From a bacterium (lineage in GTDB: Bacteria; UBA8248): a DNA stretch of 64,000 nucleotides. The stretch lies in assembly GCA_965221165.1 (NCBI GenBank), contig CBDCRP010000002.1, positions 640,001 to 704,000 of the forward strand, written 5' to 3'. Positions 1 to 64,000 of this stretch are shown piece by piece; position 1 is the first letter of the stretch; each line of letters begins with the position of its first letter. The notes beneath the pieces were generated by a model. The model saw only the letters and a program-made list of their open reading frames with translations. It was not told the origin of the DNA and did not search any database. Both the position numbers and the translations under genes were made by a program.

Positions 1-1
1 G

Positions 2-1093
2 ACCCAGGACATCCTGGACGGCGGTCTGACGCTGCAGATCCGCGAGTCTTACGTCCTCCTTCTCACCGAGCTTCGAGAGCTCGAATCCATCCTCGTCCGT
101 CTGGCCCGACGTCATCGCGCCACCGTCATGGCCGGTCGAACGGAGGGTCAGCAGGCCTCTCCCGTCACATACGGCCAGAAGATCGCGATTCTTTGCAGCG
201 AGATCCGGGATCACATCGAGCGACTGAAGGAGTGCAGCAAGCGGCTTTTTTACGCGAACGTCTCCTCTGGAACCGGCGCTCAGTCCACTTTCGTCTACCT
301 GAGCGACCTTCACACCACCCGGCGGCTGGAAACGTTGGTGGCCAAGCGGTTGGCTCTCCATGTTCCCTACATCAGCATGCACCATCGGACGGATCGCTTT
401 GCGGAATTGCTCAACATTCTCGCGCTGATCAATTCAACACTGGGGGAAGCGGGGATGGATATTCGCGACCTCCAGCGGACCGAAGTGGCCGAAGTGGCGG
501 AGCCCTGGGACATCGAACACCAGCACAGCAGCAGCACCTTCCCCCACAAACGCAATCCCGAGACAAGTGAATGGCAGGAAGGACTCGCCAAGCTCTCACG
601 GACGAACGCACTTGCCATGATGGACGTCCAGCAGCAGCACGAGCGTGACGCGAGCCGCTACGCCGTGGAATTCTCGCGAATTGCCGAGAGCTTCGGTTTG
701 GCGTCATCCGCTGTCGCGGCGGCCAAGCATATTTACGGCGGCCTTTTCGTCGACAAGAAAGCGATGCGACGCAATCTCGAGCTTCAACGAGAGTTCACAA
801 TGACCGAGGCGGTGATGCTGCGCCTGTACCAGAAGACGAAGCGAAAGGTCGAAGCGCATACCATCTGCCATGACGCCGCCCAGCAGGCGAGGGAAGAGGG
901 ACGCTCGCTGAAGGAGTGCCTCCTCGCGTATCCGGTCGCGCGAAAACATCTCACCGTCGAGGAAATCGACGAGGTCACAAAACCGGAAAACTACATCGGC
1001 ACCTGCCCGCAGCAAGTAGACCGGGCGCTGAGGCGAATCGCCCAACTCAGGCGCACGGACGGGCGGTACCTGCGGATGGGAAAGAAGGGATGA
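2..1093 (+). CDS. Adenylosuccinate lyase/fumarase-superfamily lyase (5' end outside window)
   Basis: Open frame from base 2 with TQDILD, MAGRTEGQ and the signature SSSTFPHKRNP. Confidence 0.85.
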   Translation, partial: TQDILDGGLTLQIRESYVLLLTELRELESILVRLARRHRATVMAGRTEGQQASPVTYGQKIAILCSEIRDHIERLKECSKRLFYANVSSGTGAQSTFVYLSDLHTTRRLETLVAKRLALHVPYISMHHRTDRFAELLNILALINSTLGEAGMDIRDLQRTEVAEVAEPWDIEHQHSSSTFPHKRNPETSEWQEGLAKLSRTNALAMMDVQQQHERDASRYAVEFSRIAESFGLASSAVAAAKHIYGGLFVDKKAMRRNLELQREFTMTEAVMLRLYQKTKRKVEAHTICHDAAQQAREEGRSLKECLLAYPVARKHLTVEEIDEVTKPENYIGTCPQQVDRALRRIAQLRRTDGRYLRMGKKG

Positions 1094-2163
1094 GCGCAGC
1101 CGATGCGATCACTTTGGCCGTCGTGGGAGACTTTTGGGCCAACCGCCCGCTCCCCCGAGATGAACCCCGCCTTGAAATGGTCCTCGATAAGCTCCGAGCG
1201 GCGGATCTTTCGGTGTGCGTTTTAGAGATGCCGCTCTCGCGGCGGGGCGCGCCGGCCGAAAAGATCGTCCGCATGCGGGCGCCGCCGGAGCGCGTGGAAG
1301 ATCTGCATCACCTGGGGGTCGATTGCGTCACGATTGCGAACAACCACATGCTCGACTACGGTCCCGACGCCCTCCTGGACACCCTGGACATTCTGCGAAG
1401 CGAAGGAATCCCCTTCGTGGGGGCGGGCCGGGACATCGAAGAAGCGTCGCGTCCGTTGGTTCTCGAGGCGCAGGGCATCCACGTGGCTTTTCTTGCGTGC
1501 GCGGCCACACTTCCTCTGGGAAGCGCTGCGGGAGAAGACAGGCCGGGCGTGAATCCACTGCACGTCTTCACGGCCTGGGTGGTCGAGTCGAGCGCACGGA
1601 CCCAAGAGCAGCCGGGCACTCCGCCTCCCGTTATGACTTTCTCCTCCCCCGAGGACATCCAGACCCTCCAGAACGCGGTGCGCGAGGCGAAAATCTCCTC
1701 CGATATCGTGGTCGTCCTGCCCCACTGGGGGTTGCCGAACGTGAGCGCCCTCATGGATTACCAACGCGACGCCGGACACGCTCTCGCCGCGGCGGGTGCA
1801 GACCTCATCGTCGGCCACCACGCACATTGCATCCAACCGTTGGAGATGGTCGAGAGCACGCCGATTGTCTACGGCGTGAGCAATTTCCTGTTTCACGAGC
1901 TTCCCGGCGGCATGTCCAGGAACGTGTACGATTTCATGTCGAAAGACGAACTCCTGGTGGTAGCCCGTCTCGGGGCGGAGGGAGTGCGCGAGCTGGCGCT
2001 CGTGCCGCTCGTTTTGAACTCGTCCGGACACCCACGCCTCGCCGAGCCGGAGGAAACGATGCGGATCGTGGGAGAAGTTTCCGACTTGTCGGCGAAATAC
2101 GGAACGGTGATCGAGCTCGCCGGCAGCCGTGGCCTGGTCAGGCTCGGAGAACAGGCGGCCTGA
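1090..2163 (+). CDS. CapA/PGA_cap-family metallophosphoesterase
   Basis: Motifs GD, LEMP, ANNHMLDYG, PHWG, GHHAH; ATGA overlap with the upstream stop. Confidence 0.85.
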   Translation: MSAADAITLAVVGDFWANRPLPRDEPRLEMVLDKLRAADLSVCVLEMPLSRRGAPAEKIVRMRAPPERVEDLHHLGVDCVTIANNHMLDYGPDALLDTLDILRSEGIPFVGAGRDIEEASRPLVLEAQGIHVAFLACAATLPLGSAAGEDRPGVNPLHVFTAWVVESSARTQEQPGTPPPVMTFSSPEDIQTLQNAVREAKISSDIVVVLPHWGLPNVSALMDYQRDAGHALAAAGADLIVGHHAHCIQPLEMVESTPIVYGVSNFLFHELPGGMSRNVYDFMSKDELLVVARLGAEGVRELALVPLVLNSSGHPRLAEPEETMRIVGEVSDLSAKYGTVIELAGSRGLVRLGEQAA

Positions 2164-2187
2164 TTGATGCAAAAGGAGTGAGACAGG

Positions 2188-3294
2188 ATGTCAAAAGAAG
2201 GGATGGTTTCCATCGCGTTGGCCGGGGACGTGTTCATCGGCAAGAAGCTTCCTCGTCCGGGAGAGCCGGGAGCGGAACCCGTGCGCGCCCTTTTCGAGCG
2301 CATGGCGGGGGCCGACGTGACGTTCATCAACCTGGAGAGCCCGTATTCCGAAAGGGGCTATCCGGCCGAGAAATACACGTTTCTACGGTCCCACCCTTCC
2401 CTGATAGACGAGTTGGACGAAATGGGGGTGGACGTCGTCACCCTCGCCAACAATCACATGCTCGACTACGGCTACGACGCGCTTTTCGACACCCTGTCTC
2501 TTCTCGACGCGAAGGGGGTTCGGCGCGTGGGAGCAGGCCGGAATCTGCAGGAGGCGTACGCGCCGGCCATCATTCAGAAGGCCGGGGTCCGCGTGGCTTT
2601 CCTGGGTTTCGCCTCCACCCTTCCGCTCGGCTGCTCCGCAGGCGAGGAGCGTCCCGGCCTCGCACCCATCCATATCTTTTCCGCTTTCGTCCTGGAGCCG
2701 AGCCCGAGAACCCAGGAACAACCCGGGACGCCGCCTCCCGTGAAGACTTTTCCGCTCCAGGCCGATCTCACGCGCATGCAAAACGTCGTGGCGGCGGCGA
2801 AGCGGGAGGCGGACATTGTGATCGTCGCCGGTCATTGGGGGCTGGCGAGCCGCCACGACCTGGCGGAATACCAGACGTGTGTCGGTCGCGCGCTCGTGGA
2901 TGCGGGCGCGGATGTGGTTCTGGGGCATCACTCCCACACGCTTCAGGCGGTCGAAATCTACAAAGGAAAGCCGATCCTCTACGGAGTAGGGAATTTCATC
3001 TTCCACGAACTGCCCGATGTCGGAAACTCCGAACTGTCCTACGGCGGCGTGATGACGCCGAAACTCATTAAAACGCGCATGCCGCGGGAGACGGCTCTCT
3101 TTGAACTCACGGTCGAAAAGGATGGGGTGGCGGACTTAGGCTTCGTTCCAGTTTCGATTGACGATTCAGGCAATCCCGGCTTCGTCGAAGGCGAGAGAGC
3201 CGAAGGGGTGATCGACCTCGTGGAGAGGCTCTCGGCGGAGTTCACTACCCGAATCACTCGGAAGGACGGCATGGGGAAATTCGTTCTGGAATAG
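2188..3294 (+). CDS. CapA-family metallophosphoesterase, second paralog
   Basis: Motifs AGD, NLESP, ANNHMLDYG, HWG, GHHSH; AGGAG RBS. Confidence 0.87.
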   Translation: MSKEGMVSIALAGDVFIGKKLPRPGEPGAEPVRALFERMAGADVTFINLESPYSERGYPAEKYTFLRSHPSLIDELDEMGVDVVTLANNHMLDYGYDALFDTLSLLDAKGVRRVGAGRNLQEAYAPAIIQKAGVRVAFLGFASTLPLGCSAGEERPGLAPIHIFSAFVLEPSPRTQEQPGTPPPVKTFPLQADLTRMQNVVAAAKREADIVIVAGHWGLASRHDLAEYQTCVGRALVDAGADVVLGHHSHTLQAVEIYKGKPILYGVGNFIFHELPDVGNSELSYGGVMTPKLIKTRMPRETALFELTVEKDGVADLGFVPVSIDDSGNPGFVEGERAEGVIDLVERLSAEFTTRITRKDGMGKFVLE

Positions 3295-3453
3295 AAGGCT
3301 TTGCGGGATATTCGCCGCATTGACTCCCACCCGGGGGAACGCACTCCAGGGGGCCGGCGCCGCATCGTCGACCCGGGCGCTTGCATCAAGAGTCGCCCTG
3401 CATCTTCCATCGGAAGAAAAAGATAGTTCATTCATGAGCGATGAGGATTGGCA

Positions 3454-4242
3454 ATGGACATGGCCCTGGAGGGGAAGGTTGCTCTCGTCACCGGAGGGAC
3501 GAGCGGCATTGGAAAGGCGACGGTATTGGCCTTTGCGGACCAAGGCGCGAAGGTCGCCTTCTGCGGTCGGGATCAAGCCCGCCTGGACACCGCACTTGAG
3601 GCGGTCGAGGAGCGGGGCGGTGTGGGTCTCTCTCTTCGTGCGGACATCAGCGTGGAGGAACAAGCGTCGGAGCTTGCGTCTCGTGTGGTCGAGTCTTTCG
3701 GGCGGCTGGACATCCTCGTGAACAACGCCGGACGCGCGGCGCCGAGTTCGCTTCCCTCGCTGACGCCGGTGCAGATTCGGAAGACAGTGGACACGAAGAT
3801 CGTCGGTTATCTCGTGGTCACGCGCGAGGCGGCGCATTTCATGCAAAAGCAACATGGCGGACGGATCATCAACATGGTCGGAGGAACCGGCAAAGAACCC
3901 CTGCCCGGCGTTCTGGGAGGAAGCACGACGAACGCCGCGCTTTTGGGTCTGAGCAAAGGACTCTCCCAAGCCCTGGCCAAAGACGATATCCTGGTGAACA
4001 CGATCTGTTTGGGCCAGATCGATACGCCCATGCAGGACTGGATGACGGAGCAACTCGCCAAAGAACGAGGGATATCGATCGACGAAATGCGGCGGGCCCG
4101 TGAATCACAAATTCCCCTCGGACGATTCGGCTCTCCCGAAGAAGTGGCGGGGCTGGCGGTGTTTCTGGCGTCGGTTCACGCGGGCTACATCACGGGAGCA
4201 ACGATCAACGTCGACGGCGGAAAATTCCATTCGATCGTCTGA
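3454..4242 (+). CDS. SDR-family oxidoreductase (start uncertain)
   Basis: TGGTSGIG, NNAG, C-terminal YITG..VDGG. Confidence 0.88.
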   Translation: MDMALEGKVALVTGGTSGIGKATVLAFADQGAKVAFCGRDQARLDTALEAVEERGGVGLSLRADISVEEQASELASRVVESFGRLDILVNNAGRAAPSSLPSLTPVQIRKTVDTKIVGYLVVTREAAHFMQKQHGGRIINMVGGTGKEPLPGVLGGSTTNAALLGLSKGLSQALAKDDILVNTICLGQIDTPMQDWMTEQLAKERGISIDEMRRARESQIPLGRFGSPEEVAGLAVFLASVHAGYITGATINVDGGKFHSIV

Positions 4243-4323
4243 ACATTCGCGCGCCGTAGCCGGACAATAACTATTGCAAATCGAGACAAAATAATTGCAA
4301 ATAGTCTGGAAAATCCCTCGAGT

Positions 4324-4346
4324 TTCCGGCCGTTTTTTGGCCGGAA
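4324..4346. terminator. Hairpin between convergent genes, possible terminator
   Basis: TTCCGGCC-N7-GGCCGGAA inverted repeat. Confidence 0.35.
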
Positions 4347-4364
4347 GATTTTGCCCAGTTTTGA

Positions 4365-4519
4365 TCCCGTTTTGATATATCAAGCCGTTTCCATCGGTTG
4401 CGAAATGTTCATATGCTATTGATATTATTTAGAATATCTATTTTCATTGCTCGCATTTAGAATCCATTTTCCCAGCATGTAATCAAAACGAAAGCGGATT
4501 CGTTAAAACCCCTGCGCAT
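4365..4519 (-). repeat. AT-rich dispersed element, inverted homolog of 51332-51480
   Basis: 4477-4519 is the reverse complement of 51332-51374 (43 bp, 1 mismatch), with patchy similarity beyond. Confidence 0.8.
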
Positions 4520-4567
4520 GTGGGCGTCTCCCTGTCTCCGGGGGAGTATGGATTCAGAAGGGTCGGG

Positions 4568-5371
4568 CTATCCCCCGTACTCGGATGCCCCCTCGAATAC
4601 CTTCGTACTCTCCTTTGCGATGAGGTCCAGGCACCTCGCCTTGGTCTCCATGAAGGCCTGGGAAGTCAGCATCGTCCGCACCCGCGGCCGCTGCAGAGGC
4701 ACTTTGAGCTCCTGGATGATTCTCCCCGGCTGCACCCCCATCACGAAGATTCGGTCCGCCATCAAAATTGCTTCGTCCACATCGTGGGTGATGAAGAGCA
4801 TGCTCATCTGGTGCTCTTCCCAGAGCTTGAGCAGCCACTCCTGCATGAGGAGACGGGTCTGGGCGTCGAGCGCCGCGAAAGGCTCGTCCATGAGGAGGAT
4901 CTCCGGATTGTTGATGAGAACACGGGCGATGGAGACGCGCTGTCGCATCCCTCCCGAGAGTTCGTCCGGGTGGTGGCGCTCAAAACCCGTGAGCCCCACG
5001 CGCTTGACGAATTCGTGCGCCCGGGGCAGGAATTCCCTCCTGGGCACTCCCTGGATCTTCAGCGCGAAGGCGATGTTGTCTTCCACGGTAAGCCAGTGGA
5101 ACAGGAAGTGCTCCTGGAAAACGACGCCGCGCTCCGGGCCGGGTTTTGTGATGGGACGCCCTTCGAGCAGCGCCTTCCCCTCGGAGGGCAGGATGAACCC
5201 CGCGATGATGTTCAAGATGGTGGTTTTGCCGCACCCGCTCGGGCCCAGGAGGGCGACGGTCTCCCGGTCTTCGATGCCGAAGGAGACATCCCTCAGGGCC
5301 ACCGTCTCCCGTCCTTTTCTGGGGTCTTCGAAGATTTTGGTAACTCTCTCGAGCCGAACTTTTTCCGTCAT
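4568..5371 (-). CDS. NitT/TauT (SsuB/TauB-like) ABC ATPase
   Basis: GPSGCGKT, LSGGMRQR, LLMDEPF. Confidence 0.93.
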   Translation of the reverse strand: MTEKVRLERVTKIFEDPRKGRETVALRDVSFGIEDRETVALLGPSGCGKTTILNIIAGFILPSEGKALLEGRPITKPGPERGVVFQEHFLFHWLTVEDNIAFALKIQGVPRREFLPRAHEFVKRVGLTGFERHHPDELSGGMRQRVSIARVLINNPEILLMDEPFAALDAQTRLLMQEWLLKLWEEHQMSMLFITHDVDEAILMADRIFVMGVQPGRIIQELKVPLQRPRVRTMLTSQAFMETKARCLDLIAKESTKVFEGASEYGG

Positions 5372-5507
5372 CTGTGCAAGATTCCTAATCGAGCGTCTTC
5401 AGGCGCCCCGCGACGAGCTGCGAGCGGCGGCAACGTGGATTTCGGATACGCGCCCCCATCCTCCTTCCCCCGTCTTTTCCGAAGAAACGCCTCTCTCTCC
5501 TTTTGCA

Positions 5508-6260
5508 TCACACCACCCTGTAGTGGACGAACATGCGGCGGGAGAGGGCGTGAACGGAGCGATCCAGGCAGAAGCCCATCAAGCTGAGGGTGACGAAGGC
5601 GACGAACATCCGCTCCGTCTTGGTATAGATCTGGGCATCCCAGATCATGAAGCCGACCCCCGATTTCGCGGCAAGCATCTCCGCCGCCACGATGGTCATG
5701 AAGGCGTTGCTGAGGGCCAACTGCAAGCCGGTGACCATGTAGGGAACCGTCTCGGGGACGACGATCCGGAAAAGGACCTGGGTCCCGGTGGCGCCGAGGC
5801 TCCGGGCGGCCCGGATGGCGCCCTCCCGCACCGAGGCGGCCCCCGCCATGGTGTTCACCACCACGATGAAGACCGCCGTGTAGAAGATCAGGACGATTTT
5901 CGATTCTTCGCCGAAGCCGAACCAGATGATGAACAACGTGACCAGGGTCACGGGCGGGACGAAGCGGAAGTATTCCAAAACGGGAAGAGCGAGCGCCCGC
6001 ACCCAGGGGAGCCGTCCCATGATGATGCCAAGAAAAGAACCGACGACGCCCCCGAGCACCCATCCCGAGAGAACCCGGAACAAGCTCATCACGATATTCC
6101 AGGGCAACTCGCCGGTGCGTGTAATTTCGATGGCCTTCAGTATGGTGGCCAAGGGGGAAGGGAGGAAGATCGGGGGATACACAAAGGTAAAACCCCACCA
6201 GGCCACCAGGAAAATGGCCACAGAAAGGGTGTAAATCGCGATGGCTCCCTCGATCCTCAA
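5508..6260 (-). CDS. NitT/TauT ABC permease
   Basis: Hydrophobic; AARSLGA EAA-like loop; AAEMLAA. Confidence 0.9.
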   Translation of the reverse strand: MRIEGAIAIYTLSVAIFLVAWWGFTFVYPPIFLPSPLATILKAIEITRTGELPWNIVMSLFRVLSGWVLGGVVGSFLGIIMGRLPWVRALALPVLEYFRFVPPVTLVTLFIIWFGFGEESKIVLIFYTAVFIVVVNTMAGAASVREGAIRAARSLGATGTQVLFRIVVPETVPYMVTGLQLALSNAFMTIVAAEMLAAKSGVGFMIWDAQIYTKTERMFVAFVTLSLMGFCLDRSVHALSRRMFVHYRVV

Positions 6261-6291
6261 ATCTCCCTTTCCCCCTTTCGCCCGCTTCGTT

Positions 6292-7290
6292 CTAGTACGG
6301 GAAGTCCGTCACCCTGGAGGCGTCCACCGCCCGGAGGAAGCTCGGGTCGATGATGTTCTTCCAGTTCGGAGCCTGCTTGATGTGGCCCAGCTTCTTCTTG
6401 AACGCGGAAACCTCCTGAAGGGTATCGAAGTAACTCTTGTCGAGCCAGATTTTCAGTTTGTAGTCGTTCAGCGCCGCCTTGGCGTCCGCCGCGCTGGAGC
6501 GGGTGACCTTCTGGAACACGGCCGCCGCCGCTCCGGGATCCGCGTTGGCCATATCCGTCGCCTCGATCAGAGCCCGCAGGAAGCGCTTCAGGGTTTTGGG
6601 CTTCTCCTTGGCGAAACCTCGGCGGACCGTCAAGTGGAAGTTGGGCTCGTAATCGCTGGACTTGCTTGCCGCCAGAATGTGAAGGGCATCCCCCTTGATC
6701 TTCATCACCTTGCGCGGCCAGGGTTCCCAGAACCACATGGCCTCCACGGCGCCCTTCACCATGGTGGGAGCGGCTTCGGGCGGAGGGAGGTTGACGTGAT
6801 CCAGCTTCTTGTAGTCGATGCCCCTGTTTGCGAGGAACTTGATGAACCCGAACTCTCCGCCGGTTCCGCCCATCCAGGTCACTTTCTTTCCGATGAGGTC
6901 CCGGGGGCTTTTGATCGACTTTTTGGCCACCAGCTTCATGCTCTCGTTGCCCTGCGCCGTCGCGGCCACGATGATGGCGTCGATCCCCTTGGCGATGTTC
7001 GAGATGGTGGGCGGATCGCTCTGAAAGGAGATGTCCAATTGGCCGCTGCCGATGGCCCGCAGGCCCACCAAAGCGGTGTGGCCCATGGTGTTGGTGGTCT
7101 TGAGTCCGTGCTTCTTGAAAATCCCCTTGTCCTCGGCCAGCCAGTAGGGTATCCCCAGCGAAGTGGGCTCGCTCGAAAAGCGAACCACTCCGTCGTCGGC
7201 CGCCCCCGCAGGCCCGAGACCGACCCCAAGGAAGAACGCCAACACGGCAACTCCCACAATTTCCCGTATCCAGCTTCTTTCACGCATCAT
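6292..7290 (-). CDS. NitT/TauT ABC substrate-binding protein
   Basis: Signal peptide, DLIGKKV, WEPW; operon context. Confidence 0.85.
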   Translation of the reverse strand: MMRERSWIREIVGVAVLAFFLGVGLGPAGAADDGVVRFSSEPTSLGIPYWLAEDKGIFKKHGLKTTNTMGHTALVGLRAIGSGQLDISFQSDPPTISNIAKGIDAIIVAATAQGNESMKLVAKKSIKSPRDLIGKKVTWMGGTGGEFGFIKFLANRGIDYKKLDHVNLPPPEAAPTMVKGAVEAMWFWEPWPRKVMKIKGDALHILAASKSSDYEPNFHLTVRRGFAKEKPKTLKRFLRALIEATDMANADPGAAAAVFQKVTRSSAADAKAALNDYKLKIWLDKSYFDTLQEVSAFKKKLGHIKQAPNWKNIIDPSFLRAVDASRVTDFPY

Positions 7291-7485
7291 AGGTCATTCT
7301 CCTCTTTTCACTGGGTGAAGTTCCATGAGGCAACGCATCGCGATTGAAACCCGGCGCATCCGTTTGCGCCTGTGCTGGAGGTGAGTGGATTCGAGAACCC
7401 GGTTCGGGTTCGTGAGCGAAGTGCGGAAGGGTTTCGGAACGAAATCATTCTTAGCCCTTTCATCCAGACCGGCAGTTGTTCCGGT

Positions 7486-8241
7486 TCACACCACCCGGTA
7501 GTGGGAAAGAAACCGGTAGGCGAAGAACCGGAACACCCGATCGGTGGCCAGCCCCAACAGGCCCAGGCCGAGAAAGCCGACAAAAATCTGATCGGTCAGC
7601 ATGAAGTTTCTTGCAGACCAAATAAGGTATCCCATTCCGGAACGGGCAGCAAGCATTTCCGCCGCCGCGATAACGATGAACGCGTTTCCCATGGCCATCC
7701 GCATGCCCGTCACGATGTAGGGCACCGTTTCGGGCACGACCACCTGGAGCAGGACCTGGGTTTCCGTCGCTCCCAGGCTTCGGGCGGCGCGCAGGACCCC
7801 CGGGGGTGCGCTCAAGGTTCCGGCCATGGTGTTGATCACGATCACGAAAAACGAGGTGTAGAAAACGAGCATGATCTTCGAGGCTTCGCCGAGCCCGAAC
7901 CAGACGATGAAGATGCCCACGAACGAAATAGGCGGAATGTAGCGCAATCCCTGGATGTAGGGGGTGGCGAAGGCGCGAACGCCGGGCAGCCAGCCCATGA
8001 GCAGGCCCAGGGGAACTCCCAACGCGCACCCCAGAAGCCAGCCGCCCATGATCCGGCCCAGGCTCATCAGGATGGATTCTTGGAGAAAGCCCGTGCGCGC
8101 CAACTCGATGGCCGTCATGACGGTGAGCCAGGGCGAGGGAACAAAGAGTGGATGGGAGAACGCCGCCACTATCCACCAGGCGCAGATGAAGAGCGAAAAT
8201 CCCAAGACGGAGAGCATCCCCGACCATTGTTTGCCCCGCAT
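7486..8241 (-). CDS. NitT/TauT ABC permease, second paralog
   Basis: Paralog of 5508-6260; ATG at 8241 after AGGAG. Confidence 0.88.
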   Translation of the reverse strand: MRGKQWSGMLSVLGFSLFICAWWIVAAFSHPLFVPSPWLTVMTAIELARTGFLQESILMSLGRIMGGWLLGCALGVPLGLLMGWLPGVRAFATPYIQGLRYIPPISFVGIFIVWFGLGEASKIMLVFYTSFFVIVINTMAGTLSAPPGVLRAARSLGATETQVLLQVVVPETVPYIVTGMRMAMGNAFIVIAAAEMLAARSGMGYLIWSARNFMLTDQIFVGFLGLGLLGLATDRVFRFFAYRFLSHYRVV

Positions 8242-8574
8242 GCTCTCCTGCCCCCAAGCTTCGCGCCCCGTGTGACAAGACGGCTTCCGCAATTTGGATG
8301 AGGATAATAAATGTAGTATGCAACCAAATGTATCATATTCAACCGATTGGAGAAATCCGCTAGAATGGGAGGAGCGATGCCGTCTCGGCTCCGGGGCGAA
8401 TGGGGATGCCCTTGTTTTTCAGGCCATTGCGATCTGCGACTTCACTCGGGCGGCGCGCCCGCGACGCCTCGCCGGGTATACCTTCGCCGGCCGGAGAACC
8501 GGAGCGAAAATGAAGGCCCGGCCCGACAGCATTCGATTCCATTTCGGAAGGCGTTTCACCGAAGGGGGGATAGC

Positions 8575-9339
8575 ATGGATTCATTCCTGAACTTTGAGGG
8601 GCAGGACGTCATCGTGACCGGCGGAGCGACAGGGGTGGGGGAGGCGAGCGCGCGCCTATTCGCCGAGCGGGGCGCTTCCGTCGCCATCCTCGACATCAAC
8701 GGCGAGGGAGCGGAGAGCGTCGCCGCCGACATTCGAAGGGGCGGAGGAGACGCGCAGGCATTCGAGGTGGATCTCACCGATTGGGACGCCACCCGCTCCG
8801 CCGTCGAGGCGGCCCATAACCGGCATGGGCGTATCGACGTGCTCGCGCACGTGGCCGGCGGATTCCCGGAATTCTTCGGCCTTCTCGACTGTCCGCTGGA
8901 GACGTGGGATCCGATGGTGGCGAGCAACCTGAAATCGATGTTCATTCTGCTCAAGGCGGTCGCGCCTTACATGATCGAGGCGCGCTACGGCCGCGTCGTA
9001 TGCTTTTCCAGCCTGGCCGCCCGCAGTGCGGTCAACCCGAACCCGCCCCACTACACCGCGGCGAAAGCCGGCGTTCTCGGCCTTGCGCGTCAAGTGGCGG
9101 GCGAGCTGGGTCCCCACGGCATCACCGTAAACGCGATCGCGCCCGCCAACGTGGCCACCCCGAGCACCATGGCCATACGCAAACCCGAGCGCATTCGGCA
9201 TATCGAGCAGGTGACGCCCGTCGGCCGCCTGTGCCAACCCGAAGAGGTCGCGGCGGCGGTCATATTCCTATGCAGCCGGGAGGCCGGCTACATCACAGGC
9301 GTCACGCTCGACGTGAACGGCGGGGCGACGATGATATAA
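8575..9339 (+). CDS. SDR-family oxidoreductase
   Basis: TGGATGVG and YTAAK catalytic motif. Confidence 0.9.
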   Translation: MDSFLNFEGQDVIVTGGATGVGEASARLFAERGASVAILDINGEGAESVAADIRRGGGDAQAFEVDLTDWDATRSAVEAAHNRHGRIDVLAHVAGGFPEFFGLLDCPLETWDPMVASNLKSMFILLKAVAPYMIEARYGRVVCFSSLAARSAVNPNPPHYTAAKAGVLGLARQVAGELGPHGITVNAIAPANVATPSTMAIRKPERIRHIEQVTPVGRLCQPEEVAAAVIFLCSREAGYITGVTLDVNGGATMI

Positions 9340-9542
9340 CGTCATCCGGACTTTCCGGCGCGGTAAGAGAGCCGGAACGTCCGGGCCCTCGACAACACAG
9401 GAGCACGTAACCGCCCGGCTCGTAGCTATTGGATACGCTTCTTCTATAGTCTTGTTGTTTCGAATACTGGACGGCGGCGCATGGAACGATTGGCGGATTG
9501 CTTCGCAAAATCGCGTTCCTTTATTTTGAAAGGGAAAGGCAT

Positions 9543-9935
9543 ATGACAGTCAAGATCATCAATTCACCCAGGATCAAAAGTCTCGGCGTCTACAATCAGG
9601 CCATCCAGGTGACCGGCGGCTCACTCCTCTTCGTGAGCGGCTGCGTCTCCGTGGACGGCGAGGGAAACCTGGTGGGCAAGGGAGATCCGGCTGCGCAGAT
9701 GCGCCAGATCCTCACGAATATCCGGACCATTCTCGAAGAAGCCGGCGCGGGGCTCGAAAACGTCGTCAAGATCATGGTCTTCAGCGCGGATCTGAACAAT
9801 CGCAAGGTGATGAACGAAGTCCGCCAAGAAATGTTCGGCGGGCATCTCCCGGCCAGCTCCCATGTACAGGTGGCCCGCCTCATCGACCCCGACTGGCTCG
9901 CCGAGGTCGAGTGCGTAGCCGCGCTGCCCGCCTGA
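9543..9935 (+). CDS. RidA/YjgF-family protein
   Basis: YNQA, LFVSG, PASSHVQV..L..P.WLAEVE. Confidence 0.9.
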   Translation: MTVKIINSPRIKSLGVYNQAIQVTGGSLLFVSGCVSVDGEGNLVGKGDPAAQMRQILTNIRTILEEAGAGLENVVKIMVFSADLNNRKVMNEVRQEMFGGHLPASSHVQVARLIDPDWLAEVECVAALPA

Positions 9936-9959
9936 GCGCGCCCGGCGTCCCTCGGGAAA

Positions 9960-10125
9960 TCCGCAACCGATCCGAATCGATGAGGGCTTCCGCCTCGATC
10001 TCCACCACCATGTCGGGGTGGGCGAGCCGGCTCACGCCGAGCAGGGTGTTCGTGGGTAGGAGATTGTTGAACACCTTGTAGCGCTCCTCCACGCAGCCCT
10101 CCGCCATCCGGGTGTACGGCTGCTG
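9960..10125 (-). pseudogene. 3' remnant of a second RidA-family gene
   Basis: Translates PTNTLLGVSRLAHPDMVVEIEAEA; N-terminal half absent. Confidence 0.65.
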
Positions 10126-10255
10126 AATCCCGCCTGAAACCTCCGGTTCCGCCAGTTGCACGGCGGAGAATGGATTGACGGAACAAAGTCCCCTGCCTTT
10201 CGATACGTAACGGAAAATTCCCGTACATTCTCGATTCAGCCCATTACAGATTTCA

Positions 10256-11344
10256 TCACTTGAACGGCAGTTCGATGACCTCGCCGCCCCGGCGCACGCT
10301 CTCTTCCATCGCCAGCGTGAGTTCGAGCACCGAGCGCGCCGTTTCCGCGTCGCAAAGCGGCACGTCCTTTCCGGTCGTCACTCGCTCCAGGAAAAGCCTG
10401 GTCTCATCGCGCATCGGCCCCACGAAATCCCCCACGGCCCAATCCCCCGGCATGGCGGAGCCCAGAAAGGCGACTTCCACCGAGGAGTCGGGCGCATAGG
10501 GCGAGGGGACGCGCTCGTTGCCCACCATCATCACGTCCTTGTGGCCGTCGTCGATGCGGATAGCGCCCTCGCTCCCGAAAATGTCCATGCTGATTGTCGC
10601 CACCGTGGCGGGCCAATGCTCGGGCAACGCCCAGTTGCCGCCCAGACACGCCGCCGCCCCGTCGTCGAAGGTGACGACCGCCCAGCCGTAATCCCCCATC
10701 CCATCTGGATGATCGTGAAACACCTCGCTTCCCGCCTGCGCGTAGACGCGCACCGGCTTTCTCGGCTGAAAGAACCAAAGCGCCATATCGGCCATGTAGG
10801 TGATCTCATCCGTGAAGGGATTCGCATGCGGGGCGCGCAGGTAGACCTGCCGCGCCGTGGGCCGCGTGTTGTAGATCGTCATGCGCGCGGTCATCACCTC
10901 GCCGAGCCTGCCCGCGTCGATGTGTTCTTTTATCGCCAGGAATTTCCTCCTGATCCGCTGCGTGTAGCCGATGTAAAGCTCCGCGTCGCCTTTGGCTTTC
11001 GCCTCCAGAATCTTGTCCGCATCGGCGAGCGTCAGCGCGATGGGCTTTTCCACCAGCACGGGTTTTCCGGCTTCCAGCGCCATGCAGATGGCTTCGGTGT
11101 GCTCGCCCTCAGGGGTGGAGACGATGAGCGCATCCACCTGGGGGTGCTCTATGACTTCGCGGTTGTCCGAGGTATGGAAGGCCGCCTCGTTCTGCTGGGC
11201 CACGGCTCGTGCGCGCTCGGGGTCGATGTCCGATATGGCGAAAAAATTCACCACAGGCGAGGTCGCCGCCAGATGCGCGCGAAGCGAGCCGATCTTGCCC
11301 GCGCCGATCAGACCGATCCCTACCTCTTTCTTGCGAATCACCAT
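10256..11344 (-). CDS. Gfo/Idh/MocA-family oxidoreductase
   Basis: IGAGKIG, VLVEKP; ATG 11344 after GAAGGAG. Confidence 0.9.
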   Translation of the reverse strand: MVIRKKEVGIGLIGAGKIGSLRAHLAATSPVVNFFAISDIDPERARAVAQQNEAAFHTSDNREVIEHPQVDALIVSTPEGEHTEAICMALEAGKPVLVEKPIALTLADADKILEAKAKGDAELYIGYTQRIRRKFLAIKEHIDAGRLGEVMTARMTIYNTRPTARQVYLRAPHANPFTDEITYMADMALWFFQPRKPVRVYAQAGSEVFHDHPDGMGDYGWAVVTFDDGAAACLGGNWALPEHWPATVATISMDIFGSEGAIRIDDGHKDVMMVGNERVPSPYAPDSSVEVAFLGSAMPGDWAVGDFVGPMRDETRLFLERVTTGKDVPLCDAETARSVLELTLAMEESVRRGGEVIELPFK

Positions 11345-11569
11345 ACGTGTCTCTCCTTCAGGGTCGGCGAATCCTACAATCCCGACCCGCGCTCCGCAAG
11401 GCGCGCAGGGCTCCTCCGGTGAAACCGGTGAGAAGACATCGGCAATAGAACGAAAAACAAGGGATGGGGAAACCGCGGGAGACTCCCTCCTCTGGCGAAG
11501 CGCAGGATAAAACCTTATAGTGCGTCGCCAAATCGCCGAAAACTGAAAATCACCACCGGAGGATTTCCC

Positions 11570-12619
11570 TTGAGCGCGCAAAATTCACTCGCCGCCCTTT
11601 TGCATGAACCCGGACGCCTCGAACTCGTGGAGCGTCCCGCACCCGAACCCGGCCCCGGCGATGTGCTCGTCGAAGTCGGCGCCTGCGCGATATGCGGCAG
11701 CGATTTTCACCTGATAGACGGCCACGTGCGGCGCGCGAAATATCCCGTGGTGCCGGGCCATGAACTCATGGGCGTGGTGAGCGCGCTGGGTCCGGGCGTT
11801 GAGGGCGTAGCGCTCGGCGCGCGGGCCTGCATCGAGAACCACGTGCACTGCGGAGAATGTTATTTCTGCAAGATGGGCCGGGTGAACCTGTGCAACGACT
11901 CGCGCTCCATCGGCATGAACGCCGACGGCGGCTACAGCCGGCACGTAATTGCGCCTGCAAAGTCCGTGCTGCCCCTGCCGGATGCGCTGGACGACGCCAC
12001 GGCATCGGTGATGCAGACGCTGAGCACGGGCTATCACGTGGTGATGAACCGCGCGCGCGCAGAGGCGGGCGAGACCGTGGCCGTCATCGGCATGGGGCCG
12101 GTGGGCATGTGCGCGCTGGCTTGCGCGAAATACGCGGGATGCCGCGTCATCGCCATCGACGCGGTGGCTGAGAGGCTCGAAGTCGCAAGGGAGATGGGCG
12201 CGGATGAGACGATAGACGCCCGCGAGCACGAGTCGGTTTCCGCAGTTCAAGACCTCACGGGAGGACACGGGGCGGATGCCGTTCTCGAAGTGGTGGGCGG
12301 GGCGCAGTACAAGACGATGATCCAAGCTTTCGAGATGGCGCGCAAGGGCGGGCGCATCGTGGTCGTGGGCGCGTTCTCGGTGGATGCGCCTATTCCGCTC
12401 GAACACCTCCAGCATCTCGAAAAAGAGATCATCGGCTCGCGCGGACACCCCGACACGTTCGAGGTCTGCATCGACCTCGCCGCCCGGGGGGAGTTGAACG
12501 TAAAGCCCATGATCACGCACCAGATACCTCTTTCCATGGTGCACCAAGGAATCGAGATGATGCGCGAGCGAAAAGACGGGGCCATCAAGGTGGTGCTCAT
12601 TCCTCGCGAGGGAAGCTGA
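11570..12619 (+). CDS. Zn-dependent alcohol/sugar dehydrogenase (MDR)
   Basis: ICGSD, GHE, CGECYFC..C, GMGPVG. Confidence 0.92.
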   Translation: MSAQNSLAALLHEPGRLELVERPAPEPGPGDVLVEVGACAICGSDFHLIDGHVRRAKYPVVPGHELMGVVSALGPGVEGVALGARACIENHVHCGECYFCKMGRVNLCNDSRSIGMNADGGYSRHVIAPAKSVLPLPDALDDATASVMQTLSTGYHVVMNRARAEAGETVAVIGMGPVGMCALACAKYAGCRVIAIDAVAERLEVAREMGADETIDAREHESVSAVQDLTGGHGADAVLEVVGGAQYKTMIQAFEMARKGGRIVVVGAFSVDAPIPLEHLQHLEKEIIGSRGHPDTFEVCIDLAARGELNVKPMITHQIPLSMVHQGIEMMRERKDGAIKVVLIPREGS

Positions 12620-12723
12620 ATTTCATACTTTCCGGCTGCCTTGAAATCCTGACAATGTTTCACCAATGAAAAAACCACCGACACAACCATTAAAAACATC
12701 GGCGCAAGGAGAGAGAAGCGAAC

Positions 12724-13614
12724 ATGAACATACAAGAAACCATCGGCTTCATCGGTCTGGGCCTCATGGGCCGGGCGTTTTCCAGGAATCTGATCGAGGA
12801 CGGCTACCGCCTCGTGGGGGCGGACCCGGTTCCGGCGGCGCAGGAGGAATTAAAGAGCATGGGCGGCGAGGCGCTCCCCTCGCCCAAAGACGTGGCCGAG
12901 GCGGCTGATTTCGTATTCATCTCGGTGCCCAACTCGAAAATATCCCTGGAATGCGCGAGGGGTACGGATGGATATTTGTCCGCCAATCCTGCGAAAAAGC
13001 CTAAAACCGTCATCGACACGACCACCTCGGACCCGGAAGACACGCGCGAGATGGCCAGGCTGTGCGCTGCGCGCGGCTTCGACTTCATGGAGGCGTGCGT
13101 GAGCGGCAACAGCGAAAACGTGAAAAACCGGGTGGGTCTTTTCCTGGTCGGCGGGGAGGAGCGAACGCACGGCCTCGTGAAGGATATCTTCGCGCGCCTG
13201 CTTTCGGATCAGATCCACTGCGGCGCGGCAGGGGATGGCGCTACGATGAAGGTGCTCATCAACTACCTCACCTGTCTCGAACGATGCGCCATCGCCGAGA
13301 CGCTCAGAATGGGCCTGAGAGCCGGTGTCAAAGGAGAACTGCTGCTCGACGCCTTCACCCGAAGCGCCGCCGACAGCAGGCAGCTCAGAAACCGCGGCCC
13401 CAGGATGATAAACGGAGATTTCAGGAATCCCGTGAGCACGCTCGACGTGCTGACGAAAGACATCAAGCTGGGCTTGAGTTTAGGCGAAAGCGTGAGCGCC
13501 AACATGCCCCTGGGCGAGCTTTGCGCCCCCTTTTTCACCCAAGGACAGGAACTGGGCTTCGGTACTCTCGACAGCGCGGCGGTGTATAAGGTGTTCGAGG
13601 CGAGGGAGGGCTAG
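12724..13614 (+). CDS. NAD(P)-dependent beta-hydroxyacid dehydrogenase family
   Basis: IGFIGLGLMG, K..IN, KDI.L. Confidence 0.88.
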   Translation: MNIQETIGFIGLGLMGRAFSRNLIEDGYRLVGADPVPAAQEELKSMGGEALPSPKDVAEAADFVFISVPNSKISLECARGTDGYLSANPAKKPKTVIDTTTSDPEDTREMARLCAARGFDFMEACVSGNSENVKNRVGLFLVGGEERTHGLVKDIFARLLSDQIHCGAAGDGATMKVLINYLTCLERCAIAETLRMGLRAGVKGELLLDAFTRSAADSRQLRNRGPRMINGDFRNPVSTLDVLTKDIKLGLSLGESVSANMPLGELCAPFFTQGQELGFGTLDSAAVYKVFEAREG

Positions 13615-13636
13615 GTACGGGTATGGATGGGGTGTT

Positions 13637-13660
13637 GTAGGGGCGGCTCGCGAGCCGACC
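13637..13660 (+). repeat. GTAG-type REP hairpin
   Basis: GTAGGGGCGGCTCGCGAGCCG, identical at 42627. Confidence 0.75.
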
Positions 13661-13696
13661 TTGCTGTGGACTTGCATTTTTCCGGTCGTCTCGTTG

Positions 13697-13916
13697 TAAA
13701 GGCAAACGTCGCCTTTGTGTGCGGCCCGAAGAGTGGCCTAGCCGTCCGGACGAAGGCCATTTTCGAATCACAGAGGGAGAGTGGCTTTTCGAAACCGAAA
13801 GTGAGAAAGAATACCAGAGGGATGTGCCAGCAGCGGGAGTTTCTGCTATTTTGATGCCTGTGTGAGAAGTTGAAATGGTGGAATTCTTAAGTGTTGCTTC
13901 TTCTGAAGAAATATAG
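13697..13916 (+). pseudogene. Orphan 3' fragment of the DUF6338-like gene
   Basis: 13723-13886 matches 14547-14710 with 3 mismatches, one of them GGA>TGA. Confidence 0.85.
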
Positions 13917-13925
13917 GAACAAATC

Positions 13926-14063
13926 ATGACTAAGGAACGAACACCGATCCCCTCAAAATCGCCGAAGGGTACTAAGCTGGTAACCGAAGGCGTGTCCCCT
14001 AAACCCAAAGGCGCCCTCAAACCTAAGCCGCCTCCCGCCCCGCTACCCAACAAAAGTGGTTAG
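13926..14063 (+). CDS. 45-aa Pro/Lys-rich micropeptide
   Basis: MTKERTPIPSK...EGVSPKPK...KPKPPPAP; homologous to 14750-14878; AGGA RBS. Confidence 0.6.
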   Translation: MTKERTPIPSKSPKGTKLVTEGVSPKPKGALKPKPPPAPLPNKSG

Positions 14064-14137
14064 CATCTTATGGTATTGCCGGAAGCTGCGGGCAGGAAGC
14101 CGGTCCGCAATAGTCAAGTAATAGGGGTATACAGCGT

Positions 14138-14746
14138 ATGAATTGGGCATCAAGTGAAATAGTAGGCGCACTCAAATTTCTTCTGCCAGGATTCGTGTCA
14201 GCCGCCATATTTTATTCATTCACATCACATCCCAAACCCAGCGAGTTCGGCCTTGTAGTTCAAGCTCTGATTTTCACCATCGTCGGGGAGGCGATAATCG
14301 CTGCGCTCCTTTTGATTAACAACCTCAGTTGGATAAACGATTGGGGAGTTGCCGTACCCGTTCTGGTGGCGGTTTCGCTCGGGTTGATAGCCGCTTACGT
14401 TTCGAACAATGACACGGTACATAGACTCTTTCGCTGGCTGGGTATTACTCGGGAAACATCATATCCTTCAGAATGGTATTCCACTTTTACCCGTTCCGAT
14501 TGCTATGTTGTGCTACACTTGAAAGGTGAACGCCGCCTTTATGGATGGCCCGAAGAGTGGCCTAGCCGTCCGGACGAAGGCCATTTTCGAATCACCGAGG
14601 GAGAGTGGCTTTTCGAAACCGAAAGTGAGAAAGAATACCAGAGGGATGTGCCAGCAGCGGGAGTTTCTGCTATTTTGATACCTGTGGGAGAAGTTGAAAT
14701 GGTGGAATTCCTGAGTGCTTCGTCTGATGCAGAGCCGGAGGAATAA
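14138..14746 (+). CDS. DUF6338-like membrane protein
   Basis: N-terminal TM helices with LLPGF; C-terminal EW..F..YVVLHLK..RRLYGWP...ILIP..EV; lower GC. Confidence 0.75.
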   Translation: MNWASSEIVGALKFLLPGFVSAAIFYSFTSHPKPSEFGLVVQALIFTIVGEAIIAALLLINNLSWINDWGVAVPVLVAVSLGLIAAYVSNNDTVHRLFRWLGITRETSYPSEWYSTFTRSDCYVVLHLKGERRLYGWPEEWPSRPDEGHFRITEGEWLFETESEKEYQRDVPAAGVSAILIPVGEVEMVEFLSASSDAEPEE

Positions 14747-14749
14747 ATC

Positions 14750-14878
14750 ATGGCCAAAGAGCCGATACCACCGCCCTCTAAACGCTCAGTTCGGGTCGGT
14801 GATGGTGTTTCGTCTAAGCCCAAGAATTTCGTCAAACCTAAACCGCCTCCTGCCCCCCCACCTAAAAAGCGGGTCTAG
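14750..14878 (+). CDS. 42-aa Pro/Lys-rich micropeptide
   Basis: MAKEPIPPPSK...DGVSSKPK...KPKPPPAP; GGAGGA RBS; 3 nt after the upstream stop. Confidence 0.65.
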   Translation: MAKEPIPPPSKRSVRVGDGVSSKPKNFVKPKPPPAPPPKKRV

Positions 14879-14930
14879 CGTTTAAACGACACAACAAGGT
14901 ATTGGGTTTCTAAGCCCTAGTGAATCTCAA

Positions 14931-14957
14931 GGGACGAACACATGCGCTCGCCCCTAC
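14931..14957 (-). repeat. GTAG-type REP (inverted)
   Basis: Imperfect palindrome ending CGCCCCTAC. Confidence 0.65.
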
Positions 14958-15066
14958 GGAAGCGGTCTTTTTATCCTCACCAACATCCTCACAATCCGCA
15001 GCGCATTCGTCCATTTCGAGACGGGAGAATGATCGCTAATGACTTCCAAGAGCAGATCGACCGCGG

Positions 15067-15831
15067 TCACGCCGGTGGTTCCCAGACTCTCCCCCCGGCC
15101 CTGTGTTTCCAGAAAACAAGGAAGTAGGAATGGTTCTTCCGCGCGTGCACCTGCCTCACGGCGCGGCTCACGCCGGGTCGGTTGTTCCGAACTACGACGA
15201 ACAGATCCTCCGCGACGAATCCCGTCTCCTCATACGCCCCCATTATCTCGACGTGCGTGAACCTCTGGCGGTTCGAGCAGACCTCGTCCTGACACTTGAC
15301 GATGAAAACGCCGCGCTCGCGCAACACCCTGTGCGCCTCCTGCCCGGCGTCCAGATACAGGTCGAGAACCGCTTCGTGGTACTTGCTCTTGGTTCGATTA
15401 CCCGAGCCGTTGTTGCGGTAGTGATCCTCAAAGGGCGTCTGCGAGCGATGCGCCGTTCCACCCGGCGAGTGCATGTATGGAGGGTCCAGCACGACGCAAT
15501 CGATCTCCGCGTCCCCATAGGGAAGGGCGCGGCAATCGACGCCGTCTTGAATGTCGCTCGCCCGGAGGTCGTAGCGGCCATCGGGTACGTTGCGCCAGAA
15601 CACGCCCTTCCCGTACGTCACGTCGGCGACGATGCTGCCCGGCTTCACGTACAAGTCGAGGATGCGCGGAAAAACGCTGTCGTTTCTCTCCGTAGACGCG
15701 CTCCAGACGAGGTTGTTCGTCGCATCGCCGTTGCGAACGACGCGCTTTTGGGGCGGCGAGAGGACACGCGCGACTGCGCCGGGTTGTTCTTCAGGTGTTT
15801 TTCTAGTCCTCACCTGAGAATGTTTGTCCAT
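15067..15831 (-). CDS. Amino (N6A/N4C) DNA methyltransferase-like protein
   Basis: ADVTYGKG (motif I-like), LDPPY (motif IV), RVLRERG. Confidence 0.8.
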   Translation of the reverse strand: MDKHSQVRTRKTPEEQPGAVARVLSPPQKRVVRNGDATNNLVWSASTERNDSVFPRILDLYVKPGSIVADVTYGKGVFWRNVPDGRYDLRASDIQDGVDCRALPYGDAEIDCVVLDPPYMHSPGGTAHRSQTPFEDHYRNNGSGNRTKSKYHEAVLDLYLDAGQEAHRVLRERGVFIVKCQDEVCSNRQRFTHVEIMGAYEETGFVAEDLFVVVRNNRPGVSRAVRQVHARKNHSYFLVFWKHRAGGRVWEPPA

Positions 15832-15951
15832 AGGGCATTACCGACGTGAACGGGCGGGCGTGAACAAAGAACGAAACTGCATCCAACCTACCGCATGATT
15901 TCATCATCGTCAAGAACTCTCTTTTCATGGGTTTTGTTCGGGTCGTCAACC

Positions 15952-16159
15952 GGATGGTGAGCGGAGATTTTTCGAATCCCGTGAGCACGCTCGACGCGCC
16001 GGCCAAGGACATCAAGCTCGGCCTCGCCCTGGGCGAAAGCGTGAGCGCGAACATGCCCCTGGGCGAGCTTTGCGCCCCCTTTTTCAGCGAAGGACAGGAA
16101 CTCGGTTTCGGTTCTCTCGACAGCGCGGCGGTTTATAAGGTGTTCGAGGCGAGGGAGGG
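15952..16159 (+). pseudogene. Diverged duplicate of the 3' 208 bp of the dehydrogenase at 12724-13614
   Basis: Colinear with 13403-13610; shares NPVSTLD...MPLGELCAPFF...LDSAAVYKVFEAREG. Confidence 0.9.
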
Positions 16160-16176
16160 GGTGGGCAGGTGGCATT

Positions 16177-16290
16177 GTAGGGGACGGAGCCCCTCCTCGG
16201 GGCCGTCCCACGCATACATGCGTCCCACACCTGAGAATGGAAGAGCCGGGCCGCATATATGTGTGGGCGGACACGCAGGTCCGCCCCTAC
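16177..16290. repeat. Inverted GTAG-REP pair (REPIN/BIME-like)
   Basis: GTAGGGACG... and GGGCGGACACGCAGGTCCGCCCCTAC. Confidence 0.75.
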
Positions 16291-16296
16291 AAAGGC

Positions 16297-16460
16297 GCAA
16301 ATCCTCCCTCACCGGTCGGCAAATCCTCCCTCACCGGTCGGCAAATCCTCCCTCACCGGTCGGCAAATCCTCCCTCACCGGTCGGCAAATCCTCCCTCAC
16401 CGGTCGGCAAATCCTCCCTCCCCGGTCGGCAAATCCTCCCTCCCCGGTCGGATTTGACCC
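16297..16460. repeat. 22-bp tandem repeat x7 ending in a complete GA-hairpin
   Basis: GCAAATCCTCCCTCMCCGGTCG x7 (16297-16450), then GATTTGACCC. Confidence 0.95.
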
Positions 16461-16507
16461 GCGAGAAGAGGGGTGCTCTCATGGATTCGGGAGCGATGAC
16501 GAGGAAT

Positions 16508-16722
16508 AATGAAAGTAATCCAATTTTCTGAAAATATCTGAAAAAGGGTGAAAAAAGGTGAAAAATTCTAAAAATTTCCGAAAAATAATCGTGAGGACAA
16601 TAAAATAATAATACATTTTGTTTCATATATTTACGATATAATATTAAAGTAAAAAAGAAATTATTTTTGGCAATTTTCGCGTATAAAAAAAAATTTCGCC
16701 TCCCGCATTTCCCCGCATTTGC
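16508..16722 (+). repeat. Phased A-tract element
   Basis: A-tracts every 10 bp; colinear homolog at 44084-44290. Confidence 0.85.
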
Positions 16723-16881
16723 GGCGCAATGCCGCCCGCCTCACGCCCCCGCTTGCCGATGGCGTTCACCGTCGCCTGAACACCCGAAGCCACCCCGCGC
16801 GTTCAGGCAAGGCGTTTCCCGTTCATGGCCGGACGTGGTATATTCGGGCCATCTTGATACGTCTTGGGAGATGCGCCATAT

Positions 16882-19695
16882 ATGGACACGAATCCTCAGG
16901 AGATCGAGGAAGTACCGGCAGAAGAGAACGGCTCGTCCATATCGACGAACGGGACAACGAACAGGGCGAACCAGGGCGGGTCCGGCGATTCGAGGTATCT
17001 GCCCGACTCGGCGGGTGCGCCCGCTTCAGAGGGTGAAACCGAACTCGACGAGATAGAAACCGACGAATGGCTGGAATCGCTCGATTACGTTCTTCAAACC
17101 AGAGGCCCCGAGCGAACGAAGACCCTCCTTCGCCATTTGCAGGTTCACGCCGTGCGCGAAGGCGTCGTTCGTCCATTTTCCGCGAACACCCCGTATATCA
17201 ACACCATTCCCCTGCAAAAGCAGCCCCCATTCCCCGGAGATCGCAATATCGAGCGGCGGATCAAGAGTCTCGTCCGCTGGAACGCGATGGCCATGGTGGT
17301 GCGCGCCAACACGGAGGACGCCTCCATCGGCGGGCATATCTCCACCTTCGCCTCGGCCGCCACTCTGCTGGAAATCGGGTTCAACCACTTCTTCCGGGGG
17401 AAAGACCACCCATCCGGCGGCGACCTCATCTACTTCCAGGGCCACAGCGCGCCCGGCATCTACGCGCGGGCATTCCTGGAGGGCCGCCTGACGGAGAAAA
17501 ATCTCGAAAACTTCAGGCGAGAACTCAGAGACGGAGGCGGCCTCTCCTCATACCCCCACCCCTGGCTGATGCCCGATTTCTGGGAATATCCCACCGTATC
17601 GATGGGACTCTCCCCCCTGATGGCGATATATCAGGCGCGCTACCTGCACTACCTGGAAGACCGCGGCCTCAAGCCGGCGACGGGCCAGAAGGTATGGGCG
17701 TTCCTCGGCGACGGCGAGATGGATGAACCCGAATCCCTGGGCGCCATCACCCTCGCCGCGCGGGAAAAACTCGACAACCTGGTCTTCGTCATCAACTGCA
17801 ACTTACAGCGTCTCGACGGCCCGGTTCGAGGCAACGGCAAAATCATTCAGGAACTCGAGGCCGCATTCCGGGGCGCGAGGTGGAACGTCATCAAGGTCAT
17901 CTGGGGGGATGATTGGGACCCCCTCGTAGCGATCGACGATGAGGGCGCGCTGCTCGAGCGAATGAACGAGACGGTTGATGGCCAATACCAGAAATACAGC
18001 GTCGAGAAAGTCAAGGAGGGCAGCTACCTGCGCGAGCATTTCTTCGGCGGCGACGAGCGATTGAAGGCGATGGCCGACACCCTGTCCGACCACCAACTCA
18101 ACAGAATGCGGCGCGGGGGGCATGATCCCGAAAAAGTGTTCGCCGCCTACCAGGCCGCCATGGAATGCGAGGGGCGCCCCACGGTCATTCTCGCAAAGAC
18201 GGTGAAAGGATATGGCCTGGGCGAGGGGGGCGAGGGCAGGAACGTCACCCACCAGCAGAAAAAGCTCAACCAGGATGAACTCCAGGAATTCCGGACGCGC
18301 TTCGAAATTCCCATGTCCGATGAAGAAGTGGCCGAGGCGCCGTTTTACCGGCCGCCGGAAGATAGCCCCGAAATCAAATACCTGAAAGCAAAACGAGAAG
18401 GGCTCGGCGGGTATGTCCCCACCCGGCAGAGCGTGTCCACTCCGCTCAAGCCGCCGCCTAACGCCTTGTTCGAGGAGTTCCTGCAAGGCACGGACGAGCG
18501 TGAAGTCTCCACAACGATGGTGTTCGTCAGAATCCTGAACAAACTGCTCCGCGACGAGGCGTTGGGCAAGCTCATCGTTCCCATCGTACCCGATGAGGCC
18601 AGGACGTTCGGCATGGAAGCCCTCTTCCGGCAAGTGGGAATCTACTCCCACTCCGGTCAGTTGTATGAGCCCGTCGACCGCGACAGCCTTCTATATTACA
18701 AAGAAGCGCAAGACGGACAGATTCTCGAAGAAGGAATCACCGAAGCGGGTTCCATGGCCTCATTCATCGCCGCCGGAACCGCCTACGCCACACATGGGGT
18801 GAACACCATCCCCTTCTATATCTACTATTCGATGTTCGGCTTCCAGCGCATCGGCGATCTCATATGGGCAGCGGCGGACATGTGCACGCGGGGCTTTCTG
18901 ATCGGGGGAACGGCCGGCAGAACCACCCTGAACGGGGAAGGCCTCCAGCACCAAGACGGCAACAGCCACCACCTCGCATATCCTGTTCCCAACCTGCTCA
19001 CATACGACCCGGCTTTCGCCTTCGAGATGGCGACCATCATTCAGGACGGGATTCGCAGGATGTATCGAGAACAGGAGAAAATCTTCTACTACCTCACCGC
19101 CTACAACGAGAATTACGCCATGCCGGCGATGCCCGAGGGAGCGAAAGACGGGATATTGAAAGGCATGTACCTCTTCAGGCGGTCGGAGGCGAATTCCGGG
19201 CTCAAAGCGCAGCTACTGGGCAGCGGCACCATCATGAACGAAGTACTCAAGGCGCAGAAAATGTTGGAGGAGAACTATTCGATTTCAGCGGATGTATGGA
19301 GCGTCACGAGTTATAAGGAACTCAGGCGAGACGCCCTCGACGTCGAGCGATGGAACATGCTGCATCCCGATTCCGCGCCGAAAACGCCCTACGTGACCCA
19401 ATGCATCTCGCGCGCGCCCGGCGTTTGCGTGGCGGCCTCGGACTATGTGAAGGCCACGCCTGATTCCATTTCGAAATGGATTCCCAAGCCCATGATTTCA
19501 CTGGGAACCGAGGGGTTCGGCAGAAGTGAGTCGAGAGCATCCCTGAGAGATTTCTTTGAAATCGACGCGCGTTATATCGTGCTCGCCACTTTATATAGCC
19601 TGGCGCGCGAGAAGAAAATATACCCCGAACTCGTGAACAAGGCGATCAAAGACTTGGATATCGACCCGGAAAAAGCCAACCCGATGATTTCCTAA
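16882..19695 (+). CDS. aceE: Pyruvate dehydrogenase E1, homodimeric type
   Basis: GGHISTFAS, YFQGH, GDGEMDE, DEARTFGM, GEGLQH. Confidence 0.96.
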   Translation: MDTNPQEIEEVPAEENGSSISTNGTTNRANQGGSGDSRYLPDSAGAPASEGETELDEIETDEWLESLDYVLQTRGPERTKTLLRHLQVHAVREGVVRPFSANTPYINTIPLQKQPPFPGDRNIERRIKSLVRWNAMAMVVRANTEDASIGGHISTFASAATLLEIGFNHFFRGKDHPSGGDLIYFQGHSAPGIYARAFLEGRLTEKNLENFRRELRDGGGLSSYPHPWLMPDFWEYPTVSMGLSPLMAIYQARYLHYLEDRGLKPATGQKVWAFLGDGEMDEPESLGAITLAAREKLDNLVFVINCNLQRLDGPVRGNGKIIQELEAAFRGARWNVIKVIWGDDWDPLVAIDDEGALLERMNETVDGQYQKYSVEKVKEGSYLREHFFGGDERLKAMADTLSDHQLNRMRRGGHDPEKVFAAYQAAMECEGRPTVILAKTVKGYGLGEGGEGRNVTHQQKKLNQDELQEFRTRFEIPMSDEEVAEAPFYRPPEDSPEIKYLKAKREGLGGYVPTRQSVSTPLKPPPNALFEEFLQGTDEREVSTTMVFVRILNKLLRDEALGKLIVPIVPDEARTFGMEALFRQVGIYSHSGQLYEPVDRDSLLYYKEAQDGQILEEGITEAGSMASFIAAGTAYATHGVNTIPFYIYYSMFGFQRIGDLIWAAADMCTRGFLIGGTAGRTTLNGEGLQHQDGNSHHLAYPVPNLLTYDPAFAFEMATIIQDGIRRMYREQEKIFYYLTAYNENYAMPAMPEGAKDGILKGMYLFRRSEANSGLKAQLLGSGTIMNEVLKAQKMLEENYSISADVWSVTSYKELRRDALDVERWNMLHPDSAPKTPYVTQCISRAPGVCVAASDYVKATPDSISKWIPKPMISLGTEGFGRSESRASLRDFFEIDARYIVLATLYSLAREKKIYPELVNKAIKDLDIDPEKANPMIS

Positions 19696-19716
19696 TTCAA
19701 ATCCCGAGGGAGTTCC

Positions 19717-21123
19717 ATGACCATCGAACTCAAACTTCCCGAGCTTGGGGAGAACATCAAGGCCGGAAAAGTGATCGCCGTTTTGGTGAACGTGGGAGAA
19801 ACCATAGCGGTGGATCAGTCGGTCATCGAAGTGGAGACCGACAAGGCGCTCATCGAAGTCCCCTCGTCCGTCGAGGGCATCATAACGGAAATACATCTCA
19901 AACCCGGTGACGACGCCGAGGTGGGAGAAACCATTCTCGTCATCGAAGAAAGCAGCGCGGGTACGGAGCCCGTTCTGGACGAAGAGACTGTTGGGGAAAT
20001 CTCGTCAGAAACGGCCGAACTGCCCGCCGCGTCAGAAAGCCAGCCCATGCTGATAGATGAATCTCCTGAACCTTCAGATACAAAGGCCGAGGATGCCGCC
20101 ACACTGGAGTCCGCGCCCTCCGGGTATTCGCTGGAACCCGCCGAGGAACCATCCGAGGCGCCTGCGCCGAAGACTCCTGAAACTCCCGCGCCGCAGAGCA
20201 AAACAGAGCCCGCGCCAGCGGCTCCCTCGGTGCGCAGAATAGCCCGCGAGGCGGGCGTCGACATACGCGATGTGCCGGGTAGCGGAATTGCAGGCAGAAT
20301 ATCCGCGGAAGACGTCAGGCAGTTCGTGGCGGCCCAAGGGGGCGCCGCCGTGCCGGATGCGCCTGCTCCCGCGCTGATGAGCGTGCCGGTTCAACTGCCC
20401 GACCTCGCCCGCTGGGGAGAGATTGAGCGCGCGCCGATGTCGGGAATCCGCCGCGCGACATCCGTGAATCTCGCCCGCGCGTGGACGAACATCCCCCACG
20501 TGACCCAGTGCGAAAAGGCGGACATTTCCGAGCTTGATAGTTTAAGAAAAAAATTCGCTCAAAAAGCGGAGGCCGCCGGTGGCAAGCTTACTCTCACCGC
20601 CATTCTCATAAAAGCCATCGCCTCCGCCCTCAAGGTCTTCCCGCAATTCAACGCGAGCGTCGATGCGGCGGCAGACGAGATCGTCTACAAGAACTATGTT
20701 CACGTAGGCGTTGCCGTAGATACCGAAAACGGTTTGCTCGTTCCGGTGATTCGCGATGCGGACAAGAAGAACATCGTCGAACTATCGGTGGAACTGGGTG
20801 AAGCCGCAGAACGCGCCCGCTCCCGAAAACTCGCCCCGGACGACATGCAGGGCGGCTCCATCACCATCACGAACCTCGGCGGCTTTGGAGGCACGTATTT
20901 CACCCCGATAGTGAACTGGCCCGAAGTCGCCATCCTGGGCGTCTCCCGAGCGCGCATCGAGCCGGTTTGGTCGCATGCCGAGGAAAAATTCGAACCGCGC
21001 CTCATGCTCCCCCTCATGGTTTCTTATGATCACCGCGTCATCGACGGAGCGGATGGCGTCAAATTTCTGAGTTGGGTGGCCGAGGCGCTCGAAGAACCCA
21101 TGCTCATGAGCCTCGAGGGTTAA
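19717..21123 (+). CDS. aceF: Dihydrolipoamide acetyltransferase E2
   Basis: Lipoyl ETDKA, E3-binding domain, DHRVIDG. Confidence 0.93.
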   Translation: MTIELKLPELGENIKAGKVIAVLVNVGETIAVDQSVIEVETDKALIEVPSSVEGIITEIHLKPGDDAEVGETILVIEESSAGTEPVLDEETVGEISSETAELPAASESQPMLIDESPEPSDTKAEDAATLESAPSGYSLEPAEEPSEAPAPKTPETPAPQSKTEPAPAAPSVRRIAREAGVDIRDVPGSGIAGRISAEDVRQFVAAQGGAAVPDAPAPALMSVPVQLPDLARWGEIERAPMSGIRRATSVNLARAWTNIPHVTQCEKADISELDSLRKKFAQKAEAAGGKLTLTAILIKAIASALKVFPQFNASVDAAADEIVYKNYVHVGVAVDTENGLLVPVIRDADKKNIVELSVELGEAAERARSRKLAPDDMQGGSITITNLGGFGGTYFTPIVNWPEVAILGVSRARIEPVWSHAEEKFEPRLMLPLMVSYDHRVIDGADGVKFLSWVAEALEEPMLMSLEG

Positions 21124-21262
21124 AAGCGCCTGACAGGGCATGCGGGGGAAACCCATCCCCAGCACTCCAGATTCAGCGCCTCCGCTCATCATCCAATGAA
21201 ACCTCCCGGGGCACTTCGGGAAGTTGTGGTTGCCCCCGATTTCTCCTTTGGATGCCTTTTCG

Positions 21263-21841
21263 ATGGCGAATCTCTTGGGCGATTGGAATTTTCTGCAATA
21301 CTGGTGGTGGAAACCCTACGTCAACCCCCTCATCGGTCTGGCCTGGTTTGCGGGCGTCATCGCCCTCGGGGCGATCATCTTTTTCGCCATCACGGGAAGC
21401 GCGAAGCTCTCTGAATACAGAGAAGCCGTCTTTCCGCCCAAAGAACCCGAGATTCCAGAGGACGAAGCGGCACTCGTCGAATTCATGGAGTCTTTCTTCC
21501 CGGAAGTGTCGGAGGAGGAAATACTCTTGATGGAGCAAATCCTCGACGATGTGATGAGGGAGGATATTCATCCGCAAATGGGGCGTGAAATCGAAGCCCG
21601 GGGCATACCCGTCCGGCTGTTGACGCTACCGCTTCCGGAAATCGTACGCGCAGTCGGAAACTACCCCGTGGCCGTGTGGATTCCTCGTCTGAACGCGATA
21701 GAGATATACGCATCGGTCGTCAAAAGTGAATGTCGGCGAGACCCCAGGCGCTACCGGGAGAAAATTGGCGATTTGCTGCTGCATGAAATCGGCCACGCCC
21801 TGGACCTGGATGAACCAAAAATCAAGGATTTCGGCGTGTAG
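21263..21841 (+). CDS. Membrane-anchored zincin-like (minimal HExxH) protein, start uncertain
   Basis: TM segment and LLHEIGHAL. Confidence 0.65.
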   Translation: MANLLGDWNFLQYWWWKPYVNPLIGLAWFAGVIALGAIIFFAITGSAKLSEYREAVFPPKEPEIPEDEAALVEFMESFFPEVSEEEILLMEQILDDVMREDIHPQMGREIEARGIPVRLLTLPLPEIVRAVGNYPVAVWIPRLNAIEIYASVVKSECRRDPRRYREKIGDLLLHEIGHALDLDEPKIKDFGV

Positions 21842-21846
21842 CGGCT

Positions 21847-23367
21847 CTATCCTCCCGCGCCATGCCCATCCAGTTCGGCGGGATCGTTCACTTCTATGCT
21901 CCCCTTGAGCCCGAATAGGCGCTGCATCTTCTTCCTGAAGGCCGGCGTAAAGAGTTTTTCGGCATAAAACCGGCCCGCCACCCTTTTGTTCACCTGCGCC
22001 AGGGTGGGATACACGTGAACCGTCTCCACCACTTCCTTGATGTGCATCTTCTTGCGGACGGCAAGCGCGAACTCGTGCAATATCTCTCCTGCCGCAGGCC
22101 CCACCAGATCAGCCCCCACGAGCCTGCCCTTCTCGTCGCACACCACCTTGCAAATACCCTCCGTTTCCCCATCCAGAACGGCGCGGTCCACCCGGCTCAT
22201 CGGGAAGCGAAATACTTGTATGCGATTCGCCCCCAAAGCCGCTTCGGCTTCCGCCTCGCTCAAGCCCACGTGCGCCGCCTCCGGCGTCGTGTAGATCGTC
22301 CAGGGGACGGCGTCATAGTTCGTTTTTTTCTTGAGAAACGGGAGCGGAACCCCGAAAGGCGCGCTGAAGAGCATGTTCCTGAGCGCCACGCCCGCCTCAT
22401 ACTCCGCCATGTGGGTGAAGAGATACTGACCCCTGACGTCACCGGCGGCGAAAATGCGCGGATTCGCCGTTTGAAGATACGTATCGGTCTCCACGCCGCG
22501 CGGGGTGTAGTTAACTCCCGCTTTCTCGAGGTCCATGCCAGCCACGTTGGGCGATCGGCCAGTCGCGATGAGCAGTTGATCGCAGACCCACTCCCTTTTC
22601 CCCGACGGCGTATCGGCTTCGAGGAAAATCTCATCGCCGCGCTTCTCGACTCTTTGCGTGTTCACGTTGAAATGGAGCCGGAGGCCGGATTCCGCCAAAG
22701 AATCGGCCAGAATCTCAGCCATCTCCTTATCGAGCCTCGGCAAGAGTTTCGGCGCGCTTTGCAGCACTTCCACCTCGGCGCCGAGTTGTTGAAACGCCTG
22801 GGATAATTCCAGGCCGATGGGTCCGGCTCCCAGGACTGCCAGGCGTCTCGGCAATTCCTCCAAATCGAAAACGGTTTCGTTCGTGAGGTAGGGCACGCTA
22901 TCGAGCCCGGCAATGGGCGGCACGAAGGGAGAGCTTCCCGTGGCCAGCAAAAACCGCTTGGCCCGCAGCGTTCTGTCTCCTACCTGAAACGTGTCGGGGC
23001 CCGTAAAAGCACCATCGCCAAAGATCACCTCGATCCCCATCCCCTCGAAACGCTCGGGCGCGTCGTGCTCGCCGATGTGGGTCTGGGCCGCCTTCATGCG
23101 TTTCATGACGCGGGGGAAATCTACTCGAACATCGCTCACGTCAATCCCGAACTCGGGCATCGAGCGCGCCTGCGCCGCCAGTCTCGCCGAGCGGATCAGG
23201 CCTTTCGAGGGCACACATCCATAGTTCAGGCAATCACCGCCGAGCTTCGTCTTCTCTACGAGCGCGGCTTTGGCGCCCAGTTGCGCCGCGCCCACCGAAG
23301 CCACCAGCCCACCGACGCCCCCCCCAATAGCCACCAAATCAAACACCGATTCTTTTTGCATGTTCAT
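21847..23367 (-). CDS. Class I pyridine nucleotide-disulfide oxidoreductase (MerA/Lpd-like)
   Basis: GGGVGG, GGDCLNYGCVPSK, HVYPT. Confidence 0.9.
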   Translation of the reverse strand: MNMQKESVFDLVAIGGGVGGLVASVGAAQLGAKAALVEKTKLGGDCLNYGCVPSKGLIRSARLAAQARSMPEFGIDVSDVRVDFPRVMKRMKAAQTHIGEHDAPERFEGMGIEVIFGDGAFTGPDTFQVGDRTLRAKRFLLATGSSPFVPPIAGLDSVPYLTNETVFDLEELPRRLAVLGAGPIGLELSQAFQQLGAEVEVLQSAPKLLPRLDKEMAEILADSLAESGLRLHFNVNTQRVEKRGDEIFLEADTPSGKREWVCDQLLIATGRSPNVAGMDLEKAGVNYTPRGVETDTYLQTANPRIFAAGDVRGQYLFTHMAEYEAGVALRNMLFSAPFGVPLPFLKKKTNYDAVPWTIYTTPEAAHVGLSEAEAEAALGANRIQVFRFPMSRVDRAVLDGETEGICKVVCDEKGRLVGADLVGPAAGEILHEFALAVRKKMHIKEVVETVHVYPTLAQVNKRVAGRFYAEKLFTPAFRKKMQRLFGLKGSIEVNDPAELDGHGAGG

Positions 23368-23422
23368 ACCCTCTCCAGATTGCGAAAATCGCCTATATCG
23401 CAACAAATGCGGGTCGGTGCGC

Positions 23423-24949
23423 TCAAGACGCTTTCTTCTTTGAAGGCGCGAGCGCGAACGCGAAAAACAGGACCGCGATGAGAAAATAACCAACAGCCAT
23501 GCCGGGAGCCGCCCCCCAGCCGAAGAAGCTGACGACGCCGCCGGGCGTGATTCGCCAGGCGTGTATGATCCCGAACCAACTCAAGAGCGCGCCGGCCAGC
23601 GCCCAGCCTCCCGCCTGTTTCGGCTCCTTATCCACCAGTTTCGCCACTATGGCTGTAATGATGACCGACGTAAAGAGAAAACCGCGCTCCAGGGTGATCA
23701 TCCCCACGAGGTGGAATCCCGTTTTGACGAATGCATCCTGTCCTATTTTCCACAAATTCGTGCCTGCCGCCCTAAGGGAGGATTCCACCATCAACAGGCC
23801 CCACGCGGCGACGGCGGGTATCAACCCGATGGCCACGGCCGGTCCGTGGCGCGCCGGCGACGCCTGAAACGCCTGGGTGAGCATCATCACCCCTATCCAG
23901 AGCATGAGGGCGAAGAGCGCCTCGCCCGGAATGATTTTCGAAAGCGCCGCAATCGATCCGGTCAAGCAGAGTACCGTCACCACGACCCCGTTCAAGGCGC
24001 TGTAGCCCGCGCGCGCCCCAACCGCCTTCCAGGCCGGATGCCCGATATACAAGGTGGTGGGAAAACAGCTGCCCAGACATGCCGCGAGAAGCGAGCCCGC
24101 ACCGTTTACTGCCAGGGAACTGCCCGTCTCGAACCTGTCGCCGGCCGCGGCCGCGCTCTCGAGGCACATCAAGCTGCCCACCAGCGTCATCAGGCCCATG
24201 GGGATGGAAACCGAGAGATAATCCCAGGCCAGCGGGCCGAAAAGAGCATCGGACAAAGGGCCGAGGGCCGAGGATGGGAGCGCCAGACCCACAGGCGCGG
24301 GAATCCCGCCCGGAAACCCCTTGATGAGGACGGATAGAACCACTCCCGCCGCCACCGCCACGAGGCCGCCCGGCACACCGAAGGGAAACCGGAATCCACC
24401 GAAATAATAGACCAGAATGATTCCAAGCGGCACCATGGCGATAAGCGGACTCTCCCAGATTCTGAACGCGAAATCCATGGCGATGAACGTGAGCGCGATG
24501 CCCCCCAGAGCGGAGAGCAAAGCGGCCCTCGGTGCGACTCGCCTGACCCGCTCGCCCACCAGCGAGCCGACGGTCTCGATCACCCCGCTCACGAAACAAG
24601 CCGCCAGACCCGCCTGCCAGGCCGCTTCGGCGCTTCCGGTCTTGAGCTTGACGGGCAGCATGACGAAGAAGATGAACGCAAAAAGCGTCACCGTGTTGAG
24701 GCCGTAGGGCATGGCGGTCACGTCGTCGCGGCCTTCGCGCGCGGCCAGACGCCTCGCCTGCCAGGAGTAGAAGAGGTTGCCGCCCACGATGCTCAGGGCC
24801 GCGGCGGGCAAAACGCGCCCGAAAATGAGCGAATCTGGAAACCCCAGCAGCCCTTTAAGGAAACTCACGATGAGCAGAAGATTGATGAGGTTGTCCATCC
24901 ACAGACCGAAGAAGCCATCGACATCACCCTTCACGAACCACCTGGTCAT
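23423..24949 (-). CDS. NCS2/AzgA-like permease
   Basis: GDVDGFFGL, TAMPYG, YIGHP..K; many TM helices. Confidence 0.85.
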   Translation of the reverse strand: MTRWFVKGDVDGFFGLWMDNLINLLLIVSFLKGLLGFPDSLIFGRVLPAAALSIVGGNLFYSWQARRLAAREGRDDVTAMPYGLNTVTLFAFIFFVMLPVKLKTGSAEAAWQAGLAACFVSGVIETVGSLVGERVRRVAPRAALLSALGGIALTFIAMDFAFRIWESPLIAMVPLGIILVYYFGGFRFPFGVPGGLVAVAAGVVLSVLIKGFPGGIPAPVGLALPSSALGPLSDALFGPLAWDYLSVSIPMGLMTLVGSLMCLESAAAAGDRFETGSSLAVNGAGSLLAACLGSCFPTTLYIGHPAWKAVGARAGYSALNGVVVTVLCLTGSIAALSKIIPGEALFALMLWIGVMMLTQAFQASPARHGPAVAIGLIPAVAAWGLLMVESSLRAAGTNLWKIGQDAFVKTGFHLVGMITLERGFLFTSVIITAIVAKLVDKEPKQAGGWALAGALLSWFGIIHAWRITPGGVVSFFGWGAAPGMAVGYFLIAVLFFAFALAPSKKKAS

Positions 24950-25133
24950 CCCGAATCCCCATTATTCAAAACCGAACAAGCCACCGCACCCGGTCGGCAA
25001 GCGCTCCGACTCCCGGATAGTAAAGCACACGAACTTTAATGCCAAAACCTTCTGCTTCGTTTTCCTCATCCGCATCGTTTTGATATGATTCGTCCGCAAA
25101 CAATCACCTTCGTGCTCATTCGGGAGAGAAAAC

Positions 25134-25886
25134 ATGGAAGCTGTCAAAGTCTATACGCGGCACGGGTGATACACCTGCGCCCTTACGAGAGAGTTTCTCT
25201 CGTCCAGCGGTCTGGAAGTCATCAACAGAGACTGCACGAACGACGCAGATGCCCAGGCGGAACTCAAGGCGCTGGGCATCAAGTCCCTGCCCGTCGCCGT
25301 GCGCGGCGAAAACGTGGTGGTGGGCTACAACGTGGATGAGCTTCGAGATGCCTTTGATATCGAACAAGAAGGCGCTGGCCCGCTATCGTCAGAAAAAATG
25401 CTCCACTACTTCGAGATGGTCTTCGACGCCCTGCGCCGCGTGGTTCGCCAGATTCCGCAGGAAACGCTCGATTGGGTGTCTCCCGGCAGACCCCGCACGC
25501 TCCGCCAGCTCACCTGGCACAGCTTCGAGCGGCCCGACCTGGTGATGCAGGCCCACGCATCGGGGGAATACACCGAGGATATGGTGAGGGAATATGAAAC
25601 GGCGGCGAACAACTACCACACCCCGGAGGACATCTGCGCCTATGGCGATGAAATCCAGGCCAGGCTCGCCGATTTTCTCACAGACGGCGGCGAGGCGCTC
25701 GCCCAAAAAGTGTCGAGCTACATGGGGCCCATCACCATACATGAATTGATGATTCTCTCTCTCGGGCACGGGTTCCAGCATTTGCGGCAGACCTACCACT
25801 ACTTCGGCATGGTGGAGATTGAGCCGGAAAACCCCTTACGTCCCGAGGATTACGAGGAAGTGCCCATGCCCAAGGATCTTTTCTAG
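25134..25886 (+). CDS. Putative selenoprotein: glutaredoxin/NrdH-like (UxxC) domain fused to a DinB-like domain
   Basis: GGAG RBS, MEAVKVYTRHG-TGA-YTC in frame with the 25299 ORF; SLP (cis-Pro) and GY motifs; His-bearing helical C-domain. Confidence 0.8.
25185..25203 (+). promoter_or_regulatory. Candidate SECIS hairpin
   Basis: ACGAGAGA-GTT-TCTCTCGT, separated from the in-frame TGA (25167-25169) by 15 nt. Confidence 0.6.
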
Positions 25887-25917
25887 CCCAGCCTATCAGT
25901 TTTAAGGAGGCCGCCTG

Positions 25918-27195
25918 ATGCCCTCGAAAGACACCTTTCCCCTGCGCGCCAACCGCGCCCGCATGAGGCGTGAGTTCAACGCGCAGGCGCGAATCGGAAA
26001 ATTCGGGAAAACGGGTCTCGACCGCGTGGCCTTCACCCCGGTCTACAACGAGGTGCGCGATCTCGCCGAGGGCTGGATGAAGGAAGCGGGCCTCAAGACG
26101 CGCATCGACGCCGTGGGGAATCTCTACGGCACAAAAGAGGGCCGCATGCGTGGACTTCCCGCCGTGATGGCAGGCTCGCACCTCGATTCCCAAAGCCCGG
26201 GCGGGCGATTCGATGGCCCCGCAGGCGTCCTCACCGCCCTGGAAGCGGTTCGGCGCATCGCCGAGGCGGGCCTCGCCCATGATCACCCCATCGAGGTGGT
26301 GGCGTTCGTGGGGGAGGAATCCGCCTGCGGAATGACGGTGTTCGGCAGCAGCGTCGCCACGGGCGTCGTGGGCGTGAAGAATTTGAAGAACACGGTGCAT
26401 CCGCCCACCGGAAAATCCCTGTACGAGGCCATCGAAGCGGTGGGCGGAAACCCCGCGCGCGTGCGCTCCTGCCAGATCAAGAAGGGGTCGCTCAAGGCCT
26501 TTTTGGAGCTTCACATCGAACAGGGCCCGGTTCTGGAATCGAGCGAGACGCCCATCGGCATCGTGGACAGGGTGGTGGGATACACGAGGGGAGAAATTCA
26601 TTTCACGGGCGTGGCGGCGCACTCGGGCGGACAGCCCATGCCCTACCGCAAGGACGCAGGCATGGCGGCGGCTGACTTCATGGTGCGGATGGAGAGCTTC
26701 GTGAACCGCGCGCCCGATTCCCAGCGCATGACGATCACCTTCGGCGAAATGGAAGCGCACCCGGGGTGGGTGTCCATCGTGCCCGGAGGCGCGAGGCTTT
26801 CCTTCGACCTGAGGAGCAGAAGCCAGGCGGCGATGGAGCGCACCCTCGCGCGGATGGAGAAAACACTCGCCGCCATCGAGAAGGAGCGAGGCGTTGAGGG
26901 GCGCTTGTCCGGCGTGAATAAGCTGGCCGTCTGCCCCGCGTCCGCCAGGATCCAAAGGGTGCTCAGGCGCGCCTCCAAAGAGACGGGACACGCCTCGCTC
27001 GCGCTATCGAGCGGCGGGGTGCACGACGCCTGCCGCATGGCGGCGATATGCCCGATGGGCATGGTGTTCATCCCCTCGGTGGGAGGGCTCTCGCACACGC
27101 CCGAGGAGTTCACGCACTTCGACGACATGGTGAAGGGCGCTGAAATCCTCGCCTCCGCCATCGCGCACCTCTGCGACGAGAAGATGAAGGCGTAA
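25918..27195 (+). CDS. Allantoate amidohydrolase / N-carbamoyl-amino acid hydrolase (M20)
   Basis: GSHLDS, FDG..G, EES, ELHIEQGP, HDA, SH.PEE. Confidence 0.92.
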   Translation: MPSKDTFPLRANRARMRREFNAQARIGKFGKTGLDRVAFTPVYNEVRDLAEGWMKEAGLKTRIDAVGNLYGTKEGRMRGLPAVMAGSHLDSQSPGGRFDGPAGVLTALEAVRRIAEAGLAHDHPIEVVAFVGEESACGMTVFGSSVATGVVGVKNLKNTVHPPTGKSLYEAIEAVGGNPARVRSCQIKKGSLKAFLELHIEQGPVLESSETPIGIVDRVVGYTRGEIHFTGVAAHSGGQPMPYRKDAGMAAADFMVRMESFVNRAPDSQRMTITFGEMEAHPGWVSIVPGGARLSFDLRSRSQAAMERTLARMEKTLAAIEKERGVEGRLSGVNKLAVCPASARIQRVLRRASKETGHASLALSSGGVHDACRMAAICPMGMVFIPSVGGLSHTPEEFTHFDDMVKGAEILASAIAHLCDEKMKA

Positions 27196-27478
27196 GAAAA
27201 AAACCAACAAGCGAAGCCTCTCCGAAATCATCTCTTCTTTACGGTGCCTAGCGGCCTTGCGCCTTTGATGGCCCTCCCGCCCCACGGACGTTCCTCGCAC
27301 ATCTGCGTTTTTAGCCTAATCCCGCTTTTCCCCTATTTGTGGGGCGATGTGTTTTGTGGTAAATTTCCGGCCTCTATATAAGGCAAAGGGCAAGTGTAAA
27401 TTTGTTGCCGCAGCTTCGTATGCGGCGTGGTGTCTCGAAACCAGAAACTCTACAGGCGCAATCGAGAGGGAGAAAAAA

Positions 27479-28738
27479 ATGAGCAGGATAATCAGACACG
27501 TCATTATCGGGTTCTTGCTGCTCCTCGCGGTGAGCATCGCCTTCACCCCCGCGGCGCGGGCGGCCAAGGAGGTCAAAATCGGATTCAGCATGGCGCTGAC
27601 CGGGCCACTCGGCCCCGCAGGCAAGGCGGCGCTGCTGGCCATTCAGATCTGGCGCGACGACGTGAACGCCAAGGGCGGATTGCTCGGCCGCAAGATCAAG
27701 CTGGTCTATTACGATGACCAGACCAAGCCCGCCAACGTCCCGGGCATCTACGCCAAGCTGCTCGACGTGGACAAGGTGGACTTCGCCGTCTCGGGCTACG
27801 GGACGAACCTCATCGTCCCCGCGCTGCCGATCATGATGGAGCGGGGCATGGTGTTCATGGGCCTGTTCGGCCTCGACGCGAACGCCAAGTTCAAATACGA
27901 CAACTACTTCCAGATCATGCCGGCCGGCCCCGACCCGGTGGTGGACTGGTCCCGCGGCTTCTTCGAGATCGCCGCGAAGCAAAAGCCCCGTCCCAAGACG
28001 ATAGCGCTGCTCTCGGCCGATTCGGAGTTCGCGCGCAACGCCGTCGCCGGCGCCCGGAGGAACGCGAAGAAATACGGCTTCAAGGTCGTCTACGACGAGC
28101 GCTACCCCTTCCCCGGCACGACCGACTTCACGCCAACTCTGCGCGCGGTCAAGGCCACCAACCCCGACCTGTTCTACGTGGGTTCCTACCCGGGCGGCTC
28201 GGTGGGCATCGTGAAGGCCGCTCACGAGATCGGCTTGAAGCCCAAGCTCTTCGGCGGCGGCATGGTCGGTCTGCAGTACACCGCCATCCAGATGAACCTC
28301 GGCAAACTGCTCAACGGCATCACGAACTACTGGTTCTGGGCGCCGGAGAAGACCCTGAAATTCCCGGGAATCGAAGCCTTCCTGGCGAAATACCAGAAAG
28401 AAGCGCCCGCCCAGAAGCTCGACCCGCTGGGCTACTATCTGCCGCCGTTCGCCTACGCCTACGTGCAGGTGCTCGGACAGGCGATTGAGGCCACCAAGAG
28501 CTTCGACCAGGCGAAGGTCGGCACCTACATCCGCAACAACACCCATTCCACCGTGGTCGGAGATGTGAAGTTCGGCAAAAACGGCGAGTGGGCGACCTCC
28601 CGGACGTTCCAGGTACAACTCCAGAACATCACGAGCAACAAGATGAGCGAGTTCAGCAAGGCCGGCAAGATGATCGTGCTGTACCCGGAGGAATTCAAGT
28701 CCGGAAACCTGATCTACCCTTACGAGAAAGCCAAGTAA
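27479..28738 (+). CDS. Branched-chain amino acid-type ABC substrate-binding protein
   Basis: Signal peptide; NAKGGLLGRKI.LV.YDD. Confidence 0.9.
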   Translation: MSRIIRHVIIGFLLLLAVSIAFTPAARAAKEVKIGFSMALTGPLGPAGKAALLAIQIWRDDVNAKGGLLGRKIKLVYYDDQTKPANVPGIYAKLLDVDKVDFAVSGYGTNLIVPALPIMMERGMVFMGLFGLDANAKFKYDNYFQIMPAGPDPVVDWSRGFFEIAAKQKPRPKTIALLSADSEFARNAVAGARRNAKKYGFKVVYDERYPFPGTTDFTPTLRAVKATNPDLFYVGSYPGGSVGIVKAAHEIGLKPKLFGGGMVGLQYTAIQMNLGKLLNGITNYWFWAPEKTLKFPGIEAFLAKYQKEAPAQKLDPLGYYLPPFAYAYVQVLGQAIEATKSFDQAKVGTYIRNNTHSTVVGDVKFGKNGEWATSRTFQVQLQNITSNKMSEFSKAGKMIVLYPEEFKSGNLIYPYEKAK

Positions 28739-28758
28739 CGAACCGGATATGATGCCGC

Positions 28759-28783
28759 GACCGGGGGGACACACCCCCCGGTC
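28759..28783 (+). promoter_or_regulatory. Intercistronic stem-loop after the substrate-binding gene
   Basis: GACCGGGGGG-ACACA-CCCCCCGGTC. Confidence 0.5.
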
Positions 28784-28812
28784 CGCGTCCGGAACGGGGG
28801 AGGAGAGCATCC

Positions 28813-29685
28813 ATGCTCAGTGTCGAATTTTTTCTGAACGCGCTCATGGCGGGCATCCTGCTGGGCGGTTTCTACGCCGCGATTAGCGTCGGGCTTTCGC
28901 TCTCCTTCGGTCTGCTGGACGTCGTGAACATCGCCCATCCGGCGTTCATCCTCTGCGGCTCCTACGTGACTTTTTACGTCAACGAACATTTCGGGGTCGA
29001 CCCGATAATCGCGGGCGTCGTTTTCGCCGTTCCCTTCTATTTCGTTGGCGTCGCGGTCTACCGGATCTACTACAACAGCTTCGAGAAGACGGGGGCCGAG
29101 TCCCTGCGCGGACTGGTGTTTTTCTTTGGTCTGTTTTTCCTCATAGAAGTCATCCTCATCATCACCTTCGGGGTGGACTACCGCCTCGTCCAGGCGTTCT
29201 ACATCGGCAAGTCCACGTCCATCGGCCCGGTGGGAATCGCCTATCGGCTGTTCGTGCCCTTCCTCGTGGGGGGGATACTCGCCACCGCCTTGTACCTGTT
29301 TCTCACCAAAACGTTTTTCGGGCGCGCGATCATGGGCGTGGCGCAGGACAGCCTCGCCGTCCAGCTCATGGGGGTCGACCCCATCCGGATCAAGACGGTC
29401 GCCTTCGGCATCGGCATCGCCACCGCCGTTATCGCCGGTTCCCTGCTCATCATCATCGGCCCGGTCGAGCCGACCATCGGCCGGGAATACATCGGCCGCG
29501 TGTTTGCGGTCACCGTTCTCGGCGGGCTGGGCAGCATGACGGGCACGCTCGTGGGCGCGCTCATCCTGGGCGTCGCGGAGAGCTTTACCTCCTCTTTCTT
29601 CGGCCCCTCGTGGGCCCTGGCCGTCTCGTTCGGCATTCTGCTCATCTGCCTGGCGGTCCGGCCGTCCGGCCTGTTCGGGAGGTAG
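28813..29685 (+). CDS. livH: LivH-like permease
   Basis: GLSLSFG...NIAH, LGGLGS. Confidence 0.85.
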   Translation: MLSVEFFLNALMAGILLGGFYAAISVGLSLSFGLLDVVNIAHPAFILCGSYVTFYVNEHFGVDPIIAGVVFAVPFYFVGVAVYRIYYNSFEKTGAESLRGLVFFFGLFFLIEVILIITFGVDYRLVQAFYIGKSTSIGPVGIAYRLFVPFLVGGILATALYLFLTKTFFGRAIMGVAQDSLAVQLMGVDPIRIKTVAFGIGIATAVIAGSLLIIIGPVEPTIGREYIGRVFAVTVLGGLGSMTGTLVGALILGVAESFTSSFFGPSWALAVSFGILLICLAVRPSGLFGR

Positions 29686-29689
29686 CTCC

Positions 29690-30649
29690 TTGAAGAACGG
29701 AAAGGGGCCTTTCCTGATCGTGGCCGCAGCGCTGATCGTGGGAGCGTTCCTCATCACCATCCAGATGGAGAACCGATTCTACTACAAGGCGGCCTACGTC
29801 GTTTTGCAGTACGTCGTCCTGGCCACCGCCTGGAACATCCTGGGCGGCTACACCGGCTACGTGAACTTCGGCACGGCGGCGTTCTTCGCCATGGGCGCCT
29901 ACACCGCCGTCGCGCTCATCAAAACCTGGAAGCCGCCCCTCTACGTGCTGCTCGTCGCCGGTGGTCTCGTCTCGGGTCTCCTGGGACTCGGAATCGGCTA
30001 CCTGACCTTGAGGCTCAAAGGCGTTTTCTTCTCCATCGCCACCCTGGCGCTCGCCATCGTGCTCCAGATGATCGTCTCGAACTGGGACTACGTGGGCGGG
30101 GGCGCGGGCACGCCCGTCCTCAAGCCGAGGAGCGTGCCGCTGTTCTCGAACTACGACGAGTTTCTGTTCTTCGTCATGGCGGCGCTCGCGGTGATTGCCG
30201 TGTCGACCGCCTGGCTCATCGAGAGCTCCTGGGTCGGCCGGGGAATGGCCGCCATCCGCGACAACGAGGAAGCGGCCGAGTGCATGGGCGTGCCCATCCT
30301 CAAGATCAAGCTGTTCGCCACCACGGTGAGCGGCGCCCTGATGGGTATAGCGGGCGCGCCGTTTTCCTATTTCGTCGTCTACATCGAACCCACCTCGGCC
30401 TTTCACCTCGATTACGCCGTGAACAGTCTGGCCATGCCCATGATCGGCGGCACCACCACCTGGCTCGGCCCGCTGGTCGGCGCGGTTCTCGTCGGCACGG
30501 CCCAGCAGATAGCCACCGTCACCCTCTCCTCGGAGATGAACCTGCTCATCGTGGGCAGCCTGCTCGTCGGCTTCGTGGTTTTCGCGCCCGACGGCCTCGT
30601 GGGCTTGTTTGGCAAAATCCGTGCGCGCCTCGCAGGGAGGGAGGCATGA
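29690..30649 (+). CDS. livM: LivM-like permease
   Basis: WNILGGYTGYVNFG, AIRDNEEAA. Confidence 0.85.
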   Translation: MKNGKGPFLIVAAALIVGAFLITIQMENRFYYKAAYVVLQYVVLATAWNILGGYTGYVNFGTAAFFAMGAYTAVALIKTWKPPLYVLLVAGGLVSGLLGLGIGYLTLRLKGVFFSIATLALAIVLQMIVSNWDYVGGGAGTPVLKPRSVPLFSNYDEFLFFVMAALAVIAVSTAWLIESSWVGRGMAAIRDNEEAAECMGVPILKIKLFATTVSGALMGIAGAPFSYFVVYIEPTSAFHLDYAVNSLAMPMIGGTTTWLGPLVGAVLVGTAQQIATVTLSSEMNLLIVGSLLVGFVVFAPDGLVGLFGKIRARLAGREA

Positions 30650-31374
30650 TGAGCGACAATCTCCTCGACGTGCACGGCGTCACCAAGCGATTCGGCGGCT
30701 TCAGCGCGCTCACCAAAGTGGATTTGCACGTGAAGGAAAACGAGCGCTTCGGCCTCATCGGTCCCAACGGATCGGGCAAGACCACCCTGATCAACTGCAT
30801 CTCGGGCGCTCTCGCCAACGACGAGGGGGACATCGTCTTTTCCGGCCGGGACATCACCACCATGCCCGCCTACAAGCGAACCCGCATGGGCATCGCCCGC
30901 AGTTTCCAGATTCCCAAGCCGTTCGTCAGCATGACGGTGATCGAGAATCTCTGCATCCCGCTCGAATACGCCGCCCACCAGCACTCGCACGGGGTGGAGC
31001 TTCGCGGCGAGGCGATGGAGATACTCGAGATCATGAGCCTCGCGGACAAAGCCGAGGTGCGCACCGGGGGACTCACGCAGATCGAACTGCGCAAGCTCGA
31101 ACTCGCGCGCGCCATGGCGGCGAAGCCGAGGCTGCTCATATCGGACGAGGCCATGGCCGGCCTCTCCAACGCCGAGGTGGACGACATTCTCGAAATCCTC
31201 GTGCGCCTGAACGAGGAGGGCCTCACCATCATCATGATCGAGCACATCATGCGGGCGGTCATGAGCTTCTCGGAGCGCATCGTCGTCCTCGACGCGGGCG
31301 AGAAAATAGCCGAGGGCGCGCCCGATGAAATCGTCAACAACAAAGACGTGGAAAGGGCCTACCTTGGCGCATAG
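30646..31374 (+). CDS. livG: LivG-like ATPase
   Basis: GPNGSGKTT, ARSFQ, IEHIM, AYLG. Confidence 0.85.
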   Translation: MMSDNLLDVHGVTKRFGGFSALTKVDLHVKENERFGLIGPNGSGKTTLINCISGALANDEGDIVFSGRDITTMPAYKRTRMGIARSFQIPKPFVSMTVIENLCIPLEYAAHQHSHGVELRGEAMEILEIMSLADKAEVRTGGLTQIELRKLELARAMAAKPRLLISDEAMAGLSNAEVDDILEILVRLNEEGLTIIMIEHIMRAVMSFSERIVVLDAGEKIAEGAPDEIVNNKDVERAYLGA

Positions 31375-32095
31375 TATCGTCGTCGACAACGTCTCCGCAG
31401 GCTATGGGGCCGTGCGCGTGCTGCACGGGATCTCCATCGAGGTGAACGACGGGGAAACCGTCGTGCTCTTGGGCACCAACGGCAACGGCAAGAGCACCCT
31501 CATCAAGTGCATCATGGGCATGGTCCGGCCCGACGAGGGCGAGATATACCTGGAAGCCGACGGCGAGCGAATCAACCTGGCGGGCCGAAAACCCGAAGAG
31601 ATCGTGAACCTGGGCGTCACGCTCGTGCCCGAGGGCAGACGCCTCTTCCCGCGCCTGACGGTGGAAGAAAACCTCTTACTCGGCGCCTACCGCGAGGAGG
31701 CCCGCCGCGACATCGATCGCAACCTGGCCTTCTCCTTCGAGGCCTTCCCGGTTCTCGAGGAGCGCAAGAGCCAGCTCGCAGGCAGCATGAGCGGGGGCGA
31801 GCAGCAGATGCTGGCCGTGGCCCGCGCCTTGATGTCCGCTCCCCGTGTGCTTCTGGTGGATGAACCTTCCGTCGGCTTGGCGCCCATCCTCGTGAGCCGG
31901 GTGATCGCCAAAATCCGCGAACTCAAAGAGAAATACCAGCTCACCATCCTCATGGCCGAGCAGAACTTCAACCAGGCGGTCAAGATAGCCGACAGGGGCT
32001 ACATCATCGTCCACGGCGAAATCGCATTCGAGGGCGAGAACACCGAGGCCCTCGCGGGCCACGAACTCGTGAAGAAATACTACCTCGGGGTGTGA
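31364..32095 (+). CDS. livF: LivF-like ATPase
   Basis: GNGKST, VPEGRR, MSGGEQQM. Confidence 0.85.
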   Translation: MAHSIVVDNVSAGYGAVRVLHGISIEVNDGETVVLLGTNGNGKSTLIKCIMGMVRPDEGEIYLEADGERINLAGRKPEEIVNLGVTLVPEGRRLFPRLTVEENLLLGAYREEARRDIDRNLAFSFEAFPVLEERKSQLAGSMSGGEQQMLAVARALMSAPRVLLVDEPSVGLAPILVSRVIAKIRELKEKYQLTILMAEQNFNQAVKIADRGYIIVHGEIAFEGENTEALAGHELVKKYYLGV

Positions 32096-32214
32096 CCCGC
32101 TAAGCCGCAACCGCACGTCCACAAACGAAAGCGTAGACCCCTCCCCCAACAAAACGCTTCTTGCCCCTCAGATGCAGACGGCAAGTGAGAACGACGTTTC
32201 ATTCCCTCTCTTTT

Positions 32215-32655
32215 GGACTCAATACCCCAAATCCTTGGCGGGGGCGTCGGAGGCCACCTGTATCACGATGCCCTCGGTCTCATCGGGGTGCAAGAAGAGG
32301 ATTTCATATCCCCGGGGCGTCTAGGCGCCCGAGCCGAAGCCATCGAGCAACCTCACGCCGCCCGCGACGAAGTGTTTGCCGGCCGCGCCCGTGTCGGGCG
32401 TCGAGAGCGCGATGTGCGAGAGGCACGGGCCGCCGTTTCGCTCGAGCATCTTCGTATAGAGGTTCTCCGGATCGTAGGGCCGCATGATCTCGATTTCCAC
32501 GTCGCCCATGCGCAGAAACGTGGCGTGCGCCCAGCCGGTGTCGCCACCTGCACCCGGTTCGGCTCACACCCGAGCTTTTCCTGAAACATTCTGGTGGTGC
32601 GCTCCATGTCGTCCGTGATGAGGCCCACGTGATGAATCTTCTTGAACATGTTCAT
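32215..32655 (-). pseudogene. VOC/methylmalonyl-CoA epimerase-like gene split by frameshifts
   Basis: IHHVG, EIEIM and LSHIA blocks lie in different frames. Confidence 0.7.
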
Positions 32656-32784
32656 ACTCCTCGAATGATGACTGCTCGATGAAAGGTGTGTTGAGAAAAA
32701 CTTATTTCCTACATGATTCCGGCATCAGAGACACGCGCGCCGCCGAATGTCAAAACTCCGCGACCTTGACCACATCGACTTTCC

Positions 32785-33033
32785 GGCCTCCTGGGGCCTG
32801 CGGTCGGTTCGTTCATCTACTGGTACCTGAGGCAGTTGATGAGCGTGGAATTCGTAAAGTACCTGGCCATCTTCCAGTATTGGGAAGCGTGGGTGGGCGG
32901 CATCTTCGTACTGATCGTGCTCTTCGTGCCCTCGGGCATTCTGGGCACCATCCGCAACATGACGCTCGAATACCGCGAGAAGAAATATCTGGCGAAAAGA
33001 GAGGCGGCCGAGGCGGCCGCCGACCCGGAATAG
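32785..33033 (+). pseudogene. 3' remnant of a LivM-like permease
   Basis: IVLFVPSGILG C-terminus directly upstream of LivG/LivF-like genes. Confidence 0.65.
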
Positions 33034-33045
33034 CGGAAAGACAAA

Positions 33046-33780
33046 ATGCCTATCCTGGAAACCAAAAGCCTGAGCAAGCATTTCGACGCCCTCGTCGCCG
33101 TGGACGCCGTGGATTATTCGGTCGAGGCCGGCGAGTTGCGCTCCATCATCGGCCCCAACGGCGCGGGCAAAACGACTTTCTTCAACATGATCGCGGGCGA
33201 GCTGATGCCTACGTCGGGACAGGTGCTCTTCGATGGAGTAGACGTATCGGAAGCCCCCGCCCATGAGCGCTCCCACTTAGGCATCGGCCGCACCTACCAG
33301 ATCACCAACATCTTCCCCAAGCTGAGCGTGCTGGAGAACATCCGCATCGCCGTGCAATCGCGCAAGATGACGTTCAACCTTTGGTCGACGATTGGAAGCC
33401 ACAAGGAGTTGATCGAAAGGGCGGACGAGATACTCGAACGCATCAACATGACGGAAAAACGCGGCGACCTCGCAGGCACGCTCGCGCACGGCGAGCAGCG
33501 CTACCTGGAAATCGGAATCGCACTCGCCACCGACCCCAAGCTGCTCCTGCTCGATGAGCCGACGGCGGGCATGAGCCCCGAGGAAACAATCCAGACGGGC
33601 GAGTTCATCAAGAGCTTGGCCGATCCGCTCACCATCGTGCTCGTGGAGCACGACATGGAGGTGGTGCTGGGCATTTCGGACAAAATCACCGTGCTCCACA
33701 ACGGCGCCTTTCTCGCCGAGGGCACGGTGGAGGAAGTTCGCGCGAACGCAGAAGTGCAGCGCGTATACCTGAGGGAATAA
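33046..33780 (+). CDS. LivG-like ABC ATPase
   Basis: GPNGAGKTT, LDEPTAGM, VEHDM. Confidence 0.9.
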   Translation: MPILETKSLSKHFDALVAVDAVDYSVEAGELRSIIGPNGAGKTTFFNMIAGELMPTSGQVLFDGVDVSEAPAHERSHLGIGRTYQITNIFPKLSVLENIRIAVQSRKMTFNLWSTIGSHKELIERADEILERINMTEKRGDLAGTLAHGEQRYLEIGIALATDPKLLLLDEPTAGMSPEETIQTGEFIKSLADPLTIVLVEHDMEVVLGISDKITVLHNGAFLAEGTVEEVRANAEVQRVYLRE

Positions 33781-34484
33781 TGCTCGAAGTAGATTCCATC
33801 AACACGTTTTACGGATTAAGCCACGTGCTTCACGACTTGAGCCTCAAGGTGGGCGAAGGCGAGGCGGTGGCCTTCCTCGGCAGGAACGGGGCGGGCAAAT
33901 CCACCACCATGAAGACGGTCATGGGCCTTTTGACGCCCCAGAGCGGTAAAATCTCCATGGAGGGCCAGGACATCACCGAGGCCGAGGCGCATACCGTCTC
34001 GCTCGCGGGGATTTCATGGATTCCCGAGGATCGCCAGGTGTTCACCAACCTCACCGTTTATGAGAACCTCAAGATCAGCCGCATCCCCATCGACGGCGCC
34101 AAGAACCTCGACACGCATCTCGACTGGATTTTCTCCCTCTTCCCGCGTCTCAAGGAGCGCATCAACAACAAGGGGAACCAGTTGAGCGGCGGCGAGCAGC
34201 AGATGCTCACCATGGCGCGGGGACTCGGCACGGAGCCCAAGCTCATCATGGTGGACGAACCCACCGAGGGCCTGATGCCCGCCTACGTCGAAACCATCGA
34301 AAACGTGCTGATGGAAATTCAGAAAAAAGGCATCGCCATCCTGCTCGTGGAGCAGAACTTCCGCATGGCGCTCAACATCACCAGGCGCGCCTACCTGATA
34401 GAAAAAGGCATCATCCAGTGGGAAGGCGCTTCCGCCGACCTCCTCGAAGACCAGGAAACCCGCATGAGGTATCTGGGCGTCTAG
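33780..34484 (+). CDS. LivF-like ABC ATPase
   Basis: GRNGAGKST, LSGGEQQM, DEPTEG. Confidence 0.9.
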   Translation: MLEVDSINTFYGLSHVLHDLSLKVGEGEAVAFLGRNGAGKSTTMKTVMGLLTPQSGKISMEGQDITEAEAHTVSLAGISWIPEDRQVFTNLTVYENLKISRIPIDGAKNLDTHLDWIFSLFPRLKERINNKGNQLSGGEQQMLTMARGLGTEPKLIMVDEPTEGLMPAYVETIENVLMEIQKKGIAILLVEQNFRMALNITRRAYLIEKGIIQWEGASADLLEDQETRMRYLGV

Positions 34485-34545
34485 CTTACACGCAGGAACA
34501 CCCCGCCGAATCTTCCGGTCTCGCGCTGACCAGAGAGGAGACGAT

Positions 34546-34971
34546 ATGGACCAGCGTCTCAGCATCGTCACCCTGAGCGTAGACGACCTTCCGCGTGCGC
34601 GCGCGTTCTACGAGGCGCTCGGCCGGCGTGTGGCGAGCGAGGAGCACGCCGATTCCATCGTCCGCTTCACGCTCAACGGAATCGGTTTCGCCCTCTATCC
34701 CCGCGCCAAACTCATCGAGGATATCGGGCCACAGGCCGGCAGCGGAGCAGCGAGCGGCGCGGTTACCCTGGCCTACAACGTTCGCGCGCGCGAGGACGTC
34801 GCCAAGGTGCTCGATGAAGCCGAACGCGCCGGCGGCGTCATCGTCAAACCTGCGCAGGATGTCTTCTGGGGCGGGCATTCGGGATACTTCCAGGATCCCG
34901 ACGGACACTTTTGGGAAGTCGCCTGGAACCCCTTCTCGCCGCTCGATGACGAGGGAAACTTCGCCTGGTAG
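34546..34971 (+). CDS. VOC/glyoxalase-family protein
   Basis: FWGGHSGYFQDPDGHFWEVAWNP. Confidence 0.92.
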   Translation: MDQRLSIVTLSVDDLPRARAFYEALGRRVASEEHADSIVRFTLNGIGFALYPRAKLIEDIGPQAGSGAASGAVTLAYNVRAREDVAKVLDEAERAGGVIVKPAQDVFWGGHSGYFQDPDGHFWEVAWNPFSPLDDEGNFAW

Positions 34972-35021
34972 CGGGTGGGGTCTAGCACGCTGGGAACCGC
35001 ATCCCGGCGAAGTCCCTACCC

Positions 35022-35472
35022 GTAGGGGGTCGCATATATGCGACCCCCCTTTTGTATGTTCACCCCTACGTCTTCATTTCAATTCACAGTGGCTTTTTGT
35101 AGGGGAGAACCTGTGTGTTCTCCCGTCTGCGTGGGCCGCAATGTATGCGGCCCCTACAAGCCCCGTCTCGTGAAGACTCGACCCGTAGGGACAGGACGCG
35201 ACCTGTGGGGCAGTCTCGAGATTTTCGGGCGGTCGCTGTTTTGCCGTAGGTGGCGACCCCTCCTCGGGGTCGCCGCACACATATATGCGCCCCTGCCTTT
35301 TGTCCGGGCAAGGCGCGGGCAGCATGTATGCTGCCCCTACGGTCGGTTGTGAACACGACTTTGCACGGGACGCACCCCTTCTCGGGGTCGTCCCACACAT
35401 GTATGCGGCCCCTACGGGGGGCGGATTCCCCCCTCCCCGCGACAATCGCTCCTTCCTCAGTCGCGATTGACC
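35022..35472. repeat. REP cluster (several GTAG-REPs plus one GA-hairpin at 35443-35472)
   Basis: Multiple GTAGGG.../...CCCCTAC palindromes between convergent genes. Confidence 0.8.
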
Positions 35473-35473
35473 C

Positions 35474-36814
35474 TCACCGTTCATCGACGAGGCGTCGCGC
35501 CTTCACGTCGCGCATCGGGTCGTGAATCACGCCCGGGGCCACGAATTCGAGAACCGGTCTTATCATCACCGCTCCCCGCACCCGCTCCGGCAAGGACGCG
35601 CCGAGCCTCTCGCGCTCTGAATCCTCGGCTTCCAAACGGATGATCATCTCGTCCATCGAATCCGCGTCATCAGGCGCAGATTTGCGAATCCGGATCTGAA
35701 ACTCGCGAATCGCCCGCTCTTTCGCCAGGAGGTCGAAAACGATCTCGGGGTTCATCAGCATCCCGCGCACCTTGAGGAGATCGCCCGTCCTCCTCGGCAG
35801 GCGCACGATGCGCTCGCCCAGCCGCCCGCAATGCGGGCACGGCTCCCACCTGAGCGAAATGAGGTCTCCTATGAGATAGCGTAGAAACACCGTGCCCCTG
35901 CGGTGCAGGTGCGTGAGCGCTATCGCCCCCTCCTCGCCCTCGGTGACGCGCGCGCCCGTCTCGGGGTTCACCACTTCGAGCAGGTAGAGCTCGGGCACGA
36001 CGTTGTGCGGCATCGCATCGTTCGCGCACTGCACGAGGCCGCCCTGCATCTCCGTCGCCGCGTAGCGCACCCGCACCTGCGGGTCGCGCGCCCCGAAATA
36101 CCGCAAGTGATCCATATACTCCTCGCGCAGGGCGTCGCTCACCGCCTCGCCCGTGGTGAGCACCATGCGCGCGCGGGAGAGTTTGACGCCGCGCTCCCGC
36201 GCCCTCCTCAGAAACCGGCGGACGAAACTCGGCACCCCCCAGATGATGGTGGCCCCGGAATCGGCCACCACATCGAGGGCCTCATCGAGCGACCTTCGCA
36301 CGGGATACTCGGGATGCGAGCTGCCCGTCAGCGCGCTCACCACGGGAAGCCCCATGATTTCCGCCGAGCGCACGCAGCACAAAAACCCGCCCAAAGGCAT
36401 CGGCGAGAGCGGGTAGAGATTTGCGACGACGTCTCCGGCCCGCAGGCCTTCCGCCTCGTTGCAGACCCTCGCCTGGAGCATGATGTGGTACTGATCGTGC
36501 GTGGTGTTGAAAAAAGGCGAGGGCCGCCCACTCGTGGTGCCCGTGGTGTAGGCCACGTTCCACATCGTGCGCTCCTCGAAGGGAAGCTCGGGCAGCCAGG
36601 CGGGATCGAGGCTGAAATCCTCGGGCGCGGCCATGAAATCCTCTTTCCTCGTCAAGGGGATTTTCTGGAGATCGTCGAGTTCCTGTACCACATCGGGTAT
36701 CAGGTTCGCCTCCGCGAAGCGGCGCTTGTAGAACGGATGCGCGCGCCCGCACAGGGCGAGCATTCTTCGCAAGCGTTTTCTCCTCAGCTCGTGCAGCGCA
36801 TCTTGCTCGTTCAT
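35474..36814 (-). CDS. Phenylacetate-CoA ligase (PaaK)-family adenylating enzyme
   Basis: YTTGTTSGRP, TGE, YAATE, RY..GD, KVRG. Confidence 0.85.
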   Translation of the reverse strand: MNEQDALHELRRKRLRRMLALCGRAHPFYKRRFAEANLIPDVVQELDDLQKIPLTRKEDFMAAPEDFSLDPAWLPELPFEERTMWNVAYTTGTTSGRPSPFFNTTHDQYHIMLQARVCNEAEGLRAGDVVANLYPLSPMPLGGFLCCVRSAEIMGLPVVSALTGSSHPEYPVRRSLDEALDVVADSGATIIWGVPSFVRRFLRRARERGVKLSRARMVLTTGEAVSDALREEYMDHLRYFGARDPQVRVRYAATEMQGGLVQCANDAMPHNVVPELYLLEVVNPETGARVTEGEEGAIALTHLHRRGTVFLRYLIGDLISLRWEPCPHCGRLGERIVRLPRRTGDLLKVRGMLMNPEIVFDLLAKERAIREFQIRIRKSAPDDADSMDEMIIRLEAEDSERERLGASLPERVRGAVMIRPVLEFVAPGVIHDPMRDVKARRLVDER

Positions 36815-36835
36815 CGGGTATCCTCTCCTGCCCCT

Positions 36836-37237
36836 CTAAAAAATTCCGGCTTTCCTTTGCAGCGAACGCACGTATTTCACGATCAGGGCCACCTCCTCGG
36901 GCGCAACACCCGGCACGGGCGCCATGTCGCCGAACTTCCAGTGGTGGCTCTTCACCCCGCGCGTGACCGCCATGAAGAAAGCCGCGTCCCCGTGATGGGA
37001 GGGCTCATAAATCTTGTGCACCAGCGGCGGGCCGATTCGCGAACCCCCGGCCTCCGGCCCGTGGCAGCGCATGCAATTGCGCGCGAACAGCGATTTTCCC
37101 CGGTTGATTTGCGCCATGTTTTCAGATGCAGGCGGCGTCGCCGCTTCTCTTTTCGGCGGTTCGGGCCTTTTCGTCAACATCACGAGAACGGAAAATCCGA
37201 TTACGAGGAAAAGCCCCGCCGCCAACGCCCTGTTCAT
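36836..37237 (-). CDS. Monoheme cytochrome c
   Basis: N-terminal anchor, CMRCH, HHWKFGDM. Confidence 0.9.
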   Translation of the reverse strand: MNRALAAGLFLVIGFSVLVMLTKRPEPPKREAATPPASENMAQINRGKSLFARNCMRCHGPEAGGSRIGPPLVHKIYEPSHHGDAAFFMAVTRGVKSHHWKFGDMAPVPGVAPEEVALIVKYVRSLQRKAGIF

Positions 37238-37348
37238 AACCCGCAAACTCCTCCTGCGGAGCGTTTTCGCGTCTCGAATCACGCGCCCCGCCGCAACCAC
37301 CATCTCTCATGAAAGACGCAAAATACCCTCGAAAGCGGCTAAAACAGC

Positions 37349-38800
37349 TTAAGTGGATTCACGCGCCGATTTCAAATCCCGACCACCCATCAAACCGCGA
37401 ACATCCCCGCTCCGCGCCCACAGGAAAAACCAGCCGAGCAGGAGCGCGCCGCTCAGAATCTGCCCCCCGCTCACCGCCCACCAGACGCCGCCTGCGCCCA
37501 CGGCGAAGCCGAAGGAAAGGAGGTAGGCGGCGGGAAGCTGAATCCCCCAGCGGACGACGCCCTCCACCATCATGGGCGGTTTCGAGCGCGAAGCGCCCTG
37601 GAACGCGCCCGCCATCACCCGGCGGATAGACTCCATGAGCAGACCGGCGCACAGAATCCTGAGCGCCATGACGCCCGTGGCGTCGTCCTTCATGCCGAAG
37701 AACGAGACGACCTCCTGCGCCCAGGCGAACAAAATGAGGCTCACCGCCATCATCAAAATGGTGAGAGCGGCGACGGAGAGCCACACCGTGCGCGCCACGC
37801 GCTCGGGCTTCTCGGCCCCCAGATTCTGGCCCACCAGCGTGCGCACGGAGCTTTGAAGCCCGAAACTGGGCATCCGGGCGATCATCGTCACGCGGTTGCC
37901 GATGCTCCACGCCGCCAGGGCGCTCGGTCCGAACGGCGAGAGCATCCGCACCATGAGCACGAGGGCGCTGCGCTCGAGCAGGTTCTGCGCCATGGCGGGC
38001 CACGCGAGACGCACGACGCGGGATATCTCGGAAGCGCGCGGGCGCAAATCCGCCCACCCCAGGCTGAGCCTCGATTTGCCCTTCACGATGAAGGCCAGCA
38101 TCGTCGCGAAACCACCCAGCCTCCCCACGCCTATCCCTAAGAAGCTGCCCGCTATCCCCAGGGCGGGAATCGGACCCCAGCCGAACATGAAGAGGGGAAT
38201 GAAAATCAGCGTCAAGACGGTGGAGGCGACGACGCCCGCGATGGTGATGCCCGGTTCGCCCGTTCCCCTCAGAATCTGGCCGATGACGAACATCCCCTCC
38301 GCGGCGAGCAGCACGGCGAAGCCCGCCCGGATGTAGACGACGCCCAGGGCGGCCAGTTTCGGGTCGCGCGTCATGAGATCCATCATGAACGGGGCGAGTA
38401 AAATCCCCAGAAACGTGGCGATGAGGGAGAATACGCCGACCAGGAAGATGGTCTGCCCGGCCATGATCGAAGCGCCGCCTAAGTCGCCCGCGCCCACGCG
38501 CTGGGCCACGAGCGCCTGGCCTGCGATTCTCAAGCCGAAAGGCGCCGATCGGATGAACAACAAGGTGATGAATCCCAAAGACGCCGCCGCCAGAAAGTCG
38601 GGCCCCATCTGGCCGAGCCAGTAAATCTCAAAGATGCCGTCGAGATTGCGCAGGATGCGCTCGCCGCAAATGGGAACGGACAGACGCGTAATCGCCCAGC
38701 CGACCGAGCCCCGGGTGTAATCATATCCGCGCGTACTCTTGGAGTGACTCAGAAGGCGCACCTCGATGACAGTGGAGATACCGGGAAGCGACGCTTCCAT
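37349..38800 (-). CDS. MATE-family efflux transporter (start uncertain)
   Basis: VAQRVGA, LGIAG, VGQNLGA; multiple TM helices. Confidence 0.85.
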   Translation of the reverse strand: MEASLPGISTVIEVRLLSHSKSTRGYDYTRGSVGWAITRLSVPICGERILRNLDGIFEIYWLGQMGPDFLAAASLGFITLLFIRSAPFGLRIAGQALVAQRVGAGDLGGASIMAGQTIFLVGVFSLIATFLGILLAPFMMDLMTRDPKLAALGVVYIRAGFAVLLAAEGMFVIGQILRGTGEPGITIAGVVASTVLTLIFIPLFMFGWGPIPALGIAGSFLGIGVGRLGGFATMLAFIVKGKSRLSLGWADLRPRASEISRVVRLAWPAMAQNLLERSALVLMVRMLSPFGPSALAAWSIGNRVTMIARMPSFGLQSSVRTLVGQNLGAEKPERVARTVWLSVAALTILMMAVSLILFAWAQEVVSFFGMKDDATGVMALRILCAGLLMESIRRVMAGAFQGASRSKPPMMVEGVVRWGIQLPAAYLLSFGFAVGAGGVWWAVSGGQILSGALLLGWFFLWARSGDVRGLMGGRDLKSAREST

Positions 38801-38845
38801 GATACGCTAGAAGCCCCTGATACGTTAAGCGAAAGAGAGGATTCG

Positions 38846-40114
38846 ATGCCGCACCCCGACTTCGCGCGCTGCGCGCGCCACGTCATCGCCGACGCCGTGC
38901 GCGAACTCTTATGCGAAATGGTGGACATCCCGAGTCCCACGGGCGGGGAGGCGGAGATGGCGCGCTATCTGGCCGACCACATGGGGCGCGCAGGTCTCGA
39001 CACCCGCCTGCAGGAGGTCGACCCCGGGAGGCCGAACGCCATAGGCGTGAAAGAGGGAGCGGGCGACGGCGTGAACCTCCTGTTCACCGGCCACATGGAC
39101 ACCTCTTATGACGGGGATGAGGATTACCTGACCGGCGAGGGTTTCAAGCCGAAGGCGGTACACCGCGACGGCTGGGTATGGGGTCTCGGCGCCAACAACA
39201 TGAAGAGCGGGCTTGCGGGCGCGCTGGCGGCGATCGAGGCCATCTGCCGCGAAGAGGTCGCCCTGCGCGGAGACCTCTCGCTGGCGGGGGTGGTGGGCGA
39301 GATAGAAAAAGCGCCGGTTGATGAATTCTCAGGCGCGTCCTTTTCCGGCTACGGGACGGGCACGCGCCACCTCATCTTACACGGCGCGACGGCGGATTGC
39401 GCGGTTCTGGCCGAGCCGACGGGGCTTAAGGTTTCGAATGCGAACATGGGCGTCGTGTGGGCGAAGATCACGGCCACGGGCACGATAAGCCACAGCGTGT
39501 TCTCGAACCGCCCGGGGGTCGTGAACGCCGTGCGCGCGGTCCACAGGATTCAAACCGCCGTCGAACGCTGGATACCCGATTACGAAGCGAGGCACTCCTG
39601 CATGGGCGAGCACCCCAACGTGACGATAGCCGCCGTCCGGGGCGGCCGGCCCTGGCGGCTCTCCAGAAACCCCGCCGAGGCGAGCCTGTATCTGGACATC
39701 CGCACCGTGCCGGGGCAAAACACCGAGGACATCAAGCGCGAACTGCGCGGCGTGCTCGATGAGGCGGCGGACGATGGCCCTCGGGCCGCGCTTGCGTTTT
39801 ACGTGAACGACCCGCCCACACTGCTCGATGAGGACGCCCCTCTCGTACAAGCGGCGCTTGCGGCGCACGAGGAAGTTACGGGAGAGGCTTCTGCGCCCAT
39901 CATCAGGAGGCCTGCGGCCGATTCCACGCACTTCAACCACTACGGCATCCCGTGCGTCTGCTATGGACCCGGCGGACGGATGCACCCCGAAGCCGAGAAG
40001 AAGGGGCTGATGCACGCCGTGGGCGAGCACGTGCTCGTCGAGGACGTGGTGGCCGCGGCCAGGGTCTACCTCGCCGCCGCGCTCACGATTTGCGGCGAGA
40101 AAGCTACTTCATAA
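38846..40114 (+). CDS. M20 ArgE/DapE-family amidohydrolase
   Basis: GHMDT, GLGANNMKSG, AEPT. Confidence 0.88.
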   Translation: MPHPDFARCARHVIADAVRELLCEMVDIPSPTGGEAEMARYLADHMGRAGLDTRLQEVDPGRPNAIGVKEGAGDGVNLLFTGHMDTSYDGDEDYLTGEGFKPKAVHRDGWVWGLGANNMKSGLAGALAAIEAICREEVALRGDLSLAGVVGEIEKAPVDEFSGASFSGYGTGTRHLILHGATADCAVLAEPTGLKVSNANMGVVWAKITATGTISHSVFSNRPGVVNAVRAVHRIQTAVERWIPDYEARHSCMGEHPNVTIAAVRGGRPWRLSRNPAEASLYLDIRTVPGQNTEDIKRELRGVLDEAADDGPRAALAFYVNDPPTLLDEDAPLVQAALAAHEEVTGEASAPIIRRPAADSTHFNHYGIPCVCYGPGGRMHPEAEKKGLMHAVGEHVLVEDVVAAARVYLAAALTICGEKATS

Positions 40115-40206
40115 AGCTCTGTAAAGTGAGGCATTACAAGAATACGAGAGAGAGGCAGCTCCCACCATATGGCGCGCCGGACGAATAAACAGATAAGGAA
40201 ATTTAT

Positions 40207-41382
40207 ATGGATTTCGAACTGAGTGAAGAACAAAAGAGCCTGCAGCTTCTCGCGCGGAAATTCGCGCAGGAGGAGATGCTGCCCGTCGTGGCGGAACTGG
40301 AAAAGAGACCCGACGGGGAGGACAAGTTCGCCTACGATCTGGTGAAGCGCGGCGCCGCGCTCGGTTTTCACTCCCTGGGCGTACCGAAGGCCCACGGCGG
40401 CGACGGGGCCGGCGTGCTCACCCAGTGCGTGGTGGTGGAGGAACTTTCCGTCGGCTCTCCCGCCGTCTCCAAGGTGTTCAGCCACAACTGGAAGGCGATA
40501 GCAGGCCTCATCGCCGTGGCGAGCGAAGAGCAACTCGCGCGGGTGATTCCCGATTATCTCGAAGACCCGCTCTATTGCATCGGCATCGCCGTCACGGAAC
40601 CCAACGCGGGCAGCGACAACGCGCTCCCCTTCGATGCCGACCCCGCCGCAGGTCCCGCCCTGAGCGCGGTGCGCGACGGAGATTCCTACGTCCTAAACGG
40701 GATGAAGCAGTTCATCGCCATGGGCGCGCAGGCGAAATACGTGACCGCCTTCGCCCGAACCGACAAGAGCGTCCCCTGGACGAAGGGCACGACGGGGTTC
40801 ATGCTCTTCCCGCCGCACGAGGGCTTCGAGGTCGGCAGACTGCACGAGAAGGTGGGGTTGAGGTGTTATCCCCAGCACGATCTCATCTTCCGGGACGTTC
40901 GGGTGCCGCTGGAAAACCGCCTGGGCGAGGAGGACAAATTTCAGGAAGGCAGAAAGAGCGTCGTCAACGTCGGCACCCTGGAGGCGACGTCCACGGCTTT
41001 GGGGATCGCCCAGCGGGCGTATGATCTGGCGGTGGGCTACGCGCGCGAGCGCGTGCAGGGCGGAAAACCCATTATCGAGCACGACCTCATCGGTTCGCTC
41101 CTGCTCGATATGTACACCCGCCTCGAAGCGGCGAGGACGCTGCTCTGGCGCGCCGCCTGGGGCATCGACCAGGGACTGAATGATCAGAAACTCGCGCGGG
41201 CGACGAAGGTGCTCACCGTCGAGACGCTGAATTACATGACCATGCGGACCGTGGAGATTTGGGGGGGCATGGGCGTGATGAAGGACGCGCCGGTCGAGAA
41301 AGCGCACCGCGACGCGATTCAGCTATTCCACATGGGCAACACGAACCAGGTGAACGTCTTAAAAGCCCTGCCCCACCTGTGA
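40207..41382 (+). CDS. Acyl-CoA dehydrogenase-family flavoprotein
   Basis: TEPNAGSD, LNG.KQFI, ERVQGGKP, WGGMG. Confidence 0.9.
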   Translation: MDFELSEEQKSLQLLARKFAQEEMLPVVAELEKRPDGEDKFAYDLVKRGAALGFHSLGVPKAHGGDGAGVLTQCVVVEELSVGSPAVSKVFSHNWKAIAGLIAVASEEQLARVIPDYLEDPLYCIGIAVTEPNAGSDNALPFDADPAAGPALSAVRDGDSYVLNGMKQFIAMGAQAKYVTAFARTDKSVPWTKGTTGFMLFPPHEGFEVGRLHEKVGLRCYPQHDLIFRDVRVPLENRLGEEDKFQEGRKSVVNVGTLEATSTALGIAQRAYDLAVGYARERVQGGKPIIEHDLIGSLLLDMYTRLEAARTLLWRAAWGIDQGLNDQKLARATKVLTVETLNYMTMRTVEIWGGMGVMKDAPVEKAHRDAIQLFHMGNTNQVNVLKALPHL

Positions 41383-41445
41383 GGAGGTGAAGAATCCCTC
41401 TGCGCGCCCTTGTCTTTCGCGTGGTTTTTGATGATCCTAACCAAT

Positions 41446-41630
41446 GTAGGGGACGAACCCCTCCTCGGGGTCGCCCCACACATACATGCGTCCCATGCCA
41501 TAAACGCCAAAGAGGCGCTCGACCATGAGGGCTGCCGAGGGAACCGGCCCGCATGAAGAAGCGCTCCCTTGATGAGAACTTCACGGGGAGTCGGCCCGTA
41601 TGAAAAGGGACGCATATATGCGTCCCCTAC
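41446..41630. repeat. Inverted GTAG-REP pair
   Basis: GTAGGGGACG... and GGGACGCATATATGCGTCCCCTAC. Confidence 0.75.
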
Positions 41631-41657
41631 AGGTAAACCCAGATGGGATGAAGGAGT

Positions 41658-42062
41658 ATGAAAATGACAGAGAAAACGGATGCGGAATGGCGCGAGCAAC
41701 TCACGCCGGAGCAATACCACGTCACCCGGGAGGCGGGAACCGAGCGCGCCTTCAGCGGGAAATACTGCGACTGCCATGAGGACGGGGTCTATACCTGCGT
41801 GTGCTGCGGGACGGAGCTTTTCGATGCGGGGACCAAGTTCGACTCGGGTACGGGCTGGCCGAGCTTTTATCAGCCGCTCAAGCCCGAGAACGTGGGCGAG
41901 AAGGAAGACAGATCGCTCTGGATGCGGCGCGTGGAGGTGGTGTGTTCGAACTGCGACGCGCATCTGGGCCACGTGTTCCCCGACGGCCCTGCGCCCACCG
42001 GCCTGCGCTACTGCATGAACTCGGCATCTTTGGACTTAAAACCGAAAGACGCTTCCGAATAG
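41658..42062 (+). CDS. msrB: Methionine-R-sulfoxide reductase
   Basis: [33 protein letters not shown]. Confidence 0.96.
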
Positions 42063-42160
42063 AATTCATGGGGGCATGGAGGGGCGAGTCTCGCCTCATG
42101 TGACGCCCCCTACGCAGTAATTCATGAACATTTTTTATGAAATGACAGGAGTGTATATTT

Positions 42161-42604
42161 ATGAGTATTGAGCGTTTTCATAACGTATCCCTGACGGTAA
42201 AAGACGCGGACGCATCTTCCAAATGGTACGCCGAGCACTTCGGCTTCGAGGTGGAATCCGATTCCGAGCGCACGCCGGAGTTTTCCGCGCAGGTGACGGG
42301 TGTTCCCGGCGCGCACTTGCGCGTGGTGCACATGGGCGGCCACGGGCTTCATCTAGAACTCATGGAGTACAAGGGTGCTCCGGGTGCGGCGGTAGACACT
42401 TCTCCAAACAACGCGGGCTGCCTGCAGATCGGCTTCGTGGTGGACGACGCCGAGGCCCTCTATATCAAACTGAAAGCGGACGGCACCACCATGTGCTCGC
42501 CGGAACCCGCCACCGTGCCGAGCGGCCCCATCCAGGGCTCCAAGATATTCTTCTGCAAAGACCCCGACGGCGTGGTGCTGAAATTCTTGTCGATCAGGAA
42601 GTAG
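42161..42604 (+). CDS. VOC-family protein
   Basis: H..LTV.D, LELMEY, KDPDG. Confidence 0.85.
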   Translation: MSIERFHNVSLTVKDADASSKWYAEHFGFEVESDSERTPEFSAQVTGVPGAHLRVVHMGGHGLHLELMEYKGAPGAAVDTSPNNAGCLQIGFVVDDAEALYIKLKADGTTMCSPEPATVPSGPIQGSKIFFCKDPDGVVLKFLSIRK

Positions 42605-42626
42605 GGGTTGATGACGAGAGGCCTGT

Positions 42627-42725
42627 GTAGGGGCGGCTCGCGAGCCGTGGGGCAGTCCCGAGCAATCAAGGGCGGACACATAGGTCCGCCCCTACGAATT
42701 TCTTCCTCATCGGTCGGGGTTGACC
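42627..42725. repeat. GTAG-REP pair plus a GA-hairpin copy
   Basis: REPs at 42627 and 42669-42695; hairpin at about 42696-42725. Confidence 0.75.
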
Positions 42726-42733
42726 CACGGCGC

Positions 42734-42904
42734 CGTCATTCCGGCGTATGCCGGAATCCAGAACCGAGGAGGGTGAAAATGATGCCGCGTTTCATTTTTT
42801 CTCTGGTTGGATGCAATAAAAGCGCAAAGCAAAAAACGAAAAGATAAATTCCCTGGATTCCGCAATTCCTCCCTTCTCAGTCGGGATTGACACCGGAATA
42901 ACGG
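42734..42904. repeat. ~165-bp CGTC-REP-bounded MITE/BIME-like element, copy 1
   Basis: CGTCATTCCGGC.. ends; internal AAAACGAAAAGATAAATTCCCTGGATTCCG shared with 52028-52190. Confidence 0.8.
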
Positions 42905-43217
42905 CAATATCGAGGCGGCTCGCTAGGCAGGACTCGGTCCTCCGAGATTCAACTCCCTCCATCCTCGCTCTGCCTGAAGCACAGGCTCAAGAGCAACAGA
43001 ACGAACGCCGCGAGGCTCGCGAGGGTGCCGACTTCGGAGCGAGGTCTTGCCCCCCGGCCTTGAAATCCGGGGACAAACCAAACCAGATCGACATTGATTT
43101 ATTTGTGATATCATTGCGCCCTGGGTTGTTTGTGGTTTTGTTCCCTGGATGAGATTGGCGATATCCGCGAGAAATACCTGAGTCGAACAGCTTTCCTTAT
43201 GGGGGGAGGATCTAATC

Positions 43218-43718
43218 ATGAAAAAGATTATCTCTGCACTGTTTGTGCTTTTGGCATCCGTGAGCGTGGCGAACGCCGCCGAGTATTTACAGGCGTCCTC
43301 CACCATTACCCAGTGCCCGGGCACGAAGCCCGCGGTGGTCAAGATAGACGTGACGGATGCGGCCAATGGCGTCGCCATGAAAAACAACAAGATAACCGTG
43401 AGCAAAGCCGGGCCGTATCTCATCGTCGCCGCCCCCCAGGTCGGGCGCGAAGGCGCGGGGCCCCTCGGCTGTTTCGACCTGTGGCTGCGCGTAAACGGGA
43501 AGGACGTGGGCAATTCCAACGTGCAGCTTTGCCAGGACGCCGGCAGCAGGGCGAAGGACGTCATCGTATCGCAGGGAATCGTCCCGCTGGCGGCGGGTGA
43601 TGCGCTGGAAGTGATGATGTCGGCCAACAACCCGAAGGCGAAGATCTGCATCGAGGCCATCCGGCCGCCCGGCGAACCATTGGTGCCTTCGATTATCTTC
43701 ACGATGGTCAAGTATTGA
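43218..43718 (+). CDS. Secreted all-beta protein, possible C1q/TNF/BclA-CTD-like fold
   Basis: GGAGG RBS, signal peptide, ITV.KAG.YLI, LRVNG, L.AGD.LEV; 4 Cys. Confidence 0.6.
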   Translation: MKKIISALFVLLASVSVANAAEYLQASSTITQCPGTKPAVVKIDVTDAANGVAMKNNKITVSKAGPYLIVAAPQVGREGAGPLGCFDLWLRVNGKDVGNSNVQLCQDAGSRAKDVIVSQGIVPLAAGDALEVMMSANNPKAKICIEAIRPPGEPLVPSIIFTMVKY

Positions 43719-43728
43719 AGAAAACCTC

Positions 43729-44290
43729 GTAGCGGCGGACCCCGAGGAGGGGTCCGCCCCACGGTTCGCAGCCCTCCCCTCTACGAGGGCGAGCAATCCC
43801 TCCCTCTTCCGTCGGGATCGATCCACGGCGCCTCACCCACGCATCTGCACGCATTTGCCGTGACCCCTGAATTTCCGGGATTCGGTATCGTGTGCGCCGC
43901 ACTGGGTCAAACCCGACTGATGAAGGAGGGTTTGCCGACCGAGGAGGAAGGGGCTGCCCGACCGAGGAGGAAGCGTTTCATCAGGGCAGGGCCGATGTAG
44001 CAAGCAAATCTTTCTTGGCCGTTTGATAAGGCCAGGGTCGGCGAAATGACGAAATTCCTCGTAGCCGTTTCATATGGGAAGATAATGAAAATAATCATAT
44101 TAAGTGAAAATATCTGAAAATAGGTGAAAAAAGGTGAAAGTAAGTGAAAAATTCAGAAAATTTTAGAGAAACGATAACATATTATATTTCATGTATTTAC
44201 GCCGTATATATGAAGTAAAAAAGAAACGAATTTCGCCGGTTTTCGCATAAAAAAAAATTTTTCAGCCCCCTGCAATTGCCCGCATTTGCA
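43729..44290. repeat. Composite of REP, GA-hairpins and a phased A-tract element
   Basis: Hairpins at 43794, 43904, 43937, 43960; A-tracts 44107-44160; CGCATTTG boxes near 43850 and 44281. Confidence 0.8.
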
Positions 44291-44313
44291 CTGCGGAAAA
44301 GGGGGCCGCGCGC

Positions 44314-44769
44314 CTAGGAAACGCTCATCTTCCGCCCGCTCTCATACCATTCGGGGCCGGGCTGTTCGGGTGGATCGTCGTAGCGCTTGATTTCTAACTC
44401 GACGTTGTCGGGATCGTAGAAATAGGTGGCGTAGCCCACGCCGAACGCGCCCAGATTCTTCTCCTCGCCGCGGTGGGGCTCTCTGCCGCTCGCGCGCAGG
44501 CGCTCGATGACATTGTGGTATTCGGCATCATCGAGACTAAAGGCGATGTGGTCCATCCCGCCCTTCACGGCGACATCGTCGGGCACGAAATCACTCGCAT
44601 GAAAGAGAACGAGGATGTCCTCCCCCACGCGGAAGACTACCTGATCTATCTCACCGCCGTGAATGAGCCTGCGGCCCACGGGTTTGAAGCTCATCACGTC
44701 GCGGTAGAACGCGATGGAGCGCTCGAGATTCGTGACGCGCAGGGCGACGTGCTCGATCATGCGCTTCAT
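44314..44769 (-). CDS. VOC-family protein
   Basis: IEHVAL.V..LERS..FY, DHIAF, YFYDPD..ELE. Confidence 0.88.
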   Translation of the reverse strand: MKRMIEHVALRVTNLERSIAFYRDVMSFKPVGRRLIHGGEIDQVVFRVGEDILVLFHASDFVPDDVAVKGGMDHIAFSLDDAEYHNVIERLRASGREPHRGEEKNLGAFGVGYATYFYDPDNVELEIKRYDDPPEQPGPEWYESGRKMSVS

Positions 44770-44798
44770 GGCAACCTCCTGTATCGGGAGGAGAGGGA

Positions 44799-45320
44799 TT
44801 AGTCCTCGTAGGCCTTTACCGTGGGAACCGTGATGGGGAACGCAGGCTCGGTTCTGCCCTCGACCACGGCGCGAATCGCGGCGATGATCTGGCGATATCC
44901 CGTGCAGCGGCAAAGGTTCCCGGTGAGCCAGTGCTGAATTTCCGCCTCGGAGGGGTCGGGATTCTCATCGAGCAGTTTCTTGGCCGAAACGATCATGCCC
45001 GGCGTGCAATAGCCGCACTGGGTGGCGCCGTAAGAGGCGAAAGCGGCTTGTAAGGGATGTAAGTCTTCGAGGGTGCCGAGGCCTTCTATGGTCTCGATCT
45101 TCGCCCCATCGGCGCGAACCGCGAGGGTCAGGCATGAACTGATGAGCTCATCGTCCATGATTATGGAGCAGGAGCCGCACACGCCCTGATCGCAGGAGCG
45201 CTTGGTTCCCATCATGCCCAAGTCCTCGCGGATGACGTCCACGAGATAGCGGTTCACGGAAACCATGACTTCGACGGGGTCTCCATTGAGAACGAAAGAT
45301 ATCATCCTTTTTTCAGACAT
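44799..45320 (-). CDS. CoxS/XdhC-like (2Fe-2S) small subunit
   Basis: CDQGVCGSC, QCGYCTPG, GNLCRCTGY. Confidence 0.93.
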   Translation of the reverse strand: MSEKRMISFVLNGDPVEVMVSVNRYLVDVIREDLGMMGTKRSCDQGVCGSCSIIMDDELISSCLTLAVRADGAKIETIEGLGTLEDLHPLQAAFASYGATQCGYCTPGMIVSAKKLLDENPDPSEAEIQHWLTGNLCRCTGYRQIIAAIRAVVEGRTEPAFPITVPTVKAYED

Positions 45321-45404
45321 ATCAGTCCCCTACTTTTTGTGGCCATGCACTATTGTGTAGTGACCCGACTATACCACGTTTCACCCTTCCATGTACGGAA
45401 ACCA

Positions 45405-46418
45405 TCATATTTTCCTGAGCTCCGGCATGAGTTCGTCCGAGATCATCCGCATGCTGTGCAGCGACGTGGAAAGAGGCATTCCCGCCCAATGCGTCCGGAT
45501 GATGAGGTGATTCACGCCGACTTCCTCCCAATAGGGGCGAAGCTGCTCGAAGCACTCCTCGGGCGAGCCGATGATGAAGCGATCCTTCAGGAGATCGTCG
45601 AATTCCTGATCGAACGACTCATCCTCGGGCATCGCGTCGTCCTGGCCCCATTTGGCGTAGTCCTTGTATTTGCCGAACAGATAGGGCCCCGCCATCTCGA
45701 GGGCGGTCTTCTTGTCACGACTGCAAAAAACTTCCTTCATGCAGGGAAAGTCCGCCGGAAAAGGCTTGCCGCATCGCTCGAGTTCCGCCCGGTAGAGCTC
45801 CATCTGGCGCTTGATGGTCGCCGTGGTCGAATGGGGGTTGATGAACCAGTTATCGCCTATGCGCGCGGCGCGCTCGATGGCTTTGTCGTTGTTCGCGGCC
45901 ACCCAAATCGGCGGATAGGGCTTCTGAACGGGGCGGATGTTCATACCCACGCCGTCGAGCTTACACAAGTCGCTCTCCCAGGTGACTTCTTCTTCGGTCC
46001 ACAATCGCTTCACGAGTTCGAGACATTCCTCGAACCTGCGCACGCGGTGGCCCTTCGGCACCCGGAACGCGTCGAACTCCTTGTCGCGGTAGCCCAGGCC
46101 GATTCCGAACACGAAATTCCCTCTACAAATCACGTCGAGCGAGGCCACCGTCTCGGCGACGTAGACTGGGTTGTGGAGGTTGATGAGCAGGATGCCCAGC
46201 CCCAGCGTCATCTCGCCCGCTTCTGCGTGAAGGCGCGCCAGAAAGGGCACGATCTGAAGTTGTTTGTTGTTGCCCTCGTTCAGGTAGTGCTGCCCGGTGA
46301 AGAGCGAATCCCAGCCCTTGTCGCGCGCGAGGCGCACCATCGCGTACTGCTCATCCAGGGCACTGACCATGTCGGTTTCCAAGTGTTGCTGGTTGGTGAT
46401 GAAAAGACCTACTTTCAT
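45405..46418 (-). CDS. LLM-class flavin-dependent oxidoreductase
   Basis: AETVASLD, G.GLGYR..EF, P.Q.P.PPIWVA. Confidence 0.9.
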   Translation of the reverse strand: MKVGLFITNQQHLETDMVSALDEQYAMVRLARDKGWDSLFTGQHYLNEGNNKQLQIVPFLARLHAEAGEMTLGLGILLINLHNPVYVAETVASLDVICRGNFVFGIGLGYRDKEFDAFRVPKGHRVRRFEECLELVKRLWTEEEVTWESDLCKLDGVGMNIRPVQKPYPPIWVAANNDKAIERAARIGDNWFINPHSTTATIKRQMELYRAELERCGKPFPADFPCMKEVFCSRDKKTALEMAGPYLFGKYKDYAKWGQDDAMPEDESFDQEFDDLLKDRFIIGSPEECFEQLRPYWEEVGVNHLIIRTHWAGMPLSTSLHSMRMISDELMPELRKI

Positions 46419-46515
46419 GTCGTGTTCCTATGTTGATGGGTGGTAGTTGGGCGTACCATACCGCAAGGCTCTTCATATTTCTATGCACAGGAGGCTTCGT
46501 TGTGTGATGCGGAAG

Positions 46516-47005
46516 AGGTCAAACCCTCCCTCCCCGGTCGGCAAACTCTCCCTCTTCGGGCCTATTGAAAAACCCCCTCAAGGGAAAAATGCCTGCGGCG
46601 CATTCGCCGCCCCGGCGCGTAATACCTCCCTCGTCGGTCGGCAAACAAATCCTCGCTCCTCACCTCGGATTTGACATTCATCACTCGCGTCAAACACTCA
46701 TTTCTCACTCGCGTTTGATCCGCGACGTATTCGCCGCCCTGGCGGCGAATACCTCCCTCATCCCGAGTAGGCGCGCTCGCGCGCCGTATCGAGGGTTTGA
46801 CCCTACCGAGGAGGGAGGGTCAAACGGGGCCCTTCGATACAAACGCTCCTTTCTCAGTCGCGTTTGACCTTCGGCGGCTACTCAGGGTGAGGTCGATACG
46901 GCGGCATGCAAAACGAGGGTTTGACGCGACCGATGAGGGAGCGTCAAATGCGCTCGCTCCCAGGACCGGGTTTTTCAACAACCCCTCCCCGGTCGGGTTT
47001 GACCC
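46516..47005. repeat. Cluster of about 10 GA-hairpin repeats
   Basis: Hairpins at 46520, 46625, 46646, 46691, 46795, 46840, 46920, 46976 and others. Confidence 0.85.
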
Positions 47006-47006
47006 C

Positions 47007-47330
47007 CTACCAGCGCATGGTTCCCTTCAGGGCGACCCCGTGGACGGGGTCGCCGCGTTCGCTCTCGCGCAAGTCTCCCTCGAGGCTCATGGTGAGGGAC
47101 TCGGCGAGCCTGAAGCGCCCGCCGGCTCGGTATGTCTGCCCGCCTTGCGCGACCGTGAGGCCGGTGTATGGCGTCAGGAGGCCGCCCAGGTAGTCCAGGC
47201 CGTAGCCCACCTCGGCCTCGAAGCTCGCGGCGCCCGGCTCGAAGTCCCCCTCGCGGACGAGGCCCGCCGCCGTACGCTGCGACCAGAGGCGGTCCGCGCC
47301 TCCCGAGGCCGCGCCCCACGGCCAGGCGAG
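47007..47330 (-). pseudogene. C-terminal remnant of an autotransporter-like beta-barrel protein
   Basis: EAEVGYG...LTPY.G.., amphipathic strands, terminal Trp. Confidence 0.6.
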
Positions 47331-47506
47331 ATTACCGGGCCATGCTATCACCGGACAAGGGGGCGGCCTTTGCATCATCTGTCAAACTGAGACATCGAAC
47401 TTATGATCGGCGCCCTGAATCTGGTTTTCGTGCTGGCTCTGTTCTTAGGCAGTTCAAACTGAGGCAGTACCAACGCCTAAACCTTTGGCCGCTGTATCCC
47501 CATAAA

Positions 47507-48640
47507 TCAAGAGCTTGATCTCGGCCGCGTCCCGTTGTTGAACCGCGCGAGACGGAACATCCCAATGTCGTGTCGGGTAGCGCTATCAACCGTCAGTTCC
47601 GCCAGGACTTCACCGATGACGCTGGCGAACTTGAAGCCGTGACCGGAGAATCCGGCCGCAACTACCACCTGAGGCGCGTCCGGAAGCCGGCCGATGATGA
47701 AGTGTCCGTCGGGGCTGTTGGTGAACATGCACACTTTCATGGCTTGGGTGGCGCCGGCGGCGTCCGGGAAGTATTTCTCGGCCAACCCGCGCAGTACGGC
47801 TTCATCACGAGCGTTCGGCTCCCGGTCGATGTTATCCGGGTCGACCCGCTCTCGCAGATGGTTGGAACGTCCCAGCTTGAATCCGGGCACGCCGAATACC
47901 GGAGTGCCGTAGTAGTGTGCCCCGTCGATGGTGAGGCTGAAAACAGGGAACGCCTCGGGCGTAAACAGCTCCGGGCGTAGCGGTTCCATCCAATCAGCAC
48001 CTGCCGCTCCGGGACCGCGGCCAAGCCGAGCGAGGGCAACAGCTTCGATGCCCACGCTCCCGCGGTAATGACCAGCGTCTCGGATTCGTACTCACCGCGC
48101 TCCGTGCGCACGCGGACGCCGTTCGCGCTTGGCTGCCACTCCAACAAGCGCTCGTTTGTATGCACGGCCGCGCCGAGCCGCTGCGCCAGTTCCATAAACA
48201 AGGCGACGCATCGCTCCGCGTGGAGGAAACCGCCGTCACGCTGAAAGACGGCCATGGTTTCCGCTGGCAGACGGTAGCCTGGATAGCGCCGGGTGACCTC
48301 CGCGCTGGTCAGCACTTCGTGGGGCAGGTCGTGTTCCGCACACGAACGCAGGGCACCCATGAAACCTGTGTTGGCCGGCGCGGCTGCGTCCAGCGTGCCC
48401 GTGACGTTGAGTATCTGCTCTTCACTCGCCCTCTCAAGGTCCCGCCAAAGTTCAAGAGCTCGCCGCACCAGAGGCACGTACGACGGGTGTTCATGATATG
48501 CGAGGCGTATGATTCGCGTGACGCCGTGGGAAGATCCCATGTCGTGGACAATGCCGAACTGTTCGATGCCGAGCACCCGCTTGCCACGCTGCGCCAGTTG
48601 ATAGAGCGTGGCGTTTCCCGCACCCTAAGCACGATGCGGT
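47507..48640 (-). pseudogene. solA: Degraded N-methyltryptophan/monomeric sarcosine oxidase
   Basis: GSSHG.TRIIR, GFSGHGFKF; GxGxxG motif lost; frameshift near 47990. Confidence 0.8.
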
Positions 48641-48658
48641 GGAGATGTACGCCGTACT

Positions 48659-49474
48659 TCAGGAGGCGGTCGCCCCGGACCCCTCGGGTCCAGCGGAGCC
48701 GGGGCCACGTTTGAGGACGCCGCTGGCGTCGAAACCGCCGTCCACCGGCAGCGTCACGCCGTTGATGTAGCCGGATTGCGGCAGCGCCAGATAGACGGCC
48801 GCGGCCGCCACCTCCTCCGGGACCCCGTAGCGGTGCATCGGAACGCCCTGGAGATAGGCCCGGCGGGTCTCCTGGTCGTGCATTCGCTTCACCAACGCGG
48901 TTTCGATGGGTCCCGGCGCCAGGGTGTTGACCGTCACTCCGAACTCCGCCCACTCCGACGCCATCACCCGTGTCAATGCCGCGACTCCGCCTTTGGACGC
49001 ACCGTAGGCCGCGCGTCCCGTCCCGCCCCGCAACCCCGCAACCGAAGACATCGACACGATCCGGCCATAACCCGCCTTGACCATAACGGCGCCGACGGCC
49101 CGCATCATCAGGAAACTGCCCGTAAGGTTGACGGTGATGATTCGCTCCCAATCCTCGAGGGTGGTTTCCAGGGCGTGTATCTCCATACCGATCCCCGCGA
49201 AATGCATCAGGATTTCCAGCGAGCCGAACCGCTCCGTAACCGCCTTGATGAGCGCTTCGACGTCTCGGGCCTCGGCCACGTCGGTCCTGACGAACAGCGC
49301 CGCGGCGCCTCGCGCATTCAACTCTTCCGCCGTCTGCGCGCCCGCCTCCTCGTTCAGGTCGGCGATGACGACGTTAGCGCCCACATCCGCCAGCGTTTGC
49401 GCCGTGGCGAGTCCGATGCCGCTGGCGCCGCCGGTGACAATGGCCGTGTGTCCTTCAAGTTTGAACATGCTCAT
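48659..49474 (-). CDS. SDR-family oxidoreductase
   Basis: TGGASGIG, YGASK. Confidence 0.9.
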   Translation of the reverse strand: MSMFKLEGHTAIVTGGASGIGLATAQTLADVGANVVIADLNEEAGAQTAEELNARGAAALFVRTDVAEARDVEALIKAVTERFGSLEILMHFAGIGMEIHALETTLEDWERIITVNLTGSFLMMRAVGAVMVKAGYGRIVSMSSVAGLRGGTGRAAYGASKGGVAALTRVMASEWAEFGVTVNTLAPGPIETALVKRMHDQETRRAYLQGVPMHRYGVPEEVAAAAVYLALPQSGYINGVTLPVDGGFDASGVLKRGPGSAGPEGSGATAS

Positions 49475-49484
49475 TTCCCATGCG

Positions 49485-50675
49485 CTACGTGATGACTCCA
49501 AATCGGCGGCCCACCTCGGCGAAGGCGCTGATGGCGCGGTCGATATCCTCTACATCGTGGGCCGCCGACATCTGCGTGCGGATCCGATCCTGCCCGAGCG
49601 GGACAACGGGAAACGAAAACGCAGTGACCAATACGCCCTTGTCGCGAAGTCCGTCGGCGAAGTTCTGCGCCAGCTTCGGATCGCGAAGCATCAGGGGAAT
49701 GATGGGATGCTCGCCCGGCAGCAACTCGAATCCCAAGCCGGTGATTTCGGTGCGGAAGTACTTCGTATTGCGCCAAAGCCGCTCTCGCAGTTCCGAGGAG
49801 CCGGCGAGAAAATCCAGCGCCGTCAGGCTGGTCTGGGCGATGACGGGGGCCAGTGTGTTCGAGAAGAGGTAGGGGCGCGCGCGCTGGCGCAGCCATTCCA
49901 CGATGACGCGGCGGGCCGAGACGTAACCGCCGGCAGCGCCCCCCAGCGCCTTGCCGAGTGTCCCCGTCAGGATGTCGACCCGCCCCGTGACATTGTAGCG
50001 CTCCGGCGTACCTCGTCCGGTGGCGCCGACAAAGCCGACGGCATGGCTGTCGTCGACCATCACAATGGCATCGTGTCTTTCCGCCAGGTCACAGATGGCC
50101 GGCAAATCGGCCATATGGCCGTCCATCGAAAAAACCCCGTCCGTGGCGATCAGGCGATAGCGCGCGCCGGCCGCTTCCTTCAGCCTGGCCTCGAGGTCCT
50201 TCATGTCGTTGTTGGCGTAACGGAACCGCTTCGCGCGGCAAAGACGCACACCGTCGATAATCGACGCGTGGTTCAACGCGTCCGATATGATCGCGTCTTC
50301 CGGACCCAGAAGGCTCTCGAACAGCCCTGCGTTGGCGTCGAAACAACTGGGGAACAGGATTGTGTCCTCCATCCCCAGAAATTCGCTCAGACGCTCCTCC
50401 AACAGCTTGTGGGGAACCTGGGTCCCGCAGATGAACCGGACCGACGACATTCCGAAACCGTACTGGGACAACGCGGCCCTTGCGGCCTCGACCAGCCGGG
50501 GGTGATTGGACAGGCCCAGGTAGTTGTTTGCGCAGAGATTGATGCAGGCCGTACCCGTCTGCAGGGTGACCTCGCCTTGCTGCGGCGATGAGATGACCTG
50601 CTCTTGCTTGAACAGACCGTCGGCCTTCAGGGTTTCGATCCGGCTGGCAAGATCGGCGAGGAACGCATGGATCAT
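49485..50675 (-). CDS. kbl: 2-amino-3-ketobutyrate CoA ligase
   Basis: [34 protein letters not shown]. Confidence 0.95.
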
Positions 50676-50685
50676 ACGGCGGCCC

Positions 50686-51300
50686 TCAAGGTCCGAACAC
50701 CAGCCGGGGCAGCGCGAGCGCCGCCTCCGGGACGTAGGTGGCCAACAGAAGCGTAGGAATCCACGCGAACAGGCTCATCATCAGCGTAGGCTTCAGCATG
50801 GAGTTCACGGGGGTGTTTCCGAGGCTCGCTCCCAAGTACAGCAGCGGCGCGGTAGGCGGCGTGATATTGCCCATACCGAGATTCACTCCGATGATCGCCG
50901 CGAACTGTATCGGATCGACCCCCAGTTCGCGCACGATGGATAACATCAGCGGGGCCGACAGCAGGACTCCGGCGTTTCCTCGACCATGATGCCCTTATTA
51001 TGCCGCATCATGACGAAGTTCACCAGGCACAGCAGGAAGACCAGGACGATGCCCGGTACGACTGTCGCCAGAAAGCATTTCAGCACGGATTGGCGCGTGA
51101 TCCAGGCATAGATGATCTGAATCGAGCTCGGCGGGATCAGCAGTCCCAGCGGCGCGGCGTTGGAGATCGGCGCGGCCGAGAATCCCTTCGGATAGTTGGC
51201 CCGTTCAAGCCGAGGCAGCATCACGCCGCCTATGCAGGTCAGCGTGGCTGCCGCGCTGCCGGAGATAGAGCCGAATACGGCGCTGGCCAGAACCGACGCG
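50686..51300 (-). pseudogene. dctM: Fragmented TRAP large permease
   Basis: FGSISGSAAAT, LGLLIPPS and GNITPP blocks with internal deletions and frameshifts. Confidence 0.8.
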
Positions 51301-51331
51301 GCTGAACGCTTACCGACAGGGGCTAGCCGAG

Positions 51332-51800
51332 ATGCGCAGGGGTTTTAATGAATCCGCTTTCGTTTTGATTACATATTACAGAAATCGAATATCAATCGAG
51401 ATTCGAAAAAACAAATATCTAAAATAGTTTCAATAAACTACAAGGATTTGATGGTCGATGGGAACAGCTCAATGTATCTAATTTATCGAAAGACACGTTT
51501 AATTTATAGAAAACCATCGTGAATTTATCGATATTTTTCGAAATTCCCGAATTTCTCTGATTCCCCTCCTTTCGGCCCCGCTCATCTTAGGCCACCCCAA
51601 AATTTCCGGCCCCGAATATTCGGAAACCCCTACAAACACCCACGCCGGCAAATGCGGGCGAATGCGCAGTTGTCGTGATGTAAAAAATCCTGAAAAAAAG
51701 AGAGAAATCGGTGAAAAAAGGGGTAGTTTATGCGAGAGAATCGGGAGGTTTTTCCGAGCGAATCGCGTGGACCAGGCCCGACCGATGAGGGAGGTCTTCC
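51332..51800. repeat. AT-rich composite: homolog of 4365-4519, T-tracts, GCAAATGCG box, GA-hairpin
   Basis: 43-bp match to 4477-4519; box at 51648-51666; hairpin loop at 51780-51792. Confidence 0.7.
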
Positions 51801-51851
51801 CCGAGCAGGGAAAGACCGCAACCAAGGAAAGGGACGCGTTGTGCCTCTTGG

Positions 51852-51895
51852 GTAGGGGCGGACCTATGTGTCCGCCCGCCCTTATATGTCCGCCC
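51852..51895 (+). repeat. GTAG-type REP
   Basis: GTAGGGGCGGACCTATGTGTCCGCCC, reverse complement of the 42670-42695 copy. Confidence 0.75.
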
Positions 51896-52027
51896 CGTCA
51901 TTGAGGCCCACTACTGGCAATCCCGGCCAAAGATGGAGGGATTGTTCCGACCGACCGTAGGGACAGGTCGCGAATTGTGGGGCAGCCCCAAGGAAGGGCC
52001 GCCACTACGGGGAAAGAGAAAACTGGC

Positions 52028-52190
52028 TCGTCATTCCGGCGCATGCTGGTGGCAACCGCGAGGTTGACCAGAACCGATGAGGATGAAGACATTGTAGTAT
52101 TTCATTCCCTCTACTGGGCGGCAATGGCGGCGAAAAGCATAAAACGAAAAGATAAATTCCCTGGATTCCGGCATACGCCGGAATGACGGA
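52028..52190. repeat. CGTC-REP-bounded element, copy 2
   Basis: Colinear with 42734-42904; right end GGATTCCGGCATACGCCGGAATGACG. Confidence 0.8.
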
Positions 52191-52443
52191 CGAGGACGTC
52201 AGACCCGTCGGCAAGTGGGGAGTGGGCGGTGGTTGCGGCGATCTCCTTTGCGCGCTCCCTATCCTACAACCGCAAATGGGGGAAATTGCAAAGATACATC
52301 GAACCGACCTTCTGTTTCGGACAAAAAAAAGCGACTGGGCTTTTAGGGCCTTGGGCCCTAAGACGAGACGCTTGGCGACTCATCCCAGACGCTATTTGAC
52401 TCTAAAAGGATCATTACACTGAAATCAAGTCAACACCCCCCCA

Positions 52444-53907
52444 TTAATATCCATCATCCGCATATCTACCCGGAGTGGGCGTGGCGCCTGTTTTGGCCGT
52501 TTCGATGACGTGGGCGCGTCCGCCGAGGCGTTCGATCAGCGCCGCTTGATCGCGTTTAGCGCACGCATCCACCTCTTCGGGGTCGAGAATTTCACGCAAG
52601 GAGCCTTCGAGTTCATTAATGAGCGGTTTGCTCTCGGGCTTCCCGGCGACGTCATCTTGTTCTTCGGGGTCGTTTCCCATGTCATACAACTCGGGCGGAT
52701 AGTCCACGTAGTGGATGTACTTCATCCGGCCTTTTCGGATGAGGTAAGCCGCCGTCTCGGCGCCCGAGGCGTGGTATTCGCTTAAAACGACGCGTTTTGC
52801 GTCATAGGGTGCGCGCGCGATTTCATAGAGCGAACGGCCCGCGCGGCTCCTGTCCTCATCGTTAGGCGTCACGCCCACCGATTCGAGAATCGTGGGATAA
52901 AAATCAAGGAGCGAAACGGGCGTTTCGACCACCCCGCCTGCTTCCAGGTCCGGCCCCGCCATCATGAGCGGCACGGCGGCCGATTCCTGGTACATCGTGC
53001 CCTTTCCCCAGGTGCCCCGCGCCCCTAAGTTCTCGCCATGATCGCTCGTGAAGAATATGCGGGTGGAATCCCGCAAACCCGCGCGCGCTAGGCAATCCAG
53101 TACGCGGCCCACCAGATCGTCCAAAAACGTGCAAAGCCCGAAATAGGAAGCGATGGCGACGCGTCTTCGCTCATCATCGAAGAAGCTGTCTGAGGGCACG
53201 TATTTCCGGTACGCCTCTATCCACGGATGTTGCGGGCGGCCATCGAGCGCGTGGGCCTTGGGCATGGGCACGGAATCGGTCGGGTACATGTCGAAATAGG
53301 CTTGCGGCGCCATCAGGGGAAAATGGGGCGAGACGAAGGAGACGAACGTCATCCAGGGCTTCCGGCTGTCGCTATATCTTTCCGCCTCGTTCTCGAGCCA
53401 CGCGCACGCCTTCTCGGTGATGTCCAGATCGTAATTCGAATAACTCGTCTCGCCCGGGCCGATCTCGCGCGCGAGCTTATCCGCCTTCTGTACGATCAAC
53501 TCATCGCGGATGGAGCCGAGCACGCTGCCCACGCCCCCGTCGCGCGCGTGCATGGGTACGATTTGCTCATCGAAACCGGTAGGGTCGGTGGGGTTCCTGT
53601 AGTGGAACTTGCCGATGGAAGTGACGCAGTTGCCCTCGGCCTGCAAACGATGTCCCCAGCCGGCGGGGGTGCCCGTATAGGGACTGGCGTTATCCCAACA
53701 GCCGATCTCGTGAACGTAGCGGCCCGTGGCGAAGCTCGCCCGCGCGGCCGTGCAAATCGGGGAATTCGTATAGGCGCCCGTGAACCGCGCGCCCGAGGCC
53801 GCCAGACGGTCGATGTTCGGTGTTTGCACCATCGGGTGTCCGTAGCAGCCGAGCGTTTTGACGCTCAACTCATCCGCCATGATGATGAGCAAATTCATCG
53901 GTTTCAT
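52444..53907 (-). CDS. Formylglycine-type sulfatase (choline-sulfatase-like)
   Basis: N.L.I.ADE, CTAAR..FATGRY, GKFH, SDHG. Confidence 0.9.
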   Translation of the reverse strand: MKPMNLLIIMADELSVKTLGCYGHPMVQTPNIDRLAASGARFTGAYTNSPICTAARASFATGRYVHEIGCWDNASPYTGTPAGWGHRLQAEGNCVTSIGKFHYRNPTDPTGFDEQIVPMHARDGGVGSVLGSIRDELIVQKADKLAREIGPGETSYSNYDLDITEKACAWLENEAERYSDSRKPWMTFVSFVSPHFPLMAPQAYFDMYPTDSVPMPKAHALDGRPQHPWIEAYRKYVPSDSFFDDERRRVAIASYFGLCTFLDDLVGRVLDCLARAGLRDSTRIFFTSDHGENLGARGTWGKGTMYQESAAVPLMMAGPDLEAGGVVETPVSLLDFYPTILESVGVTPNDEDRSRAGRSLYEIARAPYDAKRVVLSEYHASGAETAAYLIRKGRMKYIHYVDYPPELYDMGNDPEEQDDVAGKPESKPLINELEGSLREILDPEEVDACAKRDQAALIERLGGRAHVIETAKTGATPTPGRYADDGY

Positions 53908-54053
53908 ACGAAAAACTCTCTTAGAAATGTTATATAGCGAAATTCAGGGATGGCGGCGGAACTCAATGGTTTCATGCGGGTTTTGTCTGGTTCGTTCACC
54001 AAAGACTACGCCGGTATGAAAACGATTTCAACACCGCCCCCTCGCCAGAAGAG

Positions 54054-54974
54054 CTACATGTGCGGCCACACCGGGTCGGTTCGGTTGTTGAGCGGACCCG
54101 AGGGGTGTTCATCGAGATAATCGTAGATGTTGCCGAGCCCTCCCCTTCTCAGCATGGTGAGCCTCTCGCCCAGGTGATCCATGCTGTTGAGGTCGGTCTC
54201 ATACACCTCGAACACCTTGTCCTGCACCTCCTCGCGGCTGAGTCCACCGTTTTTCAGGACCCTGACCTTGTCGATCAATTCATGGAGCTTTTCGCGCTGA
54301 CGAGGTATCTCGCCTTTTTGACAAGGCCTGCCGTGCCCGGGCACGTACCAGTCCACGTCCAGGGCTTCGAGCACGCCCAGCGACTGGAACCAGCCCCACA
54401 CGTCGGCCGAATGGCACGCCACGTTGAAGGCGGGCGTGAGGTTGTCCGCCGTGAAGGCGACGCGGTCCTCCACTGCATGGACGACCGTCTGCCCGCGCGT
54501 GTGGCCGGGAGATTCGATGAGGATGAACGTCTTGCCGCCCAGGCGAATCGTCATCCGCCCCTTGTAGGTGATGTCGGGGGGCCTGAGTTCGAATCCCTCG
54601 AGCAGCGCCTCGTTCTCGGGGTCGTACTTGAGCATGCGCTCCTTGCCGTCTTCCGGCGTGGCGATGGAGGTGTAGAAATCCGCATACGTGATCTCGCTCG
54701 AAACGATCCGCTCGGGCTCCAGGAACCAGTTCGCCGCAATATGATCCTGGTGATGCTCGGTGTTGACGAGATAGCGAAGCGGGCCTTTTTCAGCGATGAA
54801 GTCACGCCAGGCGATGGCTTCAGAGGGCCGCATGGGGCCGTCTATCGCGATGACGCCGTCATCCGTCACCATCATACCCACCGTGGGGTAGCAATCATAA
54901 AAAAAGACGTTTTCGCTCAACTGCTCCAATCGTCCATCCTCCTGAGCGGCATCCGATAAGATATCCCTAATCAA
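54054..54974 (-). CDS. MBL-fold metallohydrolase (cyclase-like), start uncertain
   Basis: NTEHHQDH, PGHT, PGHG. Confidence 0.85.
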   Translation of the reverse strand: MIRDILSDAAQEDGRLEQLSENVFFYDCYPTVGMMVTDDGVIAIDGPMRPSEAIAWRDFIAEKGPLRYLVNTEHHQDHIAANWFLEPERIVSSEITYADFYTSIATPEDGKERMLKYDPENEALLEGFELRPPDITYKGRMTIRLGGKTFILIESPGHTRGQTVVHAVEDRVAFTADNLTPAFNVACHSADVWGWFQSLGVLEALDVDWYVPGHGRPCQKGEIPRQREKLHELIDKVRVLKNGGLSREEVQDKVFEVYETDLNSMDHLGERLTMLRRGGLGNIYDYLDEHPSGPLNNRTDPVWPHM

Positions 54975-55855
54975 TCTCTCAAACCCGCCTCGCGATCGAA
55001 CCATTCGCGTATGACGCCCTGATCCAGATCGCCAAATCCCAAATCCATCGCGCCCTGATACGCCTTTTGAACCGCATCGATCACCGGCGTGGCGGCGCCG
55101 TTTGCGCGGGCGAATTCCTGGATGAGACCCAAATCCTTGTGCATGGGGGCGAGCGCGAACTTGACGGGTTCATATTCTTTTTTTCTCAACCCCCAGCCGC
55201 GCGTGTTCATCACGCGAAACACGGTGCTCGAATATAGATATTCCATCATCTGGTCCGGTTCCAGGCCCGATTTCACGCCGAGGGTGAAGCCCTCCGCCAG
55301 AGCGCATAGCTGGGATGCGACGAGATGATTCGTGATGAGCTTCATCCTCAGTCCAGAACCATTGGGACCGAAATAATCGAGCAGTTCGCAGACACAGTCC
55401 AGCACTGCGCGGTGGGCGTCCAGAATCTCTTTATCGCCTCCCACCATGAGGCCGATTTTCGCATCCCGCGCGATGATGGCGTTCCCGCTGATGGGAGCGT
55501 CCAGAAAATGGAAACCGCGGCTCAGCGCTTCTTCGGCGACCGCGATGCTCTCCTCGGGCAGGATGGTCGAGAAATCAAAACAGACGGCCCCCTCCCCGGC
55601 GGTGAGCAACGCGCCCCGCCCGCCCAAAAAGGCGTCGCGCACGTGCTCGCCCCTGGGAACTGAACTGCAAACGTAATCCGCTCCACGGGCCGCCTCGGCG
55701 GGAGAATCGAACACGGGGATGCCCGCCTCGTGCGCCGCCTGCTGCGCGGCGGGGCTCGGGTCGTAGCCCACGACTTCGAAGCCGCCTTTAAGCATATTGG
55801 CGGCGACGGCCCCACCCATGTTGCCTAAGCCTAAAAACGCGATTTTCTTAGCCAA
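54971..55855 (-). CDS. Beta-hydroxyacid dehydrogenase family
   Basis: FLGLGNMG, DAPISG, MKL..N, KDL. Confidence 0.9.
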   Translation of the reverse strand: MAKKIAFLGLGNMGGAVAANMLKGGFEVVGYDPSPAAQQAAHEAGIPVFDSPAEAARGADYVCSSVPRGEHVRDAFLGGRGALLTAGEGAVCFDFSTILPEESIAVAEEALSRGFHFLDAPISGNAIIARDAKIGLMVGGDKEILDAHRAVLDCVCELLDYFGPNGSGLRMKLITNHLVASQLCALAEGFTLGVKSGLEPDQMMEYLYSSTVFRVMNTRGWGLRKKEYEPVKFALAPMHKDLGLIQEFARANGAATPVIDAVQKAYQGAMDLGFGDLDQGVIREWFDREAGLRD

Positions 55856-55867
55856 CCCCGCTCCTCC

Positions 55868-56953
55868 TCAAGCGCCGTATTTCCGTAAGGCCTGCTCGGT
55901 AAATTCCATACCGTGTCCGGGCGTGTCGGGAACCTCCATGCAGCCGTCCACGACGGGGAAATCCTGCGTGAGGACGTCTGGAGGCAACAATTCCACGTAC
56001 TCCACCATGTAGCCGCTCGGCGTCGCGGCGAGGAGGCTCACGGACACCTCCTGGAGCAGATGCGCGCACAACGAGAGATTATAAGCTTCCGCCAGATGGG
56101 CCGCCTTGCGAAACTCCGTCACGCCCCCGCATCGGCCCACGTCGGGTTGTAGAAACGAAGCCGCCCTTCTCTCGCAAATTTCCCGAAAACCCCAGCGCAT
56201 GTATGCGTTTTCTCCCGCGGCGATGGGCACGGGACTTTGTTGCGCCACATCCGCCAGATCATCGACCGAATCGGCGAGCACCGGCTCCTCGAACCATGTC
56301 ACGTCGTATTCGGCGAGCATCGCGGCCACCTCCAAAGCCTCGCGCGGGTTGTACTTCTGGTTGGCGTCCGCAAACAAGACGACCGACTCGCCCACTTCTT
56401 CTCTCAAGAGGCGGATTCGCTCCTCATCCCGGTTGGTTCCCAGCTTCAGCTTGTACGCGCCGATTCCCTTTTCCATGAAGCCCATGCATTCATCCACCAT
56501 CTCCGCATCCGAGAACGTGAGCCAGCCCCCGCTGCCGTAAACGGGAACCAAATCCCTGAAACCGCCCAGGATGCGTGAGAGCGGCAACCCCGCCGCCTTG
56601 GCGAGCGCATCCCAGCAAGCGGTATCCACCGCGGAGAGCGCCTGAACGCCCAGCCTGCCGCGCATCCTCGGCTTGTTCGGTCCCCACAGACGCTCCCAGA
56701 GCGCCTCGGGCGCAAGGGCGTCCTGCCCCACCACCGGCGGGGCCAGCTCTTTTTCGATGTAGGGAACGAGCGTCGTCGAGGTCTCCCTGCCCAGACCCAT
56801 CACGAAGCCGCAGCCCGTCGGGCCGTTTTTGGTGTGGAGAAAGACCAGGAGATAATCGAGTTCCGATTTCGTGCTGTTCGCACTTCCTATCGCTCGGGCC
56901 AGAGGCACTTTAAGAGATTTCGCCTCTATCTTCGTGATTTTCAGTTCAGCCAT
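55868..56953 (-). CDS. Mandelate racemase/enolase-superfamily enzyme
   Basis: KLK, DAN, WFEEP, AGEN, QPD..RCGG. Confidence 0.9.
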   Translation of the reverse strand: MAELKITKIEAKSLKVPLARAIGSANSTKSELDYLLVFLHTKNGPTGCGFVMGLGRETSTTLVPYIEKELAPPVVGQDALAPEALWERLWGPNKPRMRGRLGVQALSAVDTACWDALAKAAGLPLSRILGGFRDLVPVYGSGGWLTFSDAEMVDECMGFMEKGIGAYKLKLGTNRDEERIRLLREEVGESVVLFADANQKYNPREALEVAAMLAEYDVTWFEEPVLADSVDDLADVAQQSPVPIAAGENAYMRWGFREICERRAASFLQPDVGRCGGVTEFRKAAHLAEAYNLSLCAHLLQEVSVSLLAATPSGYMVEYVELLPPDVLTQDFPVVDGCMEVPDTPGHGMEFTEQALRKYGA

Positions 56954-57048
56954 GCGTCACAAGTCCACCGAATCCTGCATCAGATACGATAAGGGCTGCG
57001 GAGGCCTCCGAAAAAGCCTCCGCAGCCCCGGGAAACAAGTCGAAAAAC

Positions 57049-58059
57049 TTAGTTCATCTTCATGCTGGCCAGCGCCTTGGTGAGCGGGCCTCTCTCGATG
57101 CCCTCGCCGCCGGAGAAATTCGGCAGGCGGCGAATCTTGCCCCGGCCCTTCTGCACCTTGGCCGTCGCGTTGAGCGCGTTGATGATGCGCGGCGTGATCT
57201 TGTACAGCGGCCGCACCACATCGACGGAGCGCCTGGCGATGGAATAATCCACCTTGCGGCCCTTCGAGATCAGCCACTTGTGATAGACCTTCGCGAACTT
57301 GTCGGGGTCTTTCTTCCAAAGTTTCGTGGATTTGAGGTAAGCGCGCAGATACTTCACGAACCCTCCGGGATTGCTCTTGAGCGTCCTGGGGTTCGCGAGT
57401 TCGATGAAAATCATCGCCGGCGGATTGTCGTGTTTGCAGTAATCCACGATGGGCCGGGCCCATTTCTTGTCTATCAGGCGGAACGACGTGGGCGCGCCGA
57501 TGACCATCGCGGCAACCACCTTGGCCCTGAAGGCCGAGAGGCGCTCCGCCGTGGTGGTGTTCATGATTTTGACGTCTTTGTGCGTCAAGCCGTACGCGGG
57601 CAGGATGCCGTTTTCCATCACGAAGTGGGTGGACGTGCCCTTCTTCTCGGCGATGGTCTTGCCCTTGAGGTCGGCCACCGTCTTGATCGGAGAATCGGGG
57701 TGCACCCATATATTCATTGATTTACACCAAGACGAACTGACGGAAATCATCACGAGCCCCGCCCTTTTCGCCACCCCGTCCACGTAGGGCCGCGTAGCGC
57801 CGTGGCCCACGTCGAGGCTGCGGGAGAGCAGCGCCTCGATGACGAGTTTGCCCTGCGCGAAAACCTTTACATTCCAATTGCCCTTTCCGAATTCCTCATC
57901 GAAATAACCCATCCCCATGGCGACCGCCGTGAAGGCGCCGAACGTCTGGCGGTGCATGCCGATGCGGAACTTGGCCGCCTCGGCGTCGGTCGTCGCGAAG
58001 CCGACGGGAACGAGGCTCAAAGCGAGGAGCAGACTCAAGATACAAAAACACCTTCTCAT
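57049..58059 (-). CDS. SsuA/NMT1-type ABC substrate-binding protein
   Basis: Signal peptide, DLKGKTIA..KGT..H. Confidence 0.85.
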   Translation of the reverse strand: MRRCFCILSLLLALSLVPVGFATTDAEAAKFRIGMHRQTFGAFTAVAMGMGYFDEEFGKGNWNVKVFAQGKLVIEALLSRSLDVGHGATRPYVDGVAKRAGLVMISVSSSWCKSMNIWVHPDSPIKTVADLKGKTIAEKKGTSTHFVMENGILPAYGLTHKDVKIMNTTTAERLSAFRAKVVAAMVIGAPTSFRLIDKKWARPIVDYCKHDNPPAMIFIELANPRTLKSNPGGFVKYLRAYLKSTKLWKKDPDKFAKVYHKWLISKGRKVDYSIARRSVDVVRPLYKITPRIINALNATAKVQKGRGKIRRLPNFSGGEGIERGPLTKALASMKMN

Positions 58060-58180
58060 CTTTTTTTCCTCCTACTGGAAAATGAAAATAAAACACACAG
58101 CTTCCTTCAAGTAGCCGTTCTTCCTCTGCCTGGATTCGGAAAGTATGTCATAGATGCCCTCAGATTGCATCAAGCAGAAC

Positions 58181-58995
58181 TCAAAGCCGCATCAAGTCCT
58201 CACCGGCGATGATGGGGCCTTCGAAATAAGGCGCAATCGCCTCGCGCACCTTATCGTTCGGCGCCAGGGGAGGAACGACGTGTGAGAAAACGAGCATCCC
58301 GACGCCGGCCTGCGCCGCCGTTTTCCCGACTTCTTCCGCCGTGGCGTGATGGGCCGCTACGATCTTCGCCGTGGCTCTGAAACTTCCGAACCTCTCGTCT
58401 ATCAACTCAGGCAAACATGGGTGCATCACCAAAACGTCCGCCCCAAGTGCCAAGGGGACCAGCTTTTCCGTGGGGCTGCCGTCGCTCGCGATGACGATCT
58501 TTCTGCCCTCCGCCTCGAATGCGTAGGAGATGATGTCGTCTACGTTCCCGTGGCGCGTGCCCTATCCACGCGGATAGCGATGCCGTCCACCTCAAATGCA
58601 TCGCCGGGTTCGAGGACGGTTACCTCGATCTCGGTTCCCGCCCTGGGCTTTCCCTCGTTCGCCCTGAGATCGATGTCGTACTCGTAATAATGGAGCATAC
58701 GCTCGACTATCTCCTCCACGGGCGACGGGCCGTAGACCTTGAGCGGCGTTGATGCGCCCATGATCCAGCGCGAGATAAAGAACTCCCCGAAACCCGTGTA
58801 GTGATCGGAGTGAAAATGCGTGAAAAACAGGTGGTCCACACTGTTCACATGAAATCCCGACTTCACGATTTGGGTCGCGGCATGGCGGGCTGCGTCCACC
58901 AGATAGAGTTTCCCGCCTTTTACGATGACGTTGCACGGGCCGCTTTTTTGAGGAGTCGGCGGCGGCGCACCCACTCCCAGGAGTATGAGTTCCAA
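58181..58995 (-). CDS. RNase Z/arylsulfatase-like MBL hydrolase, one frameshift near 58560
   Basis: LLG.G.P, THFHSDH; C-terminal HHAT and SHVVP in a shifted frame. Confidence 0.8.
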
Positions 58996-59110
58996 AACAG
59001 GGTTTCCTCCCCTTCACGAAAGTAGATATGTGTCTTGCCGTAACGGATTCTTGGGGGTATTCTTGCGCAAATATCCTCGTTCACGTCAACCAGAAGAGAG
59101 AGAAGCCCAT

Positions 59111-59971
59111 ATGGATCGTCTATCCGAACACCTATACGCAGAAACCGCCTACGACTGGGCGAACGTGGGCGCCGCCGTCACGGAAAGCGGCGTCCTCCTC
59201 CTCGACTCCCCGGTGCGGCCGAGCGATTCGCGCAAGTGGCAAGAAGAAGTCTCACGCTTAAGCCCCCTGGGCATGCGCTACCTCATCGCCACCGATTATC
59301 ACGGCGACCACACGACCGGCTCCTCCTTCATCGAAGGGGACGTCGCCCGCATCGCCCCCCAATACGTCTACGATGAAATATCGAAGGGCGATAACGCTTT
59401 TTCCAAGGAAATTTTCGTGAAAACGCTGAGAGACTTAGGCTTCGTAGAGGAGGCGGATGAAATCGAAAACACCGCCGTTCCGCTGCCTCAGTTCTGTTTT
59501 GAAGACAGCCTCATCCTGCATCTGCCGCCCCTCACGTTCGAGATTCACCGGAAAGGCGGCCACTCCCCCGCATGCACGTCCGTTCTCGTGCCCGAGGAAG
59601 GGGTGCTCTTCTCCGGAGACGTCGTCATCAACGGCCCCTCGGCCGGAATGCGCGACGCCCATGTGGGCGAATGGATAGAGGCGCTCACCTGGGTGGAAAA
59701 TCTCGACATCGAGACCATCGTCCCCGGCCACGGCGATATATGCGGCAAAGAGGTTGCCACGGAGCTTAAAGATCGCCTGAGCGGGATGATGGAGATCATG
59801 ACTGAGGTCATCAGCGCCGGAAAACAGAAGGCGGAAGCCACCGAGGACCCGAAATTCCTGAAATATTTTCATGCCGACGACTCGCGCGGCGCATACTGGT
59901 TCCAGCAGAGGAAAGACACTTTCCGCGATGGTCTGGAGCGGCTGTTTGATGAGGTCGTCGCTGAGACCTAG
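59111..59971 (+). CDS. MBL-fold metallohydrolase (cyclase-like)
   Basis: TDYHGDH, GHSP, FSGD, VPGHG. Confidence 0.85.
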   Translation: MDRLSEHLYAETAYDWANVGAAVTESGVLLLDSPVRPSDSRKWQEEVSRLSPLGMRYLIATDYHGDHTTGSSFIEGDVARIAPQYVYDEISKGDNAFSKEIFVKTLRDLGFVEEADEIENTAVPLPQFCFEDSLILHLPPLTFEIHRKGGHSPACTSVLVPEEGVLFSGDVVINGPSAGMRDAHVGEWIEALTWVENLDIETIVPGHGDICGKEVATELKDRLSGMMEIMTEVISAGKQKAEATEDPKFLKYFHADDSRGAYWFQQRKDTFRDGLERLFDEVVAET

Positions 59972-60008
59972 AGAAGACCGGGGCTTCATCACCGAAAAGG
60001 AGACGTAG

Positions 60009-60434
60009 ATGAGAGTAGAAGAAAAAAGACTGGGCCGCATCTTTCGCGTCACGCTCGAGGCCGGAGACAATTTTTATACGAATTTATGTAACCTCGTGAA
60101 GGAGAAGAACATCCGTGCGGGCTCGGTTTTCCTCATCGGCGCTCTCGCCGAGACGGACATGATATCGGGCTTCAAGAGCATGGACGGCTACGACGTCGAC
60201 CGCCTGCACTTCGAGGGCTGGCGCGAACTCGTGGCTCTCGGGAACATTACCTGGCCGAACGAGCCGCCCCTCGCCCTAGGCGACGTGAACTGGGACGAAC
60301 CCGAGCCTTACGTTCACGTGCACATGGCCATCAGCGGCGGCCCGGGCGAGCCGGAAAAGGTCCTGGCGGGACACCTGAGCGACGGCACCATCAAAGGCAT
60401 GGTCGTCGAAATCTATGAGCACTTAGAAGCCTAG
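60009..60434 (+). CDS. PPC/DUF296 domain protein
   Basis: IGAL, E...LGNI, HVH, GHL. Confidence 0.8.
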   Translation: MRVEEKRLGRIFRVTLEAGDNFYTNLCNLVKEKNIRAGSVFLIGALAETDMISGFKSMDGYDVDRLHFEGWRELVALGNITWPNEPPLALGDVNWDEPEPYVHVHMAISGGPGEPEKVLAGHLSDGTIKGMVVEIYEHLEA

Positions 60435-60495
60435 ATGCGTTCTTGATCCCCAGCGGTTCATGGCCGCTTGAGAGTGTTTCCCAAAGAATGAAACG

Positions 60496-61634
60496 ATGAA
60501 CGACACACCCCTCGAAAATCTCCCTTTCGCGCCCAGCGAAGACCCCTTCGTCGTGGAGCACGGGGGCTTCTACCGGCGATGGTTCTACATGATCGAGGAC
60601 ATCAAGGAACTCAAAATCGCCGTGGCCTCCCTCGAGGGCACGACCGACGACCTCTGGGCGCCAGTTTGGCTTAAGATAGGCCAACGCTATGAAACAATCG
60701 CGGAAGAACTCGCCGCCGGTGGGGACGCTTCCGCCGCGCGCAAAAAATTTCTCCTCGCCAAGACTTATTACAGCATCGCGCGATTCCCCCGCCCCATCAC
60801 TATGCTCAAAGAACAAGCCAACGAGGTCTGCATTCGCGCGTACTTGAAATCATGCGAGTTCCTCGATCCGCCGCTGGAAGTCGTCGGCGTGGAATGCGCG
60901 GAAAAAACCATCACCTCTCATTTTCGCGCGCCTAAAGACGCAAGCGCGGAAAACCCCGCACCCGCCGTCCTCATCATGTGCGGCGGGGACATGTTCAAAG
61001 AAGATCGCGGCTGGGCGGGCGAAATGGCCCTGGAGCACGGCCTCGCCACGCTGGTGATGGACGGCCCCGGCACGGGGGAGAACCCATTTCCCTACAAACC
61101 GGAGTCCGTGGTCGCATGGAAGGCGGCTATCGACTACCTGTCCGCCCGTCCCGAGGTGGACGCAGGGCGCATCGGCGCGTTCGGCATCAGCAGGGGCGGG
61201 CATTCCGTGATGCTGATCGCGGGTTCTTATCCCGAGAAGGTGCGCGCGGCCGTCGCCAGCGCGGGCCATCACTTCGGCTACCGCATGACGCAGGCGGAAA
61301 TGGCGAACTACGTCGCCAACAGGAACAGGCGCGCCGCCTACATCTTCGGCGCGCCCGGAGACGGCCCCTCTTTTCCCGAAACCACTATCGAGAAAGAAGA
61401 GGAACTATTCGAGCGATGGTCGCTCAGCGAACTGGGCCTGGTGGAGAAATCGTCTGCCCCGTCTTCATGATCAATGGAAAGCAGGATCACCTCGCCCCCG
61501 TCGGGAACATCTACTACATGCTCGAGCACGGCCCCGTCACCGGCAAGGAGGCGCGCATCTATCCCGACGATGGCCACTGCGCCTTCAAATACTTCGAAGG
61601 GTGGGCTCCCGAATCGTTCCGCTGGCTGCGGTGA
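60496..61634 (+). CDS. Alpha/beta hydrolase (FrsA/2,6-dihydroxypseudooxynicotine hydrolase-like), frameshift near 61449
   Basis: DGPG.GE, GISRGG; catalytic D and H (G..D, DGHC) in the next frame. Confidence 0.8.
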
Positions 61635-61639
61635 AAATT

Positions 61640-61820
61640 GGGGTAAATCATTTAAAAACAACATCTTAAATTTTCCTTAATTTTTCGTATTTTTTCGTAT
61701 TTTTTCGTATTTTTCACTTATTTTCAGAAATTCATTTCCGACTCATCCTTCCTCCCGCGACGTCACCATACCGAAGGCCGAGATTCAGCGGCCTACCACA
61801 AATGCGGGCAAATGCGCGGG
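61640..61820 (-). repeat. Phased T-tract element (reverse orientation)
   Basis: TTTTTCGTAT x3 at 10-bp period; CAAATGCGGGCAAATGCG. Confidence 0.75.
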
Positions 61821-62125
61821 TGAGGCTGCGTGGGAGCAAGCCCGACCTGGAAAGGATTGCCCAGGGTTTTGCTCCTGTAGAGGACGCGTATAGCTTCCCT
61901 TTCCATCGAAGAAGGAAGCCATATCCAACCGAGGAGGGGCGCATCTATGTGTCCCTTACGACACGAACCGCGAGCAAACGCGCGTCTCCTACGCCTATCG
62001 CCGATGTTCCCTCCGCCAAACGCCACATAGCTTCACCTCATCGAAGCGATGTATAATTCATCCACCGCACCGGCCGCCTGGCGCCGATCATTTCTTCATC
62101 CCATTTCTAAAACCAGGAGGCAGCC

Positions 62126-63013
62126 ATGGAGCGCAAAAAAGCGAGTGATTTCGACCAGGAATTATTGAATCTGTTCGATGAGTACGTGCACGGCATCATC
62201 GAGCGCAGGGAGTTTCTCGACAAGGCGGCCAAGTTCGCCGTCGGCGGCCTCACCGCCGCCGCTTTGCTGGACATGCTCTCGCCCGATTACGCCCTGGCGA
62301 AACAAGTCGAGGAGAACGACGCGCGCATCAAGGGCGAGACGATTGAGTACGCCTCCCCCAAGGGCCACGGAAAAATCAAGGCCTATCTCGTTCGTCCCGC
62401 GGGCGGGGGCAAGCGCGGCGGCGTGGTCGTCGTGCATGAGAACAGGGGGCTCAACCCCTATATCGCGGACGTCGCCCGGCGCGTGGCCGTGGCCGGCTTC
62501 ACCGCTCTTGCGCCAGACGGCCTTACGCCCTTGGGCGGATACCCCGGCAACGACCCCGACGGCAAGGTCATGCAGCGAAAGCTGGACAAGGCGAAACTGC
62601 TGCAGGATTTCTTCGCCGCCTTCGATCACCTGAAAGCCGACGCGAACGCGAACGGCAAAGTCGGCGTGGTGGGCTTTTGCTACGGAGGCGGCGTCTCGAA
62701 CGCCATGGCCGTCCACAAGCCGGACCTCGCCGCCTCGGTTCCCTTCTACGGACGCCAGCCCAAGACCGAAGCCGAGGTCGCCAGAATCAAGGCGCCCTTG
62801 CTGATCCACTTCGGCGAGCTGGATAAGCGCATCAACAAGGGGTGGCCCGCCTATGAGGCCGCACTCAAGAAACACGGCAAGGAATACACCGCGCATTTCT
62901 ACCCGAAGGCCAACCACGGCTTTCACAACGACACCACGCCGCGCTACGACAAAGCCGCCGCCGAACTCGCCTGGAAGCGCACAATCAACTTCTTCCGGGA
63001 GAAGCTGGGGTAG
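62126..63013 (+). CDS. Dienelactone hydrolase (YghX-like)
   Basis: [19 protein letters not shown]. Confidence 0.93.
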
Positions 63014-63159
63014 ACCGATTTCGCGTGAGAATGGAAGGCCTCCCCTATGATGGGGGAGGTCGCCTTCTGTAGGGGCGGGGCTTAATTACGAAGACGGCAT
63101 GTATGGTAGCGTATCAAGGAAAGATTGAGAGAATTGACGTGAAGTATCCTTACTATAGA

Positions 63160-64000
63160 TTAAACTCTACTTGAATATTCCTCTAACAATTGCCGGCTAA
63201 TTTTCCCGCCATGAAGCCCTTTCATTAATGTGTATGGCTGAAGCAATGGGTTCCTAAATCTGTATCTGTAGTTTCGTCGTTTTCCTATTTTTTGAAAAAT
63301 CTCCCCCCTCTCTTCTTCGCAGAATTGATTCAAATGTCTGGAATATCTATCAATACTGTATTCTTTGTTCATTATCTGGCTCATCGGGCGTTTAACATCA
63401 ATGGCTCGAAAATATCCAAAATCATCTTTGGGAGCCAATGCGCATGCTTGCAATACTTCCTCAAATAAACTTTCTGGGCGGGAACTTCCCGTTGCTTTAT
63501 GGTAAGCGTTCATCACACTTTGTTCCGTATCCGCTAATGCGCTTTTTAGCGCATTTTCTACGTGGCAAAGCTGAATTTTTTGCTGGCCGTCGTCAATCGC
63601 ATCACGGGTAGCATGAAGCGCCAATAAATGCGCATAATGTGGTAAGCCCTGTGACAACAAAGAAAGATGATTAAGCGCAACCCCTTCAATCTCCATAGAA
63701 CTCAATCGCTCTAAGCCTTTTACAACAATGTTCCTGAGCTCTTCTTCAGACATTCTTGGCATTTTTATTTGAGTTAAGGCTCTTTCTACGGACTCGTGTT
63801 CTTCAATGAGTTCATCAATGGAGTCTCCAACCCCCACAACTACAATAGTAGTGTTAACTGGATTATCAGAAAGCGCTTTGATGGTATCTGCAAGAAGTAA
63901 CTTCGCATCATCGTCAACCAAGCGATCAAATTCATCAATGATTATAATCAATATAGCGTCATTGGAAATAATGGTTAGGGCTTTCCTGACAAGCGCTGGC
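63160..64000 (-). CDS. Low-GC P-loop ATPase (AAA+/Orc1-like), 5' end outside window
   Basis: Walker B IIIIDEFD, sensor R, SQGLPH helical lid. Confidence 0.75.
   Translation of the reverse strand, partial: PALVRKALTIISNDAILIIIIDEFDRLVDDDAKLLLADTIKALSDNPVNTTIVVVGVGDSIDELIEEHESVERALTQIKMPRMSEEELRNIVVKGLERLSSMEIEGVALNHLSLLSQGLPHYAHLLALHATRDAIDDGQQKIQLCHVENALKSALADTEQSVMNAYHKATGSSRPESLFEEVLQACALAPKDDFGYFRAIDVKRPMSQIMNKEYSIDRYSRHLNQFCEEERGEIFQKIGKRRNYRYRFRNPLLQPYTLMKGLHGGKISRQLLEEYSSRV

Follow-up and report, generated by a model that had tools for sequence, protein, structure and literature searches.

Across the window, by which we mean the whole stretch of 64,000 nucleotides analysed here, the DNA between genes repeatedly holds the same small object: two short complementary arms on either side of thirteen conserved nucleotides. 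What sort of element is it that keeps its loop while its stem varies, by what means does it multiply, and does it act on the genes beside which it comes to lie? The family is real, structurally constrained, numerous and confined to one genus. Its copies have the intergenic distribution typical of REPs and are variably present at orthologous sites; a copy may stand alone, form an inverted doublet whose terminal inverted repeats are long, be nested in another palindrome or belong to a short tandem array. The interpretation that we favour, and hold to be probable, is that of a genus-specific family of REP-type extragenic palindromes.

A constant loop on a variable stem

Read on its purine strand, the unit has the consensus RRGGT-CAAWCSC-GACYGANGARGGA-GSGWTTG-C, in which a (G/T)GTC-like tag precedes a stem of 7 bp, whose middle four pairs vary freely provided that complementarity persists, and this stem encloses a purine loop of 13 conserved nucleotides. 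The first-pass annotation had remarked that many copies start with GGTCAA, and indeed, among 92 perfect hairpins, position -9 is G in 87, -8 is T in 88, -7 is C in 84 and -6 is A in 82. A C directly follows the 3′ side of the stem in 66 of these hairpins, and the position after it has no fixed base (C 33, G 26, A 20, T 13). Conservation sits in the loop rather than in the stem: eight of the 13 loop positions are strict across species that share about 85% gene identity, and 47 distinct, perfectly paired arm combinations are found in the 152 fully paired hairpins (7/7 pairs, wobble allowed), eight of which have the loop flipped relative to the arms.

Covariation of the stem, and of a pair inside the loop, had been proposed from the start, and it is real. 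It was measured on 67 distinct copies, 5 from the window and 62 from public genomes, the latter collected with a search pattern that put no constraint on the four inner stem positions. Paired cells make up 94.5% of this alignment, against 77.6% in shuffles, none of 500 reaching as high; the covariation score is 0.473, against 0.168 in shuffles (again 0 of 500) and 0.04-0.14 when partners are slid. All five variable pairs, namely the four unconstrained stem positions and the inner pair Y4-R10, changed on both sides. Over 198 genomic 13-mers this inner pair is C-G in 106, T-A in 64, T-G in 20 and C-A in 8.

Folding predictions give, as the minimum-energy structure, precisely what had been drawn: a stem of 7 bp, then a 2x2 GA/GA internal loop, two more pairs and an apical loop of 5 nt, with z-scores between -2.7 and -3.8. 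According to this prediction, the 13-nt loop can close further, through two G.A pairs and two Watson-Crick pairs, on a GRNRA pentaloop. With RNA parameters the purine strand is predicted to be 3.5-3.9 kcal/mol more stable than its complement in the three copies folded, while with DNA parameters the predicted difference between strands is only 0.7-1.2 kcal/mol. Stems with a single mismatch show 17 purine-strand wobbles versus 12 mismatches of the A.C type (p=0.46) and, since an A.C mismatch is a wobble on the opposite strand, this counts against a fold specific to the purine strand.

The copies of the window

In the window the 13-mer GACYGRNRARGGA is found 15 times, whereas shuffles average 0.21 and none out of 100 reaches 15; if one mismatch is tolerated, the matches number 28 where 5.4 are expected. 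The earlier figure of at least 15 copies of stem, 13 nt and stem is overstated: seven of the 15 exact 13-mers belong to a single tandem array with a 22-bp unit (16297-16451), in which only the last has both arms, and a covariance model run with its filters off gives 11 full-length hairpins at E<0.01, five of them training rows. The six stem pairs quoted for 16430, 35443, 43908, 46795, 46840 and 46920 are all present there, and the copies do form a single dispersed family.

The array, on the minus strand at 16297..16459 (period 22, 7.0 copies and 99% matches according to TRF), consists of a complete hairpin and, to the 3′ side of it when the purine strand is read, six 22-nt units made of loop, 3′ arm and CC. 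The hairpin (CAAATCC/GGATTTG, arms 16430-16436 and 16450-16456, loop 16437-16449, GGT tag 16457-16459) scores 51.9 bits, and the other units are loop-only matches. A single minus-strand hairpin at 35443..35472, CAATCGC / GACTGAGGAAGGA / GCGATTG with its GGT tag, is the top model match of the genome (56.8 bits) and begins 4 nt past the TGA stop (35474-35476, minus strand) of a 1341-nt ORF.

Three further minus-strand copies follow. At 42689..42732 lies a weak, diverged one (20.2 bits, E 0.004, outside the training rows) with a one-mismatch 13-mer at 42703-42715. At 42855..42899 (44.1 bits, loop 42870-42882) a hairpin with arms CAATCCC/GGAATTG and one C.A stem mismatch is nested in the stem of a CGTC-type palindrome (ATTCCG...CGGAAT), and its orthologue in the related genome G005 carries one change, which restores the mismatched pair. 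The third, at 43788..43830, is diverged, with the loop GACGGAAGAGGGA (23.4 bits, E 0.0006, also outside the training rows), and is conserved in G005. On the plus strand at 43904..43978 (53 bits; TRF period 23, 3.0 copies) a complete hairpin, GGGT tag then CAAACCC / GACTGATGAAGGA / GGGTTTG, with its stem at 43908, precedes two units of loop and arm; its flank in G005 holds a family hairpin in the opposite orientation.

Two minus-strand units of loop and arm at 46517..46561, devoid of a complementary 5′ arm and matched by the model in the loop only, stand next to a composite repeat of about 420 bp (46565..46985), of which self-BLAST against the genome finds seven more copies, full or partial. 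Its hairpins lie at 46640-46683 and 46685-46727 (minus), 46787-46827 (plus, with GTTTGACCC/GGGTCAAAC at 46795), 46834-46876 (minus, with CAAACGC/GCGTTTG at 46840) and 46911-46953 (plus, with TTTGACGC/GCGTCAAA at 46920), the arms of the two plus-strand ones being flipped relative to the loop. A minus-strand variant at 46973..47011 (35.6 bits, outside the training rows) has its purine-strand 3′ arm replaced by TTGTTGAAAAA, a form that also occupies the site orthologous to 35443 in G003, G018, G014 and G020. A lone exact 13-mer on the plus strand at 51780..51792, with only two flanking pairs, is a loop-only match; the far end of the range first ascribed to the family, at about 61900-61940, holds degenerate look-alikes only, which the model leaves unscored.

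A family confined to one genus

The genome that contains the window carries 198 13-mers (pattern search), about 140-200 hairpins with a 7-bp stem and, in addition, about 90 arm-less array units. An exact hairpin pattern, found 77 times in this genome, is present in 18 of 22 other genomes of the genus and in none of 18 genomes outside it; a reversed control pattern gave nothing in any genome searched. The covariance model gives 136 matches at E<=0.01 among the best 150 candidates of the genome itself, and matches 21 of the 22 others: 16 have at least 38-120 matches among the best 125 candidates per genome, and the remaining six have 0-7. It finds none in 19 genomes from other genera of the family and none in viral contigs; beyond the family one genome of nine responds, weakly.

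The first-pass annotation had not recognised the hairpin as a described family, and it belongs to none in Rfam. Rfam 15 matches nothing in the whole window at gathering thresholds, and the best score between 46300 and 47200 is 19 bits against a threshold of 88 (E 0.35). Literature searches with five of the loop 13-mers returned unrelated primer matches only, and searches on repeats of sponge-associated Nitrospinota and on REPs of sponge symbionts found nothing on such repeats.

Relation to known hairpins and repeats

The closest architecture is that of the CGTC-tagged REPs. As characterized by Di Nocera, De Gregorio and Rocco in 2013 (PMC3733652), these have an unpaired terminal CGTC (with variants TGTC and CCTC), a stem of 8-9 bp with complementary A/T at its first and second positions, a loop of 4-5 nt and a 3-nt tail that is mostly CCA; they have no associated transposase, head-to-head dimers predominate and clusters are rare. 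REPs, according to the same paper, lie at most 20 bp from upstream ORF ends and are enriched between convergent or unidirectional ORFs (PMC3733652).

The likeness noticed by the first-pass annotation is borne out, although the definition in PMC3733652 does not cover the hairpin. Here too the palindrome is short and has, at one of its ends, a four-nucleotide tag whose last three letters are GTC, then A-T pairs directly past the tag, a short C-rich tail opposite and, if the predicted inner pairs are counted, an apical loop of 5 nt; here too sub-families differ by complementary stem changes, and copies lie near the 3′ ends of ORFs, between convergent or unidirectional ones, with no associated transposase. 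Past the C of the tag, 82 of the 92 perfect hairpins have an A-T pair at the first position and 62 have one at the second, and counting the predicted inner pairs gives nine Watson-Crick pairs interrupted by the 2x2 GA/GA loop. It is the tag, the loop length, the tail and the array habit that set the hairpin apart: the tag is GGTC (TGTC when nested), and the stem-closing G is the partner of its C; the continuous stem has 7 bp, not 8-9; between the arms lie 13 nt, a purine sequence under strong conservation, instead of 4-5; the tail reads C or CC rather than CCA; and tandem arrays and clusters, rare in the CGTC families, are frequent. The family is, moreover, confined to one genus, which the records place in the Nitrospinota, a phylum that a word search of that paper does not find. 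Canonical CGTC REPs do share this genome, as 50 copies of CGTCATTCCGG-N6-CCGGAAT.

REPs of the GTAG kind and their REPINs (Bertels and Rainey 2011, PMC3116915; PMC3733652), which are defined by a GTAG-tagged palindrome and a repeat-flanked RAYT, resemble our family in being non-autonomous palindromes that occur as singlets and as inverted doublets separated by a spacer, in persisting for long within a lineage and in lying beside stop codons; one related genome, G020, even has 150-bp doublets with GTAG at their outer ends. The hairpin itself, by contrast, lacks a GTAG tag and its conserved part is the loop, while a RAYT is absent here and the Y1-like genes of relatives are not flanked by the repeat.

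Other resemblances are more local. The copies closest to boxB, with CUGAAGAAGG, presumably resemble the top of lambda boxB, with a purine pentaloop of form GNRNA and a closing Y-R pair; unlike a nut site, however, the present element is a genome-wide repeat in both orientations. A subset of the loops (CTGATGA) contains what we take to be the hammerhead core heptamer, CUGAUGA. A hammerhead ribozyme has three helices that surround its cleavage site and an unvarying core, CUGANGA ... GAAA, and this identity is rejected here: core positions that are fixed in hammerheads vary (U4 to C, A6 to G, G8 to A), folding gives one hairpin and no three-stem junction, and no Rfam hammerhead matches. Nor are the arrays CRISPR, their units being directly adjacent, with a period of 21-24 and spacers absent; an attC reading is ruled out on structure.

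Placement and orientation

With genes called by a crude custom ORF caller, 170 of 196 hairpins are intergenic and 26 lie within called ORFs. The 109 occupied intergenic regions comprise 55 tandem, 39 convergent and 15 divergent ones, where 61, 21 and 27 are expected by base pairs (p=4e-5), and the divergent regions contain 21 hairpins. The two large contigs have 94 hairpins on the plus and 93 on the minus strand, hence no replication-strand bias, and in tandem intergenic regions 43 have the orientation of the genes versus 39 the opposite one.

The situation differs at stop codons. Hairpins starting 0-10 nt past a stop number 23 in the sense orientation versus one antisense (p=3e-6), and between -30 and +80 nt around stops the counts are 40 versus 14. 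The adjoining stop is the gene's own and no part of the element, as witnessed by its retention in relatives that lack the hairpin and by the want of any excess of stop triplets upstream of the other copies (39 of 171, against a background of 21%); the same figures rule out a stop-like T-R-R target motif. Sites of the form RRGGT are occupied in 9 of 122 cases when they adjoin stops, versus 79 of 3760 elsewhere in intergenic DNA. At two gene ends a family hairpin follows the stop immediately in four of four species, with stems that differ yet stay complementary. The 30 best hairpins of G020, a sample dominated by one amplified doublet, have one sense and no antisense copy next to a stop. The claim that the fold is strand-specific thus has partial support: the predicted stability of the RNA and the orientation at stops speak for it, and mismatches, tandem regions, replication strands and the small difference in DNA folding speak against it.

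One may ask, then, whether the element is primarily a functional RNA, a protein-binding hairpin of 3′-UTRs at many gene ends (a sheared G.A tandem with a GNRA-like, boxB-like pentaloop) whose dispersal as DNA would be secondary. The 23 to 1 and 40 to 14 biases, the post-stop position kept in four species while stems change in compensatory fashion, the conservation of loop rather than stem, the predicted advantage of the purine-strand RNA and the presumed likeness of CUGAAGAAGG to boxB all argue in this direction. Yet most copies do not lie close to stops and are evenly oriented in tandem regions, others sit in divergent regions or inside called ORFs, mismatches reveal no purine-strand excess, arm-less tandem units and nesting in palindromes look like events at the DNA level, and Rfam is silent; we find this account rather unlikely. 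Under the REP-type interpretation that we prefer, the sense copies 1-7 nt past stops would owe their retention to an action of the purine-strand hairpin, once transcribed, on the 3′ end of the mRNA, through stability or an effect coupled to termination, as is described for other REPs. Liang, Rudd and Deutscher, in 2015, reportedly associated REPs near stop codons with ribosome stalling.

The search for a mobilising enzyme

The first-pass annotation had imagined a specific partner, whether nuclease, transposase or RNA-binding factor, and had looked to an HUH or GIY-YIG type of enzyme as the gene most often flanked by copies. No result supports such a partner. The profile PF01797 (Y1, RAYT) has no match in this genome, which is 96% complete, whereas control genomes respond; weak Y1-like genes occur in 11 of 23 genus genomes, with no relation to the presence of the repeat, and at six of six such loci checked in relatives the 13-mer is missing and the gene is not flanked by the repeat, which speaks against a RAYT as the mobiliser. 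TnpB has no match in the genome either; the Y2_Tnp profile is silent, as it is in the control. The single reverse transcriptase, whose motifs suggest the group II intron type, has no hairpin nearby, and multi-copy transposase families were not found in the genome. Contig C1, considered as a plasmid that might encode a Rep or relaxase, is rejected as such, its 44 scanned ORFs being of housekeeping character (HisRS, PurA, TatC, ThiC, UvrD, others).

No enzyme family is recurrently adjacent to the hairpins. The only family that is consists of ankyrin-repeat proteins (six of eight paralogues), and this adjacency probably marks variable regions. Ten genes have a hairpin on both sides, among them ankyrin-repeat genes and an ORF predicted to encode 166 aa, which seems to have a signal peptide at its N terminus; they include no enzyme family, and none is bracketed by inverted copies in the manner of a RAYT.

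Conserved-loop hairpins serve as nick sites of HUH enzymes, at the origins of rolling-circle replicons and the ends of IS200/IS605 elements for example, and the loop could by the same token be the nick or recognition site of an endonuclease acting on single-stranded DNA (HUH Rep, relaxase, transposase-like or of another class), which would copy hairpins whose stem only presents the loop. The architecture of an invariant loop on a covarying stem speaks for it, as do hints of self-targeting and insertion beside a short motif of purines, where the single filled/empty pair that could be used shows no duplication. The genome has, however, no Y1 HUH transposase, no gene bracketed as RAYTs are and no replication-strand bias of the IS200/IS605 kind (94 versus 93), so that we rate this explanation as very unlikely.

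Arrays, doublets and turnover

The hairpins of the genome fall into 143 loci, 78 of them singletons. Adjacent pairs are on the same strand in 102 cases, where spacings of 21-24 nt denote arrays, versus 25 that converge, with a recurrent spacing of 43 nt. The nested form, in which the hairpin is tagged TGTC within a CGTC palindrome, has about 15-16 copies, and three or more palindromic families are intermixed, mosaic-like, in the intergenic regions. In G020 the 150-bp inverted doublet, with terminal inverted repeats of about 38 bp, accounts for about half of the 30 best hairpins.

Presence varies from genome to genome. At the site orthologous to 35443 the element abuts the same flank in six of 12 genomes and is absent from the other six, and its loop differs between G000 and G007 by a paired change from T-A to C-G; of two other sites, each compared in six genomes, one (C2:383002) is filled in G000 only and the other (C2:383813) in three. 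No clean empty site with both flanks conserved was found among the closest relatives (about 85-95% gene identity), because their intergenic DNA is too rearranged, and two DNA runs covering 42000-48000 offered no usable filled/empty joints, their short-read contigs breaking at the repeats. A duplicated segment of the genome itself provides one filled/empty pair, common through ...CTTGAGGGTC up to the first stem-side A, with no target duplication visible. New hairpins often begin inside the ...GAGG of an earlier loop, in chains such as GACCGATGAGG-GTCAATCGC-loop, which hints at self-targeting.

Eight aligned copies of the 420-bp composite differ by hairpin modules exchanged or absent; these are replacements rather than simple insertions, and recombination among modules fits them as well as transposition does. 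This leads to the most deflationary explanation, that the hairpins are functionless by-products of slippage, ectopic recombination and gene conversion, with no dedicated mobility, and that their arms are kept complementary by correction at the DNA level inside each hairpin, not by selection. Arrays that are 99% identical internally, composites differing by swapped modules, loops flipped in 8 of 152 hairpins, intergenic mosaics and mismatch types symmetric between strands all agree with it; but it leaves unexplained some 100 copies per genome at unrelated loci, the 23 to 1 bias at stops, the depletion from divergent regions and the strict conservation of 8 of 13 loop positions between species 85% identical in their genes, and we give it little credence.

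The scenario that we attach to the REP-type family is as follows. Copies would spread as non-autonomous DNA, probably via a folded single-stranded intermediate, from which conservation of pairing in the stem, not of its sequence, would follow. They would land beside purine-rich ...RRGGT sites, the loops of earlier copies included, and the arrays of loop and 3′ arm would grow locally, by replication slippage between short CC-GAC repeats. The mobilising enzyme would not be a RAYT encoded in this genome.

Meaning for the genus and for REPs

REP repeats are common, but only for the GTAG/RAYT kind is it understood how they arose and spread; for the CGTC kind no mobilising enzyme is known. With its invariant loop and freely covarying stem, the present family is useful for asking how REPs spread, and the coexistence, within one uncultured genus, of high- and low-copy species makes it suited to a gene search by phyletic profiling. 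For annotation, it explains why the intergenic regions of these genomes are mosaics that break short-read assemblies.

A bolder view, quite unlikely in our opinion, would give the element a double life, as a DNA module moved by a class of enzyme new to REPs and as a boxB-like RNA hairpin, stabilized by G.A pairs, that a host protein reads. Were it true, it would address the question of how CGTC-type REPs spread without a transposase, and a mobile element would have wired the dozens of genes with a hairpin 1-7 nt past their stop into a post-transcriptional regulon. Whatever the fate of that view, the oriented placement of copies directly past stop codons offers the chance to test, on this family, whether a mobile hairpin acts on the ends of mRNAs.

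A covarying hairpin family restricted to one genus

The 64-kb window has 15 copies of the purine 13-mer GACYGRNRARGGA, where 0.21 are expected (none of 100 dinucleotide-preserving shuffles reached 15), and 28 against 5.4 expected when up to one mismatch is allowed. The 13-mer forms the loop of a hairpin family that is real, structurally constrained, genus-restricted and REP-like. Every stem pair quoted in the first-pass annotation was found in place. Its figure of 15 complete stem-loop-stems overstates the number: a single array of 22-bp units (16297-16451) supplies seven of the 15, and only one unit there has both arms. A covariance model gives 11 full-length matches in the window at E<0.01, five of them rows of its training alignment. 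The whole assembly (3.69 Mb in three contigs, C1 to C3, 59% G+C) holds 198 exact 13-mers, 80 with at least 7 bp of contiguous flank pairing counted outward from the loop. A wider definition (loop with at most one mismatch and at least 6/7 pairs, or two mismatches and 7/7 pairs) yields 196 hairpins, which together with arm-less exact 13-mers make 284 units in 143 loci, 78 of these singletons. The consensus of 92 perfect copies, read on the purine strand, is RRGGT-CAAWCSC-GACYGANGARGGA-GSGWTTG-C.

That the stems and the inner loop pair (Y4-R10) covary, as first proposed, holds: changes on both sides are found in all five variable pairs, four in the inner stem plus Y4-R10. A collection with one genome per species was searched with the loop and outer stem bases fixed and the four inner stem positions free, which yielded 62 distinct hairpins among 105 instances; the 62 were aligned with five window copies fitting the same pattern, and pairs were counted for the structure already drawn. 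Paired cells amount to 94.5%, against 77.6% with the 3' letters shuffled (0/500 shuffles equal); for covariation, a score of 0.473 compares with 0.168 after shuffling (0/500) and with 0.04-0.14 for partners displaced by 1-3 columns. There are 5-7 unpaired cells per variable pair, mostly in rows such as the records L004, L007, L073 and L088, unpaired at free positions; three of these four are from other phyla and look like chance matches, kept in the count. The evidence is strong, as measured by a shuffle control that ignores relatedness and is not phylogeny-corrected. Within the genome itself, 152 fully paired hairpins (7/7, wobble allowed) display 47 distinct arm combinations, and the inner pair of the 198 exact 13-mers is C-G in 106, T-A in 64, T-G in 20 and C-A in 8. 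A compensatory change also separates orthologous copies at window 35443: GACTGAGGAAGGA here, GACCGAGGAGGGA in G007, another genome of the genus.

The fold drawn at first reading is the predicted minimum-energy structure on both strands: -12.6, -15.2 and -12.2 kcal/mol for the purine strand with RNA parameters (complement -8.7, -11.7 and -8.3), -7.2 and -7.6 kcal/mol with DNA parameters (complement -6.5 and -6.4). At first reading the fold had been proposed as strand-specific. What pairs as a wobble in one strand turns up as an A.C mismatch in its complement, and a direct test of strand-specific selection on this basis was negative: stems with a single mismatch comprise 17 wobbles and 12 A.C-type (p=0.46). 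The inner pair has 20 wobbles against 8 A.C (p=0.036), counts that take in non-independent array units.

The exact pattern is present 77 times in this genome and in 18 of 22 others of the genus; none of the 18 genomes sampled outside has it, and a reversed control pattern is absent from every genome scanned. The covariance model was run on 51 genomes of the phylum, with 125 candidates scored per genome. Matches are found in all but one of the 22 other genus members (sixteen have at least 38-120 copies, six have 0-7), in none of 19 genomes from other genera of the family and, weakly, in one of nine beyond the family; this genome has at least 136 matches (150 candidates scored). Public records with the pattern are titled 'MAG: Nitrospinota bacterium', 'uncultured Nitrospinaceae bacterium' or 'MAG: bacterium'. 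Viral contigs yielded no match to the family. Rfam has none for the whole window at gathering thresholds, its best E value for the densest hairpin region being 0.35, and a literature search with five loop 13-mers returned unrelated primers only.

Placement at gene ends

Genes were placed with a crude caller that works from ORFs and codon usage (3335 ORFs, 86% coding). By this reckoning 170 of the 196 hairpins are intergenic. When each of the 109 occupied intergenic regions is counted once, 55 are tandem, 39 convergent and 15 divergent, against 61, 21 and 27 expected by base pairs (p=4e-5). Orientation with respect to flanking genes is even in tandem regions (43 same, 39 opposite), and bias is absent with respect to the replication strands, which are strongly skewed (94 plus, 93 minus on the two large contigs). 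Right after genes the picture is one-sided: of the hairpins starting 0-10 nt past a stop codon, 23 have the purine strand in sense and one in antisense (p=3e-6). The stop may be TGA, TAG or TAA, in varying register, 1-7 nt from the stem. These stops are the genes' own, because relatives devoid of the hairpin retain the same ones, and because hairpins elsewhere have an upstream stop triplet at background rate (39/171 vs 21%). Roughly half of the hairpins have a purine-rich RRGGT in front of them, and RRGGT sites are occupied 3.5 times more often next to stops (9/122) than elsewhere between genes (79/3760; p=0.0016); this preference alone does not explain the sense bias. Among the 30 best hairpins of the related genome G020, about half of them from one amplified doublet, one sense and no antisense copy follow a stop.

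Turnover, arrays and composites

The site orthologous to window 35443 has the element against the same ...TGAG flank in six of 12 genomes and lacks it in the other six; the stretch past the first arm varies between genomes. At C2:383002 the hairpin is found in one genome of six, our own, and at C2:383813 in three of six. At two gene ends, C3:944554 and C3:945369, each of the four species compared has a family hairpin straight after the stop, with stems that vary and stay complementary (CAGACCC/GGGTTTG, CGGTTCC/GGAACCG, GAATCCC/GGAATTC). A segment of about 45 kb occurs twice in the assembly (C2:1-45000 and C3:63772-110458, inverted order, 83-96% identity); it might stem from another strain or species merged into this assembly – consistent with the contamination estimate of 8.5% – or be a real duplication. 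It provides one filled/empty pair, ...CTTGAGGGTC|AATTCC-loop-... versus ...CTTGAGGGTC|GGGGGAATG, which suggests that GGTC may be part of the target, not of the moving unit. No filled/empty pair among the sites compared has both flanks conserved.

Arrays always begin with arm-loop-arm, followed on the purine strand by n repeats of loop, 3' arm and 1-4 nt, with a period of 21-24. They would grow by slippage, and the short CC-GAC repeat at both sides of the unit would fit this mechanism. The array-rich contig C1, considered as a possible plasmid, is ordinary chromosome by content. Converging pairs at 43-nt spacing, with extended inverted flanks, occur seven times. G020 has a 150-bp inverted doublet of two family hairpins, with terminal inverted repeats of about 38 bp ending GTAG-GGGGGG (L181:1476-1623 and 13-14 similar loci); it has recently been amplified there. 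Fifteen copies are nested in a canonical CGTC palindrome, within its stem. Of the 152 fully paired hairpins, eight have a loop flipped relative to the arms. A composite repeat of about 420 bp (window 46565-46985) has seven further full or partial genomic copies, which differ by hairpin modules swapped or missing, not by clean insertions.

Partner genes

The nuclease or transposase initially suggested as a partner did not materialize: none recurs beside the hairpins. This 96%-complete genome has no match to PF01797, the Y1 transposase family of RAYTs, to which control genomes respond, and none to TnpB. Weak-to-moderate PF01797 matches exist in 11 of 23 genus genomes and their presence does not track the repeat; the 13-mer is missing from all six such loci fetched, as are GTAG and CGTC repeats from the two best. 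In G005 and G007 (loci L108 and L109), an integrase fragment neighbours a gene of about 168 aa that resembles Y1 transposases; none of the three repeat families flanks this gene, and the G007 match has an internal TAG stop. The sole reverse-transcriptase gene (C3:1276839-1277540, locus L177, in a 658-aa ORF) looks, by its motifs, like a group II intron protein. No multi-copy protein family was found in the genome, and among the ten genes flanked by hairpins on both sides no enzyme family is represented.

Ankyrin-repeat proteins are the only family enriched beside hairpins (six of eight paralogues). Genes of this kind, with signal peptides, lie by hairpin clusters at C2:380960-381853, C2:1047110-1049049, C2:1266753-1270511 and C3:1658921-1661877. 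One orthologue starts 40 nt past the upstream stop in G007, G022 and G005; here, about 1.1 kb of repeats lies between.

Relation to known REPs

Other repeats coexist with the family. Canonical CGTC REPs, seen at window 42732-42765 and genome-wide, are represented by the 9-mer CGTCATTCC (188 copies in the genome) and by the complete hairpin CGTCATTCCGG-N6-CCGGAAT-CCA (50 copies). GTAG-type palindromes, GTAGGGGCGGAC...GTCCGCCC, are present although the genome yielded no RAYT gene: the window has 15 occurrences of GTAGGGGNNG where 1.1 would be expected, and the genome has 355, with palindromes in the window at 16177-16290, 35148-35415, 41446-42695, 51852 and 63069, among others. At 42671-43337 and 52009-52675 the depth of metagenome contigs jumps about 100-fold, which suggests that many organisms in the sample have the CGTC-type repeat in common. 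AT-rich islands amid 60% G+C (16510-16560, 44094-44161, 51479-51531 and 61671-61724), often by hairpin clusters, contain the tandem motifs TAAGTGAAAAAATCTGAAAA (period 20), TAATTTATCGAAAAACATCGT and TTTTTCGTAT.

The hairpin family is not a GTAG/RAYT system. A possible distant kinship with CGTC REPs, also raised at the outset, stands in part. In the portions of the published description consulted, these have an unpaired CGTC, TGTC or CCTC tag, stems of 8-9 bp whose first two pairs are A/T, loops of 4-5 nt and a CCA tail; clusters are rare and there is no transposase (Di Nocera et al., 2013; PMC3733652). The same authors place REPs up to 20 bp from the end of the upstream ORF and report enrichment between ORFs that converge or run in one direction. 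Our family resembles the CGTC kind in overall design and in placement, and no associated transposase was found for it. Its tag and its tail set it apart. It appears to diverge in stem length, loop length and clustering too: the continuous stem has 7 bp (nine pairs if the predicted inner ones are counted), 13 nt separate the arms (the apical loop would have 5 nt should the predicted inner pairs form), and same-strand neighbours (102) outnumber converging adjacent pairs (25). Its mode of spread and any effect of the stop-adjacent copies are inferred. The most fitting place for the family is next to the CGTC superfamily, as a new variant.
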